In this document: positions 1 through 64,000 of the stretch, piece by piece
How the letters are laid out: the number at the start of each line of letters is the position of its first letter
Numbering within the stretch: position 1 is the first letter of the stretch
Assembly: GCA_965112735.1 (NCBI GenBank)
Contig: OZ218963.1
Span: 2,542,001 to 2,606,000 of the forward strand
DNA from: Phaeosaccion multiseriatum
Lineage: Eukaryota; Protista; Ochrophyta, other classes
Reading direction: 5' to 3'
Length of the DNA: 64,000 nt
Notes under the pieces: model-generated
What the model saw: the letters and a program-made list of their open reading frames with translations, nothing else
Told to the model about the DNA's origin: nothing
The model's database searches: none
Program-made: the position numbers and the translations under genes

Positions 1-224
1 TTCTTGAACTTGTCGGGCCCGTCGGTTCGGATGTGTCCGACGTAGTCCCTCAGCATCCTCCACACGTCGAAGCTGTTCTGGGAGTACTTGAACATGACGG
101 GCTTCGTCTCGCCGCATCGGACAATCTCGAATATGAGGGAGAGGTTGTAGCCCAGGACCTTCTCGCGTTCAGAGAGAACGAGTACCGCGATCTCGGTCGG
201 GGATTTACCTCGCACATCAATCAT
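1..224 (-). CDS. Hypothetical protein, runs off the left edge (MIDVRGKSPTEIAVLVLSEREKVLGYNL...)
   Basis: ATG at 224 on the minus strand, open to position 1, with an AT-rich upstream region. Not in the ORF track because there is no stop in the window. Confidence 0.55.
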   Translation of the reverse strand, partial: MIDVRGKSPTEIAVLVLSEREKVLGYNLSLIFEIVRCGETKPVMFKYSQNSFDVWRMLRDYVGHIRTDGPDKFK

Positions 225-360
225 GATGCGGTGCAAACAAAATGGAATCTCAAGTATGTTTTGTTCTAAACACAAGCACTGAGCTTGCAGCCTATATTAC
301 ACACTTTAAGTTTGCGTTTCCTGACATCTAAACAGAATTCCCATGGTCATCGGCCGTTTT

Positions 361-900
361 CTAATACTCACTGTCCACGAACGATTTCATCATTGATTTC
401 GACGCGTAGTCCACTTCGTCGAGGTCGTTTTTACACAGATGTTGGCGTTTCCTTGTAGGAATTTCCGTGTCATGACGTTCGAAGAATAGATCATTGAATG
501 TCCATCGTGAACTAGAGGGAAGGAGCCATGCATCTCCCCACACGGCGACGTTCACTTGGTTACTGTCGGCCGATTCCACCGGGTCGATTGTCGTCACCAT
601 GACGTAAGCAGAAGGTGAATTCTCCGAGAATATCGTGTGTTGTTCACCGGGTCGAATCTGTATACGCGAGAAAATCGTGTGCCTCGAAGGACTATGAAGT
701 GGCGGCTTTGGTCTCACACAGATCGAAATGGTCCTATTCGAGAGGTTTTGAAAGTGAAAATATCCACTCCCTTGGAGAGTCTTTGTCATCTCTTCACCTC
801 TTGTCAATAGAGAAGGTTCGAGTTTCTCATCATGAGGGTCGCGGGGTGTGCTACACTCCGTCATTTTCTGTTTGACAAGGGGATACATATACAGGCACAT
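361..900 (-). CDS. Hypothetical protein
   Basis: 179-aa intronless ORF flanked by AT-rich spacers. Confidence 0.55.
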   Translation of the reverse strand: MCLYMYPLVKQKMTECSTPRDPHDEKLEPSLLTRGEEMTKTLQGSGYFHFQNLSNRTISICVRPKPPLHSPSRHTIFSRIQIRPGEQHTIFSENSPSAYVMVTTIDPVESADSNQVNVAVWGDAWLLPSSSRWTFNDLFFERHDTEIPTRKRQHLCKNDLDEVDYASKSMMKSFVDSEY

Positions 901-1203
901 ATATTGAGGCCCAAAATATACACTTTAAATTCTCCTGGTCACAGTTTAATCATAACGTTTTCTCCAAGGTCTCTTGTGATGATAGCGTATAACGATCGAC
1001 TTCCGTCGGGTTTGTAGGGAGGGTGTGGTACATTGTCAACTAGACTTTCGTATTCTTCGCCTATTAATTAAGTGAGTTTTCTCACAGAAATCTCAGAACT
1101 GACTAGGAGTATGTATGATGAGGATAAAAAAATTGGGAATATACAAATAGGAGTTGCTCGTTTGAACATTTTTTTATGTGTTCATCACGTAAATGCGCAC
1201 GGA

Positions 1204-2604
1204 ATGTCCCTCGGTGCGACAATCCGTTTCCCCTTTCGAGGGCCCATACCATTGCCTGTAGACGGGGGGATGGTGTACAACTTCTTCGAGCGCATCTCTG
1301 ACACTCCGCAGACCGGGGAGATCGACCGCCATATTCAAAATCAGTGGACGTATTTCCCCGAGTATGTGGAGGACGAGGTATACGGCAAGGTTCTTCTCTG
1401 CGGGGAGAGGTCGATGTTCGCGGATGAAAACGGGGTCACGAAAAATGACTTAGACTCTTCGATATCTATTTGGATCCACATTGGAGAGGAGGACCAGCGA
1501 GGTGCGATACTGTCATCAAGTGTAGGAAATGATCGCCATTCTGTGCTTTTGGAAATGTCAAAAACGGGAGAAGAAGTTTGGTTCGCGGTCAGATCGACTG
1601 ACAAAACCTCTGCGGGAAGGGTTGCGGACAAGGCAAAGAAAACCGTATCCTATAACTTGTCGGGTTGGACGCACATTTCGTTACAGCGGGGTGCATCGGC
1701 GTCAAGTTTTGCGATGTACGTGAACGGGAAGGCCGTAAACATGGTGTTAGACCAAGCATTAGTCGGTTTCTCGGGACGCAAAATGGATCGACTTGGCTCG
1801 GCGGGATTTGGGAGGGCCCACTTCAAGGGCAAGGTTACAGACTACAGGATATACGACTTTATTCTGGCCGAACAAGACGTGGTCAATCTGTACGCTGAGG
1901 GTCCCAATCCGGACTCGCGACCCGATGCGGCGTCGGACACGGTCCCGGGCCTCATCTCCATCGCCGACCATGACAAGGGCTCCGCCGGGATTAGCGTGAA
2001 TGTGGCTACAAACGGGGATGGGGAAATATACATGGTGCAATGTCGAACGGAGGAGGACCCCGTGCAGATAGATAACGAGTTCGTGTTCTCGGACAACACC
2101 ACGCAGAACGTCGTGTTTTCCGGGCTACGTCCAGACACGACCTACACGGTTTCCATCTCCCCCAGTCCCCCGCTGGTGAAGACAGTCATTGTTTTCTCGA
2201 ACGGTAAATCCAACCTTCACTTCGCAGAAATACAGGCCCTGGGCTCGGACAACCACAACTATTCTCTGGACGATGGCGTGGAGGTGTACCAGACCACGGT
2301 GGGATCCGAGGGCGTTGCTTCGAGAGCTATCGACGGGAATACCAGCGGAACTTACACGCAAGGATCTGTCACACATACCTCCGGGGGACGCATGACTACT
2401 GACGGAAAGCCCCTAAACTACTTTCGCCTCGATTTCCCCGACCCCGTGCCCGTGGACCGTTTCGTTATATACAACAGGACTGACAATCAAACTTCATTGA
2501 ACAAACTTTCAGGCGCATTTGTCAAAGTGTTTGGTACTCAAAGAGAAGAAATTGCTTCTGAAAAACTGACAAATGCCAGAACACAGACGGTCTCTCTGGC
2601 TTGA
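1204..2604 (+). CDS. LamG/concanavalin-A-like + FN3-like + F-type lectin (FTP/F5-8-like) protein
   Basis: LamG motifs (WTHISL, MYVNGK, FKGKVTDYRIYD); FN3-like FSGLRPDTTYTVSI; fucolectin-like ASRAIDGNT..VTHT..IYNRTD. ATG 1204 is the likely start; the ORF is open from 1072. Confidence 0.7.
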   Translation: MSLGATIRFPFRGPIPLPVDGGMVYNFFERISDTPQTGEIDRHIQNQWTYFPEYVEDEVYGKVLLCGERSMFADENGVTKNDLDSSISIWIHIGEEDQRGAILSSSVGNDRHSVLLEMSKTGEEVWFAVRSTDKTSAGRVADKAKKTVSYNLSGWTHISLQRGASASSFAMYVNGKAVNMVLDQALVGFSGRKMDRLGSAGFGRAHFKGKVTDYRIYDFILAEQDVVNLYAEGPNPDSRPDAASDTVPGLISIADHDKGSAGISVNVATNGDGEIYMVQCRTEEDPVQIDNEFVFSDNTTQNVVFSGLRPDTTYTVSISPSPPLVKTVIVFSNGKSNLHFAEIQALGSDNHNYSLDDGVEVYQTTVGSEGVASRAIDGNTSGTYTQGSVTHTSGGRMTTDGKPLNYFRLDFPDPVPVDRFVIYNRTDNQTSLNKLSGAFVKVFGTQREEIASEKLTNARTQTVSLA

Positions 2605-2676
2605 TCAACGCGTTTAATTACTTTGCTTTTCGAATGCGTAAAATAAGGATAAAAATGTTTAATAAAGTATTAAAGT

Positions 2677-2934
2677 ATGGAGACCGTCGCGTTGAAGGCG
2701 GCCGAAACAGTTGCGACGACCGCTGCTGGGGACATAACGACGAGCATCGCTGACGACGGGATAAAGGCGGCCGAGGAAGACAGTCAACAGAAGACGACCA
2801 GTCTCCTCAAGCAAATTGCCGCGAAGTCGCTTGTTCTACTTTGCCTCTTCGCACTCTCCTTGTTCGCAAGGTTTCTCTATAATAAACGGCCCTTCTCGAA
2901 GAAAATTGGTGCGCAGGGGTCGCCAGATTTATAA
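2677..2934 (+). CDS. Small membrane protein
   Basis: 85 aa with one hydrophobic segment; AT-rich upstream region. Confidence 0.55.
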   Translation: METVALKAAETVATTAAGDITTSIADDGIKAAEEDSQQKTTSLLKQIAAKSLVLLCLFALSLFARFLYNKRPFSKKIGAQGSPDL

Positions 2935-2950
2935 TGTCATTTCATAGCAA

Positions 2951-3313
2951 ATGAGCATTGATTGGAACTCGCACTTACTCAAGGAGTTCTGCTATCGAGC
3001 GTTCGTGACCTCCGTGTACGACGGGGACACGATTACATGCGACATAGACCTCGGATTCGGGATCTTTGCGACAAAGCAGAAAATTCGGATGTTTGGCATC
3101 AACACAGAGGAGATTCGCGGGGAAAACAGGGAAGATGGATTGGTAGCGAGAGATTTTCTCAGAGAAAAAATACTCGACAAGGAGATTATCATATATACAC
3201 TCAAGGACAAAAAGGGAAAATATGGACGAATGTTAGGAGTTGTTTTTCTTCGAGGAGAAAATATCAACAATCTGATCGTCGATGAGGGATTGTCGCAAAT
3301 TGTTTTATATTGA
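2951..3313 (+). CDS. Staphylococcal nuclease-like (thermonuclease/SNase) protein
   Basis: Motifs VYDGDT, IRMFGINTEE, GKYGRMLG and NINNLIVDEG. Confidence 0.85.
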   Translation: MSIDWNSHLLKEFCYRAFVTSVYDGDTITCDIDLGFGIFATKQKIRMFGINTEEIRGENREDGLVARDFLREKILDKEIIIYTLKDKKGKYGRMLGVVFLRGENINNLIVDEGLSQIVLY

Positions 3314-3376
3314 GTCGACAAACTCTAACTATAATAAAAATCGACTCTATAACTATCACAGATTAAATCAATCTCT

Positions 3377-3979
3377 TCACGGGGTAGCGATGTCATCACT
3401 TCCTTCTAGTAAATGAAGTAACTTCCAGGAAAGAGTTCGAAGAAACTCGGTTGCGCCTTCATGGTTGGTGCTGATCTGAGCCATTTTTCGGACTAGTTCC
3501 TGGTGTGCTTTTTCGACCTTACTCTTATCAATATCGAAGTTTGTTCTCGCTCTCTCATTTGTGTTTTGCGCCACAATGTATTTCACCATGCTATCTGCAG
3601 ACGAGAAGGGCATTTTGTCGCATCGGGCGTGGTGGGAAATATATGAAATTTGGAAATAAAGCCAGACAAGGTCGACGGCTGTAGATTTGTCGATGTTGAA
3701 TATGGTCGACAGTTTTTCAGATAGATGTAACAGTGTTCTTGATACAAGAGGTGATTCCTCGTAGATATTGATGACAGGTGTTAAATCTTTTGAGACGATT
3801 ATGAACTGTATCAGAACGTCTTTGTAGAACCCCGCCGCGCTCGGATTTGAACACGACTTTAAATACTGTACCGTGTCCTCTTCAGACTTCGGAAGAGAGG
3901 GGAGGTCTTCTTCGGACGTACTTAGATGAATACTCCCCCTATTCTTTTTCATCGTGAACACAGACCCGGAGTTTCCCAT
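3377..3979 (-). CDS. Hypothetical protein, possible N-myristoylation (MGNSGS)
   Basis: 200-aa intronless ORF. Confidence 0.6.
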   Translation of the reverse strand: MGNSGSVFTMKKNRGSIHLSTSEEDLPSLPKSEEDTVQYLKSCSNPSAAGFYKDVLIQFIIVSKDLTPVINIYEESPLVSRTLLHLSEKLSTIFNIDKSTAVDLVWLYFQISYISHHARCDKMPFSSADSMVKYIVAQNTNERARTNFDIDKSKVEKAHQELVRKMAQISTNHEGATEFLRTLSWKLLHLLEGSDDIATP

Positions 3980-4042
3980 TTTTCAGTTCATATCAAAGAA
4001 AAACAAAACAATTATACAAAACAACATGAACCACCAACCTGA

Positions 4043-4208
4043 AATTCGAATTCGGACCCAGGTCCTCGACGAAATGGATTTCTGAAAATATTATTTTTCG
4101 AAAACGAAATCGAAAAGCAATCGAGTTGCGATGCCACTCGAAAACTTTCACAGAAAAATATAATTCTCAAAATCCATTTCGTCGAGGACCTGGGTCCGAA
4201 TTCGAATT
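4043..4208. repeat. ~166-bp hairpin element, copy 1
   Basis: aattcgaattcggacccaggtcctcgacgaaatggatt (4043-4080) is the perfect reverse complement of 4171-4208. Confidence 0.9.
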
Positions 4209-4282
4209 AAAGATCATTCGCCCACGCCCTTAAATCTTCAATATCCGCGTGTTTTTTTTGTCTTACGAGGTCAGATGAGGCA

Positions 4283-5941
4283 ATGTCCATGTTGATTACG
4301 GATGTCACGATCAACGCGTCTCTCGATTGCAACCTAGGCCAGATGGAGGACGTGGACACAACTGGGGGCCAGGACCACGGCCTCGTCGTGACGTACAACG
4401 ACTCCACCGAGGACCCGGCCTACCCCACGGGCTTCGTGGCCAAGCGCCTCGAGTTCGACGAGTTGACCGACGCCATACCGGACACCGTACCCGAACACAA
4501 CCAGCTCCTGACCTACAACGACACCACTGTCGACTCTTCAAAGGGAACGGGTTGGATCAACAAGTCGCTCTCCACGGACATGTTCGACAGCGGCTTCTTC
4601 ACGACGATCCGCACGCTAGCGGAGGGGATCGTGGGGGTGGCGGACGCGAAAAGAGTGGGGGAGACCGGTAACCCCGCGCTCACAGCGGTCGCCATGATGA
4701 CCGCGAGTATTGGGTCAGGGGGGTTTACATCTACTTTATGTAGTACAGGGAATTTCAACCCGATCTATAAAAAGGAGCCATCTGAAGCCGATTTCACTTT
4801 CCTGCAAACGCTCGACTTGGGCCAGACGTTGAACACAACCTTCCCTGCAGGGACCGTGTTCAAGAGCGGGAAGGGCTTGTATGGTCTGAGCGGCCCTTAT
4901 CCCTTCCCCCTAGGGGTGGAATCTTTTTCCTCAACGTACTTCCGATTTTACGCTTTGCGCGGCACGGTACAAGTCAAGTTCGTCGCTTCCGCATTAGACG
5001 CCACAGTTACTTTGTATGCATCGGATGGAGTCACGGTCGTTGATGGTCCAGTTATTGTAGATGCGTATGGGTCAGGGGAACTTACCTGCAATGCCAACAC
5101 GGAATTCGTTGTAGAATCGTCTGCTTCAATTTTTTGCGCCACTTCAGACACATCCAATCGAGATCTGATGTGTTTACTTCCCCCTACAAACGAGATTATA
5201 GGATGGAACAGGCGTGCACGAGTCGTTTCCACGGAGTCAAACACCATTGTTAGGTGGTATCGGAGAAACATGGAAACGGGATCATTTACATGTAATGCCG
5301 GAACACCTGTCCGCCTCGACAACGGGACAATCAACGAAGATTCGGGCGCGACGAATGTCAACGCTGGATCAAATGTCGACTATGAACCCGACGGATGTCT
5401 CATCCTCCGATCAGACAAACCTATCTTCTGCTTTAGCGGCGCTGATTCAGTCGGAAGCGAGAGTACACCCCATATGCCTCTAAATCAGCTGGGACAACTT
5501 TTTCCCTGTGCCATGTATTTAGATGATAACGCGGATTACGGGAGATCATCGATCACAATCGCCTCCCCTTATGAGGGCACGGCGAGGGTTTACGACGCAA
5601 CGAACACACTTGTCACCGAGTTTGCCTACACGAGAGGCACCTCCCCTGCGACTACCGCCCAGATCCAAGAATTTCCTGCAAGTGCCCAGTGGAATCCGTC
5701 GGAACTGGGCACCGGGTCCAGCTTCGGACACGGGGGATACATCCGCACATCTTCCCCCGCGTATTGCGTTATAAACGCAAACGGAAGTCCTTCAGACTGG
5801 GTGGAAGACGCGGGAGATGAAATAATGGTAGTTGGGACAACTCCGGAAGAGTACAGAGCTGTAATTCGTCGAGATGCGTCGGGCTTGCTGAGAAGGAGGG
5901 ACATCGGCACAAATGGAGTCCAAACGTGGACGATTTGTTGA
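4283..5941 (+). CDS. Fibre/adhesin-like protein (tail-fibre-like N-terminal repeats, beta-rich IgGFc-binding-like C-terminus)
   Basis: Two L..DV/D...LxYND...GF/W repeats; ILRSDKPIFCFSG motif; 552 aa, intronless. Confidence 0.5.
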   Translation: MSMLITDVTINASLDCNLGQMEDVDTTGGQDHGLVVTYNDSTEDPAYPTGFVAKRLEFDELTDAIPDTVPEHNQLLTYNDTTVDSSKGTGWINKSLSTDMFDSGFFTTIRTLAEGIVGVADAKRVGETGNPALTAVAMMTASIGSGGFTSTLCSTGNFNPIYKKEPSEADFTFLQTLDLGQTLNTTFPAGTVFKSGKGLYGLSGPYPFPLGVESFSSTYFRFYALRGTVQVKFVASALDATVTLYASDGVTVVDGPVIVDAYGSGELTCNANTEFVVESSASIFCATSDTSNRDLMCLLPPTNEIIGWNRRARVVSTESNTIVRWYRRNMETGSFTCNAGTPVRLDNGTINEDSGATNVNAGSNVDYEPDGCLILRSDKPIFCFSGADSVGSESTPHMPLNQLGQLFPCAMYLDDNADYGRSSITIASPYEGTARVYDATNTLVTEFAYTRGTSPATTAQIQEFPASAQWNPSELGTGSSFGHGGYIRTSSPAYCVINANGSPSDWVEDAGDEIMVVGTTPEEYRAVIRRDASGLLRRRDIGTNGVQTWTIC

Positions 5942-6423
5942 TAGTGTGCGTTTATTAGATTCCTTACGAGGTGTCGGACCAACGATTCGGGGTGAGCGAG
6001 ACGGAAATGTCTCAAGTCTCGAAACTTTTCCATGTACCCCCTGGGTCTAGGTCGGGTTTTCTTCTCATCACAAACAAACCTACAAGTCAACCATTTTACA
6101 GTGGTCAAAGGTATGTCTCAGTCGCATTTCAGAGAGTGGTGAACTGATACCAGAGTTTTCTTTATATATATGAATACCTTCATTTGCGTTTGTAGGGGAG
6201 GATTTTTTGGCTTCTGGTAGAAAAATGTGATTGATACGTCGTATTTAAAATGTTTGTTTTGGGAAACTAGAATCCCCCTTTTGGAACAAAACGAGTTCTC
6301 GGCATTAAACACGCTGGGGTAGAGTACGAAGGCTCCCATATCCTTTTGAGTCGCGATAATGTCCTCAAAACTTTACATAAGACGATTAAAAAATAAAACC
6401 TACATGTATAGCAGGTGATCTTA

Positions 6424-6588
6424 AATTCGAATTCAGACCCAGGTCCTCGACGAGATGGGTTTCTAAAATTATATTTTCTGTGAACGATTTCAAGCTGATT
6501 TACAACTTGACCCCATCTTAGATTCTTTTTCAAAAACATGTAATTTCAGAAATCCATTTCGTCGAGGATCTGGGTCTGAATTCGAATT
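6424..6588. repeat. ~165-bp hairpin element, copy 2
   Basis: Same arms as 4043-4208 with a few substitutions and a different loop. Confidence 0.9.
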
Positions 6589-6831
6589 AAAGTTCACCCG
6601 TTTTTTTGATCGACCTTAAGTTTCCATGTCCTTCAGTTTCCATCACTGGTCTCTCTGGGAAAGGGGATATTGACCTTCTGTCTCTCACTGCGTTGACCCT
6701 GACTCACCCTACTCGCAGAAGGTATAAGCGCCCACCCAACCGGATGTTCGATGCCACTGAATGCCGAAGGTAAGTCATAGTTATTAGCTTAGTGTACAAG
6801 ACGAAGGCTCCTCCGCAGGTTCGGACCCTCC

Positions 6832-9800
6832 TCATTGCTCCTTGCTCTTCGAAGACCGCCTCCTCACATACAGCATACGACCACCCCACAACACAACAAG
6901 CACAACCAGGGCAATCACACAGCCAACCAGCGGTGTATACTTGAAAGAACCCCCTAACAGCGCGACAACAGAAGACAAAATTTCCCCAAGCACCGGTCCA
7001 AGGATGGCGGTAAAGCTTGCTGCGTTGTACGCTTCTCCCCTATGGCTGTAACAGCGCTGCCAGGGCTTGGATGTGTACCATGTGTACCAGCGACCCCAAG
7101 ACCCTGGCGGTGACGCTTGACTTCGGCCGTCCACATCCTGTCGAGAGGATTGGATTCGATCCAAGCGGCGGGACGGGACGGGGGAGAATGCATCATCGAA
7201 GGGAGTCTTCACCCGTTTCGCCCACTGCACACGGTATCGTACAAGTAAAGTAACAATATCACACGTCTCCATCGTGGAGGGAAGGACGGGGCAGGGGCCA
7301 AAAACTTACCTGTTTGCAACGTTTCCAATGATTGCACCTCTCCTCCTTCTGCCGTTCCTCCTCTTTGTTCTCCTCGACAAGCTGATTCTTCCAGACCCCC
7401 TCGAATGCTGTCTCCGAGCTGCTTTGGGCATTTTCCAGCTCCGGCGCTTCAAACATCCTGTCCACCTGGATATTAGCGTTTCCCAGTGCCATCCACGAGT
7501 CTTCCTTGTGGTGATGACAGGAACCAGAACACCCGAATCCTTTCGGGTTGAGGCTTCCAAGTGTCTTCTTGTCACGACTGAATCTGGGCCAGGAATCCTA
7601 AAAGGAACGAAAAAAATTGAACGTCAGCACAGAAGCCCGCCACCTATCAGGCAGTCACTTCACAAACAGAAGGAGATTCCTCTTACCTCCCACAAAAGAA
7701 CTGTCTCCAAGGAGCAAAACGGACAAGTGAGACGACATCCTCCGCACTCATGTGCAACGTCCCTCAAGACTTCACGCGTCGTCCCCAACATGAAGCCAAG
7801 GGCGCTCGCCGCCACACTCCCATTGCCCAAGGCTACCTTCGGATCCCCAAAGGAAGCAAGGATCAGCTTTCTCTCTCCGACGTCGTAGTTTACGTAGGCC
7901 CTAAAGGGAGAACCAGTGTAGGCCCGCACCGGTGCCAGCCAAGCCCCAGTCTTCCAACGCAAAAAGGTGTCACCAAGCTTAGCCTTCACCAGCGCGCTCA
8001 CAAGGGACCCGATCTTCCAAGAGGGAGGATGGTGTTTCCACTCCAATGTAACCCTCAGCTCCCACCTCTTGAATGCTTTTGCCCATTCGACTGCTTGCTC
8101 TCGCTGACGGCAGCCCTCTCCGCCAGGAATGCTCTCATCTGGTATTCTGAGGGTGATCTGATAGTGTCGGCCGCCATCCTCCAAACTCTCCACCGGAAAC
8201 AGGATGCCTAGATCTTCGAGCTTCTCAAGGATAGCTCTAACATCGCTCTTCTCCAACACGTGGATCCCCATGTCTTCCGCCGCACGCCCCCACTTTACGA
8301 GCACACCATCCCACAACGACTTGGCGAACTCTTCGGTCAACTCTCCATTCAGCAAGTCAAGCGCTCCCTTGAAGTCGTCCATGTGCTCCTGAACCCCGCC
8401 TCGTACTTGCTCTTGCGGTGTCACCTGTCGAGATTGGCAACCGAGGAGCGATCCCATCCATGAGAATGTTATGAACCATACCGGGGGAACAGTGCCTCAC
8501 TCAGCTTGTCCAGAGAGAAAAAAAGGCACGCACCTCGCCTACCACAATCCTCTGGGCATTGCCACGTCCAGTTATGATCATCTTGTCCAATGGAGTCAGC
8601 AGCGGGCTAACGATCCGTGCGAACCAAGCCGAATCGAGAACAATGAGTGTCCTATCGTGTTCAATGTCCCCTACTACAATGAGCACAGCATTGTGGATCC
8701 TGGAAAGGAGAGAGTATATGCGAAAGCAAGGTCAGTTGTAGGCAGTTCCAAAGGGAAAGACTAGCGTTCTGAGCGACTTACATCATCCTCACGACGCAGT
8801 GCAAAACACCTTGCAAGGTAGCCGAATCACCCTCAAAAAGTGATGCCTTGTCCACCCCCAGCTCTTGCTCCTTCCCACGCAGCGTGTCGCATAGACCGTC
8901 CCACCGGGCTCGTAGCTCACCCATGGTCATGATGTAGGGAACACTGGGCCTGCTCTCTTGCGGTGCTGTGGATGAAGATGACAACGCCTTGATGACTGTG
9001 TTGCACAAGACTTCGTCTGTGGTACCTCTTAGAGAGAGAGTCTCCAGCATGATGAGGGCAGCCTGCCAAGGCACACCAACCACAAACTTCCTACAGCCCT
9101 TCGCGTACAGTTCCTCAAGGAGGGCACCCGATGGATCAAACCTACTCCACCCTTCGCTGAGGATTCCAAGAACATTCTTGTACCACGGGGCGCAGCTCAC
9201 GGGGTAGGAGGGTAGGGAGCGCATGGCATCTAGAAAGCGTTCACGTCCAGCACGAGCACGTCCATGTGCTTCTTCTTCTTCCTCTTCCCCCTCTTCGTTC
9301 TCCAGTGATATTGTGAGTATGCCAACCACGCGCTTTCGGATACGGTCGGCCTGCTCTAACACGCGTGGCACTCGTCCCCAAACGGGCACTTTGTCACACT
9401 TGGAACCAACCAGCACCAAACGAGAAGGTCCTGTCGCAACACTTTGGTACCGCAGTGTTTCTACGAAGGGTTCAACGTCGAGCCGCATTCGGTCGTCAAA
9501 GCCTTCCTCACCACCACTCTCACAAAACTCACGTGCCCTCCACAGCAACAGGTAAGTTGCGCCATCCGGACAAAAGAAGGAGTACAAGCTGCGGTACAAA
9601 ATCTGCCCCCCACAATCAAAGAATCGCATTGTGATGGGCTCATCCCTCGGTCCCGTTGCCTCCCAGGACACCATTTCAACCCCTGTAGTTGAGGGGTTTG
9701 CGCCCGTTGTGAGGGCAGCCCGTCGACATTGTAGGCTGCGAAGTAAGCTGTGCATGGGTCGGGGGTGCAGGGCGTGGGGTAAGCCTTTGGAGTCTTTGTC

Positions 9801-12330
9801 TGCAGAAGAGTTCAACCGAAGCAGCCGAGAGAGCAACGAGAATACAAGCCATACCTCGTCTTTCCAGCACCGGATGCACCGAGCAGAACCACTTTGATGG
9901 TGTTGTACACGCCACGCCCCTCCAACACAGATTCATAATAATTTTCGAGGGCGGCGCTGCCTTGTTTAGCTACGCCGAGAGGGGGGAAGTCGAACGGGTT
10001 CCCATCGAAGCCCCCTGTCGTGCCGTGCCGCGCAGCGAAGGCAATAAGGCCTTCCACCTCCTCACAGCTTGGATCCCAAAGCCCTGTGTGCGAGGCGTAA
10101 CAGCACAGAAATAAGAAGAGGGAAAACATTGATGGTGCGGCACACGAAGTCAGTGCACACTTGGAGCGGTGATATGAGGTAAAGGCGGGCGGCATGTTGC
10201 GACAGCTTCCTTACGCAAACCCGATTTTCACATGGAAAAGATGCAAGCTCGAAGAGTTTTCCAGGCTCAGCGGAGTCGCACGTTGGTAACACCACTTACC
10301 GCTGGCTGACATTGTTGTCCTTTAGGAGCAGCCCCCAGTTACACACACTAATATAAGTAAAAGAGACACGAACGGGTTCGCGTACCACTTACCAGTGAGA
10401 TTGTTGTGCCGCAGGCTGAGCACGATTAGGTTCTCAAAACTTCCAAGCTCCCTTGGAATGCTCCCTGCGGAGCGAAGGGGAAGTTCTTTGTCACACGACT
10501 ATCAAACGAATGGGACGCGCACGGGTGTGCGTACCCACTACCTTCTAGACTGTTCTTGTTGAGCTGAAGTTCTCGAAGGTTCGAAAGCTCTCCAAGTTGC
10601 GGCGGAATGTTTCCTGAGATGTGGGGAAAGTTCTTCAGCCACACTAATATCAAGTGAAAGGGACGCGAACGGGTGTGCGTACCACTTACCAGTGAGCTTG
10701 TTTTCGTCGAGGTACAGTCTCTTTAGGTTCTGAAGACATCCAAGCTCGGGTGGAATGCGCCCTGCGGATGGGATGAAAGTCCTTTGATCATACTCATATC
10801 AAGTCAAAGGGACGCGAACGGGTACGCGTACCACTTACCGGTGAGCTTGTTGTTGTAGAGGTACAGGTGCGTCAGGTTCTCAAGACTTCCAAGCTCGGGC
10901 GGAATGTTCCCTGTGGAGCGGAGGAAAGTTCTTTGGTCATACTTACATCAAGTCAAAGGGACGCGAACGGGTATGCGTACCACTCACCGGTGAGCTTGTT
11001 GTTGTAGAGGTTCAGAGTCTGAAGGTTCTTCAGCCTTCCAAACTCTGGTGGAATGCTCCCTGCAATGGGAGAAAAGAGTTCTTTGGTCACACAAATATAA
11101 AGCGAAAGGGACGCGAACGGGTACGCGTACCACTCACCGGTTAGCTTGTTGTTGTTGAGGGACAGTTTCTCAAGGTTCCGAAGACCTCCAAGCTCGGGTG
11201 GAATGCTCCCTGCAATGGGAGGTACGTTCTTGTCACACGACTATCAAGCGAAAGGGACGCGAACGGGTGTGCGTACCACTTACCAGTGAGCTTGTTGCCC
11301 CACAGGCTGAGCACCGTCAGGTTCTCAAGACTTCCAAGCTCGGGCGGAATGCTCCCTGCCGAGCGGAGGAAAGTTCTTTGTCATTCGACTATCAAGCGAA
11401 TAGGACGCGAACGGGTGCGCGTACCACTTACCAGTGAGCCTGTTGAAAGAGAGGTCCAATTGCTCAAGCTTCTTCAGACTTTCAAGCGCCGGTGGAATGC
11501 TCCCTGCGGATGGGAGGAGAGTTCTTTGGTCACACTAATATCAAGTCAAGGGGACGCGAACGGGTGTGCGTACCACCTACCTTCTAGCCGGTTCCCCCAG
11601 AGCACAAGTTCTCGAAGGTTTGAAAGGTGTCCAAGTTGCGGCGGAATCCTCCCTGAGATGTGAGGAAAGTTCTTCAGCCATACCAATATCAAGTCAAGGG
11701 GACGCGAACGGGTACCACTCACCGGAGAGGTTGTTGTAGCTGAGGCACAGCTCCACCAAGTTGGTCAGCCGCCCCAGCTCTGGCGGAGAGGTCCCTGCGA
11801 AGCAGAAGAGAGTTCTTTAGTCACACAAATATGAAGGGAAAGGGACGCGAACGTGCGCGTACCACTCACCGGTGAGGTTGTTGTCGCCGAGGCTCAGCCC
11901 CTCGAGCTTCTCCAGACTTCCGAGCTCCCCTGGAATGCTCCCTGCCGGTGGGAGGAAAGTTCTTTGGTCACACTAATATCAAGTCAACGGGACGCGAACG
12001 GGTTCGCGTGTATCAGACAGATGTATGCGTCTCCCTTCTCTCTCCCCTTCTTTCCTTTCCCCTCTCGAAGGATACACACTAAAATCACGAGGTTCATGGA
12101 AGACCAACCCCCACCTCCGCCCCAACCTCTTCCACGGCCTTCTCACCTTCGAGCCCGTTCCTGGAAAGGTCGAGCTTGACCACAGATCCATTATCCACCG
12201 TCACTCCATGCCACTGTTCCAAAGGTTGTGAAGTCTTCCACCCCCCTCTTTGTGTCCATTGCTCTCCGTTTGTGGCCCCATAGAGGGCGATGAGTGCTTC
12301 ACGCTGCTGCGGCTCTTCTACGTGCGACAT
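6832..12330 (-). CDS. LRR-ROC-COR (ROCO) protein with two C-terminal TM helices, multi-exon
   Basis: Inferred exons: 12330-12147 (LRR N-cap); 11 x 72-bp LRR exons; 10083-9855 ([14 protein letters not shown]); 9747-8782 (SLLRSL, TTGVEM, FFDCGGQ, LVGSKCD); 8699-8534 ([17 protein letters not shown]); 8424-7687; 7597-7310; 7224-6832. All are GT-AG and frame-consistent if the broken exon at ~10300 is skipped. Confidence 0.85.
10290..12010 (-). repeat. LRR exon-intron cassette array 1 (11 intact units + 1 broken)
   Basis: 72-bp exons at 11870-11941, 11723-11794, 11581-11652, 11432-11503, 11284-11355, 11138-11209, 10988-11059, 10839-10910, 10690-10761, 10542-10613 and 10393-10464, separated by conserved 70-78-nt introns. 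Confidence 0.95.
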
Positions 12331-12728
12331 CACGCACTGGGGTGTGCTGGTTCTAAAGAGTCGCCGCCAGGCCGGGAAGCTGCCCCTACCCCTGTGATCT
12401 CCTCCTGCTCTTTTTTCTTTTCCCTACTCCTGTCTCTGGCCCTGCAGGAATACAGATTTTCATGAGGTGCAAGTGCTGCTATTGCCACTGCTGTCGCTAC
12501 AAAAGGAATCCTTCTGGCACTGTCTGCTGCCTTGTTCTTTGGCGCTATCTTTTAAGCTATATTGTCATGTGTACCATTCTATGTGAAATTGTCAAGAGCA
12601 ATCACGTCTGTTCGTTATGGGTGTGTCATAAAAGATGCGGGTGGGGCTGAGAGAGGGCCAGGAAAGATCTCTGCATGCAGGAGCGGAAACCCCATTCGAA
12701 ACGAAGTATTCCGCTCCATTTCTTTCTT

Positions 12729-15144
12729 ATGAAGAACTCTGCGTTGAAGCTGCTAGTGGTGTGGCTATCGCACAGCTCGCTGAGTAGAGCACGCGCCGCT
12801 ACTGTGTCATACCCAGACAATGTGGGAAGCAAAGCTGTGATTGAAGGTACGGTGGCACTATATGTGAGCTTGTCACCATACTCTCAACAGCACCTCCTCC
12901 CATGCTCACAGCATCCTAACGCCTCAAGCAAATACCCTCTCCCCAGATTGTGAATTTGAAGAAGATGCTTCTACTTCTGTAGGGTCGAACGCTACACTCG
13001 AGTCATGCACATTCAAGAGCGACGTCACAGCGTTTTCTTCTTCCGTGCTGAGGAATTGCGTGTTCGAGCAGCGCGCGGATGTGGGTTCTTCGGCCTCTGT
13101 AGTGGACTCGGAATTCAAAGGCATCGCGACACTTCGCTCTTCTTCCGTGCTGAGGAATTGCGTGTTCGAGCAGAGCGCGGATGTGGGTTCTTCGGCCTAT
13201 GTAGTGGACTCCGAATTCAAAGGCACCTCGACAATTCGCTCTTCTGCTGAAGTGACTGGTATCACGGTGCAAGGATCATCTTCTGTGGGGTCGAGCTGCG
13301 TGGCTCAAAGAATTACGGTAGTGGGACCTCTCGCTATGGCAAGCAATTCACGCGTTTACCCTCCTGCAAACGAGGCGTGGATCTTTCGAGGAGGGTTGGA
13401 AATGGCATCTTCTGTGCATTTCGACGATGTTTCCGAGGAGCAGCTCAATGCATACTCGTTCCAGCCAACAGAGGGTGTGTACTCGAGGGAGTTCCCTCAC
13501 GCGATTGTCCTGCGGTCGGACGGCTACATCGAGGGTACACAGATTCCGTCAGGATCTACCCCCACCACAGCCCCTACCACTACCCCACCGACAAGGGCAC
13601 CTACCACTCTCGTTATACGGACCCCAGCCCCTTCGGTTTCTTTGGCCCCTTCCACATCATTCACTAAGGCCCCAGAAGAAGCACAGAGTACAGAGGCCCC
13701 AGAAGAAATGGAGCGTACAGAGGCCCCGGAAGAAATGGAGCGTACAGAGGCCCCGGAAGAAATGGAGCGTACAGAGGCCCCGGAAGAAACGGACACTACG
13801 AGCGATTCAGAGGAAGCTACCCCAGCTCCTCAGACCCTTGCACCCACTGCTGAAGAAAAGGTGCCAGCGACCACAACTCAATCACCCTTGCCTTTTGATG
13901 AAGCCGAGGCATCGCCACGAATCCCATTGGAATTGACGCATATCACATGCACAGACTTCCTCGAGGGCTTTGGCTTTGGAGATCTGCAGAGATGTCTTGG
14001 TATACTCGATATCGGTACATACCGGAACAGAACCGTTCATGGGGAGGCTTTTGGAGATTCATCGGAAGATGGGGCCCCGTGCGCACGTATAGTTGGTGCT
14101 GTGCAAGATGACTGTGTCTTGGAAGTGATTGCGGTATTTACAGAGGGCAGCTACGGTCCGATATTCTTCGACGACATTACAGAATCGAGAATGACGTCGA
14201 CTGTTTACTCGAACACTGGAGTTCCATTGTGCGACTTGGCTTACAGTGTAGTGGACCCGAGCTCCCAGCTCCGGAGAGTACTTTGTTCACCGTTGGCTAC
14301 ACCTTCAACAACAGATTTTCTTGACAGCGACGAAGGTACATCCGTCACCCTGGAACCTACCCCTGGACCTGTGCCATCAACGCCGGCGCCATCAGATACA
14401 TCAGCTCCCGTCACCCTGGAACCTACCCCTGGACCTGTGCCATCAACACCGGCGCCAACAGATACCCTGGAACCTACCCCTGGACCTGTGCCATCAACAC
14501 CGGCGCCAACAGATACATCAGCTCCCGTCACCCTGGAACCTGGACCTGTGCCATCAACACCGGCGCCATCAGATACGTCAGCTCCCGTCACCCTGGAACC
14601 TACCCCTGGACCTGTGCCATCAACGCCGGCGCCAACAGATACACCAGCTCCCGTCACCCTGGAACCTACCCCTGGACCTGTGCCATCAACGCCGACTGTG
14701 TTCATCACCGCCGTCAATGATTCATGTGGCGCTGCCCTCAATCAAAGAAGTGGGCAGTGCTTGTCTGAGATTCGTCTGAACCTCCGAGTGAACAGAACGA
14801 TTGAAGGGGTCGGCTACGGTATTAATGGGTCTTGCGCCGTGCTGACAGGCGAGGTGACACAGGAATGTGAAGTGGACATGTCAGTCCAATCCATTGATGG
14901 CACAAACTTTAATGTGTCATTTAGTCGAATCGGTGCGACCAACTTGATCTACACATACTACTTGGACTGCTTCCTTCTCTACAAAACGGTGGATGCAGAC
15001 AGCGACCTCAAGAATGTTCTCTGCCCAGACTCGGACACAAGAAACACACAGGAAGAATCCGCGGCCGTCAAGACGACGAATGTATCAGTCATTGGTTCCT
15101 CCATAGTGATGTTAGTTGGAATCGTAGCTCTGCTCCTCGTCTAG
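12729..15144 (+). CDS. Secreted, probably GPI- or membrane-anchored mucin-like surface glycoprotein
   Basis: Exon 12729-12846 (signal-peptide-like), intron to 12946, exon 12947-15144. Contains a 102-bp duplicated beta-helix-like repeat, 27-bp EAPEEMERT repeats, ~66-bp VTLEPTPGPVPSTPAP repeats, two Cys domains and a hydrophobic C-terminus. Confidence 0.75.
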
Positions 15145-15498
15145 CTTTCCGTGTTGTGTTCCTGTGTTTTTTTGTTTGTTTTCCCCCGCGTTTATTTAGG
15201 CATGGCAACAGTGGTCTGTGGCCCCATAATTTTTTTGAGTAAAGAATGTGTGTTCTAGTGAATTTAATCGAGTGTTGCACATTCGTCCCTATCCCTCTTG
15301 TATGTACAAACAGCTGGAGATGAAAGGGGTATTCAGGCTTGATCGTTGGCGCAACACCGAACCCTCTTTTCCCCCTTGACATCCACCATGGTGCTATTGC
15401 ACATTGGGCACATTTTACGTGCGCCCCACTCAGAAAGCATGAAAGTTATCACAGATGGCACCAAATGGTGCCTATAAAGAATGTGACGCACCACTTTC

Positions 15499-17445
15499 AT
15501 GAGGATGCATCTTTTCGTTTCGTTTCTGGCTGGTCTCTGTCGCTGGGACAAGAGCACGGTAATCAACGCTGCGAATATCTCTCTTTCTACCGTGATTGCC
15601 TCGAACGTGAACTTAAAGCTGGTCGAGAACACGTGCCCGCAAAAAATCTCATCGACCATTGCACTTTGTGCATCGCGGGTTGTGCTCAAAGCGACCGCAG
15701 ACGGACCGAATGAAGTACAGAGCTTAGTGGACTTTCAGGGGGAAACATGCGACCTGGCAACTACATGGGATGTTAATGACGACTGTACTCTGCAAATCTC
15801 TGTTGCCGTCTTGGGGGGGCTTCGTGTCACATCCGAAGAAGTGATGGAGGACAAAATTGAGTTCAAGTACACTGATGAAGAGCAGTGTGTCGCAACGTTT
15901 GCACCAGCAAACACAGGTGTTGATTTAAGGGCAAGCTTGTGCCCAGACAATACGCACGAGCCGGGCGACAAAGCGTTAACCGCTGAGGCCGCTTTTGCAG
16001 CAGACTTGACACTTACTGCTCTCACAAGGGAAACCATCAACGGGGTTGGAATCGCACGAGGAGGGGCCGTGACACTTGAATTGAAGGTAGACGAGCGTCC
16101 AGTATACATGGATACCATCGTCGCATTGGAAGATGATTTTGAAAGGCCGGAGACTTTGGGTACTATCTGGGGATTCGCGGAGCGATGGTCCAGAGATTCG
16201 AAGCAGGCGGTTGTTCACACAGAGTTCGTGGTGCAGCAATGTGTGTGTTTAGACCTCTTCTGCGAGCAAAGGGTTGCCACACTCGATTTTGGAGTATACC
16301 TTATCGATCGAGGTTTTCTCCAAGTGTCTCCCCTGCTACCGCTGTCACCGGAAGGAATCCCGCTTGCCTGCGGTTATGCTGCATACCTGAATTGGACGAA
16401 TGTTTATGCTGGAGGAGACTGTGAAATCGTCGAAGACCTGGACTATTGGGTGAAAGGAATTACGACGTGTGGGGATATTGGAGAATTGAAGTTGTACGAC
16501 AAACGCGACGACACTCTTGTTGCACGCGCGTTAACTTTGGATGAAGTCATGCCCCTTTCATTGGGTGGCTTCGACGTGTCACCCAACACTAGCCTGTCGA
16601 CGGTTGTGAACTCTCTTTTGTTTGGCGCGACTCCCTCCTATTTGGAAAATTTTACCTACGCTGGGGTGCCTTTGCTGGAGTGGAAAACTAGTGAAGTATT
16701 CCGGCACTTACTCTACGTCGGACAATTGCAATCTCTGTATTGGGTAAGTACCCCCATTCTTTCCACCCTCCCACCCCCCCCCCTACTCAAGCTCTTCCTC
16801 ACCTTTGACATGCACCCTCCCTCCCTCCCCCATTTCTTTCTTCTTTCCTCTCTTCAGGTTGATTCTGACGACACCGAGTACTGCAAGGACTCTCCGTCCT
16901 TACAAAATATGCTCAGAGAGATCCCTTCCATTGAAAGTCGGCTGTTGACTTTTCTTATCATTTCAGCCTTTCCCCTTATTGCAACTTACTTCGGCTTTCA
17001 ATTGGGAGAGCTACTGAATACCCTCCGTGAACTGCACGACGACAAGAAAGCTACTGACTACCAGAGACAAAGGATGATAGCATTCCTACAGCTGTTTCTA
17101 TCAGGCTATTTTTTCATTGTGGAAGTTATCCTCTTCCTTTCTCTCCGGAAGCCATTCCAGGATTATACCAGGTACGAAACGGTTGCAGTTCAGGTGAAGG
17201 GGAGTCTTGTCGACGGACAAGCTTCCCTTGACATCCTGGCCAATGATTTGTATTTAAGTCTTTATCGACAGCTTGTATGCGTTTTCACTGTGAGCACATC
17301 CACCGAAAGTTGGGTAGAGTGGGTGCTGCCGACCATATACACAGCCTTTGCTTTCGGCACCCTCTTCATGATTGGGGCGTTCACTCTTGCGTTGCTGTGT
17401 CCTCGAAAGCACCGCGAGTCTAGTAAATATAAGATAATCTGGTAA
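15499..17445 (+). CDS. Membrane protein with an N-terminal Cys domain and ~3 C-terminal TM helices
   Basis: 648-aa ORF containing an in-frame, stop-free 114-nt intron at 16744-16857 (gtaagt...polypyrimidine...cag). Confidence 0.7.
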   Translation: MRMHLFVSFLAGLCRWDKSTVINAANISLSTVIASNVNLKLVENTCPQKISSTIALCASRVVLKATADGPNEVQSLVDFQGETCDLATTWDVNDDCTLQISVAVLGGLRVTSEEVMEDKIEFKYTDEEQCVATFAPANTGVDLRASLCPDNTHEPGDKALTAEAAFAADLTLTALTRETINGVGIARGGAVTLELKVDERPVYMDTIVALEDDFERPETLGTIWGFAERWSRDSKQAVVHTEFVVQQCVCLDLFCEQRVATLDFGVYLIDRGFLQVSPLLPLSPEGIPLACGYAAYLNWTNVYAGGDCEIVEDLDYWVKGITTCGDIGELKLYDKRDDTLVARALTLDEVMPLSLGGFDVSPNTSLSTVVNSLLFGATPSYLENFTYAGVPLLEWKTSEVFRHLLYVGQLQSLYWVSTPILSTLPPPPLLKLFLTFDMHPPSLPHFFLLSSLQVDSDDTEYCKDSPSLQNMLREIPSIESRLLTFLIISAFPLIATYFGFQLGELLNTLRELHDDKKATDYQRQRMIAFLQLFLSGYFFIVEVILFLSLRKPFQDYTRYETVAVQVKGSLVDGQASLDILANDLYLSLYRQLVCVFTVSTSTESWVEWVLPTIYTAFAFGTLFMIGAFTLALLCPRKHRESSKYKIIW

Positions 17446-17871
17446 TGTGGATAGCACTGGTGGAAACTTAAGAATCTACCTGAATATAGTTGGAACTTCA
17501 TAATCGAACGGACGAAAACGATCCCAATAAGTATAGAATGGAAGAACACTTTAACTTCTCGACAAGCATCCCTCTTTGCTCGAAAAAGGGACTGCACGTT
17601 CTCCTCCGTGATGATACAAAATAATGATACCAAATAATTCTAAACGGTAGCTGCTCCCACGAGCTGGTGTTGGGTCCATCCATGCCCGTGTAGTGAGGTA
17701 GCTCGAGGACCGCAGGATCATACGTGGAAGGAACTGTGCATATGGGTGGAGAACCAACTGTTGAAGTTGGTAACTGTGATACGTAAGGCGCTACATACTA
17801 CATACCGGTATTGCAGGACGTACCCCCAATAAATACGTGTGTCCCGAAAGCACCTACTTGTACACATCAGC

Positions 17872-18972
17872 ATGACGCCTTGGGGCTTTTTGAAGGGATT
17901 CATGACCTCGTCGATAAGCGTACGTGATTCAGACAGGAACAGCGACGGCGAGCTAGACGGAAGTGGTTCAGCCAGGGACAGCGCCAATGAGTCAGGCGGA
18001 AGTAATTCAGCCAGGGAACCGCTGAACAGCAATCCACCGAGTTCTGGCCATGGGAATACCACATCTGGGATAAGTGGCACTGACACAGGCAATGATGAGA
18101 TGAGTTCTGGGTTGAAGAGGCTTCTTGAGGGGTCGGGAGTCACAGACGACTTACAAGATTATCTCTCAGAGACAGATCTTGACGAAATCATCAGAGTCCA
18201 TGATGAGCAAAGAAGTATGAAGAAGTCTGATGAGCAAAGAAGAAGTACTGACAATGGACACAATGGGGATGAGGGAGAAGGAAAGGCCGCCGATAACTTG
18301 GCTGATCCAGAGTCCCAAGTGCAGCCACGAACGCTCGAAAATGCGAAAGTGCTCCAAGGAGTGCTCCAACGAGTGCTCCTCAGAAAGATCAGATTTGGCA
18401 ACAAAATACGTACACGACAGGTTGAGGGCGCCAAAGAAAAATACAAGGGGAAGGAGTACATGGGCATGTGCAATTGGCGCAGGTACTTCTGGTCCTGTTT
18501 GCTGTGTAAAGTGTACCTACCGGCGGAGTACATGCTCACTGCCCGAACTTTCTCAATTACGAGGAAGGGGTACAGAAATGCGTGCTGCTTTTGCGGGTAA
18601 GTCCGGGTAAGAGGGACGGAGGAAGATGACAACGCCTTCTCTTTATCGTTTCGCTCCCCCCCATTTGATTTCCTTGCTTCTTTGTACAGACCGCGTTGTA
18701 GGAAGCCCAAGGTATCGTCGATTAACACCGTCGATCTTTCAATGGTTCGTGACGTAGACTTGGAGGTACACAGACCCTGTCTCTGCTACTGTTGCTGCTG
18801 TTGCCCCTACGAAGAGGAGGTGACGATCGAGACTGGTACTGAGGTGGTTGAGGTGCGCGTCAAGGAGGACTCCGAACCAGAGGCTTTGGAGTGTAACTTG
18901 AGTGGGGGTTCCTGGCTTGACATACTCCGGAATGGAGTTGAAGAATGTCAAATGATGCAAAGGCATGTTTAG
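17872..18972 (+). CDS. Hypothetical protein with a Cys-rich C-terminus
   Basis: Two ORFs joined in frame by intron 18597-18689 (gtaagt...tacag). Confidence 0.6.
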
Positions 18973-20042
18973 TTCCGTTAGATTGGACTTGCCAGGGTGA
19001 TGATGTCGGGACATGCGAAGTCGTATCACCAAGGCACCGCCCATCTCGCCATCGTGGAGCACATCGCGCGGGCGCAAGCAGGATAAGTATACATGAATGA
19101 TGAACAAAGCTACATACTTGCAAACAAACAAAATAGCATGATCTTCGAGAGCAAGGACCCCCGTCCAGGAGAGAAGGAAGAACGTGAGAATTTCTAGTGC
19201 ATGCATGCTCGGTGCGGCAAAGCTCGAGAAGACGGGCGGACAAGCAGCGGAAGGTTCCCCTGTTACACACAGTAGAATCCCCACACAACATACTAAAACC
19301 CAAGGCCAGGCTAGAAGCCAGCCTTGCAACTTACTATTAAAGTATCTCATGCTAGTCCTTTCCAAACATGATACAGGGACAACGCTTTCTTGTCAATGGG
19401 GTGTCATCAATTGACATATTGCTCGCTCTGCCCCCCTGGGGTGAATGAAGCGGCTAGTTTCCCCAAGATCAAATCGGCTCCAGACTGGACTATAAGCCTA
19501 GGCCTAGAGACGAAATTCGGCCGGCCTAGGGGGGCCGCAGGCCCCCGGTCTAGGCGTGGAGGGGGGCGCAGGCCCCTGGCCTAGGCCTATTTTTGGCGCA
19601 GCCCCCCCGACCTCCTTTCTCTCTGAGCTTTAGTAAGTATTTGTTGAAGTGGAGTGGTGCGATGTGAGGCTTTTTTGTTTACTACACAAGGCAGACGTGG
19701 ATGTGGCTGCGCGGGTGGTATTTGTACTACACAAGGTAGATGCGATGTTGATTCAAGGTTGAAAAATGTAGGTGGTCATGGCATTGCCGAGTGAAAAAGG
19801 GGCAGGCATGGGTAATGTGGGTTGGGTTTGGCCAAGCCAGATCGTATCGGGCCATGAAACTGGAACTACGAGGACCGGTCGCGGATCGTTCCGAGCGTAG
19901 AGTGCCATCCCGTAGTAATCTGGGCTTTCGCGGACTGGCGTGGTGTACTACTTTTCGCCGAATCCAAAGTATATTTTCGCGTCTAGAGAGTATAGTGTGA
20001 AGCCACCTGTCCAGATAACGGTTTACATGTAAAATAGAGCCT

Positions 20043-22359
20043 CTAGATCCTCGCATCACCAAGTGGGCTGAATTCTGGCTTATCCTCGCCTCCGTCAGCG
20101 TCTGTCCCTTCCTCTCGCACCACCCCTTCCCCTTGTATCGTCGGGTCTCCCGCACTGAAACAAAACCGCGCAGCCACCCTCATCAAAATATGAACACACA
20201 GAGCAGTTGCGGCGATGATGATGCTGTTTCTCACGATGTGGTCCGGGACGTCTTTAACTCCTCCGAGTCCAGCGAAAAGCATAAAGAAGACGTTCTCAAC
20301 AGCTACCAGCGCAATGACCGCCACCTGCCGGGTTTCGTCTTGCAACAGCGCTGAGACGAAGCCTGCAGCAAAAGCATTGAGTAGGCGCAATCGCTTGCTC
20401 CCCAGATCATCCGTGGTCTTCCCATGCGATTCGATACACCATCGCGTCCAAAGCAGCCAAGGTAAAGCGAGGAAGCAAAAGTTGCCCGTAGTCAACGCAA
20501 AGAGAACCATCGATAACATGCGAGACAAAATGTCCGTCAGGTGGAAGAGCAAGTGCCATCCAATGTGCCGAGCGAGCGCCAGTCCGTACAGGATGTAGCG
20601 TTTCGACGACGCACATAACGCTCCAATAGACTGCCGGGGCGCACTATAGAAGGCTCTGGCGTGTCGTGTTGTGGCCAAACAGAGGGTCTGTAGATACGCA
20701 CCAAGCGACGCACAGGAGGTCCACAGGAAGAGACCTAGCGATGTGTACCATGACGTGCTTCGCTCTGGGGTCTCTTGTGCCGCTAGCTCTTCCGCCGTCT
20801 CTGCTGCCTTCTCCCCAAAAATTTCGAGAGACGCGGCCTCCAGGGAATTTTCTACCTTTTCCGCACTCAAGATGCTCATGAGCTCCCATGCCAACGAGAA
20901 AATCGACCCGAACACCGATATCAAGAGCACATTGGACACGCTGTCAGTATCCCATCGGGAGAGCAGTGCGTATAGCTGAATGAGCATCTGCGGAATGGTC
21001 TCGAAGACCGACTCTCCCCACTTCAGCAGAACCATTCCCGCTGTCTTTTTCCCCCCACCCAGCTCCGATACGCATCAAAAGGAACCAGCAAACAAACCAT
21101 GGCGAGAAAAGGGTCCCAAGATGAGTGTGAAGTGGAAGTCAGGGCTGCCACTCCGATAGTCGGCAACACAAGAAAGGCGACAGCAAGCCAACACAGCGCT
21201 GGGCTATACTTGGCAAACGCTGCTATCGCCGCAATGTCCGAGACCACATCCCAGTAGTAAAGAAGGACATCGCTTGCCAGAAAGAATTTCGAGAGCGACG
21301 ATTTGATCTCAGATTGCTCAATGGCTACAGCTGAAAAGTCGTTCCCCGGAAGTATGTAGTCTTTATCAAATTTCCTCAACCACGACGGAGGAACAACGCC
21401 TACGAGTATACAAGAGCGACAAGCGTGTCAGATTCAAAGTTTAAGCACATCAAGTATGCCACACTCACATAAGTTAGCGTTCACACCAGCTCGAAAAAAA
21501 CAAACAAATCAAAAGACGCGAACGGGTGTGCGTACCACTCACCGGAGAGCTGGTTTCTATGGAGGAACAGATGGGTGAGCTTGACGAGACGTCCAAGCTC
21601 GGGTGGAATGCTCCCTGTAGATGGAGGAGAGTTATTTGGTCATACTCAATCAAGTGAAAGGGAATGCTCTCTGCGGAGCGGAGGTACGTTCTTGTCACAC
21701 GACTATCAAGCGAAAGGGACGCGAACGGGTGTGCGTACCACTTACCAGTGAGCATGTTCATGGAGAGCTCCAAATGCACAAGCTTCTCCAGACTTCCAAG
21801 CTCCCTTGGAATGTTCCCTGCGGAGCGGAGGAAAGTTCTTGGTCATACTTGCAGCAAGTCAAAGGGACACGACGCGAACGGGTGGGCGTACCACTCACCG
21901 GAGAGCTGGTTGTGGTAGAAGTTCAGAACGGTGAGCTGGACGAGACGTCCAAGCTCGGGTGGAATGCTCCCTGCGGATGGGAGGAGAGCTCTTTGGTCAT
22001 ACTCGTATCAAGTGAGCGAAAGGGACGCGAACGGGTGTGCGTGTATCAGATGTATGCGCCTCCCTTCTCTCTCCCCTTCTTTCCTTTCCCCTCTCGAAGG
22101 ATACACACTAAACTCACGAGGTTCATGGAAGACCAACCCCCACCTCAGCCCCAACCTCTTCCACGGCCTTCTTACCTTCGAGCTGGTTGGTGGAAAGGTC
22201 GAGCTTGACCACATATCCATTATCCACCGTCACTCCATAGCATGGCTCCAAAGGTTGTGTCGTGTTCCACCCCCATCTTCGTCTCCATTGCTTTCCGTTT
22301 GTGGCCCCATAGAGGGCGATGAGTGCCTCACGCTGCTGCGGCGCTTCTACGTGCGACAT
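20043..22359 (-). CDS. LRR + XK-related (Xkr/CED-8-like scramblase) fusion, with one frameshift
   Basis: Exons 22359-22176 (N-cap); LRR exons 21970-21899, 21817-21746 and 21614-21543; then from 21399. XK motifs WDVVSD, ESVFETIPQMLIQLY, SIFSLAW and DILSRMLSMVLFA. One-base frame break at ~21047-21056. Confidence 0.7.
21513..22045 (-). repeat. LRR exon-intron cassette array 2 (3 intact units + 1 deletion scar)
   Basis: Same exon and intron consensus as array 1. Confidence 0.92.
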
Positions 22360-22570
22360 CACGCACTGGGGTGTGCTGGTTCTAAAGAGTCGCCGCCAGG
22401 CCGGGAAGCTGCCCCTACCCCTGTGATCTCCTCCTGCTCTTGTTTCTTTTCCCTGCTCCTGTCTCTGGCCCTGCAGGAATACAGATTTTCGTGAGGTGCA
22501 AGTGCTGCTATTGCCACTGCTGTTGCTACAAAAGGAATCCTTCTGGCACTGTCTGCTGCCTTGTTCTTTG
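22020..22570. repeat. Segmental duplication of 11990-12540 (upstream region, N-cap exon, intron 1)
   Basis: Long near-identical stretches shared by the ROCO and XK genes. Confidence 0.9.
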
Positions 22571-22974
22571 CCCTGACGCTCTTCCCCCAGCGAAAAATTG
22601 ATGCCACTGCACGGCAAACCGAAACTTAACATGGAGTCCTATTTCGACCAGAGATGGGGGCGGGAGGAAGGGCGATGTTCGAGGTCTGAGTAGTTGCCGA
22701 GTCCCTCCCTCGCCCTTCCGCCCTAATGACATGCCTCTATTTTCACCCACCATTTTGCTGTCATCCTCGCGGATCAGGTGTGTTCGCTCCTGTGGGGCAG
22801 CCCACCCGACTCCGTCGTGGTCGTAGCTGGCGTGCATGGCTGGCGGTGCCGAGCGGCTATGCGTACCTGGGCTGTGCAGCTCCGTTGGGGAGGGGACGAG
22901 CGTGGGGGGTGGCGTTAAGGGCCACATCGGGGCGGTGGCTTAGGCGAGGGCTGCAGCAGCATCTCGGTAGCGTA

Positions 22975-23400
22975 GTAATGGGCAGGGGAGAACAGCTTTG
23001 ATGGCAGCGTCTGTGGCAGGACACCGAAGTGTTGTGCGAAAGCTGCTCCCGGCTGGTGCCGAGATGAATGCGATCAGTGGCGGCGGATACTGAGCGACAC
23101 ACGTGGCCTGTGCTCATGGCCATGCTCGTGTCGCGGAGGAACTCATCTCAGGAAGGTGCGGTCTGTTAGGGGGGGGCATCGCTTTGTTTCATGCTGCGAG
23201 CGGGCTATGTGGCAGTGATCCGTGCGCTCCTGCTTGTCTACGAGGGGGCTGATACTGACAATGGGGGCGGCAGTTCCCTTGGCACGCCCTTGAGCTGCTC
23301 TCAGGAAGGACCTCGCCGGCAATGGCTCTGGTCAGAGGCCGTAGGCTCAGCGATGTAGCAGCGATCCAATGCCTTCTGGCCGCAAACAGTCAACGCTTTG
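22975..23400 (+). pseudogene. Degenerate ankyrin-repeat gene
   Basis: NGQGRTALMAASVAGHRSVVRKLLPAGAEMN..* ATHVACAHGHARVAEELI, with stops and frameshifts. Confidence 0.65.
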
Positions 23401-24187
23401 CGTCACAGAGCGTATTGGACGGACGTTATGCAAATTTTGACTTGGCTACTACGAAGGGAGACTGAGGGTGCCAAGGACGGCGGGGCAGCGGGCTGTGATG
23501 AGTTGTCTCATGGCCTTTGGTGTTGGTGAATGAACGCACACGCTGCGGGGAGGCGGGCGCAAATTACGAGTACGTCGGTAAGCCCCAGGGGAGGGAAAAC
23601 AGCGGCGAGGGAAGGAGAGGGGCGCTCCGGGCCTCGGCCAAGCGCAGCCAGGACCACGCACCAAAAGTTCTCTGGGGTTAAGGTGCAGCCAGATAGGCCA
23701 AAAACTGGCGTCCTCTTGCTCCGTTTTCTTGCCTCCGCCCCTCAGCCGTGCGCATGTTTGCCCACCACCCCTGCTGGACTGCCTGCTGGGGACGCTGTAG
23801 AAGGAGCGGGGACTTACGGTGAGTCGAGGCGCACACGAGAAGCAAGGCAGCGGCGTCCTCCTTGCCCTCCTCTGTCCCTCTGGCGATTTTGCTCCTGCGT
23901 CTTCTCTGGCGAGCATCTTCCGCTCTTTTGAAGAGGAGAGCAAGGCGAGAGCGCAGCAGCGGGAGGAACAGAGGCTGAAGGAGGAGAGCGACTGCAGGCG
24001 AAGGAGCACGAGAGACAGCGTCAGCTGCAAGAGGAGCAATGGCAGCGTCTGGTGGAACGTCTGGTGGAAGAGTTCGGGTGAAAGTGTCACTCATTCGTTT
24101 CGTCCTACGCTGGGCGGGAATGGGCTCATACCTTCCTCCAGTCTGGGTACTTCTCCTCAAACTTGGCGGCATTTTCGTTCAGCACCC

Positions 24188-24691
24188 ATGGACAACACCT
24201 GCAGTGGGTGCGGACTCCCCTTCTGCCCACTGGAGCTGTCGGACGACGAGAGTGAACAGTATGACTCTGAGGACTATGGATTTGGGGAGGATGTGGACGT
24301 GGAACTCCCGCCTCATTGTCCAGGATGGATATCCATGCGGACGCACAGGAGACGTGGAACTCCCGCCTCATTGTCCAGGATGGATATCCATGCGGACGCA
24401 CAGGAGGGGTACACTCCCATTTTTCGGGAGGACAAAACGTCCCTTTTTTTTTCGGGAGGATGTGGACTAGGGAATGTGGCGGTGGTGCAGCAGCTTCTTT
24501 CCGCTGGCGTGGACAAGGAGCATGAGGACAATGAGGGGTGGACTGCTCTCCTGTTCGCGTCTGCCCAGGGACATGCATCGGTGGTGGAGCTGCTCTTGTC
24601 CGCCGGGGTGAGCAAGGAGCATACGAGCAATAATGGGAGGACTGCTCTCTTGTGGGCGTCTGCCCAGGGACATGCATCGGTGGTGGAGTAA
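24188..24691 (+). pseudogene. Short or truncated ankyrin-repeat gene
   Basis: GWTALLFASAQGHASVVELLLSAG and GRTALLWASAQGHASVVE* (stop in mid-repeat); tandem duplication at ~24295-24410. Confidence 0.6.
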
Positions 24692-24744
24692 ATAGTGAAA
24701 ACTTGGTCAATGTCTAAGACATTGCTGATAAAATCTACTCGTCA

Positions 24745-27700
24745 TCACAGCTGTTGTTTCGCCGAAGAAAGTGAGGTCTCTCCCTCTCCCTCCTCATCCC
24801 CCCCCTTCTCCTCCTGCCTCCTGCCTCCTCCTCCTCCTCGTCCTCCTCCCCCTCCCCCTCCTCCTCCTCCTCCTCCCTCTCCATCCTTGTGGTCTTGCCT
24901 TCCAGCACTGGTGCCGTCCGATGGCTGTAACAAGAAAGGGACTTGAAAATCACCCGTTGGATGGATACTATCAGGCAACCTCCTACGCCGAAGCTCCCAA
25001 CAGTACGATACGACAACAAGGGCAAAATAGCCGAGCACCACACATATAACGACGCTGATCTTCACTTCCTTTGCCCCTTCAAGAAAAAAGGTGGTGGCCC
25101 CACTGGCACACAGAAATGTGAGGAGTGTCGTGATTGCCCTCTTACACGTTACCCACTCCGCTGACTCTTGCGTGAGTTTTGCGTCAAAGGCTTGACATGT
25201 GGCTCCAATGGTAACATCCGTGGCACCAACCTCCAAGTCATTTGGTCCCAGGACCACTACAATGGGCTTAAGAGCGGTTGTTGTTGTCCCCTCCACAGGC
25301 GTGACGGGATGTACCATGACGCTCGTAGGCCCAGTCTCACTCTTTAATCGAACCGAGAAAAGAAGCGGGTTGCGCTTGTGCAGCATGGCCTCTCTGCCCG
25401 CGATGAAGCCTTTTCCTGCGTCTTCTGCAGTGAATCCCTGAGACAGGAATGAGAACGCGAGGAAGGAGAAAAGCAAAAAGGGTCGGTGCTGAGAGAAGCA
25501 CAGCAAGCAGCCCCCAACCACTAGCACTAGCTAGGCAGCCCAGTAGATCAAATGCAGGCCCCGTGTTCTTACCAAGGGCCTCATAGGGAGACTACCGACC
25601 CTCTCTGCCGTCGCGTCCACCTTCATTTGTTCCCTTACGTAATCCTTTATACTGTTCCGCGCGTGCCACTTAGCATCGTATTCTCCTTGAACAGTACGGA
25701 GCTCGAAGCGTGTCCCTTCCAGTGCCACGAGGAGGAGCGCTCTATCCCCGTTTCCATATACAATTGAGCACCCAAAAGCAAGCATGGGTCCGACAGCAAT
25801 ATCTGTTGTGGGGGAAACGTATGAAACATACGTAAGACAGGGTTGCTTGGTGTGGAAAGACTGAATTCCAGTTCCAGGGGGAGGTGAGATTGCTTACCTG
25901 GCACAGGGCAGGATATACACAAACAGTTCTTGTCGAACGCCTTGAACTCTACTTCAACAGCGAAGTCATGAGTGCCATCCTCCTCCTCCGGAACCCCCGT
26001 GGGTATCGCCCTCCTCACTCGGTATGACCACCGCCACGCCCGTTTCCACTTCTCGCCGTTGTGCCGAGTATGCACGTTGTGTCGCCAGAGGTTGGGGTGA
26101 GCTGCTCCCATGACGGGATATGACACAAGGATGGGGTGGAGGGGCAAATGCTGAGTGCACTCGAGCGTGATGATCGGGCCAGCCGCCACGTGGCCAGCAG
26201 GCAGAGCAGGTACGTCATCCGGGGCATTCGCTTCGCGGGCATTCGCTGCGGTGTCGAAGTCTACGGTCAGGGTCAGACGCTTCCCCGCTTTCAGCGCATT
26301 CGCTGGCACTGTCACACCCACACCCATGAGCACATCTTCTGAGACGATGCCTTTCCGCGACAAATCCCTCGTCAGCGTGATCTCAGCGGAGAATTTCGAC
26401 CCCCGTGCCCCTCTCTCCTCGATTTTCTCCTCCCACCTTCCTTCCCCGCTCTCCTCGTCCCCTTTCTCCTTCAACCAGGCCTCCCTCCTTCTATCGTTCC
26501 TCTCCTTGTGCCGCGGTACTGTTTCAATCTTGTCCTTTCCTTTCTCCCCTAGTTCTGGAGGAAGAGAAGAAGCACAAAAGCAAGCCAGGAGTGTTGTCAA
26601 CGTTTGCGTGCTTAGAACTTCGCCTCATGGCCACACGTACGCCTCTCACCTCTCTTCCTCCTCGCTTCGTCTACAATTTGTCTCTCAATCTCCGTAACGT
26701 TTCCTGTAGGTTGGGTGCAGAGAGAGCCAGAGAGAGCGTGGTAGGGGAGGAACCAATGCCATGGTCGTGTGACAGTAGAACAGAGACGGTTCTCGCGTAC
26801 CGTGCACGTAATATAAGGGAGGAGCGTTTGTGTTCGCGTACCACCTACCTTCTAGAGAGTTCCATGACAGCCTAAGTTCTCGAAGCTCTGCCAGCTTCCC
26901 CAACTCCTTTGGAATGTTCCCTGTGGAGCAAGGAAAGTTCTTTGGTCACACTAACATCAAGTGAAAGGGACGCGAACGGGTACGCGTACCACTTACCGCT
27001 GAGCTCGTTGTCGTGGAGGTACAGGTACTGCAAGTTGGTCAGATCTCCCAACTCCTTGGGAATGCTCCCTGTGGAGCGGAGGAAAGGTCTTTGGTCACAC
27101 TAATATCAAGTCAAAGGGACGCGAACGGGTGCGCGTACCACTCACCGGTGAGCTCGTTGCTCCGCAGGTTGAGCACCGTCAGGTTCTCAAGACTTCCAAG
27201 CTCGGGTGGAATGTTCCCTGCGCAGCGGAGGAAAGTTCTTCAGCCATACTTGTATCAAGTCAAAGGGACGCGAACGGGTGTGCGTACCACTTACCGGAGA
27301 GCTGGTTTTCCCCCAGGTAGAGCCCCCTCAGGTTCTCAAGACTTCCAAGCTTGGGCGGAATGTTCCCTGCGGAGCGGAGGAAAGTTCTTGGTCATACTAA
27401 CATCAAGTGAAAGGGACGCGAACGGGGTACGTGTACCACTCACCGGAGAGCTGGTTGCTGTGCAGGCCGAGCAGCGTCAGGTTCTCAAGACGTCTAAGCT
27501 CGGGCGGAATGTTCCCTGCGGAGCGGAGGAATGTTCTTGGTCATACTAACATCAAGTCAAAGGGACGCGACGCGAACGGGGTGCGCGTACCACTTACCAG
27601 TGAGCTCGTTCATGGAGAGGTCCAAATTCACAAGCTTCTCCAGACTTCCAAGCGCCCTTGGAATGTTCCCTGCGGAGCGGAGGAGAGCTCTTTGGTCACA

Positions 27701-28248
27701 CTGATATCAAGCTAAAGGGACGCGAACGGGGTGTGCGTACCACTTACCAGTGAGCTTGTTGCCCCACAGGGTGAGCACCGTCAGGTTCTCAAGACTTCCA
27801 AGCTCGGGCGGAATGCTCCCTGTCGAGCGGAGGAAAGTTCTTTGTCATTCGACTATCAAGCGAATAGGACGCAAACGGGTCGCTGGACTGCCACACCGTG
27901 CCGCGCCTCATCCCTTCTCTTATCCCCCTTTGATCGCCCTTCCCGAATATTCTAGACCCATCACAAGTAGATGCATGAACAGAGAGAGAACTTCCGAACA
28001 TTCTGGAAATACTTCAGAATACTCTTCAGTACCTCAGGCGGAACAACCACAATCACGTCTCTCTCACATTTGAGGCCGTTCTGCGCCAGATTAAGCTTCA
28101 CAACATAGTCATTCTCTACCGTCACTCCGGCCCAGTTTTCTACAGGTGCTTTCGTGTTCCATCCTGCTTTGTTAAACCAGTCGGGTCCTCCCGTGGCGTG
28201 GAAGAAGGCCGTGAGTATTCTACGCTGTCCCTCGAGAACGCTAGGCAT
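24745..28248 (-). CDS. LRR + ZU5-like domain + two C-terminal TM helices
   Basis: Exons 28248-28068 (N-cap); 7 x 72-bp LRR exons; 26703-26650; 26554-25898 (GVGVTVPANAL..GPIITLE..PILVSYP, ZU5-like); 25802-25573; 25437-24745. GT-AG and frame-consistent. Confidence 0.7.
26830..27880 (-). repeat. LRR exon-intron cassette array 3 (7 units)
   Basis: Exons 27748-27819, 27598-27669, 27444-27515, 27295-27366, 27146-27217, 26997-27068 and 26849-26920. Confidence 0.95.
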
Positions 28249-28388
28249 CGTAGCCTTCGCAATACGCAAACACCGGTAGCAGTTCGCCTGTCCTTCTTCT
28301 TAGTGTATATAGTACGCACACAAACTGAGCGAGCTTTGAATCCTACTCACAAATGGACGCCACCTTCCAGGAAGTATGTTTGTGGCCT

Positions 28389-28974
28389 TTAACATCGAGT
28401 AGAAGAACACACCGATGAAGTTCCACATCTCCTCTATGTCAATCCGGTCTGCCCCGTTCCAAATCCCATCGTTCGCCCACCCGACGAGCTCCACCGCCAG
28501 GTCTTTGAGGAGGACCCGCAGACAATCCCCCTCCGCCAGGTCGCGTCCCTCATCCCAAAGCAGCTTCTCCATCCCCCGGACCATGTGCGCGGCGGACCTT
28601 CGAGCAGCCTCGTCCAGCGTCGTACCCATGAAGTCTCGTTCCATTACCACCTCCCCCTTCCCACTCCTCCCTGGCGGCCTCCCTTTTTGGTTCAGCCGCA
28701 GTAGGCTGTCGTCCCGCACCAGAGCCACCATCCAGCACTTGCTCCTCGATGCCGTCGTCCTCGTCTGCGCGCCGTGCGGCCGCGGCGGTTCTTTCCACAA
28801 CAGCTGCGGCAGACGTACACGAGTTCTTATGCCTTTTCTCCTTCGACCCACAGCAAGTGTGCTTGACCGTAAACTCACGGACGGGACGAGCAGCCCCGGC
28901 ACCACCCCCAGACACCACAGCCCCCCCCCAACCGTATCGGCCCAGCAGGCGCTTGGGCCGGCTTGGCCGGCCAA
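28389..28974 (-). pseudogene. Possible piggyBac-like transposase N-terminal remnant
   Basis: LVGWANDGIW..IDIEEMWNFIGVFFYS resembles the PGBD TN..W...EL..FIG motif; no catalytic core. Confidence 0.3.
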
Positions 28975-29652
28975 TAGCCTAGCCTAACGCCTGCTACCAC
29001 CTTCCGAAGCCGTTACGGAGCCAGAGGCTTCTCGCGCCTCAGCGAGAGACTTCCCTCCCTCTGCATCTCACACTCCCTCACGCCATCCCACTGGACCCCC
29101 CCACCACCCCCGGACCACGTCTGGACCTCAGTCGGCGGCCACTAGTCCCTGACACAAAGACTGACCATCAATTACGTGGGTGACGCACACCATTCGGGCG
29201 GGCTCCACTGCGAAGCCTAGTTTAGCCTCTGCGGCGACCGAGGGAATACGAATTACACACAGCAGTAGCAAGACTACCCAGAGACTATATACCCGCGATT
29301 TCAGCCTGTGTCGATGCCTACACCGTACGAACAGGGCCACGGACGACGGCCCCTTTTTTGGCCTTAAAACCCTCCGAAAACCCTCGTACGAGGGTTTTAA
29401 GACGATTTTCGGCCCTCGTCCAAAACCGTAAAACCCCCGTGTACGGGGGTTTTAAGACGATTTTCGGCCCTCGTCCAAAACCGTAAACCCCCCCCCGTGG
29501 GAGGGTTTTATTACATTGTAGAGTGCTTCTCTCCCCCTCCTCGTCAGACCTACTGTAAATACTTTTCAAAGCTTCGAACTCCCCTCCCCCTGTTTTCTCT
29601 AAACCCGGATCTTCCCGACTCTTTTTTCCAGGCAGTGATAAGGTAGAGGACA

Positions 29653-31560
29653 ATGAAGTTGATATGGGCCATCCTTCTAGCCTTTACAAGTGCAGCAGCA
29701 GCAAGGGCTGCAGAAATGCTGGAGAGTGGCGCGGAATGGAACATTGACATTATCTTCACCTTTGTGTCTTCGACTGAAGTGGCTGGACGGGTTGATGTCA
29801 TTCCCTTGCTGGAATCTATGGTGCCTCATACCCTTCGCGTAGCTCATGGCGCCAGAGTTCACGTTTTGACAAACGACGAGCACATCGCCTCTACCGCGAA
29901 GCGTGGCGGGGCATATGTGGGGTTCCTCCAATCCGTTGACACGCAAGCAGCTTCCTTTAGAGATATTTACGTCCCGCAGAGCGTGAATCCCTTGAAGTAC
30001 GAACGTTGGTGCTTTGAGCGATGGTTTGCAATTACAGAGTATTTGGAGTCCCTGAGCGAAACTTTGGATTTGCAAGTAATCATGGCGACTGATTACGATG
30101 TGGTGCTTCTTCAGGACCCCAAAGAACTCTTGCTGGCACTCTTCCCTGATCTCAAGGGCAACGCCCGTGTAGGGGACTTCATCGACAGCCTCTCCCTCAT
30201 CTTTGGAGCATGCACCTTCTGGTCTATGATGGGCCTGAAGAGCTACACCGAGTTTCTGTGGGACATCTGGAAGGATCGGGACGTGGAGCTAATAATGCGG
30301 GCAGGCTCGAAGTTCACAGGGAAGCAGTTTACCGATGTGTCGCCAGAACATCTTCAGTTCATTCCAGCAAAGCCAAACGACACCTTCGTCTACCATTTTT
30401 CCGACATGGAGGCGTGGGTGGAGTATTCCCGCGTTGTCCCCCAACGGCGGTACATTGACAGGGAGGTCATGAACCAAGATTTCATAGTGATCGCTCGATT
30501 TGTCTACATTAGTGAGAAAGCTTTCGCCTTGTGGGTTGCAGATGGAAAGGTCGTCGCCACCCCTTGCCAGCCGCGCCTCCCTGACAAAACGTTGTTCAAT
30601 GCCCGAGGCGTCGGCTTAGTTCACTTCAGCGAGGGCACCAAGGGAGGTATTTTGCCGTTCTTTACGGAACTCGAGGCGCTGGGCTGGGAGGGAGGTGCGG
30701 AGTCCAGCGCAGCAGAGCTTTCCAAGATCCGCCTCCTCTTTGTGCACGAACTTGGGCACGCAGGAGGGGCTTCGCTAGTCAGAATCCTGGCACAGCCTTT
30801 TCTGGACTCAGTTTGTAGTTCGAGTGGGGCCCTTGCCTTGGGAGCCGACACACAAAACGTGTATCCTACCATGGCTTCCCGGCGCGTCGACTCGACGGGG
30901 GTTTGCGACTGCGAGGAACCGCTTTGTTGGCACTGGTGCCCAAAGCTGCTCGACGAGCTGGTGACTGACGTGAATCGCGGCAAGATTTTAGACTCTTGGA
31001 TGGAGGCCCGGTGCAACCAAGCCCAGATCCCGCAAATGCTGGTTGTCCACGAAAATGATTTTGCGCTGACTTTCAAGCACGCACTATTCCCTCAACTCTC
31101 CCAAAGCCTTATCGTTGTTCGCCATCCAATGTGTAGTGCGGAAGGGGGTCTGCGGGGATGGGAGCGAGTTTGGCTGAACTTTTTTTCCGAGGACATTCTT
31201 CGTGTTGGGAAGTTTGTTGTAGTTCGTTTCGAGGACATCGTGCGGGCTCCAAATTCCCTCCGAGGGCTACTGGAGCGGGAGTTGAGTTTGCCAGCGGTAC
31301 CTCGCCTCATGTTTGGCCAGGATTTTTTCCGTGATTCACTACCAAGGGCCTTATCGAACAGAAAATGTCCCCTTCAGTGCGCCGCCGCAGCAGGGTCCTC
31401 TGAGTGCCAAGCCTCTCCCGAGGGTATGGTACTTGCTACTCACTTTGGATACTATTTTGAAGGCACTGACCCATTCGACCTACGATCAGATGATCCCGTC
31501 CAGATTTTCCGCGGACAGGACTTGCTGCAGCTGCGAGCGAAGCTAGTCCCCACTCGGTGA
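29653..31560 (+). CDS. Secreted/Golgi glycosyltransferase-like + sulfotransferase-like fusion
   Basis: Signal peptide; CFERWF and the DxD motif TDYDVV; then LFVHELGHAGGASL, VVRHP and VVRFEDIV, resembling PAPS-binding motifs. Confidence 0.6.
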   Translation: MKLIWAILLAFTSAAAARAAEMLESGAEWNIDIIFTFVSSTEVAGRVDVIPLLESMVPHTLRVAHGARVHVLTNDEHIASTAKRGGAYVGFLQSVDTQAASFRDIYVPQSVNPLKYERWCFERWFAITEYLESLSETLDLQVIMATDYDVVLLQDPKELLLALFPDLKGNARVGDFIDSLSLIFGACTFWSMMGLKSYTEFLWDIWKDRDVELIMRAGSKFTGKQFTDVSPEHLQFIPAKPNDTFVYHFSDMEAWVEYSRVVPQRRYIDREVMNQDFIVIARFVYISEKAFALWVADGKVVATPCQPRLPDKTLFNARGVGLVHFSEGTKGGILPFFTELEALGWEGGAESSAAELSKIRLLFVHELGHAGGASLVRILAQPFLDSVCSSSGALALGADTQNVYPTMASRRVDSTGVCDCEEPLCWHWCPKLLDELVTDVNRGKILDSWMEARCNQAQIPQMLVVHENDFALTFKHALFPQLSQSLIVVRHPMCSAEGGLRGWERVWLNFFSEDILRVGKFVVVRFEDIVRAPNSLRGLLERELSLPAVPRLMFGQDFFRDSLPRALSNRKCPLQCAAAAGSSECQASPEGMVLATHFGYYFEGTDPFDLRSDDPVQIFRGQDLLQLRAKLVPTR

Positions 31561-31945
31561 GTGAGTTTCCAATTTTGATATGCACAAGCTGGGGCATCAT
31601 TTCATTTGGTGGGGGGGTCATTGCTCACAAGGAAATACTATTGAGGTCATTACGCAGTACTGTGGTCGAGGTGGAAAGGGGGAAAGGGCTCATTACGAAA
31701 AGATGTGTAGCGTAGTTCAGGTCTCGTGAGGACTCCATCAGTAATAATGCAACGGCCGTGAGAAACGGTGTGAGACGAAAATGAGGTGGAGCTGGGGTGG
31801 GCTCATTACGTAATGGTACGTAGGGAGGGTAGGAGGTGGGTTTTCGAGAGGCTGTTCGGGCCTCCCTCACTCCTGAATCCGTAAAGACCAAATGGAAAGC
31901 TGTCTTGAACTCAAGGAAGCTTCCAGAGTTTTTAGGTGGGATTAT

Positions 31946-33518
31946 TGTGGTGGAGCTGGGACAGGCTCAATTACGTATTATTAAATGAAGGGGGGGGCGG
32001 CTTTTTTGGGGCCTGGTTGGCCCCTCCGCACTCCTGAACCCGTATAGACCAGTGGAAAGCTTCCTTTAAACAAGGGAAGCTTTCTGGGTCTTAGGGTGGG
32101 AAAAGCCCTTGTTATTAATACACCAGCATTGGTCTCTTCTCTCCCCTCTTATTGGGACCGAAACAACACACTCAGCTTGGGGGTGCCTTCCTCCTCTTAG
32201 GCAGAGGGAGGTAGCGGCCCCACATATGGCAACGTCGGGAGACTCAAACCCTCGTACCCCAGCACAATCGCAGTCGCTGGGCGCTTGTTTGCCGCGTTCC
32301 GCGTCAAGGGGGGAGGGCATGGCGGACGCCTCAGCTCCATCAGCATCTGACGAGGTGGCAAGCGGGGAGGACGAGGAGGACGACTCTGCAGCAGAGGGTG
32401 ATTTAACCTATGGGATCCTAGGCTTGGCCAGTGGCATCAGGTGCGCTGGTAGATCAGGAGGAGGGGACAGCCCAAGTCTTCCCCTTTCCCCCGCAGGCCA
32501 ACTGGAAGAGGAAGTGGAAGATATGGCAACCCGATTGCCGTCGTCTCCTCCTTTACATCAGCAACTGGGGACACAGTACCATCAGCAGCAAACATCCCAA
32601 CCGCACCAGCCGGCAGCTGCCGTGAAGCCTCAGCAGTAGCCGTGGCAGCTTCAGCAAAAGCAGAGGTTCCAGCAGCACCAATCGGTGGCCACAAGGCGGC
32701 ATTTGGATGAGGAAGGAAATTTGGAGGAAGCCCCCACAAGGAAAGCTACACCGGAGGAACCGGAGGAGCAGTTCGTGATTGCAGCCAGAGCAGGATTGGA
32801 GGAGTATGTGATGGAGGAGGGCGCTGCCGATGAGGCCAATCTCATACTTAGGACTTTCGCCTCAGCCAGTGGCAACATTGCCGCAAGGGGGTCAAGAGGG
32901 GGTAGCGCTAGTCTTCCCCTTCCCCCCACTATTACCACGCGCTCACGGCCACAGCACGGGGCTCAGGTACAAAGGGGAAGATGGGAGTCGAGCAACGAAA
33001 CGGAGACGAGGCTGTGGGCTCGCATAGCCCAGTTGGAGGAGACCTTGGAGAATGGAGTCGTCCCGTCACTGACGTCCCCTCAATCACCCCTACAGCAAGG
33101 AGAGGGACCGCAGCAACCTGTCCTGCAGCAGGGATACTCCCAGAGTGGGGAAGGGGCTCACCAGCAGCAAGCGAGCCCCTACCCTCAGCCGCAGTGCCCC
33201 CAGCCCCTGCACTATTCACAAGCCTCGCCTCAGGGAAACTCTTACCCCAGCAGTAACAGCGTCAGACGCAACAACAGCAACAGCAACAGCTTCAGCAGCT
33301 GCATATACCTAGCTCAGTCCAAATGGACACAGCCAATGGCGCAGCGCAGAGGACAGAGACGACTCCTCCTCTGCATTTGCGTTTCAATTTGCGGTCTCCA
33401 GCGCAACAGCGACAGCCGCAGCAGCAGCATCATCATCAGCCGCAGCATCAGAACCTAGCAGGCTACATTGGAGCCCTCCTGGTCAAGTGCAACATGACCG
33501 ACGGTTCACCAGTGCCTA
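31946..33518 (+). mobile_element. 5' LTR (31946-32224) + PBS + degenerate gag of gypsy family A, truncated
   Basis: TGTGG...CCACA LTR homologous to 56800-57074 and 60114-60417; PBS TGGCAACGTCGG; downstream sequence matches 57134-57455. Older LTR-like relics lie at 31660-31940. Confidence 0.8.
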
Positions 33519-36500
33519 TGTAAAAGCGACTTGAGCCGCTTAGACAAGTGGTAACACTCGGTACATTATCCGGGATGGAACCCGTTTGCAAGCCCTGCTG
33601 CTAGGCTCTCCTTACCAAGATCACCTTTTCTGAGGGTCCATCGCCACTCAGAATCTACGTAATATAGGACACACCGACCATTGACTTATGGTCCATCTCA
33701 CTCTGAGGCCTTCCAACATCCCCAATGCCTATCCCGTGACCTTCCAACATCCCCAATGCCTATCCCGTAACCTTCCAACATCCCCTATACCTATTTCCCC
33801 TCTGCGGCCACTACCACCGCAAGGTATAGAACCCGAAATGCTGCGCCGTCTCCGCAGCGATGCCCATCCCCCACTTCTCGTGCCACATGGCGCGCACGGT
33901 GCGCTCTCGCTTAGATCGCTGCCCACGCTTGCGCTGCACTCCCGGGTCCAACGCCCCTGGCGCCAAAGAGTCCTCGAATGCCTCTATTGCAGCCCTCTTT
34001 CCGCGCCGCAAGAGCCAATCGTCCCACTCCCACGTCTGATAGCTGCCGCCCTCCCCTACAGCCCAACGTACACAGTACTCGAGCCGGAGTGGCTGCCCTG
34101 TGGCCTTACGCCACCTCATCTTCACTATCCGCGCCAGCTCCGGCTCCCGCCCTACCCCGACCTCCCCGTCGGTCACGCTGCGCTTCTCCTGCAGTGCACT
34201 AGTACCCCAGTGGGCTGAGCAGTAACGGATGTGGTATCGAGCGAACCCGTCTGGTAGCCCTTCCGGCTGGCCACTCACCCCATCAACGAACGGCTTGGTG
34301 AGGTCCCGATGGTACGCCCCTTGCTTGAACTCCACTCCCCCGCCTCTGACCCTCGGCACATCCAGATACACCGTGCTCCGGCGCATCACTGCGTCGTGCT
34401 CATCGTTGAGAACCCCACCATGTCGCGCCTGAAAGGCCTGCTGTGTGGGCCAAGCCAGGACTTCGAACGGTCCGTCCCAAGCATGACTCAGCGCCTTGAG
34501 AGTCTGTGCCTTCTGCTCCTCCATGGCCTCACCCTCCTTCTGCGCCGCCCCCCCTGGACGGTACAAACACACCTTGGTGCCAGGAGGCATCGGCGCTGGT
34601 CAGCGACGCTCACGGTTCTTGAGCTGTAGTCTGCTGCGGTACTCCTCGCGCCTGCCCGTCACCACCTGCGCCGCCGCTGCCATCCGCGCCCTCAGCTCAT
34701 ACACCCATGCCGAAGGCGTCTCGAACGAGCCGTCCTCCTCGAGGGCAGGCAGCATCGCTTGAAGCGGAATCGGGGGGTGTCGACCAAAGAGAGTGTAGTA
34801 CGGGGAGAGGCCTGTGGTCTTGTGAGCCCTACAGTTGTACGCGTACGTGAGCGCGGGCACATACTCGGGCCACTGCTGCATCTGGGCCTCCACCGTCGTC
34901 GCCAGCATGTCCTTCATCGTGGCCATGAAGCGCTCCACTTGCCCATTGGCTTGCTGATGCGTCGGCGTAGTGAAGACTTGTGATGTCTGGAGTACGCGCA
35001 GCACATCGGCCATGAGCGTGCTCGTGAATTGCGATCCTTGGTCACTGACCAGCACCTTGGGCGCCCCCAGCACCGTCACTACATCCCGCACGAATGCCCG
35101 AGCAATGCCCTCCGCAGTATAGTCCTTGGCGCACAATGGCACCACCACCGTCCATTTTGTGAACCAATCTTGAAACACCAAAATGTACTCCTCCCCCCCC
35201 ATGGCCATGGGGAATGGTCCTGCCACGTCAGCACCCATAACCGCCCATGGCCCATTCACGGCCTCCGATGATATGGACGAGAGCGGAACCTGTTGAGGTC
35301 GCCTCCGTGGTGTCTTGCGTGTCTGGCACGCAAGACACGAACAGGCCCAGTACAACGCGTGCCCGTTCATGGAGGGCCACAACACTCGCTTCTGCAGCGC
35401 GTCCAGCATCCGCCCAGGCCCGTGGTGTCCGCCTGAGACTGCATCGCCGTGAGTGGCATGCAGTAGAGCAGGCCTGAGCGCCTTTGGGACACAGAGCTGC
35501 AACCTCGTTCGCTCTACTCGCCACCGTCGCCCCCCGGGGGCCCACTTGCGACGAAGGACTCCATCGCCATCGAGAGAGAACTCCCCCCCGCCCGCATCGA
35601 ACACCCCCTCGCCCGGGGAGGCTGTCAAGACCTTCTGACGCCACACCTCCAACTCAGCGTCCTGCTGCTGCGCCTTCACCCACCACGCGGACTCGTAAGT
35701 ACGAGCCCCATGCAATATGCGGGCTGCGCACGACTGCTCACCCACTGCCGGGGGAACACCAGAGAGGGACCACCCAAATTGCTGCGTAGCAGCCTGCCTT
35801 GCGGACTCCACGTCTGCCCGCGCTGCTGCCTCGCTCGCCGCAGCCGCATAGGCTTCGGTGTCAGCCGCAGGAGTCTCGTCATCCTCTCGCCCCTCCACCA
35901 CCGTGGGCGTGCCGCCAACTGTGAGTCCGTCACCGCCTCCTCCTCCTCCTCCTCCTCCTCCTCCTCCTCCTCCTCCTCCTCCTCCTCCTCCTCCTCCTCC
36001 TCCTCCTCCTCCTCCTCCTCCTCCTCCTCCTCCTCCTCCTCCTCCTCCTCCTCCTCCTCCTCCTCCTCCTCCTCCTCCTCCTCCTCCTCCTCCTCCTCCT
36101 CCTCCTCCTCCTCCTCCTCCTCCTCCTCCGCCGCCGCCGCCGCCGCCGCCGCCTGCAACCCCTCCTCAGCCTCCTGCGCCCACCACTCCATCACCGCCGC
36201 CTGCTGCGGCTGCTGCTGTGGCCGAGGGCGTCGCGCTCTCTGCCTCCACCGTCGATGCACCCACCACGCCCGCTGCCTCGACGGCGGCAGGGATGTCCCA
36301 CGCCACACCTTGGGTCTGCCACTGCTGCTGGGCTTCTGTGGGGGTCACCATGGTGTAGTAACAGCCCGTATCCTCGGCGATGGCACTCCACGTCTTCTCA
36401 ATCATAACCGCTCGAGGGAACGACAGCTTGCCACGGCGCCGCGCCGCGGCCGGCCGATAGCGCGCCCTGAACTGCTCCACTGCTGCCATGAGCTCCGTCC

Positions 36501-37890
36501 AGGTCCACTGGGGGTGTCGGTAAGACAGAAGGATCAGATCGATCATCTCCACTGACTTAGCTGTCGCTGAGAAAATGAAGAGTGGGCTGGCGTGCTCCCG
36601 ATCGGCCCAATACCCCACCCCGGCAGAGACGAACTGCCCTGCGCACATCTCAGCACGCGTCACACCCGCCACCCCGCTATCCACCGCGCTCACTTCCACC
36701 GCCAATGGCACCGGCACTGCACAAGCCCGCATCTTCGGAAGCAACTGTAGTAATGCTGCTACATCGTCGAAAGCATAGCTGAGCTGAGCCGCCGTGAGCT
36801 CCCGCTGCGTCCAATCAGTCTTCTGCTCCTCCTTGCTCATAAAACGCTGCAGAAACATACTAACCAGGTCTGCTAAGCCAATGGGGCGACAGTGCTCTGG
36901 CCACACCTCCTTGAATAGATGCGTCGTGTCGACCAAATTGGCGATGGCCCACACATGTGGCGCCAACGCCGGCCACTTCCCTAGTGCACGCTGGTCGTGA
37001 CGCCAGTGATGCGCCAGCTTCATGATCCCCCCGTCACCCCACAGCTCACTCAGTACCGCCGCGAGAGCCTCTATACCACCATTGACACTCAAACTGTCCA
37101 AATCCACCCAGAACCCACAATCACGCTCCGAATCGGCGACGCCGCTATACTGGACACCCAGAACCCACAATCACGCTCCGAATTGGCGACGCCGCTGTAC
37201 TGGACACCCAATTGCAGCAACGACGCCGGACGAGGAGGGGTGCGTATAGCCCACTCCGAGTCCATGGCCACCACCGTCGCCTCCCTCAGTGCCGCCCGCA
37301 TGGCCCACACCTGCTCCTCCGTACGTATGTACGTGCACCGAGCTGCTGGCACGTGACTGAGAAACGGCGGCAGCTGAGACCACTCCTCGATCAACCGTTT
37401 CTTCTCGTTGATGTGGGGTAGAGTCACTGGAGCCCAACCACATTGCCGCATCTGCTCCACGTGCTGCACCCGAGCCGATCCTAAGCCGTCTGGCGTCTCG
37501 ACCGCCACACTGTCCACGCACAGCGCCTCCAAACCTGCCGACGCCTGCTGTCGCGCCGTGACAGGCGAGAGTCCCTCCAAAGGCACTGACTGAGCCGCCA
37601 CCGCCTCTCCTTGCAACTGCTGCACAGCTGCAACAAAGCGCAGAACAGCCCCCTCCACCTGATCCTCCCACTCTAACGCGAGTGTGTCACCCACCACATC
37701 CACCAACGCCACCTCCACTCCCACCGCATCACACCACTCAGTCACTGGCAAGGGCTCGCGTGACAAGCAGTCAGGCACCACAAGCTCCCGCCCTGGCTTG
37801 TGGACAAACTTGAGATGATGAGCAGAGAGCCGTTCATGCCACCGAAAGAGCTTTGAGTTGGTGTCTTTGTGCGTCGCCAGCCACAGCAAG
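33519..37890 (-). mobile_element. Ty3/gypsy 3' half: RNase H end - DEDDy exonuclease - integrase - chromo-like domain - triple PPT - 3' LTR (33519-33718); inactivated
   Basis: VHKPG..VPDCLSR; VAMDSEW..SLLQL..DWTQRELTAAQLSYAFDD; HHCC; DVAGP, SDQGSQF, NGQVER; YCVRW..TWE. Stops at 36166 and 34600, and a 50-bp duplication at ~37107-37210. Confidence 0.88.
35937..36153. repeat. (CCT)n then (GCC)n microsatellite inside the gypsy pol
   Basis: Directly visible; poly-Gly in the pol frame. Confidence 0.97.
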
Positions 37891-38867
37891 TGTAAAACGA
37901 CGTACGCACGACCGACATGCGCTGTCGCCTACAGATAGGATGGAACTAGACACACGGACAAGGTAACAGCAACCCCAAAGCCAGCCTAGCAGCCAGCCTT
38001 GCCTCTATGAACTTATTGCATGCTAGTCCTAAACGACCACCTTCGCACATAGGATAGTGAGAGCCACGCCACCCGTTCTCACCGCATCTGCCTGGGCCTG
38101 GGCCATTGACTTATGGCCCATCTCATCTGAGGCCTTCCAACATCCCCAATGCCTATCCCGGGGCCTTCCAACATCCCCAATAGCTATCCGCCACTTCCAA
38201 CATCCCCTTGACAAGAGTGTTGCGTGTCCCCACGCAACACAAGCGGATTCGCCTACTGAAGCTCGACTGTCGCACAAGCCTCCATGCTGCTTCCAAACAG
38301 TCCCTAAAGCAGCCTTGCGAGTATCCTTCTCTGTCTCCCGCCAAGCTCCGTGCAACAGCAACAGCCGCGCTGCTGCAACACTCGAAAGCCGTGCCCGCTG
38401 TAGGGCACCGCTCTCGGCAATTCTCTGTCTCCACTGCCCACCAAACTCCAGCATCCATTTCCGTGCAACAACAACATCCGTGCTGCTGCCACACTCGAAA
38501 GCCGTGCCCGCTGTAAGACACCGCTCCCGGCAATATGGTGGGGCGTCAGTGTCCGTATTGATAATATATCTCTACTACTCGCTGATGCAAAGCTTGTGCC
38601 CACAAAGAGGAGGGTGAAACGCCAGAGCCGTTGATCCCCCTCGGGGCGTGCCTAGGAAACCGACATTCTTATTATACCCCAGAATGTATGACCGGAAACC
38701 CTTAGGCAGGACAATCTACCCTACTACCCCCAAGCGACAGTTCGAGTCGACGCGGAAGCAAATGTGTCTATCCGGTGTTTGTCCTCTTGCGCGTGCGCGC
38801 AGGTCGCGCCGGAGCGCGGGCCGAAGAAGTGCGGCGATCGGCGCGCTGCTTCTGGGCTGCCTGTCGT

Positions 38868-39291
38868 TGTAAGAAGGCATCCTTTTGCTAGGCTGGCAGC
38901 TATCCACTGCATATTCACGGGGGTAGCTGCCAGCCTAGCAAAAGGATGCCTTCTTACATGCCTGTCATTTAAGGTCGATCCTTCCCCCCCCTCCGAAAAC
39001 TCCTCCGAAAACCTTGGGGGGGTAACTACCTAGGATTTCTCCCACACCGAGCCCGTTACCTCGAATTTCAGTGTCATGCCCAACTTTCGCCCTCGGAAAT
39101 TTTCTCACCATCCACAGAATCGAACCCCGTCTGGGCATGTAAGAAGGCATCCTTTTGCTAGGCTGGCAGCTACCCCCGTGAATACCTTAACTGACAGGCA
39201 TGTAAGAAGGCATCCTTTTGCTAGGCTGGCAGCTACCCCCGTGAATATTCAGTGGATAGCTGCCAGCCTAGCAAAAGGATGCCTTCTTACA
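38868..39291. mobile_element. Hairpin-ended element R3
   Basis: TGTAAGAAG...CTTCTTACA ends, TSD TCGT, ~91-bp palindrome at each end. Confidence 0.88.
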
Positions 39292-40451
39292 TCGTGTCGC
39301 AAGGGTGCGGAGATAGGTTCAGACTGCGCTGACTAATTGCTTGTCCTGATGTTTCTGCAGGTAGGTCTCCAGTAAACGTGGAGTGTTCTCGTGCAGTGTC
39401 TCGATGGGCTCCTCGCTATTCTCGAGGGCTTCAAAGCCACGCCACTTAACAATGACATGCCATGAACCATCTGCGTGCTGAACGAGGCCTTCAAAAGCCT
39501 CCACCACAAAGTCTTGGGTGTTGTATGAAATCTGCTGTAGTACGTCGGTGGTGACGTTCACGTGAGCACCGCAATAGTATCGGAGGCGGCTGACATGTAC
39601 CTCAGAGGTACCCTTCCTGCCTACCAGCTCTTCCACCTTGTATACGTGCTGCTCAAGGGCTTCAAGCACTCGGCAGGGTCCATGCCACTTGCCTAGTATC
39701 TTGCTTGTGGGCCCTACTGTTGCCACGAGCACATAGACTCCGACCTGAAACAGCGTCTCGCTGTTGAGCTGCTTTGCTCTGGCCAAGTCCTGGCGATGAT
39801 CTGCACCACGTCTGCCGCTCATCAGCCTCTGGTTGATGCCATCTCGCTTGTGATCGCGGAGGGTGGTCAAATGACGCTCCGCTTCGGCGCGCTGCCCCTC
39901 CTTCCTCTGATGGAGTTGTGTCGCAAGGGTGTCTCTCTGCGCCGGGGTCAGCTGCAGTAGCCGAACCTTTTGCAGTCGATCCGCATCGTGGATCAGAATC
40001 GTGTCGAGAGGCCGCTGTGGTACGTGACCGCTGTGCAGCTGGATGGGAGACATGCTAGACCGACTGCTCTTGTTGGAGCTGTTCTCAACAGCCTCCATCA
40101 CTGGCAGTAGTTGCGGCCATGTCTCGGGCGGCTGCCGTAGCTCAGACATCATTGATCTCATGATCTTCTGCAATGTCTGTACACCACGCTCGCCCAATCC
40201 TCGACTGTATGGGTTGTGTGCTACCACAAAATGGTGGTTGCACCGCAAGAGCTGACTTAGCTCACGTATCATTTCATTTAAGAAATGACTGCCTCGGTCA
40301 CTCTGCCACCTGGGCACTACGCCATGCTGTGCGAACCAGCGCAATAGACCGCGTGCACACACTCGTGCAGTAGCTTCCAAGCATGGCTCATACATTGACA
40401 ATGACGAGAAGTCATCAAAGATGCACAGCACTTGCTTTACATGAAGCTTCA

Positions 40452-41043
40452 TGTTGGAAGGCCTCAGATGAGATGGGCCATAAGTCAATGGCCCAGGCCC
40501 AGGCAGATGCGGTGAGAACGGGTGGCGTGGCTCTCACTATCCTATGTGCGAAGGTGGTTGTTTAGGACTAGCATGCGATAAGTTAATAGAGGCAAGGCTG
40601 GCTGCTAGGCTGGCTTTGGGGTTGCTGTTACCTTGTCCGTGTGTCTAGTTCTATCCTATCTGTAGGCGACAGCGCATGTCGGTCGTGCGTACGTCGTTTT
40701 ACAGATAGGATAGAACTGCCTAAGCCTCTTGGCTAAGTGCTGCTTTCGGGCCTTTGGGGTTGTAAAACGACGTACGCACGACCGACATGCGCTGTCGCCT
40801 ACAGATAGGATAGAACTAGACACACGGACAAGGTAACAGCAACCCCAAAGCCAGCCTAGCAGCCAGCCTTGCCTCTATTAACTTATCGCATGCTAGTCCT
40901 AAACGACCACCTTCGCACATAGGATAGTGAGAGCCACGCCACCCGTTCTCACCGCATCTGCCTGGGCCTGGGCCATTGACTTATGGCCCATCTCATCTGA
41001 GGCCTTCCAACATCCCCAATGCCTATCCCGGGGCCTTCCAACA
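40452..41043. mobile_element. Foldback insertion of two inverted R1 LTRs
   Basis: TGTTGGAAGGCC...GGCCTTCCAACA ends, TSD TTCA; removing it restores the integrase frame GFMKLHVKQ. Confidence 0.88.
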
Positions 41044-42683
41044 TTCATGAACCCTTCTGGGGACTCTGCCCATATAACTCCATCGCCAATCTTGACGAAG
41101 TCAAACCAGATGAGCTGCTGGGGTCCAGTAGCGTGCCATTGAGCTAGCAGGGGGCGAGGCACTCTCTCGCCCTTGCCGTTGGTGAGGCAGTGGAGACAGT
41201 TCTGAACGAGGCTTCGCACGTTCTTGTCTAGCGCATGCCAAATGAACTTCTCCTTAATAGCACTCAAGGTGTTTGTCTCTCCCTGATGGCCCATCATACC
41301 CTGATGGCCAGTCACACACAGTCTCAGGTGCATGTCCTCCGCCTTGGCTCCCACCGAGGGAATCCAAATGCGGGTGCTGTCAGCGGGGTTGCTCGTCGGA
41401 TGGCACGCTCGAATCAACCCGTCGTCGCCAACTGATGAGAGGAGCAGGCGGCGCCCGTTCTCTCCCACCTCCTTGCTAGCCTGCTGGAGCTCCTGAAGAG
41501 CGTCTGCCTGCAGACTGGCAATCTCAGTCTTGGAGGGCCAAGTGAAGTCGTCACACATAGTGTCAAACACTTGCATGGGCCCAAACTTGCCCAAAGCGAG
41601 CACACTAGGGGTAAGGCTCACTGGTTGCGTGTACCGCCTGCTAATGGGGTCGGCCCAATCATGGAGATGACCAGGGAAGTGGACAATGACGTAGTCAAAG
41701 CTCTGAAGGCGCACGGCCTGACGCTGCAGCCTGTCCCTCATAGGCTTAGTCATGCCAGGGTACCTGCTGTCGTTGCTCATCATGAACGCCTGGTTGCGAT
41801 GGTCGCAAAAGATGTGCACTTTCTGTGCCCCGACCAAAGCGTACTCGTTCTGGATCAAGCCTCGGAGTGTCGCGTCTCCTTCCTTGTCTATGGTGGCACG
41901 CCTCAGCTCTGCGCCTTCAAAAGCGCCTGAGCCGAAGGCCACTGGGATGTGGTTCATCTCATGTACCGGAAGGCACAGCTCTTTGGGGTCGATGTATGTA
42001 ATCATACATCCCCAGTAGAGGTCGCTAGCATCTGGGAATACCAGTGCCAGTTTGGTTGGGTCTGGGTGCGACAGCACCGTGTTCTGTGCAAGGACGCGCT
42101 TAATCTGGAAGAAAGCGTCGTCGTGCTCTGTGTCCCACCCCACAGAGGCCAACGGAATCGTCTTGGCCACTGCCTTGGAGCGCTTGTGCTGATGAGGCTT
42201 AGCGTTAGCCTGCCCGAGGGCTTTGTTCAACAGCGCGTTCAAAGGACCCACTAGCTTAGCGAAGTCCTTGATGTATCGATGAAACCACTGCAGGCTGCAG
42301 AGGAAAGTCATCAAATCTCCAGCCGTCTCTGGGGCCGCGAGACTGGTCAGGCCCTGCACTCTGGCGGGGTCATGTCGCGTGCCGCGTCGGTCGTGCACGC
42401 GGCCTAGGAACTTAAGCTCTTTGCCGAAGCGGAAGGAGCTCAACCCTATGTTGATGTTGGCGCTGTGGAGGCGCTTCATCGTCAGTCGAGTGAGGCGCAC
42501 CATGTCCTCTCCCACCTTTGCCCAGTACGCTACGTTGTCAATGTAGACGGCGTGGGTCTTGCACAACTCTTTGCGAAAGAGGTGGGTCATCTGGCCTTGG
42601 ACGTAAGCGCCCGAGTTCTTAGCCCCTTGGGGCACTCGAGTTGGCGTCACTTTGCCATTTGGGAATATATAGGTGTGAGCAAC

Positions 42684-43069
42684 TGTTAGAAGTCGTACTT
42701 TTGCTAGACTGATACCTGCCCTGTCTGAATTGTTAGAAGTCGTACTTTTGCTAGACTGATACCTGCCCTCTGAATTCAGACCGGGAGGTATCAGTCTAGC
42801 AAAAGTACGACTTCTAACAAGACCGTTGCTAGAGGACGAACCCCCCCCCCCACCGCACATAGTGGAGAGAAGTAACTCGCGGTCTGAGAATCAGCATCAT
42901 GGGCCGGCAAGCTGGTAACAGTTTTCGCCGAAAAATACGCTTTTTCACAAGCGACAGCTAAGGTTCGAACTCACAACTAGCCTTGTTAGAAGTCGTACTT
43001 TTGTGTTGATACCTGCCCTCTGAATTCAGACCGGGAGGTATCAGTCTAGCAAAAGTACGACTTCTAACA
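42684..43069. mobile_element. Hairpin-ended element R4
   Basis: TGTTAGAAG...CTTCTAACA ends, TSD CAAC; inserted in the family B RT. Confidence 0.88.
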
Positions 43070-44000
43070 CAACTTGGCTCAGCTTGCCTAGTGGGAATTG
43101 CCAATACATGTCAACCCCATCTATCTCGATGAACCATAGGCAGTCCAACATGGCAGCGACCGCATCATCAATGTTCATCATCCCAAAATCGACCTTCTGT
43201 ACCTTTTCACTGACTGCTCGAAAGTCGCAGACGATACGGTACTTGCCTGGCTTGCCGGGCTTGCCTACTGCAAAAGCCGGGCTACCATGGGCGCTCTGCG
43301 GGTTGCTGTAACCCAGGCCTTTGTCTATCAACTTGTTGCAAAAGTCGTTCACAAAAGCACCCTTTGCGCCTTGTTGCCTTATGGGGAGACGGGAGCTCGG
43401 TACCGTGTCGGTAAATGTCACCTCCATTGGCTCTACGTTGGCGGGGCCATCGCTATATAGCAACTCATCCCGCCACACATCAAACTCTAAGAGAGCTTCC
43501 ATCATTGGCTCTCTCAGCTCCGCAGGGAAATCATGATCAGTGATTGCCTTGTCCACAATGGGACCTAGCACCTCTCTGCGGCGTGCCTCAGAGGGAGGGT
43601 GTCCCTCTGATGGCCCTTGAATAGTATCTGGTACACCTTCACACTCTTCACGGTCTTTATTAGTTAGGGGCTGACCACCAATGGCGTCAACACCTGGTGC
43701 CTCTGCACCAACGTCAGGAGGGGGGCACTCAGCCGCGACCTCCTGCGCTCCTACCCCCAGTGTCGGCACTGAGCTCACTAGGGTCTCTTCATATTCTTCG
43801 AAGTTTAGGATATGCATATGCTCATCGCTCTTCTGTCCGGCCGAAGCGGCCCCATCTACAGGAGGAGCGGCGTCCCGCTCCCTCTGTAAGGCCTCCATCG
43901 CCCGAGTGGCATGAATCCTATTGAACTGCTCGCCCAACGATTCCATACCCAGTTCCTTGTGCAAGGGCCTGCCCAGAATTAATCTGCTGCCCAAGCCGTC

Positions 44001-45641
44001 TGTTGGAAGGCCTCAGATGAGATGGGCCATAAGTCAATGGCCCAGGCCCAGGCAGATACAGTGAGAACGGGTGGCGTGGCTCTCACTATCCTATGTGCGA
44101 AGGTGGTCGTTTAGGACTAGCATGCGATAAGTTAATAGAGGCAAGGCTGGCTGCTAGGCTGGCTTTGGGGTTGTAAAACGACGTGCGCACGACCGACATG
44201 CGCTGTCGCCTACAGATAGGATAGAACTAGACACACGGACAAGGTAACAGCAACCCCAAAGCCAGCCTAACAGCCAGCCTTGCCTCTATTAACTGCGAAG
44301 GTGGTCGTTTAGGACTAGCATGCAATAAGTTAATAGAGGCAAGGCTGGCTGCTAGGCTGGCTTTGGGGTTGCTGTTACCTTGTCCGTGTGTCTAGTTCTA
44401 TCCTATCTGTAGGCGACAGCGCATGTCGGTCGTGCGTACGTCGTTTTACAACCCCAAAGGCCCGAAAGCAGCACTTAGCCAAGAGGCTTAGGCAGGGAAG
44501 GAAGAGGCGTGTTAGGGGAGCACCGTGCGGCACATAAGCAGTGCCGTACGACGTGCGACAGCAGCGGAGTTGTTGTTGCACGGAGAGGCGGGAGTGGAGA
44601 TAGAATTGCCGGGAGTGGTGTCTACAGCGGGCACAGCTTTCGAGTGTGGCAGCAGCACGGATGTTGTTGTTGCACGGAAATGGATGCTGAAGGTTGGTGG
44701 GCAGTGGAGACAGAGAATTGCCGGGAGTGGTGTCTACAGCGGGCACAGCTTTCGAGTGTGGCAGCAGCACGGATGTTGTTGTTGCACGGAAATGGATGCT
44801 GGAGGTTGGTGGGCAGTGGAGACAGAGAATTGCTGGGAGTGGTGTCTTACAGCGGGCACGGCTTTCGAGTGTGGCAGCAGCACGGATGTTGTTGTTGCAC
44901 GGAAATGGATGCTGGAGGTTGGTGGGCAGTGGAGACAGAGAAGGATACTCGCAAGGCTGCTTTAGGGACTATCTGGGTGCCTTGTAGGCACACCAGTAAA
45001 CACTTTAGCAGTCAGCATTAGTGGTGCGCAACGAGGCTTTGGCAACGCTGGTGGCGAGTAGGAGTGGAGAAAGATATGGCGCGGGTGAGTTTGAGTCGTG
45101 GGATCTTCTCATCCGTGAACCTGTGTGGGTGAGTTTGAGTCGTGGGACTTTCTCATCAATACAGGGGGTGTGTGTGGGAGGAGCGGTCGCACACATCTGG
45201 GTGAGTGTTGCATAATGCTCATCCGTTTTCTTTTTTTGGAAGCAGCATGGAGGCTTGTGCGACAGTCGAGCTTCAGTAGGCGAATCCGCTTGTGTTGCGT
45301 GGGGACACGCAACAGTCTTGTCAAGGGGATGTTGGAAGTGGCGGATAGCTATTGGGGATGTTGGAAGGCCCCGGGATAGGCATTGGGGATGTTGGAAGGC
45401 CTCAGATGAGATGGGCCATAAGTCAATGGCCCAGGCCCAGGCAGATGCGGTGAGAACGGGTGGCGTGGCTCTCACTATCCTATGTGCGAAGGTGGTCGTT
45501 TAGGACTAGCATGCGATAAGTTAATAGAGGCAAGGCTGGCTGCTAGGCTGGCTTTGGGGTTGCTGTTACCTTGTCCGTGTGTCTAGTTCTATCCTATCTG
45601 TAGGCGACAGCGCATGTCGGTCGTGCGTACGTCGTTTTACA
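44001..45641 (+). mobile_element. Complete non-autonomous LTR element R1 (TRIM/LARD-like)
   Basis: TSD CGTC; 5' LTR 44001-44450 with an internal inverted duplication; 3' LTR 45390-45641; internal ~117-bp tandem repeats; no convincing ORF. Confidence 0.9.
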
Positions 45642-46962
45642 CGTCGAGGACGAGCATGGTCTTGAACTTCTTGTTCATCTGCGCAGTACTCACATTGCCA
45701 TGACCCAACTCGATCTCCAGGTGACTGCCTCTCAATACCTCGTTGGCAGTCACCGATCCATTGGCAGTTTTGTGTACCGTAGGCTCACAAGCCTCGATTA
45801 CGCCACCACCGCTGGCCACAAATGTGCGAGCCAAATGGCCTCCAATGACCATGCTCACGTCACTCCCACTGTCCCATAAGGCTTGGACCGACATTCGCAC
45901 ATCCGGGGCGTTGTCGTCCACGAGCGTCGCAGTCATGCGATCTCCCCTCATGTCAATGGCGACCGGGCCTGCCTCAGAGGCGCCCGCTGCCGGTGGGTCG
46001 AAAGAAGAGGATACGGCCTTCACCCCAGGGCGTCCCGTCTCCTTCTTCTTCTTCCACTCTGCCTCCTTCTCCGCCGCAATGCGCTTCTTATCCTCCTCAG
46101 AAGTAGTCGTGCATTCGTTGAGACGATGCGGCTCTCCACAGGACCAGCACTTGGGGGTGCGTCCACGTGGCTTGATGGGTCTGCCTTCCTGGTGTCGGGA
46201 AGCTGAGGCTGCTGCGTCCTTGTTGGTAGCTCTCTCGCTCGAAGCATCCTCCGCCCCTTGCTTGAGCCTCTTCAACTGATGCTCCCTCTGCTGCTGCTGC
46301 TTCCGCTTGCTGTGGCGTCCATTCTTCCCATTGCCATTTCCGTGGCCGTCGCTGGCGCTGGCTCCTCCTCCCGCTCGTTGCGGAAGGCCCGGAAGGAAAC
46401 TCTCAGCTGTGCCTCCCACGCGCTGAGCTGTGGCTCGAACCGTCAACCATAACTGAAGCTATCTCTCCACCATCTGTTCCCATTCCGTCCAGTTGTCTTC
46501 CCACTTGCCATCCGTCTTTCGCCCTTCCCTGTCCCGAATGATTGCTAGAAGCTTGCTGTCGAATCGCTTGATGATGCTGCGACGTACCATCTGCACCTTC
46601 TTTGCTGCTGCAGGGGATATCGGGAGGCCAACCCTAAGGTGGCCAGCTCCTCCTGGGAGGTGCAAGACGGACGCTCCAATGGCGTTCTTCATGATCAGCA
46701 AATTCAATGCCGACCATGCATGGCGAACCTCCTCCATCTGTCCTTGCACCTCCGGGTGGTACTTGATGGAGATGGTGGCCGCCCAAGTCTCCAGCGTGTC
46801 GCCGCTGGCTCCCTCCAGTGTGCGCTGCCTTGCAACAACGAACTCATTGAGCCAATTGAGAACGTCATTTTGCCCAATCTCGTCCATTCCCTTCCCACAG
46901 TCCAGAGCACACTGGTTGCGCAGCACGGGGCTTAGGAGGGATGATAACGGCAGTACCTCATC

Positions 46963-47368
46963 TGTTGGAAATACCAAGCCAACTGTGAACTACAGGGTTC
47001 CGACAGATACATGGCCTGCAACTTGCAGTCAATCATGCCACGCTTATCTTCCCCCCTCGGGGACTAGGAGCACAACTAGTGCTCACAACCAGATAAACAG
47101 ACAAGAATAGGACATTTAACATCCCTTTATCTGCCGCAAGTATCGTCAACATGGATCGAGGTAAGGTTGCACTATCGAGTGTCGCCCTGCCCTCTTCGGT
47201 TCCATTGCTTGCCCTCTGTTTGTCATTCGCCTCGTCCACTGGCGTCTTACGAGCCTCAAGCTCACCACTGCCGTACGCTGTCAACTGACCGTACGCACAT
47301 CACATCTATCTACCCACTTCTCCTTCGCATCATCTACATCCAGCGACGGAGATCAGGCCCATTCAACA
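46963..47368 (+). mobile_element. Solo LTR (copia-type)
   Basis: TGTTGG...TCAACA, 5-bp TSD TCATC; homologous to 48056-48492. Confidence 0.9.
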
Positions 47369-47872
47369 TCATCGGCTTTATTGGCGGCCATTTTCTGGGC
47401 CTGCCTCGCCTTGTAGTAGACATGAAGAAATTCCTCCACGGATACCACCTGACGCGCTCCCGATAGTGTAGGCCACTCTCCCTTGAGCGTGTATCCATTA
47501 TCCGACATGATGCTGTTGGCTGGTCTCCGAAGTAGTGAGCTAACGCTGATCCCCTCGAAGAAATGTGCCGTCGTTTTTCTTTCCTTTCCAAAGCTTTAAT
47601 AAAGCGAGAACTAGTTCTGTGCTAAGCTGAGATAGTAAAGACGTTCAGGGGTTTGGACCAAGTATATGCTGCGCTTATGGTGGGGCGTCAGTGTCCGTAT
47701 TGATAATATATCTCTACTACTCGCTGATGCAAAGCTTGTGCCCACAAAGAGGAGGGTGAAACGCCAGAGCCGTTGATCCCCCTCGGGGCGTGCCTAGGAA
47801 ACCGACATTCTTATTATACCCCAGAATGTATGACCGGAAACCCTTAGGCAGGACAATCTACAATCTACCACA

Positions 47873-48492
47873 AACAGCGGTCAAGGGCCACTTCATCCAA
47901 GACCAAATCGCCCAAGGCAACATCTCTGTGGAGGAGATCGCCGACATCTTCACGAAGGCCGTGCCAATCGCGCGCTTTCGATACCTTCGCGACTTCATCG
48001 TCGCCTAGGATCGCTTTCCACACTCCTTACCTTCCGCGCACAAAGCGAGGGGGCGTGTTGGAAATACCAAGCCAACTGTGAACTACAGGGTTCCGATTCT
48101 GTGGACGCGCCTTCTGCGACCACACTGTGATGACATGGCCTGCAACTTGCAGTCAATCATGCCACGCTTCTCTTCCCCCCTCGGGGACTAGGAGCACAAC
48201 TAGTGCTCACAACCAGATAAACAGAAAAGAATAGGACATTTAACATCCCTTTATCTGCCGCAAGTATCAACAACATGGATCGAGGGAAGGGTGCACTATC
48301 GAGTGTCGCCCTGCCCTCTTCGGTTCCATTGCTTGCCCTCTGTTTGTCATTCGCCTCGTCCACTGGCGTCTTACGAGCCTCAAGCTCACCACTGCTGTAC
48401 GCTGTCAACTGACCGTACACACATCACATCTATCTACCTACTTCTCCTTCGCATCATCTACATCCAGCGACGGAGCTCAGGCCCATTCAACA
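47873..48492 (+). mobile_element. Copia 3' fragment: RNase H end + PPT + LTR
   Basis: HFIQD..IADIFTK; GAGGGGGCG PPT; LTR 48056-48492. Confidence 0.85.
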
Positions 48493-48739
48493 ATTTCCGT
48501 GCAACAACAACATCCGTGCTGCTGCCACACTCGAAAGCCGTGCCCGCTGTAAGACACCGCTCCCGGCAATTCTCTCTCTCCACTGCCCACCAACCTTCAG
48601 CACCCATTTCCGTGCAACAACAACATCCGTGCTGCTGCCACACTCGAAAGCCGTGCCCGCTGTAAGACACCGCTCCCGGCAATTCTCTCTTTACTCCCGC
48701 CTCTCCGTGCAACAACAACTCTGCTGCTGTCGCACGTTG

Positions 48740-51700
48740 TGTTGGGATATCTCCCTCTCTGGAGACTAGCGTCGTACTTGCACGGGTTGTGGGAAAGCGT
48801 CTTATTAACTCATTACCAAATCAAGGGAGTGATCGGATATGTACCGGCGATATAGAGATCGATATCCAGTGTCGACATCGATTTATCTCAACACAAGTCC
48901 TCGCCCGGTACTGTCCTATCACAAAACTACGCCTGAAAACCCATCATCTTCTTACGTAAAGCTACAAGTATCGTCGGGGTCACGTGCTTCGTCAAAATAT
49001 CAGCCAACTGCGCCTTCGAAGCCACGTACTCGAACACAACGAGCTCATCCTTCACCGCATCTTGCAGAAAGTGAAACCGAACATCAATGTGCTTCATCCT
49101 CCGCGTCGAAGCATTGCTCTCCGTCAGCTTAATGCACCCCACGTTGTCCTCAAAAACAACCGTCGCCTTCGACGAGTCATCAGGGAACAAGAAACTCAAT
49201 ACTTGCCTAATATATAATATCTCCTTCACACAGTCGCTGGCCGCCATGTACTCACTCTCCAGTGAAGACATTGCCACACTCAGCTGCAATCGCACACCCC
49301 AAGTGATAGCCGCACCTCCGTACATCAAAGCGTAACCAGTCGAACTCCTGCGAGTGTCAACACATGCAGCGTAATTCGCGTCTGCATAAGCTTCCAAAAC
49401 ACACTCGCCCTTGCCAAACACCAAGGCAAAATCCACAGTACCCTTCAGGTACCCAAACACACGCATAGCCTGCTTCCAATGCTCAGGGCCGGGGTTCTTC
49501 ATATACCTCGACAACTCTCGAACAGCATAAGCAATATCAGGCCTTGTCCAATTGGAAATCCACATCAACACGCCCTCCACACCGGGGTAGTCCTTGTCAG
49601 TCATAAAAGCCACATCAGCTGCAGACGAAGGCTCCATCGTCTTGCTGAGCGCTGTGCCAGACACACCGGGTGTCGAGTAAACTCGAGCAGACTCCAATCC
49701 AAACTTCACTATCATCTTCTTGATGTAGTGCTCCAATGTCAATGTGACAGTGCCAACGCTCCGTTGAAACACAACGCGCACTCCCAAAAACTGATCAACA
49801 TTGGGCCCAAGTCTCTTCAAAGAGAACTTGTTGTCCAGCTCAGTAAAGAGCCAGTCCACCACCTCCTGCTTTCCGCCGCAGGACAAATCATCAACAAATA
49901 CAATGAGGATACCAATAAGCTCCCCATCCTTCCACAATGCAAACAGACACGACTCAGCACCGCACTGTTGCCATCCAAGCTCACGTAGAAACTTCACTAA
50001 TGTCTGATACCACCGCCTCGGTGATTGATGTAGACCATAGAGTGCCATCAGCAAGCGCATGACTTTGCCCTTACGCAGAAAACCCGGGGGCGGCAACACA
50101 TACACCACCTCATGCTCTTGTAGAGGGGCATGCAGAAAAGCTTGGTCCACATCAGCAAACTCACACACAAAGCCAGACGTCTTCATCTTGTCAACCACAA
50201 TGGAGAAGAACAAACGTACCACAGGCGCTGCAATCACTGGGGCAAAACAGTCAAAGAAATCAACTCCCTCAGTCTGAGTGTGACCTCCAACCACTAATCG
50301 AGCCTTCAGCTTCGTCACATTGTCGAGATGATCACTCTTCACCTTAAACACAAAGTGAGAGCGTACCGGTCGCACATTCAAAGGTTGATCCACCACCTCC
50401 CAAGAGTTGCGTGCTTCAAGTCCACCCCATTCACTCAACATAGCTGCAGCCCAATCATCAGCAAACTTGCCAGTCAATGCCTCATGTCGATTCTTTGGAG
50501 TAGGTATCTCAGACATCTTCATACCTGGAGCTATAGACAGTAGCGCGTGCAGAGTCGCTGATTGTCACTGTCCCTTCCGCTGCGGTTTGGTGGCACGGCG
50601 CGAGCGTCCACCACGACCAAAATCCTGAGTCTCCAGCTGGTCCCAGAGCACCTCCTTGTGCCCATGTTCTTGGTCAGACCATTCCCAACCGGGTCGGGGC
50701 ACGGCACTCTTCTGCTGCTGCTGCTGGGCCGATCCTTTCGCCTTTAGCTCGTGCTGTTGCTCTTTCTCCTGCTGTTGCTGCGTCGCCTCCAAGGCACTGC
50801 GCTGATTCCCCTGCTGCACACGCTGCCGTGTATCCGTAAGACTCTCTCCAGTAAGCTCATCTGCCTCCACGTCCAAATCCATCGCAGAAAAATCGAACAA
50901 ATCGAATTTTGTCACCGCGATTTCCGTTTCGTTGACATCGACGAGATAAATCAATGTCGACAGTCATTGCAATACCATACTCCTGCAAAAGCAGGCGGTA
51001 CTGCAGCATCTCCTTGTACAGCTGAGTGGGGGGGCGCTTATCCGTGATACGCAGGTCCAAGTACTCCTTCTGGAGACGATTAGCGGTCGAAGCTTCCCCC
51101 TTTCCGATCAGACGGTCCCGAGCATGCTTGAAGATGTCCTGCAGAGTCCCTCCGTTGCGGGCAACCTCCTGTAGTGCCTCCTGCACAGGCTTGCTCCCGA
51201 AAGACTTGATGACCTTCTGCACCACTTGAGAAAAGAGGTAATACACGTTGCTCAAGTTGTCGTCGAGCTCTGCCATGGCAAGCGTAGGTACCATCGACGG
51301 GTTGTCCAGCATGTACCGTAGGCTGAGGCTGCTCAACACAGTACCCCACTCATCTTCATGCCGACGGAAGCTCAAGGCCGTGGGTTTATCACCTCGGAGC
51401 TCGAACTTAGCTCCACCATGCAGAGCCGACTGCCGCATCTGAGTCCACTTGCTAGTGGCATGACCATGGGCCTTCCGTTGCAGATCAAGTAAGTCCTCCT
51501 CTTGTGCACCGCCGGCCAAGACAGCACCAGCAGCACCACCTGTGTCAGACACAGGTCCAACACCGAGAGCAGAGGCCTTCACACCAGGAGGCTCGTCGCT
51601 CTCACGCCCAGCCATTGCTGAGCGCACGACAGGGACAGCTCGGCCCCCATCTCCAGTGAAATCCGGTGAACGAACCTCATCATCACCAGACTCATCAGCC

Positions 51701-52482
51701 TCAGAGCTAAAAGCTACTGAGCGCTGCTTCTTCTCCTCCTCCTCGTCAGCAACCCTAGCACGCAAAAGAGCCAACCGCACAGCTTGTCGAGACGCATCGT
51801 CTAGACGCGGGTGAGTCAGCAGCGTATCCACCGAGGAACGACCAGTCACCGAGGAGTGACTTGTTGCTGCAGGAGTAGAAATCCTTCCTGGCATGACAGG
51901 CGAAAATGCCCTGCCACCACCACTTCCCCTGCGAGGAGGAGTGTCATACTCCGCTGCTGCTCGCGGGGGGTTATCAGTCACGGGCCCCATACGGGCGCCG
52001 CTCAATCCATGAAGATGGAGCTGGGAATAATCCATCCTAGACTGCCTACGCAAGTCATAGGTGCGGCGCGGAGGAGCCGTTTCACTCTGTAGCCCCCCCC
52101 GCCTTAATTCCTCCTTCTCCTGTCTCTTCTTCTCCTCCGTAAGCTGAATCTGCCATAACTTACGAATTGCGTCCTGCCTCGAGAGCTGTCGGTCCGCCAT
52201 GATCAACGTGGCGCGACAAACCAGTGCCCGAGTATCTGGTACCAAAGACCGTTCTACCGTTTCATCCTCCCGTGTTTTACGACACCTGCTGCACTAGTGA
52301 TCACTAGATTTCACCACGACAATTGTCGTGTTGGGATATCTCCCTCTCTGGAGACTAGCGTCGTACTTGCACGGGTTGTGGGAAAGCGTCTTATTAACTC
52401 ATTACCAAATCAAGGGAGTGATCGGATATGTACCGGCGACATAGAGATCGATATCCAGTGTCGACATCGATTTATCTCAACA
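48740..52482 (-). mobile_element. Ty1/copia element, internally deleted (gag + RT/RNase H; no protease or integrase seen)
   Basis: 154-bp LTRs at 48740-48893 and 52329-52482 differing at one position; TSD CGTTG; KARLV, LYGLHQSP, VFVDD, ADILTK. Confidence 0.93.
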
Positions 52483-52485
52483 CGT

Positions 52486-52568
52486 TGTTACGATATAAGG
52501 CATCCCAATATGCCTTCACAACGTTTGGATAATACTGAAGGCATATTGGGATGCCTTATACCGTAACA
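52486..52568. mobile_element. 83-bp MITE-like hairpin
   Basis: TGTTACG...CGTAACA with ~33-bp arms; TSD CACGT (left copy at 48733-48737). The copia inserted 2 bp inside its end. Confidence 0.75.
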
Positions 52569-52584
52569 CACGTCGTACGGCACT

Positions 52585-52935
52585 TGTAAGAATGCATCCT
52601 TTTGCTAGGCTGGCAGCTATCCACTGAATATTCACGGGGGTAGCTGCCAGCCTAGCAAAAGGATGCCTTCTTACATGCCTGTCAGTTAAGATCGATCCTT
52701 CCCCCCCTCCGAAAAACCAAGGGTACTTAAAGAAAACGAACACACAAAACCCTCCGAAAGGATGCCTTCTTACATGCCCAGAAGGGGTTCGATTCTGTGG
52801 ATGATGAGAAAATTTCAGAGGGCGAAAGTTGGGTATGACACTGAAATCCACGGCAAGGTTTTCGGAGGTTTTCAGCTACCCCCGTGAATATATCAGTGGA
52901 TAGCTGCCAGCCTAGCAAAAGGATGCCTTCTTACA
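52585..52935. mobile_element. Hairpin-ended element R3, second copy (a partial third copy lies at ~53190-53368)
   Basis: TGTAAGAA...TTCTTACA ends, TSD CACT. Confidence 0.88.
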
Positions 52936-53741
52936 CACTGCTTATGTGCCGCACGGTGCTCCCCTAACTTCTCTCTTGCTTCCCTGCCTAAGCCTCTTGG
53001 CTAAGTGCTGCTTTCGGGCCTTTGGGGTTGTAAAACGACGTACGCACGACCGACATGCGCTGTCGCCTACAGATAGGATGGAACTAGACACACGGACAAG
53101 GTAACAGCAACCCCAAAGCCAGCCTAGCAGCCAGCCTTGCCTCTATTACTTATCGCATGCTAGTCCTAAACGACCACCTTCGCACACAGTAAACGGGCTC
53201 GGTGTGGGAGAAATCCTGGGTAGTTACCCCCCCAAGGTTTCAGAGGGGGGGGAAGGATCGACCTTAACTGACAGGAATGTAAGAAGGCATCCTTTTGCTA
53301 GGCTGACAGCTGCCCCCGTGAAATTTCAGTGGATGGCTGTCAGCCTAGCAAAAGGATGCCTTCTTACAAAAGAGTCACGTTGCTCTCCAGCTAGGATAGG
53401 AGTAGCCGCATGGGCAAGGCAACAGCAACCCCAAAGCCAGCCTGGCAGCCAGCCTTGTCTCTTTTAGCTTTATCCGTGAGCCATCCTAAACGACCAACCT
53501 GCTGGGAGGTGAGTGAGAAACGGGCCACGCACCGTTTCTCACCGTATTTGCCTGGGCCTGGGCCATTGACATAATACTGACTTTCAACAGAGAGCTATCT
53601 ACTTGGTCTTATCGGGTTCAGGAGTGCGGAGGGGCCAAACAGGCCCCAAAAAGGCCGCATCCCACATCATTGACTTACTGTCCTGCCTACCTAATGATAC
53701 GTAATTGAGCCTGTCCCAGCTCCACCCCAATTCAGTCGCGT

Positions 53742-55290
53742 TCAAGACAGTTGAAGCATTTTCAACAAAACCTGGATACTTGCAAGTTCCACGTTTTTGC
53801 CGTCCTGCCCTTCACATATGTAGTGGTGTGTGTCACAAGACTCTTCGAACCTGGGCGACGTGATGGCAAAAGAAGGTAGGATCCGCACCAGTGGGAGTTG
53901 ATCCGCTACCTGGCTTCTGACATACTCTGCCGCCCGTCCCAACTTGACATTTGTTCTGTATTCCCGGGCCTGGAACGCATCGCGCCGATACGAAAAGCTG
54001 GGGGCCGTTCGTACCACTATCCGACTCTGCGCATGCAGCTCTAGGGTTTTGATCAAACTCACCAATACATCGAACCACCTCATGTATTCCTTCCTCTGCA
54101 GAGGTGTCACGCAGGTCCCAGTGACCTGCCTCTACAATGATCCAAGGGGCGTCATCGTCCCGAAAGAGCCCTGCTTCCTTCCGCACTTCCTCTTGTTGGA
54201 TGACTTCAACGAATCGGCCGATGACACCATGTTTCGTATCCTCGTAGTCGACTCTTGGGGCTGACTTATTGCAAGATGTGTAGTCCACCGGTACAACTAC
54301 CCCTGTGTGGTCGGTCCAACCCGTGCCAGATCGGTACACCACATTCAAGTCGGTGTTCTTGTTCAGGAATGCGGCTATAGCGCGCTGATGTGAGTCCCCG
54401 ATAAAAATTAGAGTTGCATTGCTATTACTGGAGTTGCTGGACTTGTATGGAAACCGGACGTTTTCTATCTGGCAAGACCACGGCTGCCAGGAAAGTCCGT
54501 CCTGATCCTCAAAAATGGCACCCCCCCTACCACTCTTCGTGCCGCCGTTGGGACTTTGCCGCACCCATCGCCCTTTACCCCCACTTTTGGCCAGCTCCAT
54601 ACTTGAGCAGGGGGGAGTTTCACTCGTGGTGTTGCTACCCGTGATGTGTATATTTGGGACGGAGAAAACAGTCCCGATGGGAGGAAGGGCACACCTTGAG
54701 GGAGGAGCTTGTAGAGCCAATGACATACTCTCGTACATGACGACTCCCTCCAGGCTGTATTCCCCCTCTTCTCGCGTAAAGCATCCCACTCGGTACGACG
54801 CGATCACAACCTTGCCTTCTGTTGCGACGAAGTCAGTCACTGAGCAGTCGAGCAGAGCTGGGCCTCGCAGTCTAAAGTGCACCACTGGGGCTACGATTTC
54901 CCCCTCCAAACTATGCGCTGACGTCGATTCTATTATGGTGTCACACTGCAGCAAACACTCGGTCCCAGCTTCACAGTTGCCTCCGCCATCTAAATGTGAT
55001 GGCTCTGCGTCTCCTACAGACTGGCGGCACACAAAAAACCTCTGCTGCACACGCTGAGGGCTCGCTCGAAAAGCGGGCCAGTCGGCCCTTACCGTCGTCC
55101 CAACGCGGATAGCTTGTCCCCACTTGATGCCTCTCCATCCTTTTTCTAGGGAAATAATGTCATCGCTGTGACTCTGTCCGGTAGCCGATTGCATTGTGAG
55201 GTGAGAAGAAAGCAGAAGCACGACTGCAAACAGCATCCTGTAGCTTAAAAGCATCTTGCGTGGTCTCGTGGGGATGCGTGCTTGGTGCAT
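53742..55290 (-). pseudogene. SGNH/GDS-DxxH (PC-esterase/TBL-like) polysaccharide acyltransferase/esterase, frameshifted
   Basis: N-terminal hydrophobic segment, WQPWSC, FIGDSH, GHWD and DTHHY. A 4-nt duplication at 54087-54094 splits the frame. Confidence 0.7.
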
Positions 55291-55400
55291 TTTTAAGCTT
55301 GATTTTAGGCATGTCCCGCCCTTTTTTTTTTTTTTTTTTTTTTTGAGTTTTTTATATTTTTTTAGTGGTATCGATATTTAGTGCGACAGTGTTGTAAAGT

Positions 55401-56335
<935 letters not shown>

Positions 56336-56339
56336 AGCG

Positions 56340-56799
56340 ATTCTCATGACCTGCGTGTGCGGCATGAGGAGACAGACTACTTGTGTGGGTCTCGAGGTCC
56401 CCGACCGGGGCCCGTGACTGGAGTCCCCAGGCGAGCAGCAGTGGCGTGTGATACCCCTTTTCGCAGCGGAGCGGTGGCAGGGCATCCACGCGTGCCACGT
56501 ATAGCGGAATGAGGGCTACGGCAGTGGGCAGTTGTCCTATTCGCAGTGTGAGCGGTGGCAGGGCATTCACGCCTGCCATGTCTGATGAAACGAGGGCTAC
56601 TGCAGTGGGCAGTAGTCCTACTGTGAAATCGAATCGAATGATCACGTCCAACCCTGCGTTGGATGATGCGTCTCGTCAGGCCGTCGCAGCGGCAATGTTC
56701 CACACAATCGTTGCTGAGGAGAAGAAATCAGCAGCATTAGCAGCAGCATTGTCAGAGGAGGCCGTTGTTGAGGTGGAGCGATCAGCAGCATTGGATCAG
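56340..56799 (+). mobile_element. Degenerate copia gag remnant
   Basis: NPALDDASRQAV matches HPRLDDASRQAV in the gag at 50857-52245. Confidence 0.55.
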
Positions 56800-57076
56800 T
56801 GTGGAGGAGGTAGGCAGGACAGTAAGTCAATGATGTGGGACGCGGCCTTTTTGGGGCCTGGTTGGCCCCTCTGCACTCCTGAACCCGTAAAGACCAATTG
56901 GATTGCTTCCTTAAAACAAGGGAGCTGTCCAGGGTCTTAGGGTGGGAAAGCCCTAGTTATTAATACACTTGGTGCCAGCATTGGACTCTTCTCTCTCCCC
57001 TCTTGGGCCCGGAACGGAGCGCTCAGCTTGGGGGTGCCTCCCTCCTCTTAATAGAGGGAGGTACCGGCCCCACATA

Positions 57077-57134
57077 TGGCGTGTCGGAGAGACTCGAACT
57101 CTCGCGTGCAGAGCACAATCACTTAGCAAGCGAT
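57077..57134 (-). tRNA. Captured 3' fragment of tRNA-Ser(GCT) including CCA (not a gene; extended PBS)
   Basis: Reverse complement ATCGC-TTGCTAA-GTGAT-TGTGCTCTGCAC-GCGAGAGTTCGAGTCTCTC-CGACACG-CCA: anticodon arm, long variable arm, T arm, acceptor strand. Confidence 0.8.
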
Positions 57135-59927
57135 GGCAACGTCGGGAGATTCGAACCCTCGTACCCCAGCACAATCGCAGTCGCTGGGCGCTTGTTTGCC
57201 GCATTCCGCGTCAAGGGGGGAGGGCATGGCGGACGCCTCAGCTCCATCAGCATCTGACGAGGTGGCAAGCGGGGAGGACGAGGAGGACGACTCTGCAGCA
57301 GAGGGTGATTTAACCTATGGGATCTTAGGCTTGGCCAGTGGCATCAGGGGCGCTGGTAGATCAGGAGGAGGGGACAGCCCAAGTCTTCCCCTTTCCCCCG
57401 CAGGCCAACTGGAAGAGGAAGTGGGAGACATGGCAACCCGATTGCCGTCGTCTCCGGCTTAAGTGCCCGGAGCAGCAGGCGCCGCAGTCGGCAGTTGGGG
57501 AGGTTGAGTGCGCGGCGGCACCCGTTGCGCAACACGAGTCTGTCTGGATGGATGCAAGGGGTTTGGAGCGGGTGCGTGCGTGTGCGCTCCCGGAACAGCG
57601 CGCACTGCATCCCCGGCTCTGGGTCGAGAGCGCGGCGAAGGAGCGGCAACAGCGGCTGGGCCAGCAGCAGCAGCAGCTGCAGCAGTAGCCGGCGGGACCG
57701 CAGGTGCAACTGGCGCAGCAGCAGGGTCCTGCTGTCGAGGCAGTCGTCCAGGTTGCCGAGCAGCAGCCACAGGTGGCGGGGGGGCAGCCGGAGCAATTGG
57801 AGCAGCAGCAGGGTCATGCTGTCGAGGCTGCCGTCCAGGTTGCAAAAGCCAGCCCACCGCCAAGCGATGAGCTTCAGCCTCAGCAGCTGTGCTCCCTGGT
57901 GACGCCTCGACAGGCCAAGGCCATGGGCCTCGTGCGGGCTTTGCCTCTCGGGGCAGCATCTCTTCCGCCATTCACTCCCACGGGGGAACATGAACAGTGG
58001 GCGTGGCAGGCTCAGCTTCAGCAGCAGGAGGAGGTTCAGCTTCAGCAGCAGGAGCAGAGCCTTCGGACCCTGCCGCTGACGTCTCCAGCGGTGCCTCCGG
58101 CGGAGGGGCGGAGCAGGACTGAGCAGAGGGTGGCAGCAAAGTGGTTGAGACGGCGTGCCCAGCAGGCGAAGGCAGCGCTGCGCAAGGGTGACGAGCAGGC
58201 GGCACAGGAGCAGCAGGATGCAGCGAGGCGCGCAGTGGCTCTTCGACTGCGGGTACGGAGGAAGCAGCGGAGGCAGCGTGCTCGTGCGACAGCAGCAGCA
58301 CAGCAGCATCAGCAGGAGGCTGCTTTCACGGCTGTGTTGACGGAGGAGGCGGGGCTGCACACGCTTGCCGTTGATCCGTTTGTGCGTGCTTGTCATGCAG
58401 TAGCTTTGGAGCCTGGCGCGGGAGTCGCTCTGCTCAAGGAGCCCCCCAGTCCGGGAGCTTGTGCCTGTGCGTCGGCTGTTGACAGTGAGTGTGATATGTG
58501 CGAGGGGTGTGTGCAACGCGCTGCCTTGGCTCTCTACCGTGTGCGGATGGAGGACGCTCCGGGGGGGGTGGCCGCCTTGCAGACAGCAGTGCGGCGAGCC
58601 GAGATTGCCGAAGCGGTGGCTGCCACGGGTCGTACGGCAGTCCCAGTAGGGCGGGGTCACACGATCGAGGTTACGGTACGCTCGCCAGTGAAGGTCAGTG
58701 ACGCTCGGCATTGCTTGGCTGCTACCGCTCCACGGGATGCCAGTGCAGCCGACGCCGTGGAGAAGAGCGCCTTTACAGCCTTGATGGACAGTGGGTGCAC
58801 AGGAGCGGGCTGCATCTCGACAGCCTGCTTCAATCAACTGGTTTCGGATGGCACGGTGGAGCGGTCAGAGCTCGCCACGCAGAAGGGGGTGCAGGTGTCT
58901 TACGCTGACAATCGTGCCAAGACTATGTCCAGAGGGCTTGTTTGGCTCCAGGTGGGACTCACGCCGACGTGCCAGCCGGTGCTACCCTTTCATGTGGTGG
59001 ACCACTTGGCGCGGCCCATCTTCTTGGGGCAGGATTTCTTCACCCAAGTAGGGGCAGTCGTCGATCATCGTGCGAAGCAGCTCTACGTACTTCCGACTCC
59101 TTCGGAGGAGGCACGTCGGATGCTCGTCCGTCCGATGCCTTGGCTGTGCAAGTGCTGGCAGTGGTGGACGGCAACGCTGCTGTTGGGGGGGTACGTGCTG
59201 TGGAGGCTTTGAGCTTGGGACCTGGACAGACGGGGTCCCTTCGCCTCGAGCTTACGGGCATCGGTGAGGGTGTCCAGGCGGTGGTGGAGCTGGGCGCTCA
59301 CGGACACTTGGCAGCGGAGGCGGACGTTCTCTGGTGGCTGGAGCACGAGCAGGTTCTAGTGGCGCACAAAGATGGTGTGTATGCTGGGGGGCAGAGTTAC
59401 CGAATCATAGTGCAGAATCACCACAATCAGGTCATTGTGGTCGTTCCTGGGCAGGTCATCGGCACTGCTTCTTGCTTGCTCGACTCGGAGGCGTGTACTG
59501 AGGTGGCCGCGCTCATGCTCGCTGAGCCGGCTTCTTCAGATACCGTGCCGGAGACTGCAGCGGCCCCCTCCTCCTGGCTTGGTGCTCTTGGCGGGATGGT
59601 GAGGCGTGCGGTGACGCGCAGGCTGCCATGGTCCAAGGCGCGGGAGGCGGTTGAGTCTGTGGTGGAGGAGGAGGTGTCGCTGCAGCCGTCTGAAGCTGAA
59701 GCAGGAGCTGAGCAGGTCTGGTACCCACCGCAGGGGCCTGTAATTCGCTGCTCGGTAGTACCAGAGGAGGCTGAGCTGGGGGCTACGGCGCTTCCGCTGC
59801 AAGCTGTGCCGGTGCAGGCCCTGACGCACCCACGGACTGAGGTGGGGGTGCCATCGACTCTGGTGCCTCAGCCGACAGTGAAGGCCCGGTTTCAGCATTT
59901 GCAGCGCCGAGGCAAGAAGGGGAGTCA

Positions 59928-60546
59928 TGTTAGAAGTCGTACGTTTGCTAGACTGATACCTGCCCTCTGAATTCAGACCGGGAGGTATCAGTCTAGCAAA
60001 AGTACGACTTCTAACAAGACCGTTGCTAGAGGACGAACCCCCCCCCCCCACCGCACATAGTGGAGAGAAGTAACTCGCAGTCTGAGAATCAGCATCATGG
60101 GCCAGCAAGCTGGTGTGGTGGAGCTGGGTTAGGCTCAATTACGTATTATTAGGTAGGCAGGACAGTAAGTCAATGATGTGGGGACGCGGCCTTTTTGGGG
60201 CCTGGTTGGCCCCTCCGCACTCCTGAACCCGTAAAGACCAATTGGATTGCTTCCTTAAACAAGGGAGCTGTCCAGGGTCTTAGGGTGGGATAGCCCTAGT
60301 CATTAATACACTTGGTGCCAGCATTGGACTCTTATCTCTCCCCTTTTGGGCCCGGAACGGAGCGCTCAGCTTGGGGGTGCCTTCCTCCTCATAATCGAGG
60401 GACGTACCGGCCCCACACTGGTAACAGTTTTCGCCGAAAAATACGCTTTTTCACAAGCGACAGCTAAGGTTCGAACTCACAACTAGCCTTGTTAGAAGTC
60501 ATTCAGACCGGGAGGTATCAGTCTAGCAAAAGTACGACTTCTAACA
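59928..60546. mobile_element. Hairpin-ended element R4, second copy
   Basis: TSD GTCA; same sequence as 42684-43069. Confidence 0.9.
60114..60417 (+). mobile_element. Solo LTR of gypsy family A inside R4
   Basis: TGTGG...CCACA, TSD CTGG. Confidence 0.92.
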
Positions 60547-63500
60547 GTCAGTGTCGTCAGAGTCGAGTGGGTGCTGGGCGGTTGCAGCGGCAACGTCGGA
60601 GAGTGGCATCAATGCTTGTGGAGTCTCCTGTGCTGTGGGACCAGGTTCATCGGCAAGCAGTGTTGGAGCGCCATGAGCAAGTGCGACGACAAGTTTTGCC
60701 GCTGCGACGGGAGCTGTGCGCTGACGGCTCCTGCGCTTGGCATCGCCGAGGGCTTCGTCTCGCTTGGGGGAGCGACTTGGGGCAACGACAGGTGCCGCGG
60801 GAGCGTCGCGTGCCCTTGGCGGCCTCCTGGGGGGGGACAGTGCGAGTGCCGGCCAGACGAGCTGACACACCACGAGTTGACTCGAAGGAGGAGACAGCAG
60901 CATGGTTGGCAACGCAGCAGGCCAAGCGGTTACAAGCGGCACAGCAGCAGGCACGGCAGCAGCGCCAGTGGGCATTGCAGCGACGGCACAAGGCCCAGCG
61001 GGAAGAGCTCTTTTAAGCAAGCGGATTCGTCGGCAGCTCAGCAGGTTCAGCGGTCCAATGCGGTGCAGCAGCAGGTGGCTCCGGCGGCGGTAGCGCGACG
61101 CCGTCAGACACAGTTGCAGGAGCTCCGACCGCCTCGTACAAGCCAGCTGCAGGTCCACCACGTGGCGGTGGCTGATGATTCCACCAGCAGGCCTGCGACA
61201 GGGGCGGCGTCGTCAGTGGCGTCGGAGGAACCGCCACTACGGTCCGAGGCAGGATCATCGTCGGCGGCTGTGGGCACATCATTGACTGACCTACGCGGTG
61301 ATGGGTGGGTACTGGATACGGATGGTGCCTTGCGACTCGGTAGTCAGAGTGACACGTCCGGTGGGACTCTGATGGCAGGAGTGCAGTTGATCAAGGAGTG
61401 GTATCCTCACCTGTCAGAGCGAGTGTATGGACGTCTGCGCGAGTGCTTGGTTGCGGCGGAGGAAGGGGCTGTGACCGCGCTACTGCTCCTGCGCCCCCAT
61501 GTACACCAAGCCGCTGGCACGGGTCTGAGCGGCGTTGGGGACGTTGCTGTGGCAGCATGGGCCCAACAGCTCTTGTCGTTGTGGTCTAGTCGCCCATTAC
61601 AGCAGCAGGAGAAGGTGGAGCAGGATATGACCAATGCGCTGCTGCTCCTTATCCAATTGCGAACGGTGCTGCAGGAGAGTCGCTGTCTTGGTGGGGGAGT
61701 GGAGTCGTGGGATGCAGGAGAGCTTGTGGTGGAGCAGCGGCGCCGTGCCAAGCTCACTACGGAGCGGGCTCAGTTCTGGCTCAGGGAGCTACCGTCGCCC
61801 CTGCACGCTATCACGATTGGCGACGGTGCCTGGACGGAGGTGCAACGCTGGGGACTGGTGGCGATCCTTCGCGCTCGGTCGCAAGCATTCTGTCAGAGGC
61901 CTGGTGACTACGGTCGGACGGATACTCTCTTCTTTGAGTGGGGACTGAAGGATGCGAATCAGCAGCCCATTCGGAGCTCCGCTCGACGGTATCCTCCACA
62001 TTTGCGGCGGGGGATTGAGATTGAGATTGACAAGCTTCTCGCGGCTGCCATCATTCGCCCCAGCACTTCCAGCTGGGCCACTCCGCTGATGGCGGTCTTG
62101 AAGACGGACGCAGCTGGCAAAACCAAGTGTCATGAGGATGGGACGCCTGTGGTACGTATGACGTGTGACTTGTCTCAGCTGAATGATGCGTGTCGCACGG
62201 AGGCCCCTGCGATGCCGGTGATTGATGATCTGCTGGCAGAGATGCGTGGCTCCAAGGTGTTCTCGGTGATGGACATCATGTCGGGCTACTTCAATGTGTC
62301 GATGGCATCAGCAGCGGAAGAGGACATATCCACCTTTGTGTGCCACAGTGGTACTTACGCTTGGCGAGTGATGCCGCAGGGCGCGAAGAATGCGCCTGCA
62401 GTCTTTGTGCGGCTTATGAACAAGGTGCTCAAGGGGCTTCAGGAGCATGTGGCATGCTTTGTGGACGATATTGCTGTGTTTTCGGCTACGGTTGAGCAGC
62501 ATCTGGAGCATTTGGATGCTGTGCTTGCGCGGTTGGTGGAGCACAAGCTCAAGTTGGAGCCGAGTAAGGCTGTATTGGGTGCACCGGAGGTGTGGTTCTG
62601 CGGGCATTTGCTGGATCAGAATGGGGTGCGCACAGACCCGGCCAAGCATGCGGCGGTGCAAGAGCTGGTCAAGCCGTTCAGGTTGCTTGCGAAGGATGGC
62701 GGCGTCAATCGAGTTAAGCAGGTGCGGCGTTTCATTGGCATGCTCAGCTACTTTCGCCGTTTCATTCCGGAGTTTGCGCGCAAAGTGCGGCCTCTCAATG
62801 GGCTGCTGCGTAAGGGCGTCGACGTGAGCACCGCCTGGAATGCCTCGCACGATGCAGCTTGGGATGGACTCGTTGCCGACTTGTTGTCTTCCCCTGCACT
62901 GGCTTTTCCGGAGTACGGGCCAGCGACGACTTTCACCCTGAGTACCGATGCCTCGACGGAGGGGTTAGCAGGAGTGCTCTCTCAGAAAGATGCGACCGGG
63001 GAGGAGCGTGTGGTGACGTTCATCAGTCGGGCTACCACGGAGACGGAGGCGCGACTGAGCAGCACGGAGCTGGAGCTGCTGGCAGTGGTGTGGTGTGTGC
63101 GCAAACTGGCCATGTACATCTGCCACTACCCCACCACAGTGGTGACGGACCATCAGCCCTTGTTGTGGTTGGCTGGGCACAAGGATACCAATTCCAAGCT
63201 GTTCAGATGGTACGAGCGGCTCTCTACGCACCACTTGCAGTTTGTGCATCGTCCCGGGAAGCAAATGGTGGTGCCTGACTGCCTCTCTCGCAACGCGCTT
63301 CCGGTGCAGGAGTGGGCGACGCATGCGGGGGTAGACTTGGCCATGGTTGCGTGCGGGTGGCCGTCGCCCTTGCACACCTGGTGTGCTTCGATGGGGGTGC
63401 AGTTGAACCTGGTGGAGATGGTAGGGGACGAGTGCAGCCTTCATTGGGAGGAGCCCACGGAGGGCGCACTGCTTCGCTTTCTCGCAGTGGCGCAACAGCT

Positions 63501-64000
63501 GCAGGGCGAAGCCGACACACGCCTTCCTATTCCTGTGCCTGCCGTGACGGCCCAGCAACAGCAGCAACGGTGCCACCACCAGCAGCAGAGCGGAGCGGAG
63601 GCCCTACAAGCCTGGCAGACTGCAGAGGTGGACTTGTCGGCGACGCAGTCACGCAAGGGTACTGCTCGGCGTGCTTGGACACAGCGTCTCCAGCAATGTG
63701 GATGGCAGCCTACGCGAGCACCTCAGCTGGGTGTGAAGAAGGCTGTGATAGAGGCCTGGCAGCCGGGTCAGATGCCGCCATTTGTGAGCCACATTTCCGC
63801 AGCGAGGTGCACGTACGTGTCTACGCCGAGGCACGTGCAGGCTCTATCGACTCAGTTGCGCACAGCCAAAGTGGTCGCTATGGATTCGGAGTGGGCGCGT
63901 CACCGACGGCGCGCGTCGCTGCTGCAATTGGCCGTGCAGGTTGGGCCGCTGCCGGATGTGGCGCGTGACTATGGGCTCTTGCTTGATCTAGACGCGCTTC

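Follow-up and report, generated by a model that had tools for sequence, protein, structure and literature searches.

Can one pool of shuffled LRR exons serve proteins with different outputs? Exon-shuffled LRR genes are the main pathogen-receptor candidates of brown algae, a lineage with independent multicellularity, and published work on them has centred on ROCO GTPases. We analysed a window of 64,000 nucleotides in which three LRR genes with three unlike C-terminal modules lie within 22 kb, and in which single exchange events between genes of unlike output can be traced base by base.

Tandem Repeats Finder reported arrays at 10344-12009 (period 149, 11.2 copies), 21661-22042 (period 153) and 26899-27880 (period 149, 6.3 copies). 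A cassette scan of the whole 64 kb, for 72-nt stretches between AG and GT that are open in phase 1 and fit the LRR pattern, recovered exactly 11, 3 and 7 exons, every one of them on the minus strand. Repeat finder and scan thus agree with the first-pass annotation, which had described three co-oriented genes, here G1, G2 and G3, in which a cap exon precedes 11, 3 and 7 phase-1 72-nt LRR exons, respectively (Table 1). Beyond these exons the window holds no further array, only three weak (6/9) pattern matches, two of them isolated and one overlapping a dead cassette in G2; no cassette in reverse orientation was found in the window by the pattern scan. All 21 exons are exactly 72 nt long, with AG/GT borders, an open phase-1 frame and one 24-residue LRR each, which is the format of a type I LRR exon. 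The cassettes had also been said to be separated by the same intron of about 75 nt. Inter-cassette introns do measure 70-82 nt and have a common core, the sole exception being a 131-nt intron in G2 that contains the dead cassette. This core, GGTACGCNNACCCGTTCGCGTCCC, occurs 17 times in the window, always within the three arrays, against 0 expected.

With GT-AG at every junction, the spliced models leave G1 and G3 with complete ORFs. The effector exons of G2 and G3 each have an in-frame acceptor that fits the phase of the last LRR donor, and the gene models predict splicing of LRR exons to effector exons in all three genes. Four DNA read runs from one sample, aligned on 20951-26950, showed even depth over introns and intergenic DNA, the behaviour of genomic DNA. 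Hydropathy placed TM segments at the C-termini of G1, G2 and G3, as had been claimed. Since none of the three N-termini has a signal-peptide-like hydrophobic stretch when read directly from the sequence (no predictor was used), the LRR arc is probably cytosolic. We infer that the proteins act as sensors, with GTPase signalling, lipid scrambling or ZU5-type signalling as their outputs. An Rfam search of the whole window matched no family. The 'virus-like insertion' said to adjoin the genes turned out to be a pile of LTR retrotransposons from about 6 kb away, with no detectable link to them, and no viral relatives of the long plus-strand ORFs at 15487-17442 and 29647-31557 were found in IMG/VR. 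In our judgement the cluster probably consists of three genes of the 'type I LRR exon' family of brown algae, which have different C-terminal modules and have undergone germline cassette exchange.

Table 1. Features of the three LRR genes and the tracts exchanged between them (window coordinates).
Feature	Position	Strand	Basis
G1 cap exon, LRRNT-like, ends ...NGLEG, phase-1 donor, ATG at 12330	12147-12330	-	gene model
G1 array, 11 72-nt phase-1 LRR exons (R1-R11), introns 70-78 nt	10393-11941	-	repeat finder, pattern scan, model
G1 linker exon, ends in Roc P-loop GASGAGKT(S)	9855-10083	-	spliced-model translation
G1 Roc (DCGGQ, SKCD) and COR-A-like exon	8782-9747	-	weak Pfam Roc, PDB 4wnr_A
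G1 exons 15-17 (8699-8534, 8424-7687, 7597-7310), C-terminal part of COR region	7310-8699	-	model; weak Pfam Cdc6_C winged-helix
G1 last exon, two hydrophobic helices and stop codon	6832-7224	-	model, hydropathy
G2 cap exon, duplicate of G1 5' module	22176-22359	-	block identity, model
G2 array, 3 LRR exons (21970-21899, 21817-21746, 21614-21543)	21543-21970	-	pattern scan, model
G2 dead cassette within 131-nt intron	21615-21670	-	read from sequence
G2 effector exon, XK-related multipass domain, in-frame entry from LRR3	20043-21399	-	Pfam, Atlas neighbours, frame analysis
G2 G6A5 homopolymer, frame break	21046-21056	-	frame analysis, DNA contigs
G3 cap exon, diverged LRRNT-like, ATG at 28248	28068-28248	-	gene model
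G3 array, 7 LRR exons (Z1-Z7), introns 76-82 nt	26849-27819	-	pattern scan, model
G3 exon 9, charged linker and beta-rich region (putative ZU5)	25898-26554	-	in-frame phase-1 acceptor; Atlas neighbours
G3 exons 10-11 (25802-25573 or -25639; 25437-24745), TM helices, Gly/Arg/Glu-rich tail	24745-25802	-	model, hydropathy
Exchange tract, G1 R5 and parts of both flanking introns vs G3 27705-27880	11242-11416	-	97.2% over 176 nt; tree clade
Exchange tract, G1 intron after R5 vs G2 21680-21753	11218-11291	-	100% over 74 nt
Exchange tract, G2 X2 vs G3 27569-27684	21718-21832	-	94% over 116 nt; tree clade

The first-pass annotation had proposed a cassette pool common to the three genes and had named strict clustering of cassettes by gene as the outcome that would speak against it. 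We observed no grouping by gene: on a tree of the G1-G3 cassettes the gene label changes 8 times, where the minimum possible is 2 and shuffled labels average 8.6 (P=0.42), and the labels are indistinguishable from random. Supported clades that cross genes comprise R5+Z1 (95/87), X2+Z2(+R4), with X2+Z2 at 91/92, and Z7+(R3,R10); R5 and Z1 are identical at 71/72 nt, and X2 and Z2 at 67/72 nt. Mosaic tracts connect the genes at 94-100% identity against a background of 66% in exons and 78% in introns, and cassette introns (~76 nt) are more alike than cassette exons. Related cassettes also stand in differing order, R4-R5 in G1 and Z1 (related to R5) then Z2 (related to R4) in G3, and this speaks against one duplication of the whole array. 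Intermixed tree and mosaic tracts together uphold the common pool. The pool is genome-wide, because the cassettes have a DNA contig depth of 44-147 times that of their flanks. Within the repeat, the variable positions are 9, 11, 14, 15, 17, 19, 20 and 22; residue counts at positions 14, 15, 17, 19, 20 and 22 run to 7-12 residue types, compared with 1-2 at the L, N and P positions, so that variation is concentrated at the x positions of LxxLxLxxN, the concave face.

Alongside the intermixed tree and the inter-gene mosaics, the dead cassette of G2 is a further sign of shuffling; it consists of an acceptor and the first 11 nt of an LRR exon, which at TCCC run into the 3' portion of a cassette intron. 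The mosaics of this one genome strongly indicate that cassettes have been exchanged between G1, G2 and G3. Such exchange would be safe for the frame because the exons are symmetrical (phase 1-1) and the homologous introns supply homology, and cassettes could be added, deleted or swapped without frame damage. The agents of change would be germline unequal or ectopic recombination and gene conversion, acting within and between genes, and the tracts common to the three genes and the dead cassette may be read as footprints of this turnover.

G1 is a complete ORF of 1,251 aa in the spliced model, running from 12330 to 6835 with its stop codon at 6832-6834. Its Roc region carries the GTPase motifs known as G1, G3 and G4 (motif names, not our genes), namely the P-loop GASGAGKT(S), DCGGQ and SKCD. 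Pfam Roc matched the exon without the P-loop at E=0.001 and 19.7 bits, below the cut-off of 27, and the best PDB sequence match was the Roco protein 4wnr_A (E=0.24, over the DxxGQ region). Pfam COR models did not match the G1 exons; the roughly 550 residues after Roc weakly match a winged helix (Pfam Cdc6_C, E=0.001). Hydrophobic helices at aa 1194-1212 and 1218-1236 close the protein. With its ORF intact, G1 matches the published TM-anchored ROCO subgroup, and here the LRR array would be joined to a Roc-COR GTPase with two TM helices.

In G2, the effector exon matches Pfam XK-related at 28.2 bits, above the gathering cut-off of 24.8 (E=1.2e-6, model positions 130-175 of 337), a trimmed XK piece still scores 25.4 bits, and 84 of its 100 Atlas feature neighbours carry XK-related. 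A PDB sequence search with the XK domain found no match, and the AlphaFold prediction of the XK piece, made without an alignment, reached a pLDDT of 44 and was not used for a fold search. On both sides of the Pfam match lie hydrophobic segments, two before and at least four after a frame break at the G6A5 run. No start codon precedes the first TM segment of the exon, and the LRR donor leads into the exon in phase. As assembled, it stops after 125 codons, and with the frame interrupted G2 does not encode an intact multipass XK protein; only a change of +1 or -2 nt would open the entire exon. Three DNA read runs gave contigs with the run length of the window (G6) and one gave contigs with one G fewer (G5), both out of frame. 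Among 328 GT/GC-AG combinations that would keep the frame, none pairs a GTRAGT donor with a pyrimidine-rich acceptor, the yardstick set by the other junctions of G1-G3. G2 is most likely a young pseudogene. Both exon halves are open apart from the single frameshift (124 and 325 codons), which makes any decay very recent. With the frame broken, G2 is at best a very recent pseudogene, or a sequence problem.

The front of G2 resembles that of G1. A block at 12018-12541 of G1, with the cap exon inside, is 94.8% identical to 22047-22570 of G2; the cap exons are 89.7% identical, with 13 nonsynonymous and 3 synonymous codon differences, and the 5' flank is 98.1% identical. G2 probably originated when a copied G1-type 5' module (flank, cap exon and intron 1) was set before an XK exon. 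This would be a route to a new receptor architecture, by placing a copied 5' module before an existing membrane-protein exon.

G3 is a complete ORF of 754 aa (732 aa with an alternative donor) from 28248 to 24745, in 11 exons with canonical splice sites and with a layout of LRR, charged linker, beta-rich region and TM. Its TM helices span aa 625-643 and 649-667 and are followed by the Gly/Arg/Glu-rich tail. The Atlas feature neighbours of exon 9 include ZU5, UPA and FIIND clusters at 0.83-0.94; these share 153 of 256 features with the exon, below the 170 typical of true members. Neither Pfam nor a PDB sequence search matched exon 9, even at E<=10, and the last exons of G3 gave no UPA signal among their Atlas neighbours. 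A search of 1.84 billion protein representatives returned only three bacterial repeat proteins (DUF7933, FG-GAP and similar), which we judged spurious. Single-sequence AlphaFold reached a pLDDT of 37 on exon 9 and was not used for a fold search. Of the effector names given earlier, Roc in G1 has its motifs and XK-related in G2 exceeds the Pfam cut-off; ZU5 in G3 found no backing in Pfam, the PDB or the 1.84 billion proteins. The G3 array would be joined to a beta-rich module and TM in an intact ORF, and the effector may be a lineage-specific beta-rich region, possibly with a ZU5-like fold, followed by one or two TM helices. Because it has no detectable homologue, it could also be a fast-evolving or even non-functional tail.

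Could the likeness of the cassettes be plain inheritance, with one ancestral array of already distinct repeats duplicated along with each gene and no later movement between genes? Cassette types do recur, for example the 'E-ending' R3, R10 and Z7, and the 5' modules of G1 and G2 are a plain segmental duplicate. We nevertheless hold this to be improbable, given the unlike order of related cassettes, the range of partner identity from 69% to 99% within one gene pair, the tract borders that fall inside introns and exons (the 100% identical 74-nt G1/G2 intron adjoins exons of ~65% identity) and the random placement of gene labels on the tree. Somatic rearrangement of cassettes, resembling adaptive immunity, was put forward as a hypothesis in 2012 (PMC3341825), and the intron core could then act as a recombination signal. 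The core is indeed strongly conserved and confined to the arrays, and cassette-intron homology starts near it in the first intron of each array. In the last introns, however, the point where homology stops differs from gene to gene, and nothing in the DNA contigs speaks for somatic variation; contig 'joints' have sides of only 22-28 nt, separated by additional letters, and this is what paralogous cassettes at other genomic sites would produce. A predicted intron hairpin has covariation in 1 of 9 pairs, in one sequence, which is essentially none, and we regard somatic rearrangement as extremely unlikely.

A different doubt concerns function. It is quite possible, if not our favoured view, that G2 and perhaps G3 are by-products of birth and death, that is, shuffled chimeras that are non-functional or decaying rather than a designed receptor set. 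The window and all four read sets show G2 frameshifted, the gene carries a dead cassette, its cap exon has accumulated nonsynonymous differences from G1 in excess of synonymous ones next to a nearly unchanged flank, and the effector region of G3 is without a homologue; up to 20 of 37 Ectocarpus ROCOs have been counted as pseudogenes in print (PMC3341825, PMC11378527). Against this stand the open XK exon halves, which make any decay very recent, the in-phase entry of an XK exon that has no start of its own, and the canonical splice sites and complete 754-codon ORF of the 11-exon G3. The frameshift might instead be bypassed, by a -1 ribosomal slip at G_GGA_AAA or by polymerase slippage that adds one base. 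The break lies exactly on this heptamer, which fits X_XXY_YYZ in the zero frame, the shift needed is -1 (equivalent to a 1-nt insertion), and the downstream frame is already open ahead of the site while the upstream frame stops 18 nt past it. Cellular genes seldom use programmed -1 frameshifting, the RNA that follows the site does not fold better than its shuffled versions (z -0.5 to -1.5), and a 1-nt deletion in a G/A run leaves such a heptamer by chance in roughly one third of registers by a rough estimate; a bypass is hardly credible to us.

Germline exchange among type I LRR genes, our preferred reading, leaves the first-pass idea of a mix-and-match receptor family half standing: exchange and phase compatibility hold, and G2 is frameshifted and the ZU5 module unconfirmed. 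At present LRR-XK and LRR-G3 are candidate receptor architectures drawn from gene models, and LRR-XK is broken. The broadest version, in which one cassette pool within 22 kb is wired to a Roc-COR GTPase, an XK-type lipid scramblase and a ZU5/FIIND-like module, as a brown-algal modular sensor/executor family well beyond ROCOs that swaps effectors via 5'-module duplication, strikes us as doubtful. The animal counterparts of all three modules act in cell-death signalling. Should the XK-related and G3 modules prove to be expressed and functional, they would tie recognition directly to membrane events such as lipid scrambling, with a bearing on local cell death, which has been described as the resistance response of brown algae to an oomycete (PMC12396294).

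Several known systems invite comparison. The variable lymphocyte receptors of jawless vertebrates likewise derive diversity from combined single-LRR cassettes, in a somatic, gene-conversion-like assembly from non-coding flanking cassettes. Unlike these, the G1-G3 cassettes are spliced germline exons, and the exchange that is evident is evolutionary only. ZU5 and ZU5-UPA (FIIND) domains occur in UNC5, ankyrin, PIDD, NLRP1 and CARD8; clusters of these domain types are among the language-model neighbours of G3 exon 9, and in NLRP1 the ZU5-type region comes after the LRR array, as the beta-rich region does in G3. Unlike ZU5-UPA (FIIND) proteins, G3 has neither a UPA signal nor a death-fold domain, and TM helices come next instead. 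The G2 exon matches the XK-related model (Pfam PF09815; animal XK, Xkr8 and CED-8) and has several hydrophobic helices. Xkr8 and CED-8 scramble lipids at apoptosis. In contrast to the animal proteins, G2 gives a short and very divergent match, carries the domain behind an LRR array fused to its N-terminal side, and has a broken frame. In the stramenopile Pirsonia, XK-related domains are fused to other domains (PMC13524835). A word search with the XK and Roc-COR exons gave no match among candidates of 0.55-1.75 times the exon length, a range outside which full-length relatives lie, and this is the probable reason for the blank result.

The closest relatives are the type I genes of Ectocarpus. 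Like G1-G3, they have a 72-nt exon per LRR, the consensus GxxPxxLxxxxxLxxLxLxxNxL and an LRRNT-like cap; they reach 18 repeats, shuffle within and between loci and vary at concave-face residues, and one ROCO subgroup has, like G1, one or two C-terminal TM segments. Zambounis 2012 (PMC3341825) reports type I 72-nt LRR exons in ROCOs, 5 LRR-kinases and, out of 164 other LRR loci, 46; it also covers the ROCO subgroup whose C-termini carry TM segments, and it regards recombination of ROCO with other type I loci as a 'reservoir of diversity'. Both that study and Teng et al. 2024 (PMC11378527), which analyse ROCO, kinase and NB-ARC-TPR genes, record this exon type together with its shuffling, ROCOs anchored by TM segments and numerous pseudogenes. 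Cross-effector sharing of cassettes, of which the first-pass annotation knew no earlier description, is already known in principle, because PMC3341825 places type I exons in ROCOs, LRR-kinases and other LRR loci alike. In the main text of these two papers no mention was found of an XK-related or ZU5-like partner of type I LRR exons, and no other paper that describes one came to light. The XK-related and putative ZU5-like partners would be what is new here and extend the shuffling system published in 2012; unlike the Ectocarpus reports, this locus holds three architectures within 22 kb, with traceable exchanges between them.

The scan for LRR cassettes (72-nt exons carrying one LRR each) required an AG, 72 nt and a GT, a phase 1 open frame and the LRR pattern, and the models of all three genes have GT-AG at every junction. 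All features of these genes, G1 (LRR-Roc-COR), G2 (LRR-XK-related) and G3 (LRR plus a putative ZU5-like module), lie on the minus strand. Scan and models bear out the first-pass annotation: its exon counts, phase and repeat consensus are correct, as are its end coordinates, 6832 and 28248. The cassettes, named R1-R11 in G1, X1-X3 in G2 and Z1-Z7 in G3, are symmetrical exons with the same phase at both ends. Introns within the arrays measure 70-82 nt, except for one 131-nt intron in G2, and are better conserved than the cassette exons. Their core, GGTACGCNNACCCGTTCGCGTCCC, occurs 17 times, confined to the three arrays, with a chance expectation of 0. Variation within the repeat is greatest at positions 9, 11, 14, 15, 17, 19, 20 and 22. 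The scan found no fourth array in the remaining window, only three weak (6/9) pattern matches, of which two are isolated (one per strand) and one overlaps the dead cassette of G2, an LRR exon remnant. A twelfth G1 cassette survives as a remnant at ~10300-10330, within the long intron (10084-10392, minus) that follows R11: the closing ~20 nt of an LRR exon, then GTAAGTGG.

Coordinates of cassette arrays, shared tracts and neighbouring features
Feature	Position	Strand	Details
Tandem array, G1	10344-12009	minus	Period ~149 nt (Tandem Repeats Finder)
Tandem array, G2	21661-22042	minus	Period ~149 nt (Tandem Repeats Finder)
Tandem array, G3	26899-27880	minus	Period ~149 nt (Tandem Repeats Finder)
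G1 LRR exons	11941 to 10393	minus	n=11 (cassette scan)
G2 LRR exons	21970 to 21543	minus	n=3 (cassette scan)
G3 LRR exons	27819 to 26849	minus	n=7 (cassette scan)
Tract G1/G3	11242-11416 / 27705-27880		97.2% over 176 nt
Tract G1/G2	11218-11291 / 21680-21753		100% over 74 nt
Tract G2/G3	21718-21832 / 27569-27684		94% over 116 nt
LTR retrotransposon ORF nest	34600-52245	minus	Integrase with H2C2 zinc domain, chromodomain, RT-RNase H
DNA_pol_A_exo1 3'-5' exonuclease domain	36166-37170	minus	In retrotransposon nest
Ty1/copia reverse transcriptase, RVT_2	48927-50522	minus	In retrotransposon nest
Ankyrin-repeat ORF	23819-24691	plus	Pfam Ank_2, E=2.9e-13; between G2 and G3
Long intronless ORFs (four, 576-758 aa)	4211-5938, 12868-15141, 15487-17442, 29647-31557	plus

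The closest relative of a cassette often lies in another gene: R5 and Z1 are identical at 71/72 nt, X2 and Z2 at 67/72, and R4 matches X2 or Z2 at 59/72, while R3, R10 and Z7 form a separate “E-ending” type. In a maximum-likelihood tree built from each exon and parts of both flanking introns, the gene label changes 8 times (minimum possible 2, shuffled mean 8.6, P=0.42). Cross-gene clades are supported for R5+Z1 (95/87), X2+Z2 (91/92) and Z7+(R3,R10) (93/94), and the sole gene-specific clade is X1+X3. Since the cassettes do not cluster strictly by gene, the proposal that they are shared across the three genes stands. The high-identity tracts rise above background identity, which is 66% in exons and 78% in introns. 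Duplication of one whole array cannot explain this pattern, because the order of related cassettes differs among G1, G2 and G3. Contig depth over the cassettes in the DNA runs is 44-147x the flanking depth, and the pool is therefore not private to these genes. The introns before X2 (21818-21898, minus) and after Z2 (27516-27597, minus) alone carry a TCGCG duplication of 5 nt in their core, which marks an exchange between G2 and G3 as a shared derived character.

Positions 12018-12541 of G1 and 22047-22570 of G2 are 94.8% identical over 524 nt, a block that spans the 5' flank, the cap exon (the LRRNT-like first coding exon) and most of intron 1. It follows that G2 originated when a G1-type 5' module was copied ahead of its XK exon. 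Between 12147-12541 and 22176-22570 the non-coding flank is 98.1% identical, whereas the cap exon reaches only 89.7%, with 13 nonsynonymous and 3 synonymous codon differences. Either diversifying selection or relaxed constraint would account for the excess of replacements.

G2 starts with an ATG at 22359, followed by the cap exon and its LRRs, and the predicted junction from donor 21542 to acceptor 21400/21399 enters a hydrophobic-helix exon with phase and frame preserved. This XK exon has no start codon ahead of its first TM segment and so depends on the upstream exons. Its downstream part matches Pfam XK-related at 28.2 bits (cut-off 24.8, E=1.2e-6, model positions 130-175), and 84/100 of its Atlas feature neighbours are XK-related clusters. 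As assembled, the frame is broken at a G6A5 run (21056-21046) and stops after 125 codons; opening all 452 codons takes +1 or -2 nt and nothing else. G6 is reproduced in the DNA contigs of three runs from one sample, and a fourth run has G5, likewise out of frame. No frame-rescuing intron with credible splice sites was found in the exon. Read in the upstream frame, the break (21046-21062, minus) coincides with a G_GGA_AAA heptamer, where a -1 slip would enter the XK frame. The heptamer is probably a by-product of homopolymer deletion, because predicted folding of the RNA 3' of it is not stronger than in shuffled sequence (z -0.5 to -1.5).

The G1 model (12330 to 6835, 18 exons, 1,251 aa) is an uninterrupted ORF with a cap exon, 11 LRRs, a linker, a Roc domain, ~550 residues and two C-terminal hydrophobic helices (aa 1194-1236). 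Roc motifs in the translation include SKCD; the Pfam Roc match is weak (19.7 bits) and falls on an exon without the P-loop, and the top PDB sequence match is the Roco protein 4wnr_A (E=0.24, over the DxxGQ region). No COR model matched G1.

The G3 model (28248 to 24745, 11 exons) encodes 754 aa (732 aa if an alternative donor is used): a cap exon, 7 LRRs, a charged linker and beta-rich region entered by a phase-1 acceptor at 26554, and two more exons. TM helices at aa 625-643 and 649-667 precede a Gly/Arg/Glu-rich tail. The ZU5 label given to this gene was not borne out. For the candidate region, neither Pfam (even at E<=10) nor a PDB sequence search gave a match, and exhaustive phmmer against 1.84 billion representatives returned three spurious bacterial repeat proteins only. 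AlphaFold without an alignment gave an unusable model (pLDDT 37). The sole support is that ZU5, UPA and FIIND clusters occur among its protein-language-model neighbours; they share 153/256 features with the region, below the usual level for true family members. The exons after it carry no UPA signal. ZU5 identity is thus a lead only.

Two footprints of exchange are preserved, the mosaic tracts common to genes and the dead cassette in the 131-nt intron of G2. In that cassette, an acceptor plus 11 nt of LRR exon runs at TCCC straight into the 3' portion of a cassette intron. In the germline, cassettes would be gained, lost and swapped by gene conversion and by unequal or ectopic recombination; homologous introns may guide these exchanges, and selection would keep scaffold residues and diversify the concave face. 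The DNA contigs show no sign of somatic rearrangement; apparent joints in them, with sides of 22-28 nt, were attributed to paralogous cassettes instead. A predicted intron hairpin has essentially no covariation (1/9 pairs, in one sequence).

What had been taken for a virus-like insertion next to the genes is a nest of LTR retrotransposons (at ~34-52 kb), starting ~6 kb from G3, whose integrase, chromodomain and RT-RNase H are Ty3/gypsy; no link between it and the LRR genes was seen. The ankyrin-repeat ORF runs towards the 3' end of G3. The four long intronless ORFs are unusual for an intron-rich genome. None matched Pfam, a hydrophobic segment lies at the C-terminal end of at least two, and the one at 12868-15141 overlaps proline-rich tandem repeats (14342-14694). 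An IMG/VR scan of two, including 15487-17442, found no viral relative. Elsewhere, an ORF at 1072-2604 (plus) carries a Laminin_G_3/concanavalin-like lectin domain (E=2.9e-10), and 55401-56334 is an (AG)n-type microsatellite of 934 nt (reported period 8, 117 copies).

The cross-effector use of cassettes had been considered undescribed. The type I 72-nt LRR exon goes back to Zambounis et al. 2012 (PMC3341825), who defined it and counted it in 37 ROCO loci, 5 LRR-kinases and 46/164 other LRR loci. They followed recombination within and between genes, saw in the non-ROCO type I loci a potential reservoir from which ROCOs could draw diversity, and reported many pseudogenes as well as ROCOs whose C-terminus carries TM segments. 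Teng et al. 2024 (PMC11378527) broadened the analysis to four brown algae, adding alternative splicing of LRR exons. The principle of one cassette type serving different outputs is therefore already published. For the XK-related and ZU5-like partners, our full-text search returned no paper that brings together Ectocarpus and ZU5, and none that does so for brown algae, LRR and XK-related. In another stramenopile, Pirsonia, XK-related domains have been noted as parts of multidomain proteins (PMC13524835). Exchanges between architectures are traceable here, with one gene broken and the ZU5 label a lead only. G1 equals the TM-anchored ROCO subgroup of Ectocarpus in architecture, and the predicted LRR-XK and LRR-G3 architectures appear new.

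Follow-up and report, generated by a model that had tools for sequence, protein, structure and literature searches.

Three neighboring receptor-like genes in the window (the whole 64-kb stretch of Phaeosaccion multiseriatum DNA that was analyzed) contain, on the minus strand, tandem copies of a 72-nt exon and an intron of ~77 nt, and nothing here shows the 14-nt core of that intron to be a dedicated crossover signal: the core is the best-conserved piece of a repeated intron. On balance we lean toward arrays of one-LRR-per-exon cassettes that evolve by homology-driven exchange, with the core as a passive favored site of exchange and not a dedicated signal. A sequence-only reading of the same DNA had proposed that the arrays begin and end at the core and that the core is a candidate crossover signal; the arrays, the core and its conservation are as that reading described them, but its edge counts, its palindrome and its coupling of exon to intron hold only with qualifications.

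Organization of the three LRR arrays

The 21 LRR exons (11 in gene 1, three in gene 2 and seven in gene 3) each encode a single LRR, are exactly 72 nt long with phase 1-1, and translate without exception as GxIPxxLGxLxxLxxLxLxxNxLx; TRF detects a 149-bp period at 10344-12003, 21661-22042 and 26899-27880. Such one-LRR-per-exon cassettes are already known from the ROCO genes of brown algae, in which a type I LRR occupies one 72-nt exon with the register GxxPxxLxxxxxLxxLxLxxNxLx (Zambounis et al. 2012, PMC3341825). Common to the brown-algal type I arrays and those described here are the exon length, the register, the symmetric phase that allows any exon to follow any other (Teng et al. label exon phase differently; PMC11378527), and probably the order of LRR then Roc, which among the three genes is indicated for gene 1 only. 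Cassettes in non-ROCO genes, variable array length, and partial or inactivated cassettes in introns (here at 21661-21715, 10272-10319 and 26783-26801) are also common to both. Brown-algal ROCO/LRR genes that arose by recent duplication differ almost only in their LRR domains (PMC3341825; PMC11378527), an observation that genes 1 and 2 reproduce here. The arrays differ in strand: within the LRR domain, type I arrays frequently but not universally have LRR exons that lie on the non-coding strand (PMC3341825). Neither these nor inverted cassettes were found in the window, where all matches to the core, the donor block and the 3' half of the intron are on the minus strand.

Gene 1 (LRR-Roc), like all features of the three genes, lies on the minus strand. 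Its 11 LRR exons (10393..11941; first bases 11941, 11794, 11652, 11503, 11355, 11209, 11059, 10910, 10761, 10613 and 10464) are separated by introns of 70-78 nt, and the spliced model is an uninterrupted ORF of 724 aa with GASGAGKT and DCGGQ motifs. Gene 2 carries a second copy, at ~22036-22564, of the 5' module of gene 1 (12003..12540, with the ATG of exon 1 at 12330), a block made up of the upstream region, exon 1 and the unique stretch of intron 1. Intron 1 (205 nt, 11942..12146) is unique over its 5' ~135-145 nt and cassette-like from ~12014, with the first core at 11989-12002; it is spliced in a contig of the RNA-like run X5 (joint 11940/12146, CT..AC ends). The only X5 joint inside the array (11210/11283) is shifted by a single base at both ends, with short sides, and was not counted as proof of splicing. 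The last intron (~309 nt, 10084..10392), with zero RNA-like depth in X5 across 10110-10391, is cassette-like for 50 nt, with a core at 10363-10376 that has two mismatches, and also carries the remnant of a twelfth cassette (exon tail 10300-10319, donor-like sequence 10285-10299, degenerate core 10272-10285), beyond which it is unique. The downstream exons (8778..10083) encode a linker, the Roc P-loop (GASGAGKT) and, past an intron at 9748-9854 that is joined in X5 (9747/9855), the rest of Roc and a COR-like tail. The Pfam match of gene 1 to Roc is weak and below gathering (E = 0.0012, 19.5 bits versus 27), and no COR domain was detected in gene 1; COR is undetected in most brown-algal ROCOs (Teng et al. 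2024, PMC11378527). An exhaustive representative protein search with the Roc ORF returned only 14 distant Roc matches, with 30-41% identity over ~80-140 aa, and a word-index protein search with the same ORF found no match.

Gene 2 has three LRR exons (21543..21970; first bases 21970, 21817 and 21614) fused to an XK-related exon, with which it ends; the XK-related Pfam match is on ORF 20043-21035, and an exact-product look-up with the gene 2 ORF found no record. Intron 1 (205 nt, 21971..22175) has its first core at 22022-22035, and intron 2 is 131 nt long because it holds a partial cassette of 54-55 nt (21661-21715) consisting of an intron 3' half and 10 nt of exon. The last intron (21400..21542) is cassette-like for ~38 nt, has a core with two mismatches (21513-21526) and is then unique. 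Gene 3 has seven LRR exons (26849..27819; first bases 27819, 27669, 27515, 27366, 27217, 27068 and 26920). Its intron 1 (248 nt, 27820..28067) opens with ~25 nt homologous to gene 1 intron 1, has a middle stretch that does not align, and is cassette-like from a core with two mismatches (27866-27879). In the last intron of gene 3 (26704..26848) the donor and GGTACGCGAA are intact, the position of the core (26819-26832) matches at 7/14 bases, and the remainder is unique apart from a second partial copy, GGTACGCGAGAACCGTCTC, at 26783-26801.

Conservation of the core and the dyad

The core, CCCGTTCGCGTCCC, occupies intron positions +17 to +30. At two mismatches or fewer it has 23 matches in the window, compared to 0.49 expected, all of them on the minus strand within the three arrays, where they account for every internal intron and five of the six array edges. 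Its absence from the rest of the window speaks against a general splicing element, which the sequence-only reading had named as adverse to a crossover signal. An introner-like mobile intron was also rejected, since within the 64 kb the intron sequence is found only beside the 72-nt LRR exons of the three arrays. Tandem duplication of the intron would account just as well for the presence of the core at segment boundaries. The mean pairwise difference is 0.040 in the core, 0.195 in the whole intron and 0.47 at fourfold synonymous exon sites, which confirms that the core is more conserved than the exon codons. The intron, and the 14-nt block within it, thus vary much less than synonymous exon sites do, a genuine detail that has not been described before. 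Neither of two papers on the brown-algal genes (PMC3341825; PMC11378527) mentions a conserved motif or dyad in the intron or says where array edges fall, and the mechanism was 'not investigated in depth'. A conserved run as long as the core exceeds chance (permutation p = 0.0015), and therefore some site-specific force acts at the core and the GGTAC block, whether selection, biased conversion or targeted exchange.

The pairwise difference is 0.02 in the GGTAC block but 0.5-0.6 in the dinucleotide between that block and the core. Homogenization of whole units does not account for this contrast, nor for the greater uniformity of core and block relative to other intron positions, which is a point against purely passive homogenization. 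The most variable positions of the intron are those directly 5' of the core, for which reason a conversion gradient centered on the core was rejected; general CpG decay as the source of the variable dinucleotide was rejected because the five remaining CpGs in this region do not vary. The core makes up the loop and 3' arm of an imperfect 24-nt dyad, GGTACGC-NN-A CCCG TTCGCGTCC(C), which lies just after the splice donor (for example 11108..11131, minus strand) and whose invariant blocks GGTACGC and GCGTCC are mutually complementary. The palindrome GGTACGCGTACC, which had been thought to adjoin the core, does occur in three perfect copies, but only in those: it is the GT variant of the hypervariable dinucleotide in GGTACGC-NN-ACC and was rejected as a conserved feature, leaving the imperfect dyad. 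The longest self-complementary run of the consensus unit is 7 nt and is located in the exon. A scan for bacterial promoters and terminators, irrelevant for a eukaryotic gene, flagged the hairpin ACGCGAA-CCCG-TTCGTGT.

Conservation of this kind could also originate at the RNA level. The dyad (GG.ACGC paired with GCGU.CC), or CCC-N8-CCC, may be an intronic splicing element that defines the short cassette exons or tunes their skipping, and purifying selection would then retain the element wherever an intron adjoins an LRR exon, so that n+1 copies result; we consider this unlikely. The two most invariant blocks are complementary with the variable dinucleotide in the loop, and RNAalifold predicts a nine-pair hairpin (-7 kcal/mol) in which donor positions +3..+13 pair with the core's 3' part, but the loop CCCGTT varies no more than the stem does, and one compensatory pair versus two broken pairs leaves covariation support lacking. 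Folding of whole introns gives weak z-scores (-0.08 to -2.4) and no Rfam family matches, so that a mirtron or structured intron RNA is likewise unsupported. A splicing element would fit both the conservation of the core, which is above chance and far above that of synonymous sites, and the alternative splicing of such LRR exons in Ectocarpus (PMC11378527), yet at the edges of arrays the arms are split: intron 1 of gene 3 has the core without the 5' arm, and its last intron has the 5' arm without the core.

Edges of the arrays

The number of cores is 12 for the 11 exons of gene 1, four for the three exons of gene 2 and seven for the seven exons of gene 3. Bracketing of n exons by n+1 cores, as stated in the sequence-only reading, thus holds for genes 1 and 2 but is doubtful for gene 3, in which the supposed eighth core is the half-matching sequence at 26819-26832. 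In all three genes the unique sequence of intron 1 does give way to cassette-like sequence near the core, as had been noted, but in genes 1 and 2 the switch is ~5-12 nt 5' of it, because TAC..GCGAA/GCACA is still common with the cassettes. The unique part of intron 1 was rejected as a decayed cassette, its score in gene 1 being 21 versus a shuffle maximum of 21 and its score in gene 3 being below the shuffle mean. The 5' modules of genes 1 and 2 (~540 bp) are 90-100% identical per 50-nt window, falling to ~0.8 past the core, and exon 1 and the start of intron 1 of gene 3 are homologous to those of gene 1. On account of these homologies, the common 5' edge of the three genes is one inherited event and not a recurrent one, formed once and passed on with exon 1 and intron 1. 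A sharp edge is forced there, since unique sequence is a barrier to conversion from other cassettes.

Past the core, the last introns remain cassette-like for a further 8-21 nt (the 50 cassette-like nt of gene 1 include 21 nt past the core), and the 3' edges lie there or among decayed remnants of cassettes; the claim that the last intron turns unique at or soon after the core is accurate to that extent, but genes 1 and 3 carry further decayed cassette pieces after it. Local alignment scores among the unique parts of the three last introns are not above those of shuffles, so descent from a shared 3' edge was rejected, and the three 3' edges are separate junctions. All three lie within ~20 nt after the core or its remnant, which is a point against the core being merely passive.

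The edge cores themselves are degenerate: two or more mismatches are found in 4/6 edge cores versus 2/18 internal cores (Fisher p = 0.018), and each array edge keeps only the half of the dyad that adjoins the array. Internal cores that are more uniform than edge cores, like introns that differ by 0.195 when synonymous sites differ by 0.47, are traits of concerted evolution; the former is the result expected of homogenization rather than of a required signal. A relic of a founding duplication, which we hold to be highly improbable, would account for the layout in another way. If two neighboring introns shared a segment of ~35-45 nt (the dyad and a few bases), a single unequal crossover would produce a hybrid intron and the n+1 layout, and the core would be inherited with no present role. 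The overlap of the sequence that intron 1 has in common with the cassettes (from about -12 of the core) with that which the last introns have in common with them (to +8..+21) is exactly the layout that recombination between flanking direct repeats would leave, and the edge introns carry a GCGAA variant, possibly ancestral, that gives a perfect 7-bp hairpin with a 4-nt loop. Such a relic would leave unexplained why internal cores are near-invariant versus 0.47 divergence at synonymous sites, and the three 3' edges, being non-homologous, could not all come from one event.

Under homology-driven exchange, the arrays would grow, shrink and become homogenized by unequal crossing-over and short-tract gene conversion between misaligned units, within and between genes. 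Array edges are intronic because only intronic junctions preserve the reading frame. A 5' edge would have to retain the branch site and acceptor of the cassette, and a 3' edge its donor; edges should therefore be restricted to the intron's first half, in the vicinity of the core, with the 3' edges arising as separate junctions a few bases past it.

Exchange and linkage between cassettes

There is clear exchange between cassettes. Up to the array, genes 1 and 2 are nearly the same, and inside it they have 11 versus three exons of different composition. Cassette 5 of gene 1 (11270..11416, minus strand) and cassette 1 of gene 3 (27734-27880) are almost identical; their tract of similarity begins shortly before one core and ends ~12 nt beyond the following one (178 columns, five differences). 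A gene-3 contig diverges at 11416, at a loose contig end. Other tracts of similarity between units end in mid-exon and ~10 nt beyond the core. For any two units, the longest exact match has a median of 21 nt and covers the core in ~60-66% of 153 pairs, and in this weak sense the core region is where exchange can most easily resolve: the core with the donor block is the longest stretch of identity between diverged units, at which exchanges may most easily start or resolve. The depth of array words in DNA runs is 30-70x that of the flanks, indicating that the cassette family is abundant genome-wide, with probably hundreds of cassettes or more, and many exchange partners should therefore be available.

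A mobile unit that runs from core to core is not supported. Mantel r is 0.42-0.44 between the two halves of an exon, compared to 0.14 for intron sequence on either side of the core and 0.09 for an exon and the 3' part of its upstream intron, so an exon is tied to its upstream intron half no more than the intron halves are tied across the core. Linkage between pairs of sites reaches background within 10-20 nt, and beyond 10 nt r2 is 0.05-0.10 in every class versus a null of ~0.06, in a small sample of low power (21 units, 18 internal junctions and four informative sites 5' of the core). Breakpoints thus approach the even spread along the unit that had been named as adverse to a signal at the core. 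The statement that exon type travels with the upstream intron half is true of the two exons for which it was made, and there only of the last ~30 nt of the intron; it extends neither to a third such exon (26849-26920) nor to the pair of SMN-type exons in genes 2 and 3. Three observations nevertheless count against a passive site: one cassette is clearly common from core to core, a deletion junction in intron 2 of gene 2 is exactly at the 3' end of the core, and r2 across the core (0.048) is nominally the lowest of any class.

The same observations bear on a dedicated recombination site, in which the core or dyad would be a cis signal for machinery that excises, inserts or inverts core-to-core cassettes, germline or somatic. 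We regard this as very unlikely. It would agree with the n+1 cores of genes 1 and 2 and with the core-to-core cassette of genes 1 and 3, but linkage blocks from core to core are absent, the other tracts end in exons, and the window has no inverted cassettes. The deletion junction in gene 2 is in its favor, as are several paralog contigs that change their best-matching unit in or beside the core, although an invariant 20-nt block gathers unresolved breakpoints through its length alone. The contigs come from four runs, and their joints derive from paralogous loci and are blind to rare products. Invariant blocks around a hypervariable dinucleotide resemble the spacer-and-arm layout of recombinase sites, yet a perfect palindrome or hairpin is found in a minority of units only, and Pfam scans of eight ORFs linked no recombinase to the arrays, the one integrase belonging to a Ty3/gypsy element (40899-42860). 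Targeted, possibly somatic, recombination was proposed by Zambounis et al. 2012, who found no signal or enzyme (PMC3341825). Here the 5' edge is a single inherited event, the 3' edges are 8-21 nt off the core and not at it, and the edge cores decay; these results, with the missing linkage blocks, tell against the core as a crossover signal. Put more broadly, that the 24-nt dyad is a cis site where LRR cassettes are exchanged, deleted or inverted, by a dedicated enzyme or by template switching directed by a hairpin or palindrome, is quite unlikely. A metagenome scan with the dyad-plus-core pattern found no matches, and one with the exon-start pattern found 14 loci, all of them intronless LRR genes of bacterial or plant type.

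Comparison with other repeat systems

Homology-driven exchange has counterparts among other tandem repeats. Hayashi and Lewis, in 2000, reportedly found that the repeat introns of the spider Flag silk gene are more alike than its exons and attributed this to intragenic recombination and homogenization. The Flag gene and the arrays described here both have tandem exon-intron units with introns more uniform than exons; in contrast to Flag, the cassettes here are common to different genes and the conservation of the intron is in blocks instead of uniform. Diversifying pressure seems to act on the exons here at exposed LRR positions. The WD40 repeats of fungal NLRs of the HET-D/E type are said, after work of Paoletti et al. 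in 2007, to have high internal conservation. Like the LRR arrays, they are tandem repeats of candidate recognition proteins, homogenized by unequal exchange and diversifying at few positions; unlike the LRR arrays, they are intronless and hence have no intronic element.

In the signal sequences of V(D)J recombination, conserved blocks flank a less constrained spacer, and the lamprey VLR is assembled by copying of LRR cassettes. Modular segments, and in VLR the LRR cassettes, are features in common with the arrays described here, but here no incomplete germline gene, no library of donor cassettes flanking the arrays in the window, no rearranged form, and no link to a recombinase or deaminase is shown, and breakpoints are not confined to the motif. 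Assembly of V(D)J and lamprey VLR receptors has been discussed beside the LRR genes of brown algae (PMC3341825).

Significance for LRR gene evolution

Genes of one-LRR-per-exon cassettes are the main candidate pathogen receptors in brown algae. If the dyad were an exchange site, it would be the missing mechanism for the shuffling of LRR exons that has long been proposed as a recombination-based immune repertoire in these algae. Ordinary homology-driven exchange together with inheritance would give the pattern of edges and linkage that is observed. The result is a null model for a genome-wide test, in which only viable junctions are considered, paralogous edges are collapsed and the length of the invariant block is corrected for; if an intronic element truly marks the points of exchange, the proposal of recombination becomes directly testable.

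Organization of the LRR arrays

TRF delineates a 149-bp tandem unit that forms arrays in three genes on the minus strand of the window (LRR exons of gene 1 at 10393-11941, of gene 2 at 21543-21970 and of gene 3 at 26849-27819). Divided by splice-site context, the unit, or cassette, consists of an LRR exon and an intron of about 77 nt. All 21 exons (11 in gene 1, three in gene 2 and seven in gene 3) are 72 nt long with both boundaries after codon position 1, and every one encodes a plant-type LRR, GxIPxELGxLxxLxxLxLxxNxLx. The internal introns measure 70-82 nt, except one of 131 nt that owes its length to a partial cassette inside it. This partial cassette, in gene 2 intron 2 (21661-21715, minus strand), comprises a whole intron 3' half with its CAG and 10 nt from the start of an LRR exon, whose first base is changed from G to A; what follows immediately is the part of the next intron that lies beyond the core. 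TCC(C) at the deletion junction belongs equally to the ATTCC of the exon and to the CGTCCC that ends the core.

The spliced model of gene 1 (exon 1, 11 LRR exons and downstream exons) is an open frame of 724 aa in which 11 LRRs follow an N-terminal cap and precede a Roc P-loop. In Pfam, gene 1 has a weak match to Roc, and the exon downstream of gene 2 has an XK-related match. In X5, a public sequencing run with RNA-like behaviour, depth is zero over the long last intron and the upstream region of gene 1, and contigs jump two stretches whose minus-strand ends are GT..AG, 11942-12146 and 9748-9854, confirming intron 1 and the Roc-region intron. Joints in X5 (second sample), among them 10088/11172, link the first exon after the array with sequence whose closest match is another LRR exon; the arrays may differ between alleles or paralogues, or exons may be skipped.

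Exon 1 of the three genes (12147-12330, 22176-22359 and about 28068-28250, minus strand) encodes a common N-terminal cap with an LRR-like C-terminal part, LxLxxNGLx, so intron 1 lies where a cassette intron would lie, and may represent such an intron after the gain of an insertion of 130-170 nt directly after its donor.

This architecture is of a known kind. The ROCO and other LRR genes of Ectocarpus have 72-nt "type I LRR exons", and duplicated genes are identical outside a "highly recombined" LRR domain, for which targeted recombination was suggested and no mechanism found (Zambounis et al. 2012, PMC3341825); Teng et al. 2024 (PMC11378527) extended the observation to further brown algae and preferred alternative splicing. 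A conserved intronic motif is mentioned in neither paper, nor did literature text searches find one. In three DNA-like runs, word depth within the gene 1 array (10392-11942) is 30-70 times that of single-copy flanks, with a peak at 10533-10814, and over 1,100 contigs per run match the array at ≥95% likeness; thus, cassettes of this family are very numerous in the genome. Elsewhere in the window are a Ty3/gypsy-type polyprotein ORF (40899-42860, minus strand) with reverse transcriptase, RNase H and integrase zinc-finger matches, about 930 bp of (AG)n at 55401-56334, and 194 bp of perfect (CCT)n at 35936-36129.

Conservation of the intronic core

The core, a 14-base motif at intron positions +17 to +30, has 23 matches in the window at up to two mismatches (0.49 expected), all on the minus strand and all in the arrays. 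Nor do the donor block of the cassette and the 3' half of its intron occur outside the arrays, so that within the window the core is not a general splicing element shared with unrelated introns. The sequence-only reading was correct in ranking conservation of the core above that of many exon codons: among 18 internal introns its mean pairwise difference is 0.040, compared to 0.195 for the entire intron, 0.022 for GGTAC at +7 to +11, and 0.47 at four-fold synonymous exon sites, and a conserved run of this length is not due to chance (column permutation, p = 0.0015).

Flanked on both sides by nearly invariant blocks, the dinucleotide at +14/+15 (e.g., 11122-11123) is hypervariable, with a mean pairwise difference of 0.5-0.6 and GC, AC, GT, AT, CC or GA in different cassettes. 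The palindrome GGTACGCGTACC, described as lying next to the core, is present there, but in only three perfect copies; it is the 12-nt palindrome that arises where the dinucleotide is GT. The GA variant, restricted to first and last introns, makes a perfect hairpin of 7 bp around a 4-nt loop. The dinucleotide differs between genes 1 and 2 (GA versus AC) despite flanks of about 97% identity. The core belongs to an imperfect dyad, GG.ACGC-NN-A CCCG TTCGCGT.CC, and supplies its loop and 3' arm. No covariation support was found for the dyad; folding z-scores are weak, and the arms are not kept as a pair at array edges. Homogenisation of whole units does not account for a core this uniform next to a hypervariable dinucleotide.

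Exchange along the cassette

The proposal that the mobile unit runs from core to core is not supported, at low power, by comparison of the distance matrices of adjacent segments over 18 internal junctions: exon halves are correlated (r = 0.42-0.44, p about 0.003), and no correlation was found between the intron 3' part and the downstream exon (r = 0.09) or between the parts of an intron on either side of the core (r = 0.14). For informative sites more than 10 nt apart, pairwise r2 is 0.05-0.10 in every class (0.048 for core-spanning pairs, 0.076 for intron-to-exon pairs), near the null of about 0.06. One high-identity tract, between gene 1 cassette 5 and gene 3 cassette 1, does run core to core; others end mid-exon or about 10 nt beyond the core, and the dinucleotide alone sets many tract starts. 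Low linkage and varied tract ends imply a history of exchange that is finely mosaic along the entire unit, close to the even spread of breakpoints that would contradict a core-bounded cassette, although power is low.

Exon type was also said to travel with the upstream intron half. For the two exons cited, this holds only over the last 30 nt or so of the intron. A third such exon has a different upstream intron, and upstream introns also differ between the SMN-type exons of genes 2 and 3. A 5-nt duplication within the core (CCCGTTCGCGTCGYG...) occurs in one intron each of gene 2 (21869-21887) and gene 3 (27567-27585), on the minus strand, upstream of the SMN-type exon in gene 2 and downstream of it in gene 3; hence either intron and exon were reassorted or the slip recurred.

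Array edges

Bracketing of n exons by n+1 cores is found in gene 1 (12 cores, 11 exons) and gene 2 (four and three), but not in gene 3 (seven and seven), where the would-be eighth core matches at 7/14 bases. Intron 1 of each gene has about 135-200 nt of unique sequence before becoming cassette-like; the switch is near the core in all three, but in genes 1 and 2 the sequence in common with the cassettes starts about 5-12 nt before it. Genes 1 and 2 have a common 5' module of about 540 bp (90-100% identity) ending at the array, and gene 3 has a homologous exon 1, followed by an intron 1 at the identical position that is similar over roughly its first 25 nt; therefore, the common 5' edge does not count as three observations. 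Identity between genes 1 and 2 collapses directly after the core, which is forced because cassettes can overwrite sequence downstream whereas the unique sequence upstream has no donor.

The unique parts of the three last introns are non-homologous, so the 3' edges are separate junctions. The last intron was described as turning unique at or soon after the core; it is cassette-like for 50 nt in gene 1 and 38 nt in gene 2, and decayed pieces follow in gene 1 (exon tail, donor and degenerate core, 10272-10319, minus strand) and in gene 3 (a second partial donor-proximal block, 26783-26801, minus strand). The array ends are ragged, not clean. A viable 3' junction would retain the donor and lose the cassette branch region and acceptor, and a viable 5' junction would retain the branch region and acceptor and lose the donor; splicing viability would thus confine both to roughly +7 to +50, making closeness to the core only mildly surprising. 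Degenerate cores are more frequent at edges than internally (p = 0.018), a pattern indicative of homogenisation and not of a need for the core at each individual site.

Significance of the core

The earlier observation is partly confirmed overall, but the linkage, tract-end and edge tests in the window lend no support to the core as a crossover signal. The longest exact match between two units has a median of 21 nt; in about 60-66% of 153 pairs it includes the core. Because the longest identity is so often at the core, exchange that depends on homology between diverged units is expected to resolve there more frequently than at other positions, and a passive preference for exchange at this island of identity is plausible.

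Follow-up and report, generated by a model that had tools for sequence, protein, structure and literature searches.

The closest described counterparts of the genes considered here are found in brown algae. In Ectocarpus, recombination both within and between genes has been traced among the type I LRR exons of ROCO and other LRR loci, some of the pieces coming from other scaffolds; a reservoir role has been proposed for the non-ROCO type I LRR loci, and introns contain remnants of inactivated cassettes (Zambounis et al., 2012, Mol Biol Evol, PMC3341825). Exon shuffling of ROCO genes, together with alternative splicing, has been confirmed in four brown algae, in a study that describes in-phase repetitive LRR exons, treats LRR-only and other loci as a shuffling reservoir, and in which the brown-algal ROCO COR domain also escapes InterProScan (Front Plant Sci 2024, PMC11378527). 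The latter work deals with gene families and splice variants, without individual near-identical cassettes across effectors or tract limits, and the exon phase that it terms 'phase 2' is the GFF phase 2, or classical phase 1, of the exons described below, if the GFF convention was used there.

In plant resistance-gene clusters, ectopic conversion and unequal crossing-over among LRRs generate patches of near-identity, mosaics and variation in repeat number. The LRR cassettes of lamprey VLR genes are copied by a conversion-like process via short end homology, the germ-line genes themselves being incomplete and assembled somatically in lymphocytes.

The window, by which we mean the whole 64-kb stretch of Phaeosaccion multiseriatum DNA that was analysed, holds a clear new example of a process known from the literature, LRR exon shuffling in the ROCO genes of brown algae, and no new kind of system: one 72-base exon with its flanking intron, encoding one LRR, is almost letter-identical in three very different receptor-like genes. 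As in Ectocarpus, there is one LRR per 72-nt exon (register GxxPxxLxxxxxLxxLxLxxNxLx), an N-terminal LRR array is followed by Roc and a COR-like region, and traces of recombination between arrays are present, here on contigs C14, C3, C11, C16 and C6. Unlike in Ectocarpus, the introns are very short (~76 nt) and highly conserved at their 5' ends, a pattern scan of the 64-kb window found no cassette on the opposite, non-coding strand, the partners include XK-related, orphan ZU5-like and Roc-TIR genes, and one individual cassette can be given a proposed donor lineage. Plant resistance-gene LRR arrays lie mostly within single exons, whereas the unit here is exon plus intron, and the partners, unlike those of plant clusters, are on different contigs and have different output domains. 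Unlike the lamprey VLR genes, every array is complete in the genome as assembled, and there is no sign of somatic change.

Three genes of the window, the ROCO, XK and ZU5-like genes, carry arrays of this kind, and all three are on the minus strand:

12145-12330, minus strand: first exon of the ROCO gene, with start codon and LRR N-cap.
10393-11941, minus strand: ROCO cassette array with 11 LRR exons, ten of them 72 nt and one 75 nt long, and introns of 70-78 nt.
22174-22359, minus strand: first exon of the XK gene, within a 5' module of ~520 nt that is ~96-97% identical to that of the ROCO gene.
21543-21970, minus strand: XK cassette array, three LRR exons, with the scar of a deleted cassette inside a 131-nt intron (21615-21745).
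28068-28248, minus strand: first exon of the ZU5-like gene, with start codon and N-cap, 92% identical to the N-cap exon of the C15:548350 gene.
26849-27819, minus strand: ZU5-like cassette array, seven LRR exons.

Each LRR corresponds to one 72-nt phase-1 exon between introns of ~76 nt, with GT-AG borders and a split codon G|GN; every cassette exon starts with two bases of the split Gly codon and ends with one (classical phase 1, GFF phase 2), and this symmetrical intron phase lets any cassette be gained or lost without a shift of the reading frame. The 21 cassette exons of the window (20 of 72 nt and one of 75 nt) are all in the type I register, a repeat of 24 residues (GxIPxxLxxLxxLxxLxLxxNxLx). 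Several cassettes have the same 13-residue start, the exon of the fifth ROCO cassette encodes near-consensus LRR residues, and array lengths differ (3, 7, 11 and 15 cassettes). The genome, 67 Mb in 22 contigs, contains at least 180 cassette copies (at least 182 DNA matches to the cassette). The first 33 nt of the intron have a major-allele frequency of 85%, against 75% in the exons and 70% at third codon positions; this core motif has 198 genome matches against 0 control matches, and every one of the 100 matches listed falls, by contig and by coordinate range, where cassette arrays are present. A hairpin at the intron core was considered as evidence and rejected, its predicted structure being weak and no better than that of shuffled sequences.

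The C-terminal parts of the three host genes are unrelated. Their effector regions are as follows:

8781-10195, minus strand: Roc GTPase exons of the ROCO gene, with P-loop GASGAGKT in 9815-10195 and DCGGQ and SKCD in 8781-9836.
7663-8457, minus strand: COR-like region of the ROCO gene, which shows 28% identity with the ORF that follows Roc in an LRR-Roc-TIR gene on contig C3.
20046-21035, minus strand: XK-related (PF09815) exon of the XK gene, a profile match.
25851-26393, minus strand: effector ORF labelled ZU5, the label unconfirmed; paralogue at C6:3889206-3889745 (83%).

Protein searches used single ORFs or exons, and the Roc and XK-related assignments are supported. The Roc ORF of the ROCO gene scores 19.5 bits on PF08477, below the cut-off of 27; it has P-loop, DCGGQ and SKCD motifs, and is 36% identical (E 5e-19) to the Roc ORF of the C3 gene, which itself reaches 36.9 bits on PF08477. 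No match to the Pfam COR profile was found in the ROCO gene, and its post-Roc ORF aligns with that of the C3 gene at 28% identity (E 9e-17). The XK exon scores 26.2 bits on PF09815 against a cut-off of 24.8, a match covering only profile positions 130-175 of 337, in one exon. The original prediction had named the third effector ZU5, a label that is unconfirmed: the ORF has no Pfam match even at E 10, PF00791 has no match anywhere in the genome, no PDB sequence matches, a word search came back empty, a full HMMER search gave only spurious beta-rich bacterial matches, and the single-sequence fold has a pLDDT of 32; only ESM-Atlas language-model features point to ZU5/FIIND clusters (score 0.95). 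The ORF is an orphan with a single paralogue in the genome.

The shared cassette is the fifth of the ROCO array (ROCO-5), the first of the ZU5-like array (ZU5-1) and the second of the C3 LRR-Roc-TIR gene (C3a-2), and its parts in the window are these:

11284-11355, minus strand: ROCO LRR exon 5, 72 nt, phase 1, encoding 23 residues plus a split Gly codon.
27748-27819, minus strand: exon of the first LRR cassette of the ZU5-like gene, encoding 23 residues.
11265-11416, minus strand: ROCO tract common with ZU5-1, 152 nt with three mismatches, in which the exon is preceded by the last 61 nt of the upstream intron and followed by 19 nt of the downstream one.
27729-27880, minus strand: ZU5-like partner tract, which begins at the intron core within the 248-nt N-cap intron.
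11229-11427, minus strand: ROCO tract common with C3a-2, 199 nt with two mismatches.

ROCO-5 (11270-11416) and ZU5-1 (27734-27880), 16 kb apart, differ at three of 147 nt: C/G at 11307/27771, in the exon, a Ser/Thr difference; C/T at 11359/27823, in the intron; and G/A at 11409/27873, in the intron core. The ungapped tract around them is 152 nt long, and the pair reaches 99% identity over the exon and 97% over the intron upstream of it, against window means of 69% and 78%. The third site is on another contig (C3:5479355-5479501), and within its ~199-nt match to ROCO-5 a run of 167 nt (11251-11417) is exactly identical. Inside the tracts identity is 98-100%, and in flanking cassettes it is 60-85%, so that the edges are sharp and enclose a single cassette; splice sites and frames are intact throughout, and the intron and synonymous sites of the tract are not as diverged as those of neighbouring cassettes. 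The original prediction is upheld on these points: the count of about three differences in 147 nt, the position of the cassette (exon 5 of 11 in the ROCO gene, and the first of seven after the N-cap in the ZU5-like gene), the divergence of neighbouring cassettes (ROCO-6 and ZU5-2 are only 69% identical, and the window exon matrix has a mean of 69% and an s.d. of 8%) and of the N-caps (that of the ROCO gene is absent from the 25 genome matches to the N-cap region of the ZU5-like gene), and the rarity of the intron variant, a 24-nt stretch with exactly three exact copies in the 67-Mb genome.

The XK gene is drawn into the same set of relationships by two further tracts:

11218-11291, minus strand: ROCO tract identical to XK 21680-21753, comprising the last 8 nt of the exon and nearly the whole downstream intron.
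21680-21753, minus strand: XK partner tract, the end of XK exon 2 and its downstream intron.
21746-21817, minus strand: XK LRR exon 2, identical at 67 of 72 positions to exon 2 of the ZU5-like gene.
27598-27669, minus strand: ZU5-like LRR exon 2, the partner of XK exon 2.

Identity of ~70 nt between 11221-11291 and 21683-21753 had been predicted; all 71 positions agree, and the exact run is longer, at 74 nt. The resemblance claimed between the two second exons of the XK and ZU5-like genes amounts to 93% identity. Exchange involves at least four genes, not two.

Random cassette pairs are ~65% identical, with means of 64-66% in the genome-wide cassette set, a sample of 189 exons in 18 arrays that yields 16,149 inter-array pairs. 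In the all-against-all identity matrix ROCO-5/ZU5-1 stands out, with its 99% exon identity, from the window mean and from the mean of the 18-array sample alike. Under a column-profile Poisson-binomial test, which served as the null in place of run-length permutation, the probability of at least 71 exon matches in 72 is 2e-14, and that of at least 130 matches in 133 positions of exon and anchored intron is 5e-25, or 9e-21 after multiplication by the 16,149 pairs. Gene-conversion testing, foreseen in the original prediction, took the form of a Sawyer-type run-length permutation with units of 212 nt. Genome-wide significance was reached by ROCO-5/C3a-2 alone (0/300); ROCO-5/XK-2 stood at 21/300 and was informative pairwise, and ROCO-5/ZU5-1, a pair to which the test is unsuited, was non-significant, because its run is interrupted by the three mismatches and its tract takes up most of the unit. 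Isolated cassettes at least 97% identical account for nine of the 16,149 inter-array pairs (C11/C16, C16/C6, XK-3/C11 and C14/C3), and individual arrays on C1 and C5 contain tandem cassettes that are identical. The nine near-identical pairs, the deletion scar in the XK array and the 5' module common to the ROCO and XK genes are the marks of a recurrent process.

The best reading of these data, and in our judgement a highly probable one, is germ-line ectopic gene conversion between type I LRR cassette arrays. The genome would hold a family of interchangeable LRR cassettes, 72-nt phase-1 exons with ~76-nt introns whose first 33 nt are near constant, and ectopic homologous recombination, most likely short-tract, non-allelic and presumably non-reciprocal conversion in the germ line, would overwrite or add a single cassette elsewhere. 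Since the cassettes have frame, splice sites and intron homology in common, single-cassette transfer leaves the recipient gene unbroken. ROCO position 5 would represent one such transfer, its unit being the variable 3' part of the intron plus the exon, and the overlapping second tract would tie the intron after ROCO-5 to the XK gene. As an outcome, one repeat of the predicted ligand-binding surface would now be common to receptors with different output domains, conceivably with a role in immunity. The tracts of near-identity are short and bounded by diverged flanks, as ectopic conversion would leave them, and their ends differ by partner, the tract measuring 152 nt for ZU5-1, 199 nt for C3a-2 and 74 nt for XK-2; a mosaic of this sort is what repeated conversion would be expected to leave. 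A duplication of the whole gene is excluded, the C3 and ROCO genes being only 36% identical in Roc and ~75-79% in the rest of the array. The sharp tracts, the unrelated C-termini and the exclusion of gene duplication support the predicted exchange between genes with different effectors, which was probably recent.

Sequence relationships around the rare intron variant suggest a direction of transfer. The only near copy of the variant, with two mismatches, is at C15:548870, in the homologous cap-adjacent intron of the C15 gene. The ZU5-like and C15 5' modules are 92-93% identical through the N-cap exon and intron, and an identity of 91.5% is held across the core to the exon edge, to be followed by 72% in the exon. 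The ZU5-type gene lineage, through its 5' module, is the likely donor of the cassette, because there the rare variant continues colinear homology with the paralogous C15 module. This proposal has loose ends, namely a module on C11 with an N-cap similar to that of the ZU5-like gene but without the intron variant, and the identity of only 72% between the ZU5-1 and C15-1 exons.

Two explanations would dispense with exchange altogether. Short-read polishing or repeat collapse might have copied one cassette onto similar ones elsewhere in the assembly, and both the size of the cassette family (at least 180 copies) and the 167 exactly identical nucleotides of ROCO-5/C3a-2 are what such an artefact could produce. 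It is nonetheless very unlikely, given that the three copies sit in unique and different contexts on two contigs of a 22-contig assembly, that the ZU5 copy differs at three sites and therefore nothing was collapsed, that typical cassettes at ~65% identity are far under the level at which polishing would cross-map, that the arrays (0.4-1.6 kb) are shorter than single long reads, and that tract endpoints are partner-specific with every frame and splice site kept. Descent from one ancestral array, with identity kept by purifying selection or by convergence on one specificity, could draw on the near-consensus residues of the exon and on the 13-residue start that several cassettes have in common; it is extremely improbable, since the identity extends over 61-80 nt of intron, including a variant that the genome has at no other place, which selection at the protein level would not keep, and the array positions differ (5, 1 and 2), adjacent cassettes have diverged, and the effector domains are diverged or unrelated.

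Other explanations accept exchange and differ in how it would come about. On one view, dedicated and possibly somatic machinery would use the 33-nt intron core as its recombination signal, in place of plain homology, much as in the lamprey VLR system or in antigenic variation. This is unlikely, even though the core is more conserved than the exons and confined to LRR arrays, array starts coincide with it, the homology of the ZU5 and C11 modules stops exactly at it, it contains many of the tract ends, and somatic recombination was raised as a hypothesis for Ectocarpus (Zambounis et al., PMC3341825). Against it, the ROCO-5/XK-2 tract begins inside the exon and stops 8 nt before the 3' splice site, outside the core, the ROCO-5/C3a-2 tract ends in the variable part of the intron, and the XK-2/ZU5-2 tract ends 15 nt upstream of the exon; the core also hides breakpoints because it has few informative sites. 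Only a weak DNA hairpin is predicted at the core (-4 to -5.7 kcal/mol, z -0.4 to -1.6), the arrays of the germ-line genes are complete, and no somatic recombinants or recombinase are reported, according to the 2024 paper (PMC11378527). Decidedly unlikely is the fuller form of this idea, in which the core would be a dedicated signal for programmed, possibly somatic copy-choice between Roc-COR, Roc-TIR, XK-related and ZU5-like genes, an alga-specific counterpart of the VLR system. Cassette insertion through unequal crossing-over or replication slippage between arrays, adding rather than overwriting, would suit the variation in array length (3 to 15 cassettes), the deletion scar, which shows that copy number changes, and the identical tandem cassettes on C1 and C5; a reciprocal crossover between contigs would, however, join flanks, yet both flanks of each copy are native, and we hold it highly improbable. 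Insertion is in any case a variant of the main explanation and not an alternative to exchange.

Read as germ-line ectopic conversion, the locus provides a clean, datable transfer of a single cassette between receptor-like genes with different outputs; two contigs are involved, the limits of the tracts are resolved, and a plausible donor can be named. Its three defined sites could bear on whether exchange is germ-line or somatic, and on whether it proceeds by conversion or by insertion. At the level of single bases, the finding supports the published view that ROCO receptors have a reservoir of binding-surface diversity in the non-ROCO type I LRR loci.

The three LRR genes considered here (ROCO, XK and ZU5-like, named by their effector parts) lie on the minus strand of the window, and each carries an array of LRR cassettes, a cassette being one exon with its flanking intron, numbered within its gene (ROCO-5, XK-2, ZU5-1).

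10393-11941, minus strand: array of the ROCO gene, 11 LRR exons, all 72 nt long except one of 75 nt
21543-21970, minus strand: array of the XK gene, 3 LRR exons, architecture as in the ROCO array
26849-27819, minus strand: array of the ZU5-like gene, 7 LRR exons, architecture as in the ROCO array

Introns of the ROCO array are 70-78 nt long with GT-AG ends. Codons are split in classical phase 1: a cassette exon opens with bases 2 and 3 of a Gly codon and closes with base 1 of the codon after it, so that it encodes exactly one 24-residue repeat, G-x-I-P-x-x-L...L-x-x-L-x-L-x-x-N-x-L-x. Upstream of each array is a first exon with the start codon and the LRR N-terminal cap (N-cap). At 28066-28070 (minus strand), the N-cap exon of the ZU5-like gene has T as its final base where the homologues on contigs C15, C11 and C3 have G, so that the split codon into LRR 1 is TGG (Trp) and not the conserved Gly.

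It is clear that the ROCO and ZU5-like genes share a near-identical cassette. Positions 11270-11416 and 27734-27880 differ at 3 of 147 positions, and the exon maps place the shared exon at cassette 5 of the ROCO gene and cassette 1 of the ZU5-like gene, both as first noted. The noted identity of 11221-11291 with 21683-21753 in the XK gene also holds, within a longer exact run of 74 nt (from 11218-11291), and the XK exon at 21746-21817 does resemble 27598-27669, matching at 67 of 72 bases. In the all-against-all identity matrix that had been suggested as a check, which covers the exon, 60 nt upstream and 60 nt downstream of the 21 window cassettes, averages are 69% (sd 8), 78% and 76%, respectively; ROCO-5/ZU5-1 is an outlier (99% exon, 97% upstream), as is ROCO-5/XK-2 (downstream intron 100%).

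Searched across its full 67 Mb, the assembly gave at least 182 cassette-like matches, just three of them above 88%: the two window copies and C3:5479355-5479501, which is 100% identical to the 147-nt query. This third copy, C3a-2, is LRR 2 in a gene of 15 cassettes whose ORFs downstream of the array match Roc (36.9 bits) and TIR (53.5 bits), and it has 199 nt in common with ROCO-5, with 2 mismatches and 167 nt exact. That the C3 gene is a duplicate of the ROCO gene is ruled out by Roc domains 36% identical and arrays ~75-79% identical. The intron variant is as rare as had been claimed: its 24-nt form is exact at three genome sites, which are the three cassette copies, and the genome search found a near copy, with 2 mismatches, at C15:548870.

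Chance was assessed with a catalogue of 189 cassette exons of 72 nt in 18 arrays, drawn from the window, from 50 kb of contig C3 and from loci that the genome searches had returned. The column-profile expectation for two independent draws is 66% identity, with a probability of 2e-14 for at least 71/72 matches; for the exon-anchored 133-nt unit the probability of at least 130/133 is 5e-25, or 9e-21 when multiplied by the 16,149 inter-array pairs. Among ROCO x ZU5 comparisons the top pair stands at 98.5% and the runner-up at 85.7%. The suggested gene-conversion test, run as a strict run-length permutation, reached genome-wide significance only for ROCO-5/C3a-2; it is a poor test where the tract fills the whole unit.

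The effectors of the three genes are mutually unrelated. Gene 1 is accepted from its sequence as a diverged LRR-ROCO gene: it has the motifs GASGAGKT (P-loop), DCGGQ and SKCD and a weak Roc match, and is clearly homologous to the Pfam-positive Roc ORF and the post-Roc ORF of the C3 gene. Pfam detected no COR domain in it, and COR is likewise reported as undetected in brown-algal ROCOs (PMC11378527). In gene 2, one exon scores narrowly over the XK-related cut-off. The effector ORF of gene 3 (25851-26393) has a single paralogue in the genome (83%, C6:3889206-3889745); searches with single ORFs by Pfam, PDB, word search, full HMMER search and fold found no further relatives and left its "ZU5" label unconfirmed. 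Language-model features alone indicate ZU5/FIIND clusters, which makes the identity a lead and not a finding. The C6 paralogue has a far longer cassette array upstream (C6:3891779-3894510) and an N-cap only ~79% identical to that of the ZU5-like gene; genes on C15 and C11 have closer N-caps but other 3' parts, and 5' modules (N-cap exon with adjoining intron or upstream DNA) and effectors seem to have separate histories. An ankyrin-repeat ORF (23819-24688, plus strand; Ank_2, 50.6 bits) is convergent with this gene's 3' end in the window, that of the ZU5-like gene.

The tract limits, from a four-way alignment and anchored extensions, show a mosaic. The ROCO-5/ZU5-1 tract (11265-11416) begins in the conserved core (first 33 nt) of the upstream intron, takes in the exon and ends in the conserved start of the following intron; the ROCO-5/C3a-2 tract (11229-11427) extends beyond it at both ends; and the ROCO-5/XK-2 tract starts 8 nt before the exon end and ends 8 nt before the following 3' splice site. 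Differing, overlapping endpoints for each partner are the expected product of repeated short-tract conversion and not of one collapse or one error in polishing. An assembly artefact is unlikely also because the copies sit in unique contexts, three sites set the ZU5 copy apart, and cross-polishing would require far less divergence than ordinary cassettes show. Outlier identity, unrelated effectors and mosaic tract ends together support the predicted exchange between genes with different effectors. Such exchange most probably proceeds by ectopic gene conversion, driven by homology and taking place in the germ line; cassettes that are alike in exon length, phase and splice sites would render it harmless, and conserved intron starts would help it. 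The intron core is conserved at 85%, above exons (75%; third codon positions 70%), and a genome search with its motif gave 198 matches, a control 0, all of the 100 motif matches listed being on contigs and coordinate ranges with cassette arrays. A site-specific signal at this core is not needed: of the breakpoints, several clearly fall outside the core, and the hairpin predicted for it is weak.

The three differences are private to the ZU5 copy, C3a-2 agreeing with ROCO-5 at all three. As to the direction of transfer, the ZU5-like gene has a 5' module of N-cap exon and 248-nt intron, whose close relatives lie on C15 (89%) and C11 (92%). Identity to C15 is 92% in the N-cap exon, 93% in the intron as far as the core, 91.5% from the core to the exon edge, which contains the rare variant, and 72% in the exon; homology to C11 ends at the core. 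The simplest reading is thus that the variant belongs by origin to the intron next to the cap in the ZU5/C15 module. ROCO-5 and C3a-2 are internal cassettes whose neighbours are without the variant, and they are probably the recipients, with room for other histories because identity in the C15 exon is low and C11 is without the variant.

Cassette exchange is a general process in this genome. Isolated cassettes at least 97% identical make up 9 of the 16,149 inter-array pairs, a count that leaves out three tandem gene copies on C16 and includes C11/C16, C16/C6 and XK-3/C11. ROCO and XK have a common 5' module of ~520 nt (12020-12541 and 22050-22570, minus strand; ~96-97%), comprising upstream region, first exon and intron 1 start, outside which similarity drops to the ordinary cassette level; the encoded N-caps differ at several residues. 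The 131-nt intron between LRR exons 2 and 3 of XK (21615-21745, minus strand) is a deletion scar: ~91 nt are missing, from base 11 of an exon as far as an intron core reaches. A normal cassette intron is followed by ~10 nt from the start of an LRR exon (AGAGCATTCC) and then directly by the 3' part of a second cassette intron, and there is TCC microhomology where the core ends. C11:498767-499487 and C16:499273-499938 have four near-identical cassettes in common (70-72 of 72 exon bases), the middle two apparently swapped (a-b-c against a-c-b, sense). The three tandem LRR-ROCO genes on C16 (206515-208205, 220414-222700 and 234947-236062, ~14.5 kb apart), with long runs of 100% identical cassettes, are a recent segmental duplication, distinct from single-cassette events. 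At C10:563327-568232 core motif spacing alternates between ~590 and ~740 nt, against the usual ~149 nt, which may mean that the array is built on another plan or that a gene fragment is repeated in tandem.

Elsewhere in the window are a 510-aa ORF with a Laminin_G_3/concanavalin-like lectin domain (1072-2601, plus strand; 40.9 bits), a long (TCC)n/(GCC)n microsatellite in a GC-rich stretch (35857-36240), and, at 37846-53470, several dispersed repeat families 93-100% identical (for example, 40451-40703 equals 45389-45641; 38534-38719 equals 47676-47861), probably young transposable elements.

In Ectocarpus, Zambounis et al. described the 72-nt type I LRR exon, with LRR domains as recombination hot spots into which pieces are brought from other scaffolds, and counted 46 loci, neither ROCO nor kinase, that carry type I exons and "may act as a reservoir of diversity" (PMC3341825). 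In 2024 the exon-shuffling structure was confirmed for four brown algae in a study which noted that no somatic recombinants are known (PMC11378527). The P. multiseriatum case is a well-resolved further instance of this known shuffling and no new kind. What it adds are base-level tract limits, the spread over three genes and two contigs, a proposed donor, and exchange partners with XK-related, ZU5-like (label unconfirmed) and Roc-TIR outputs.
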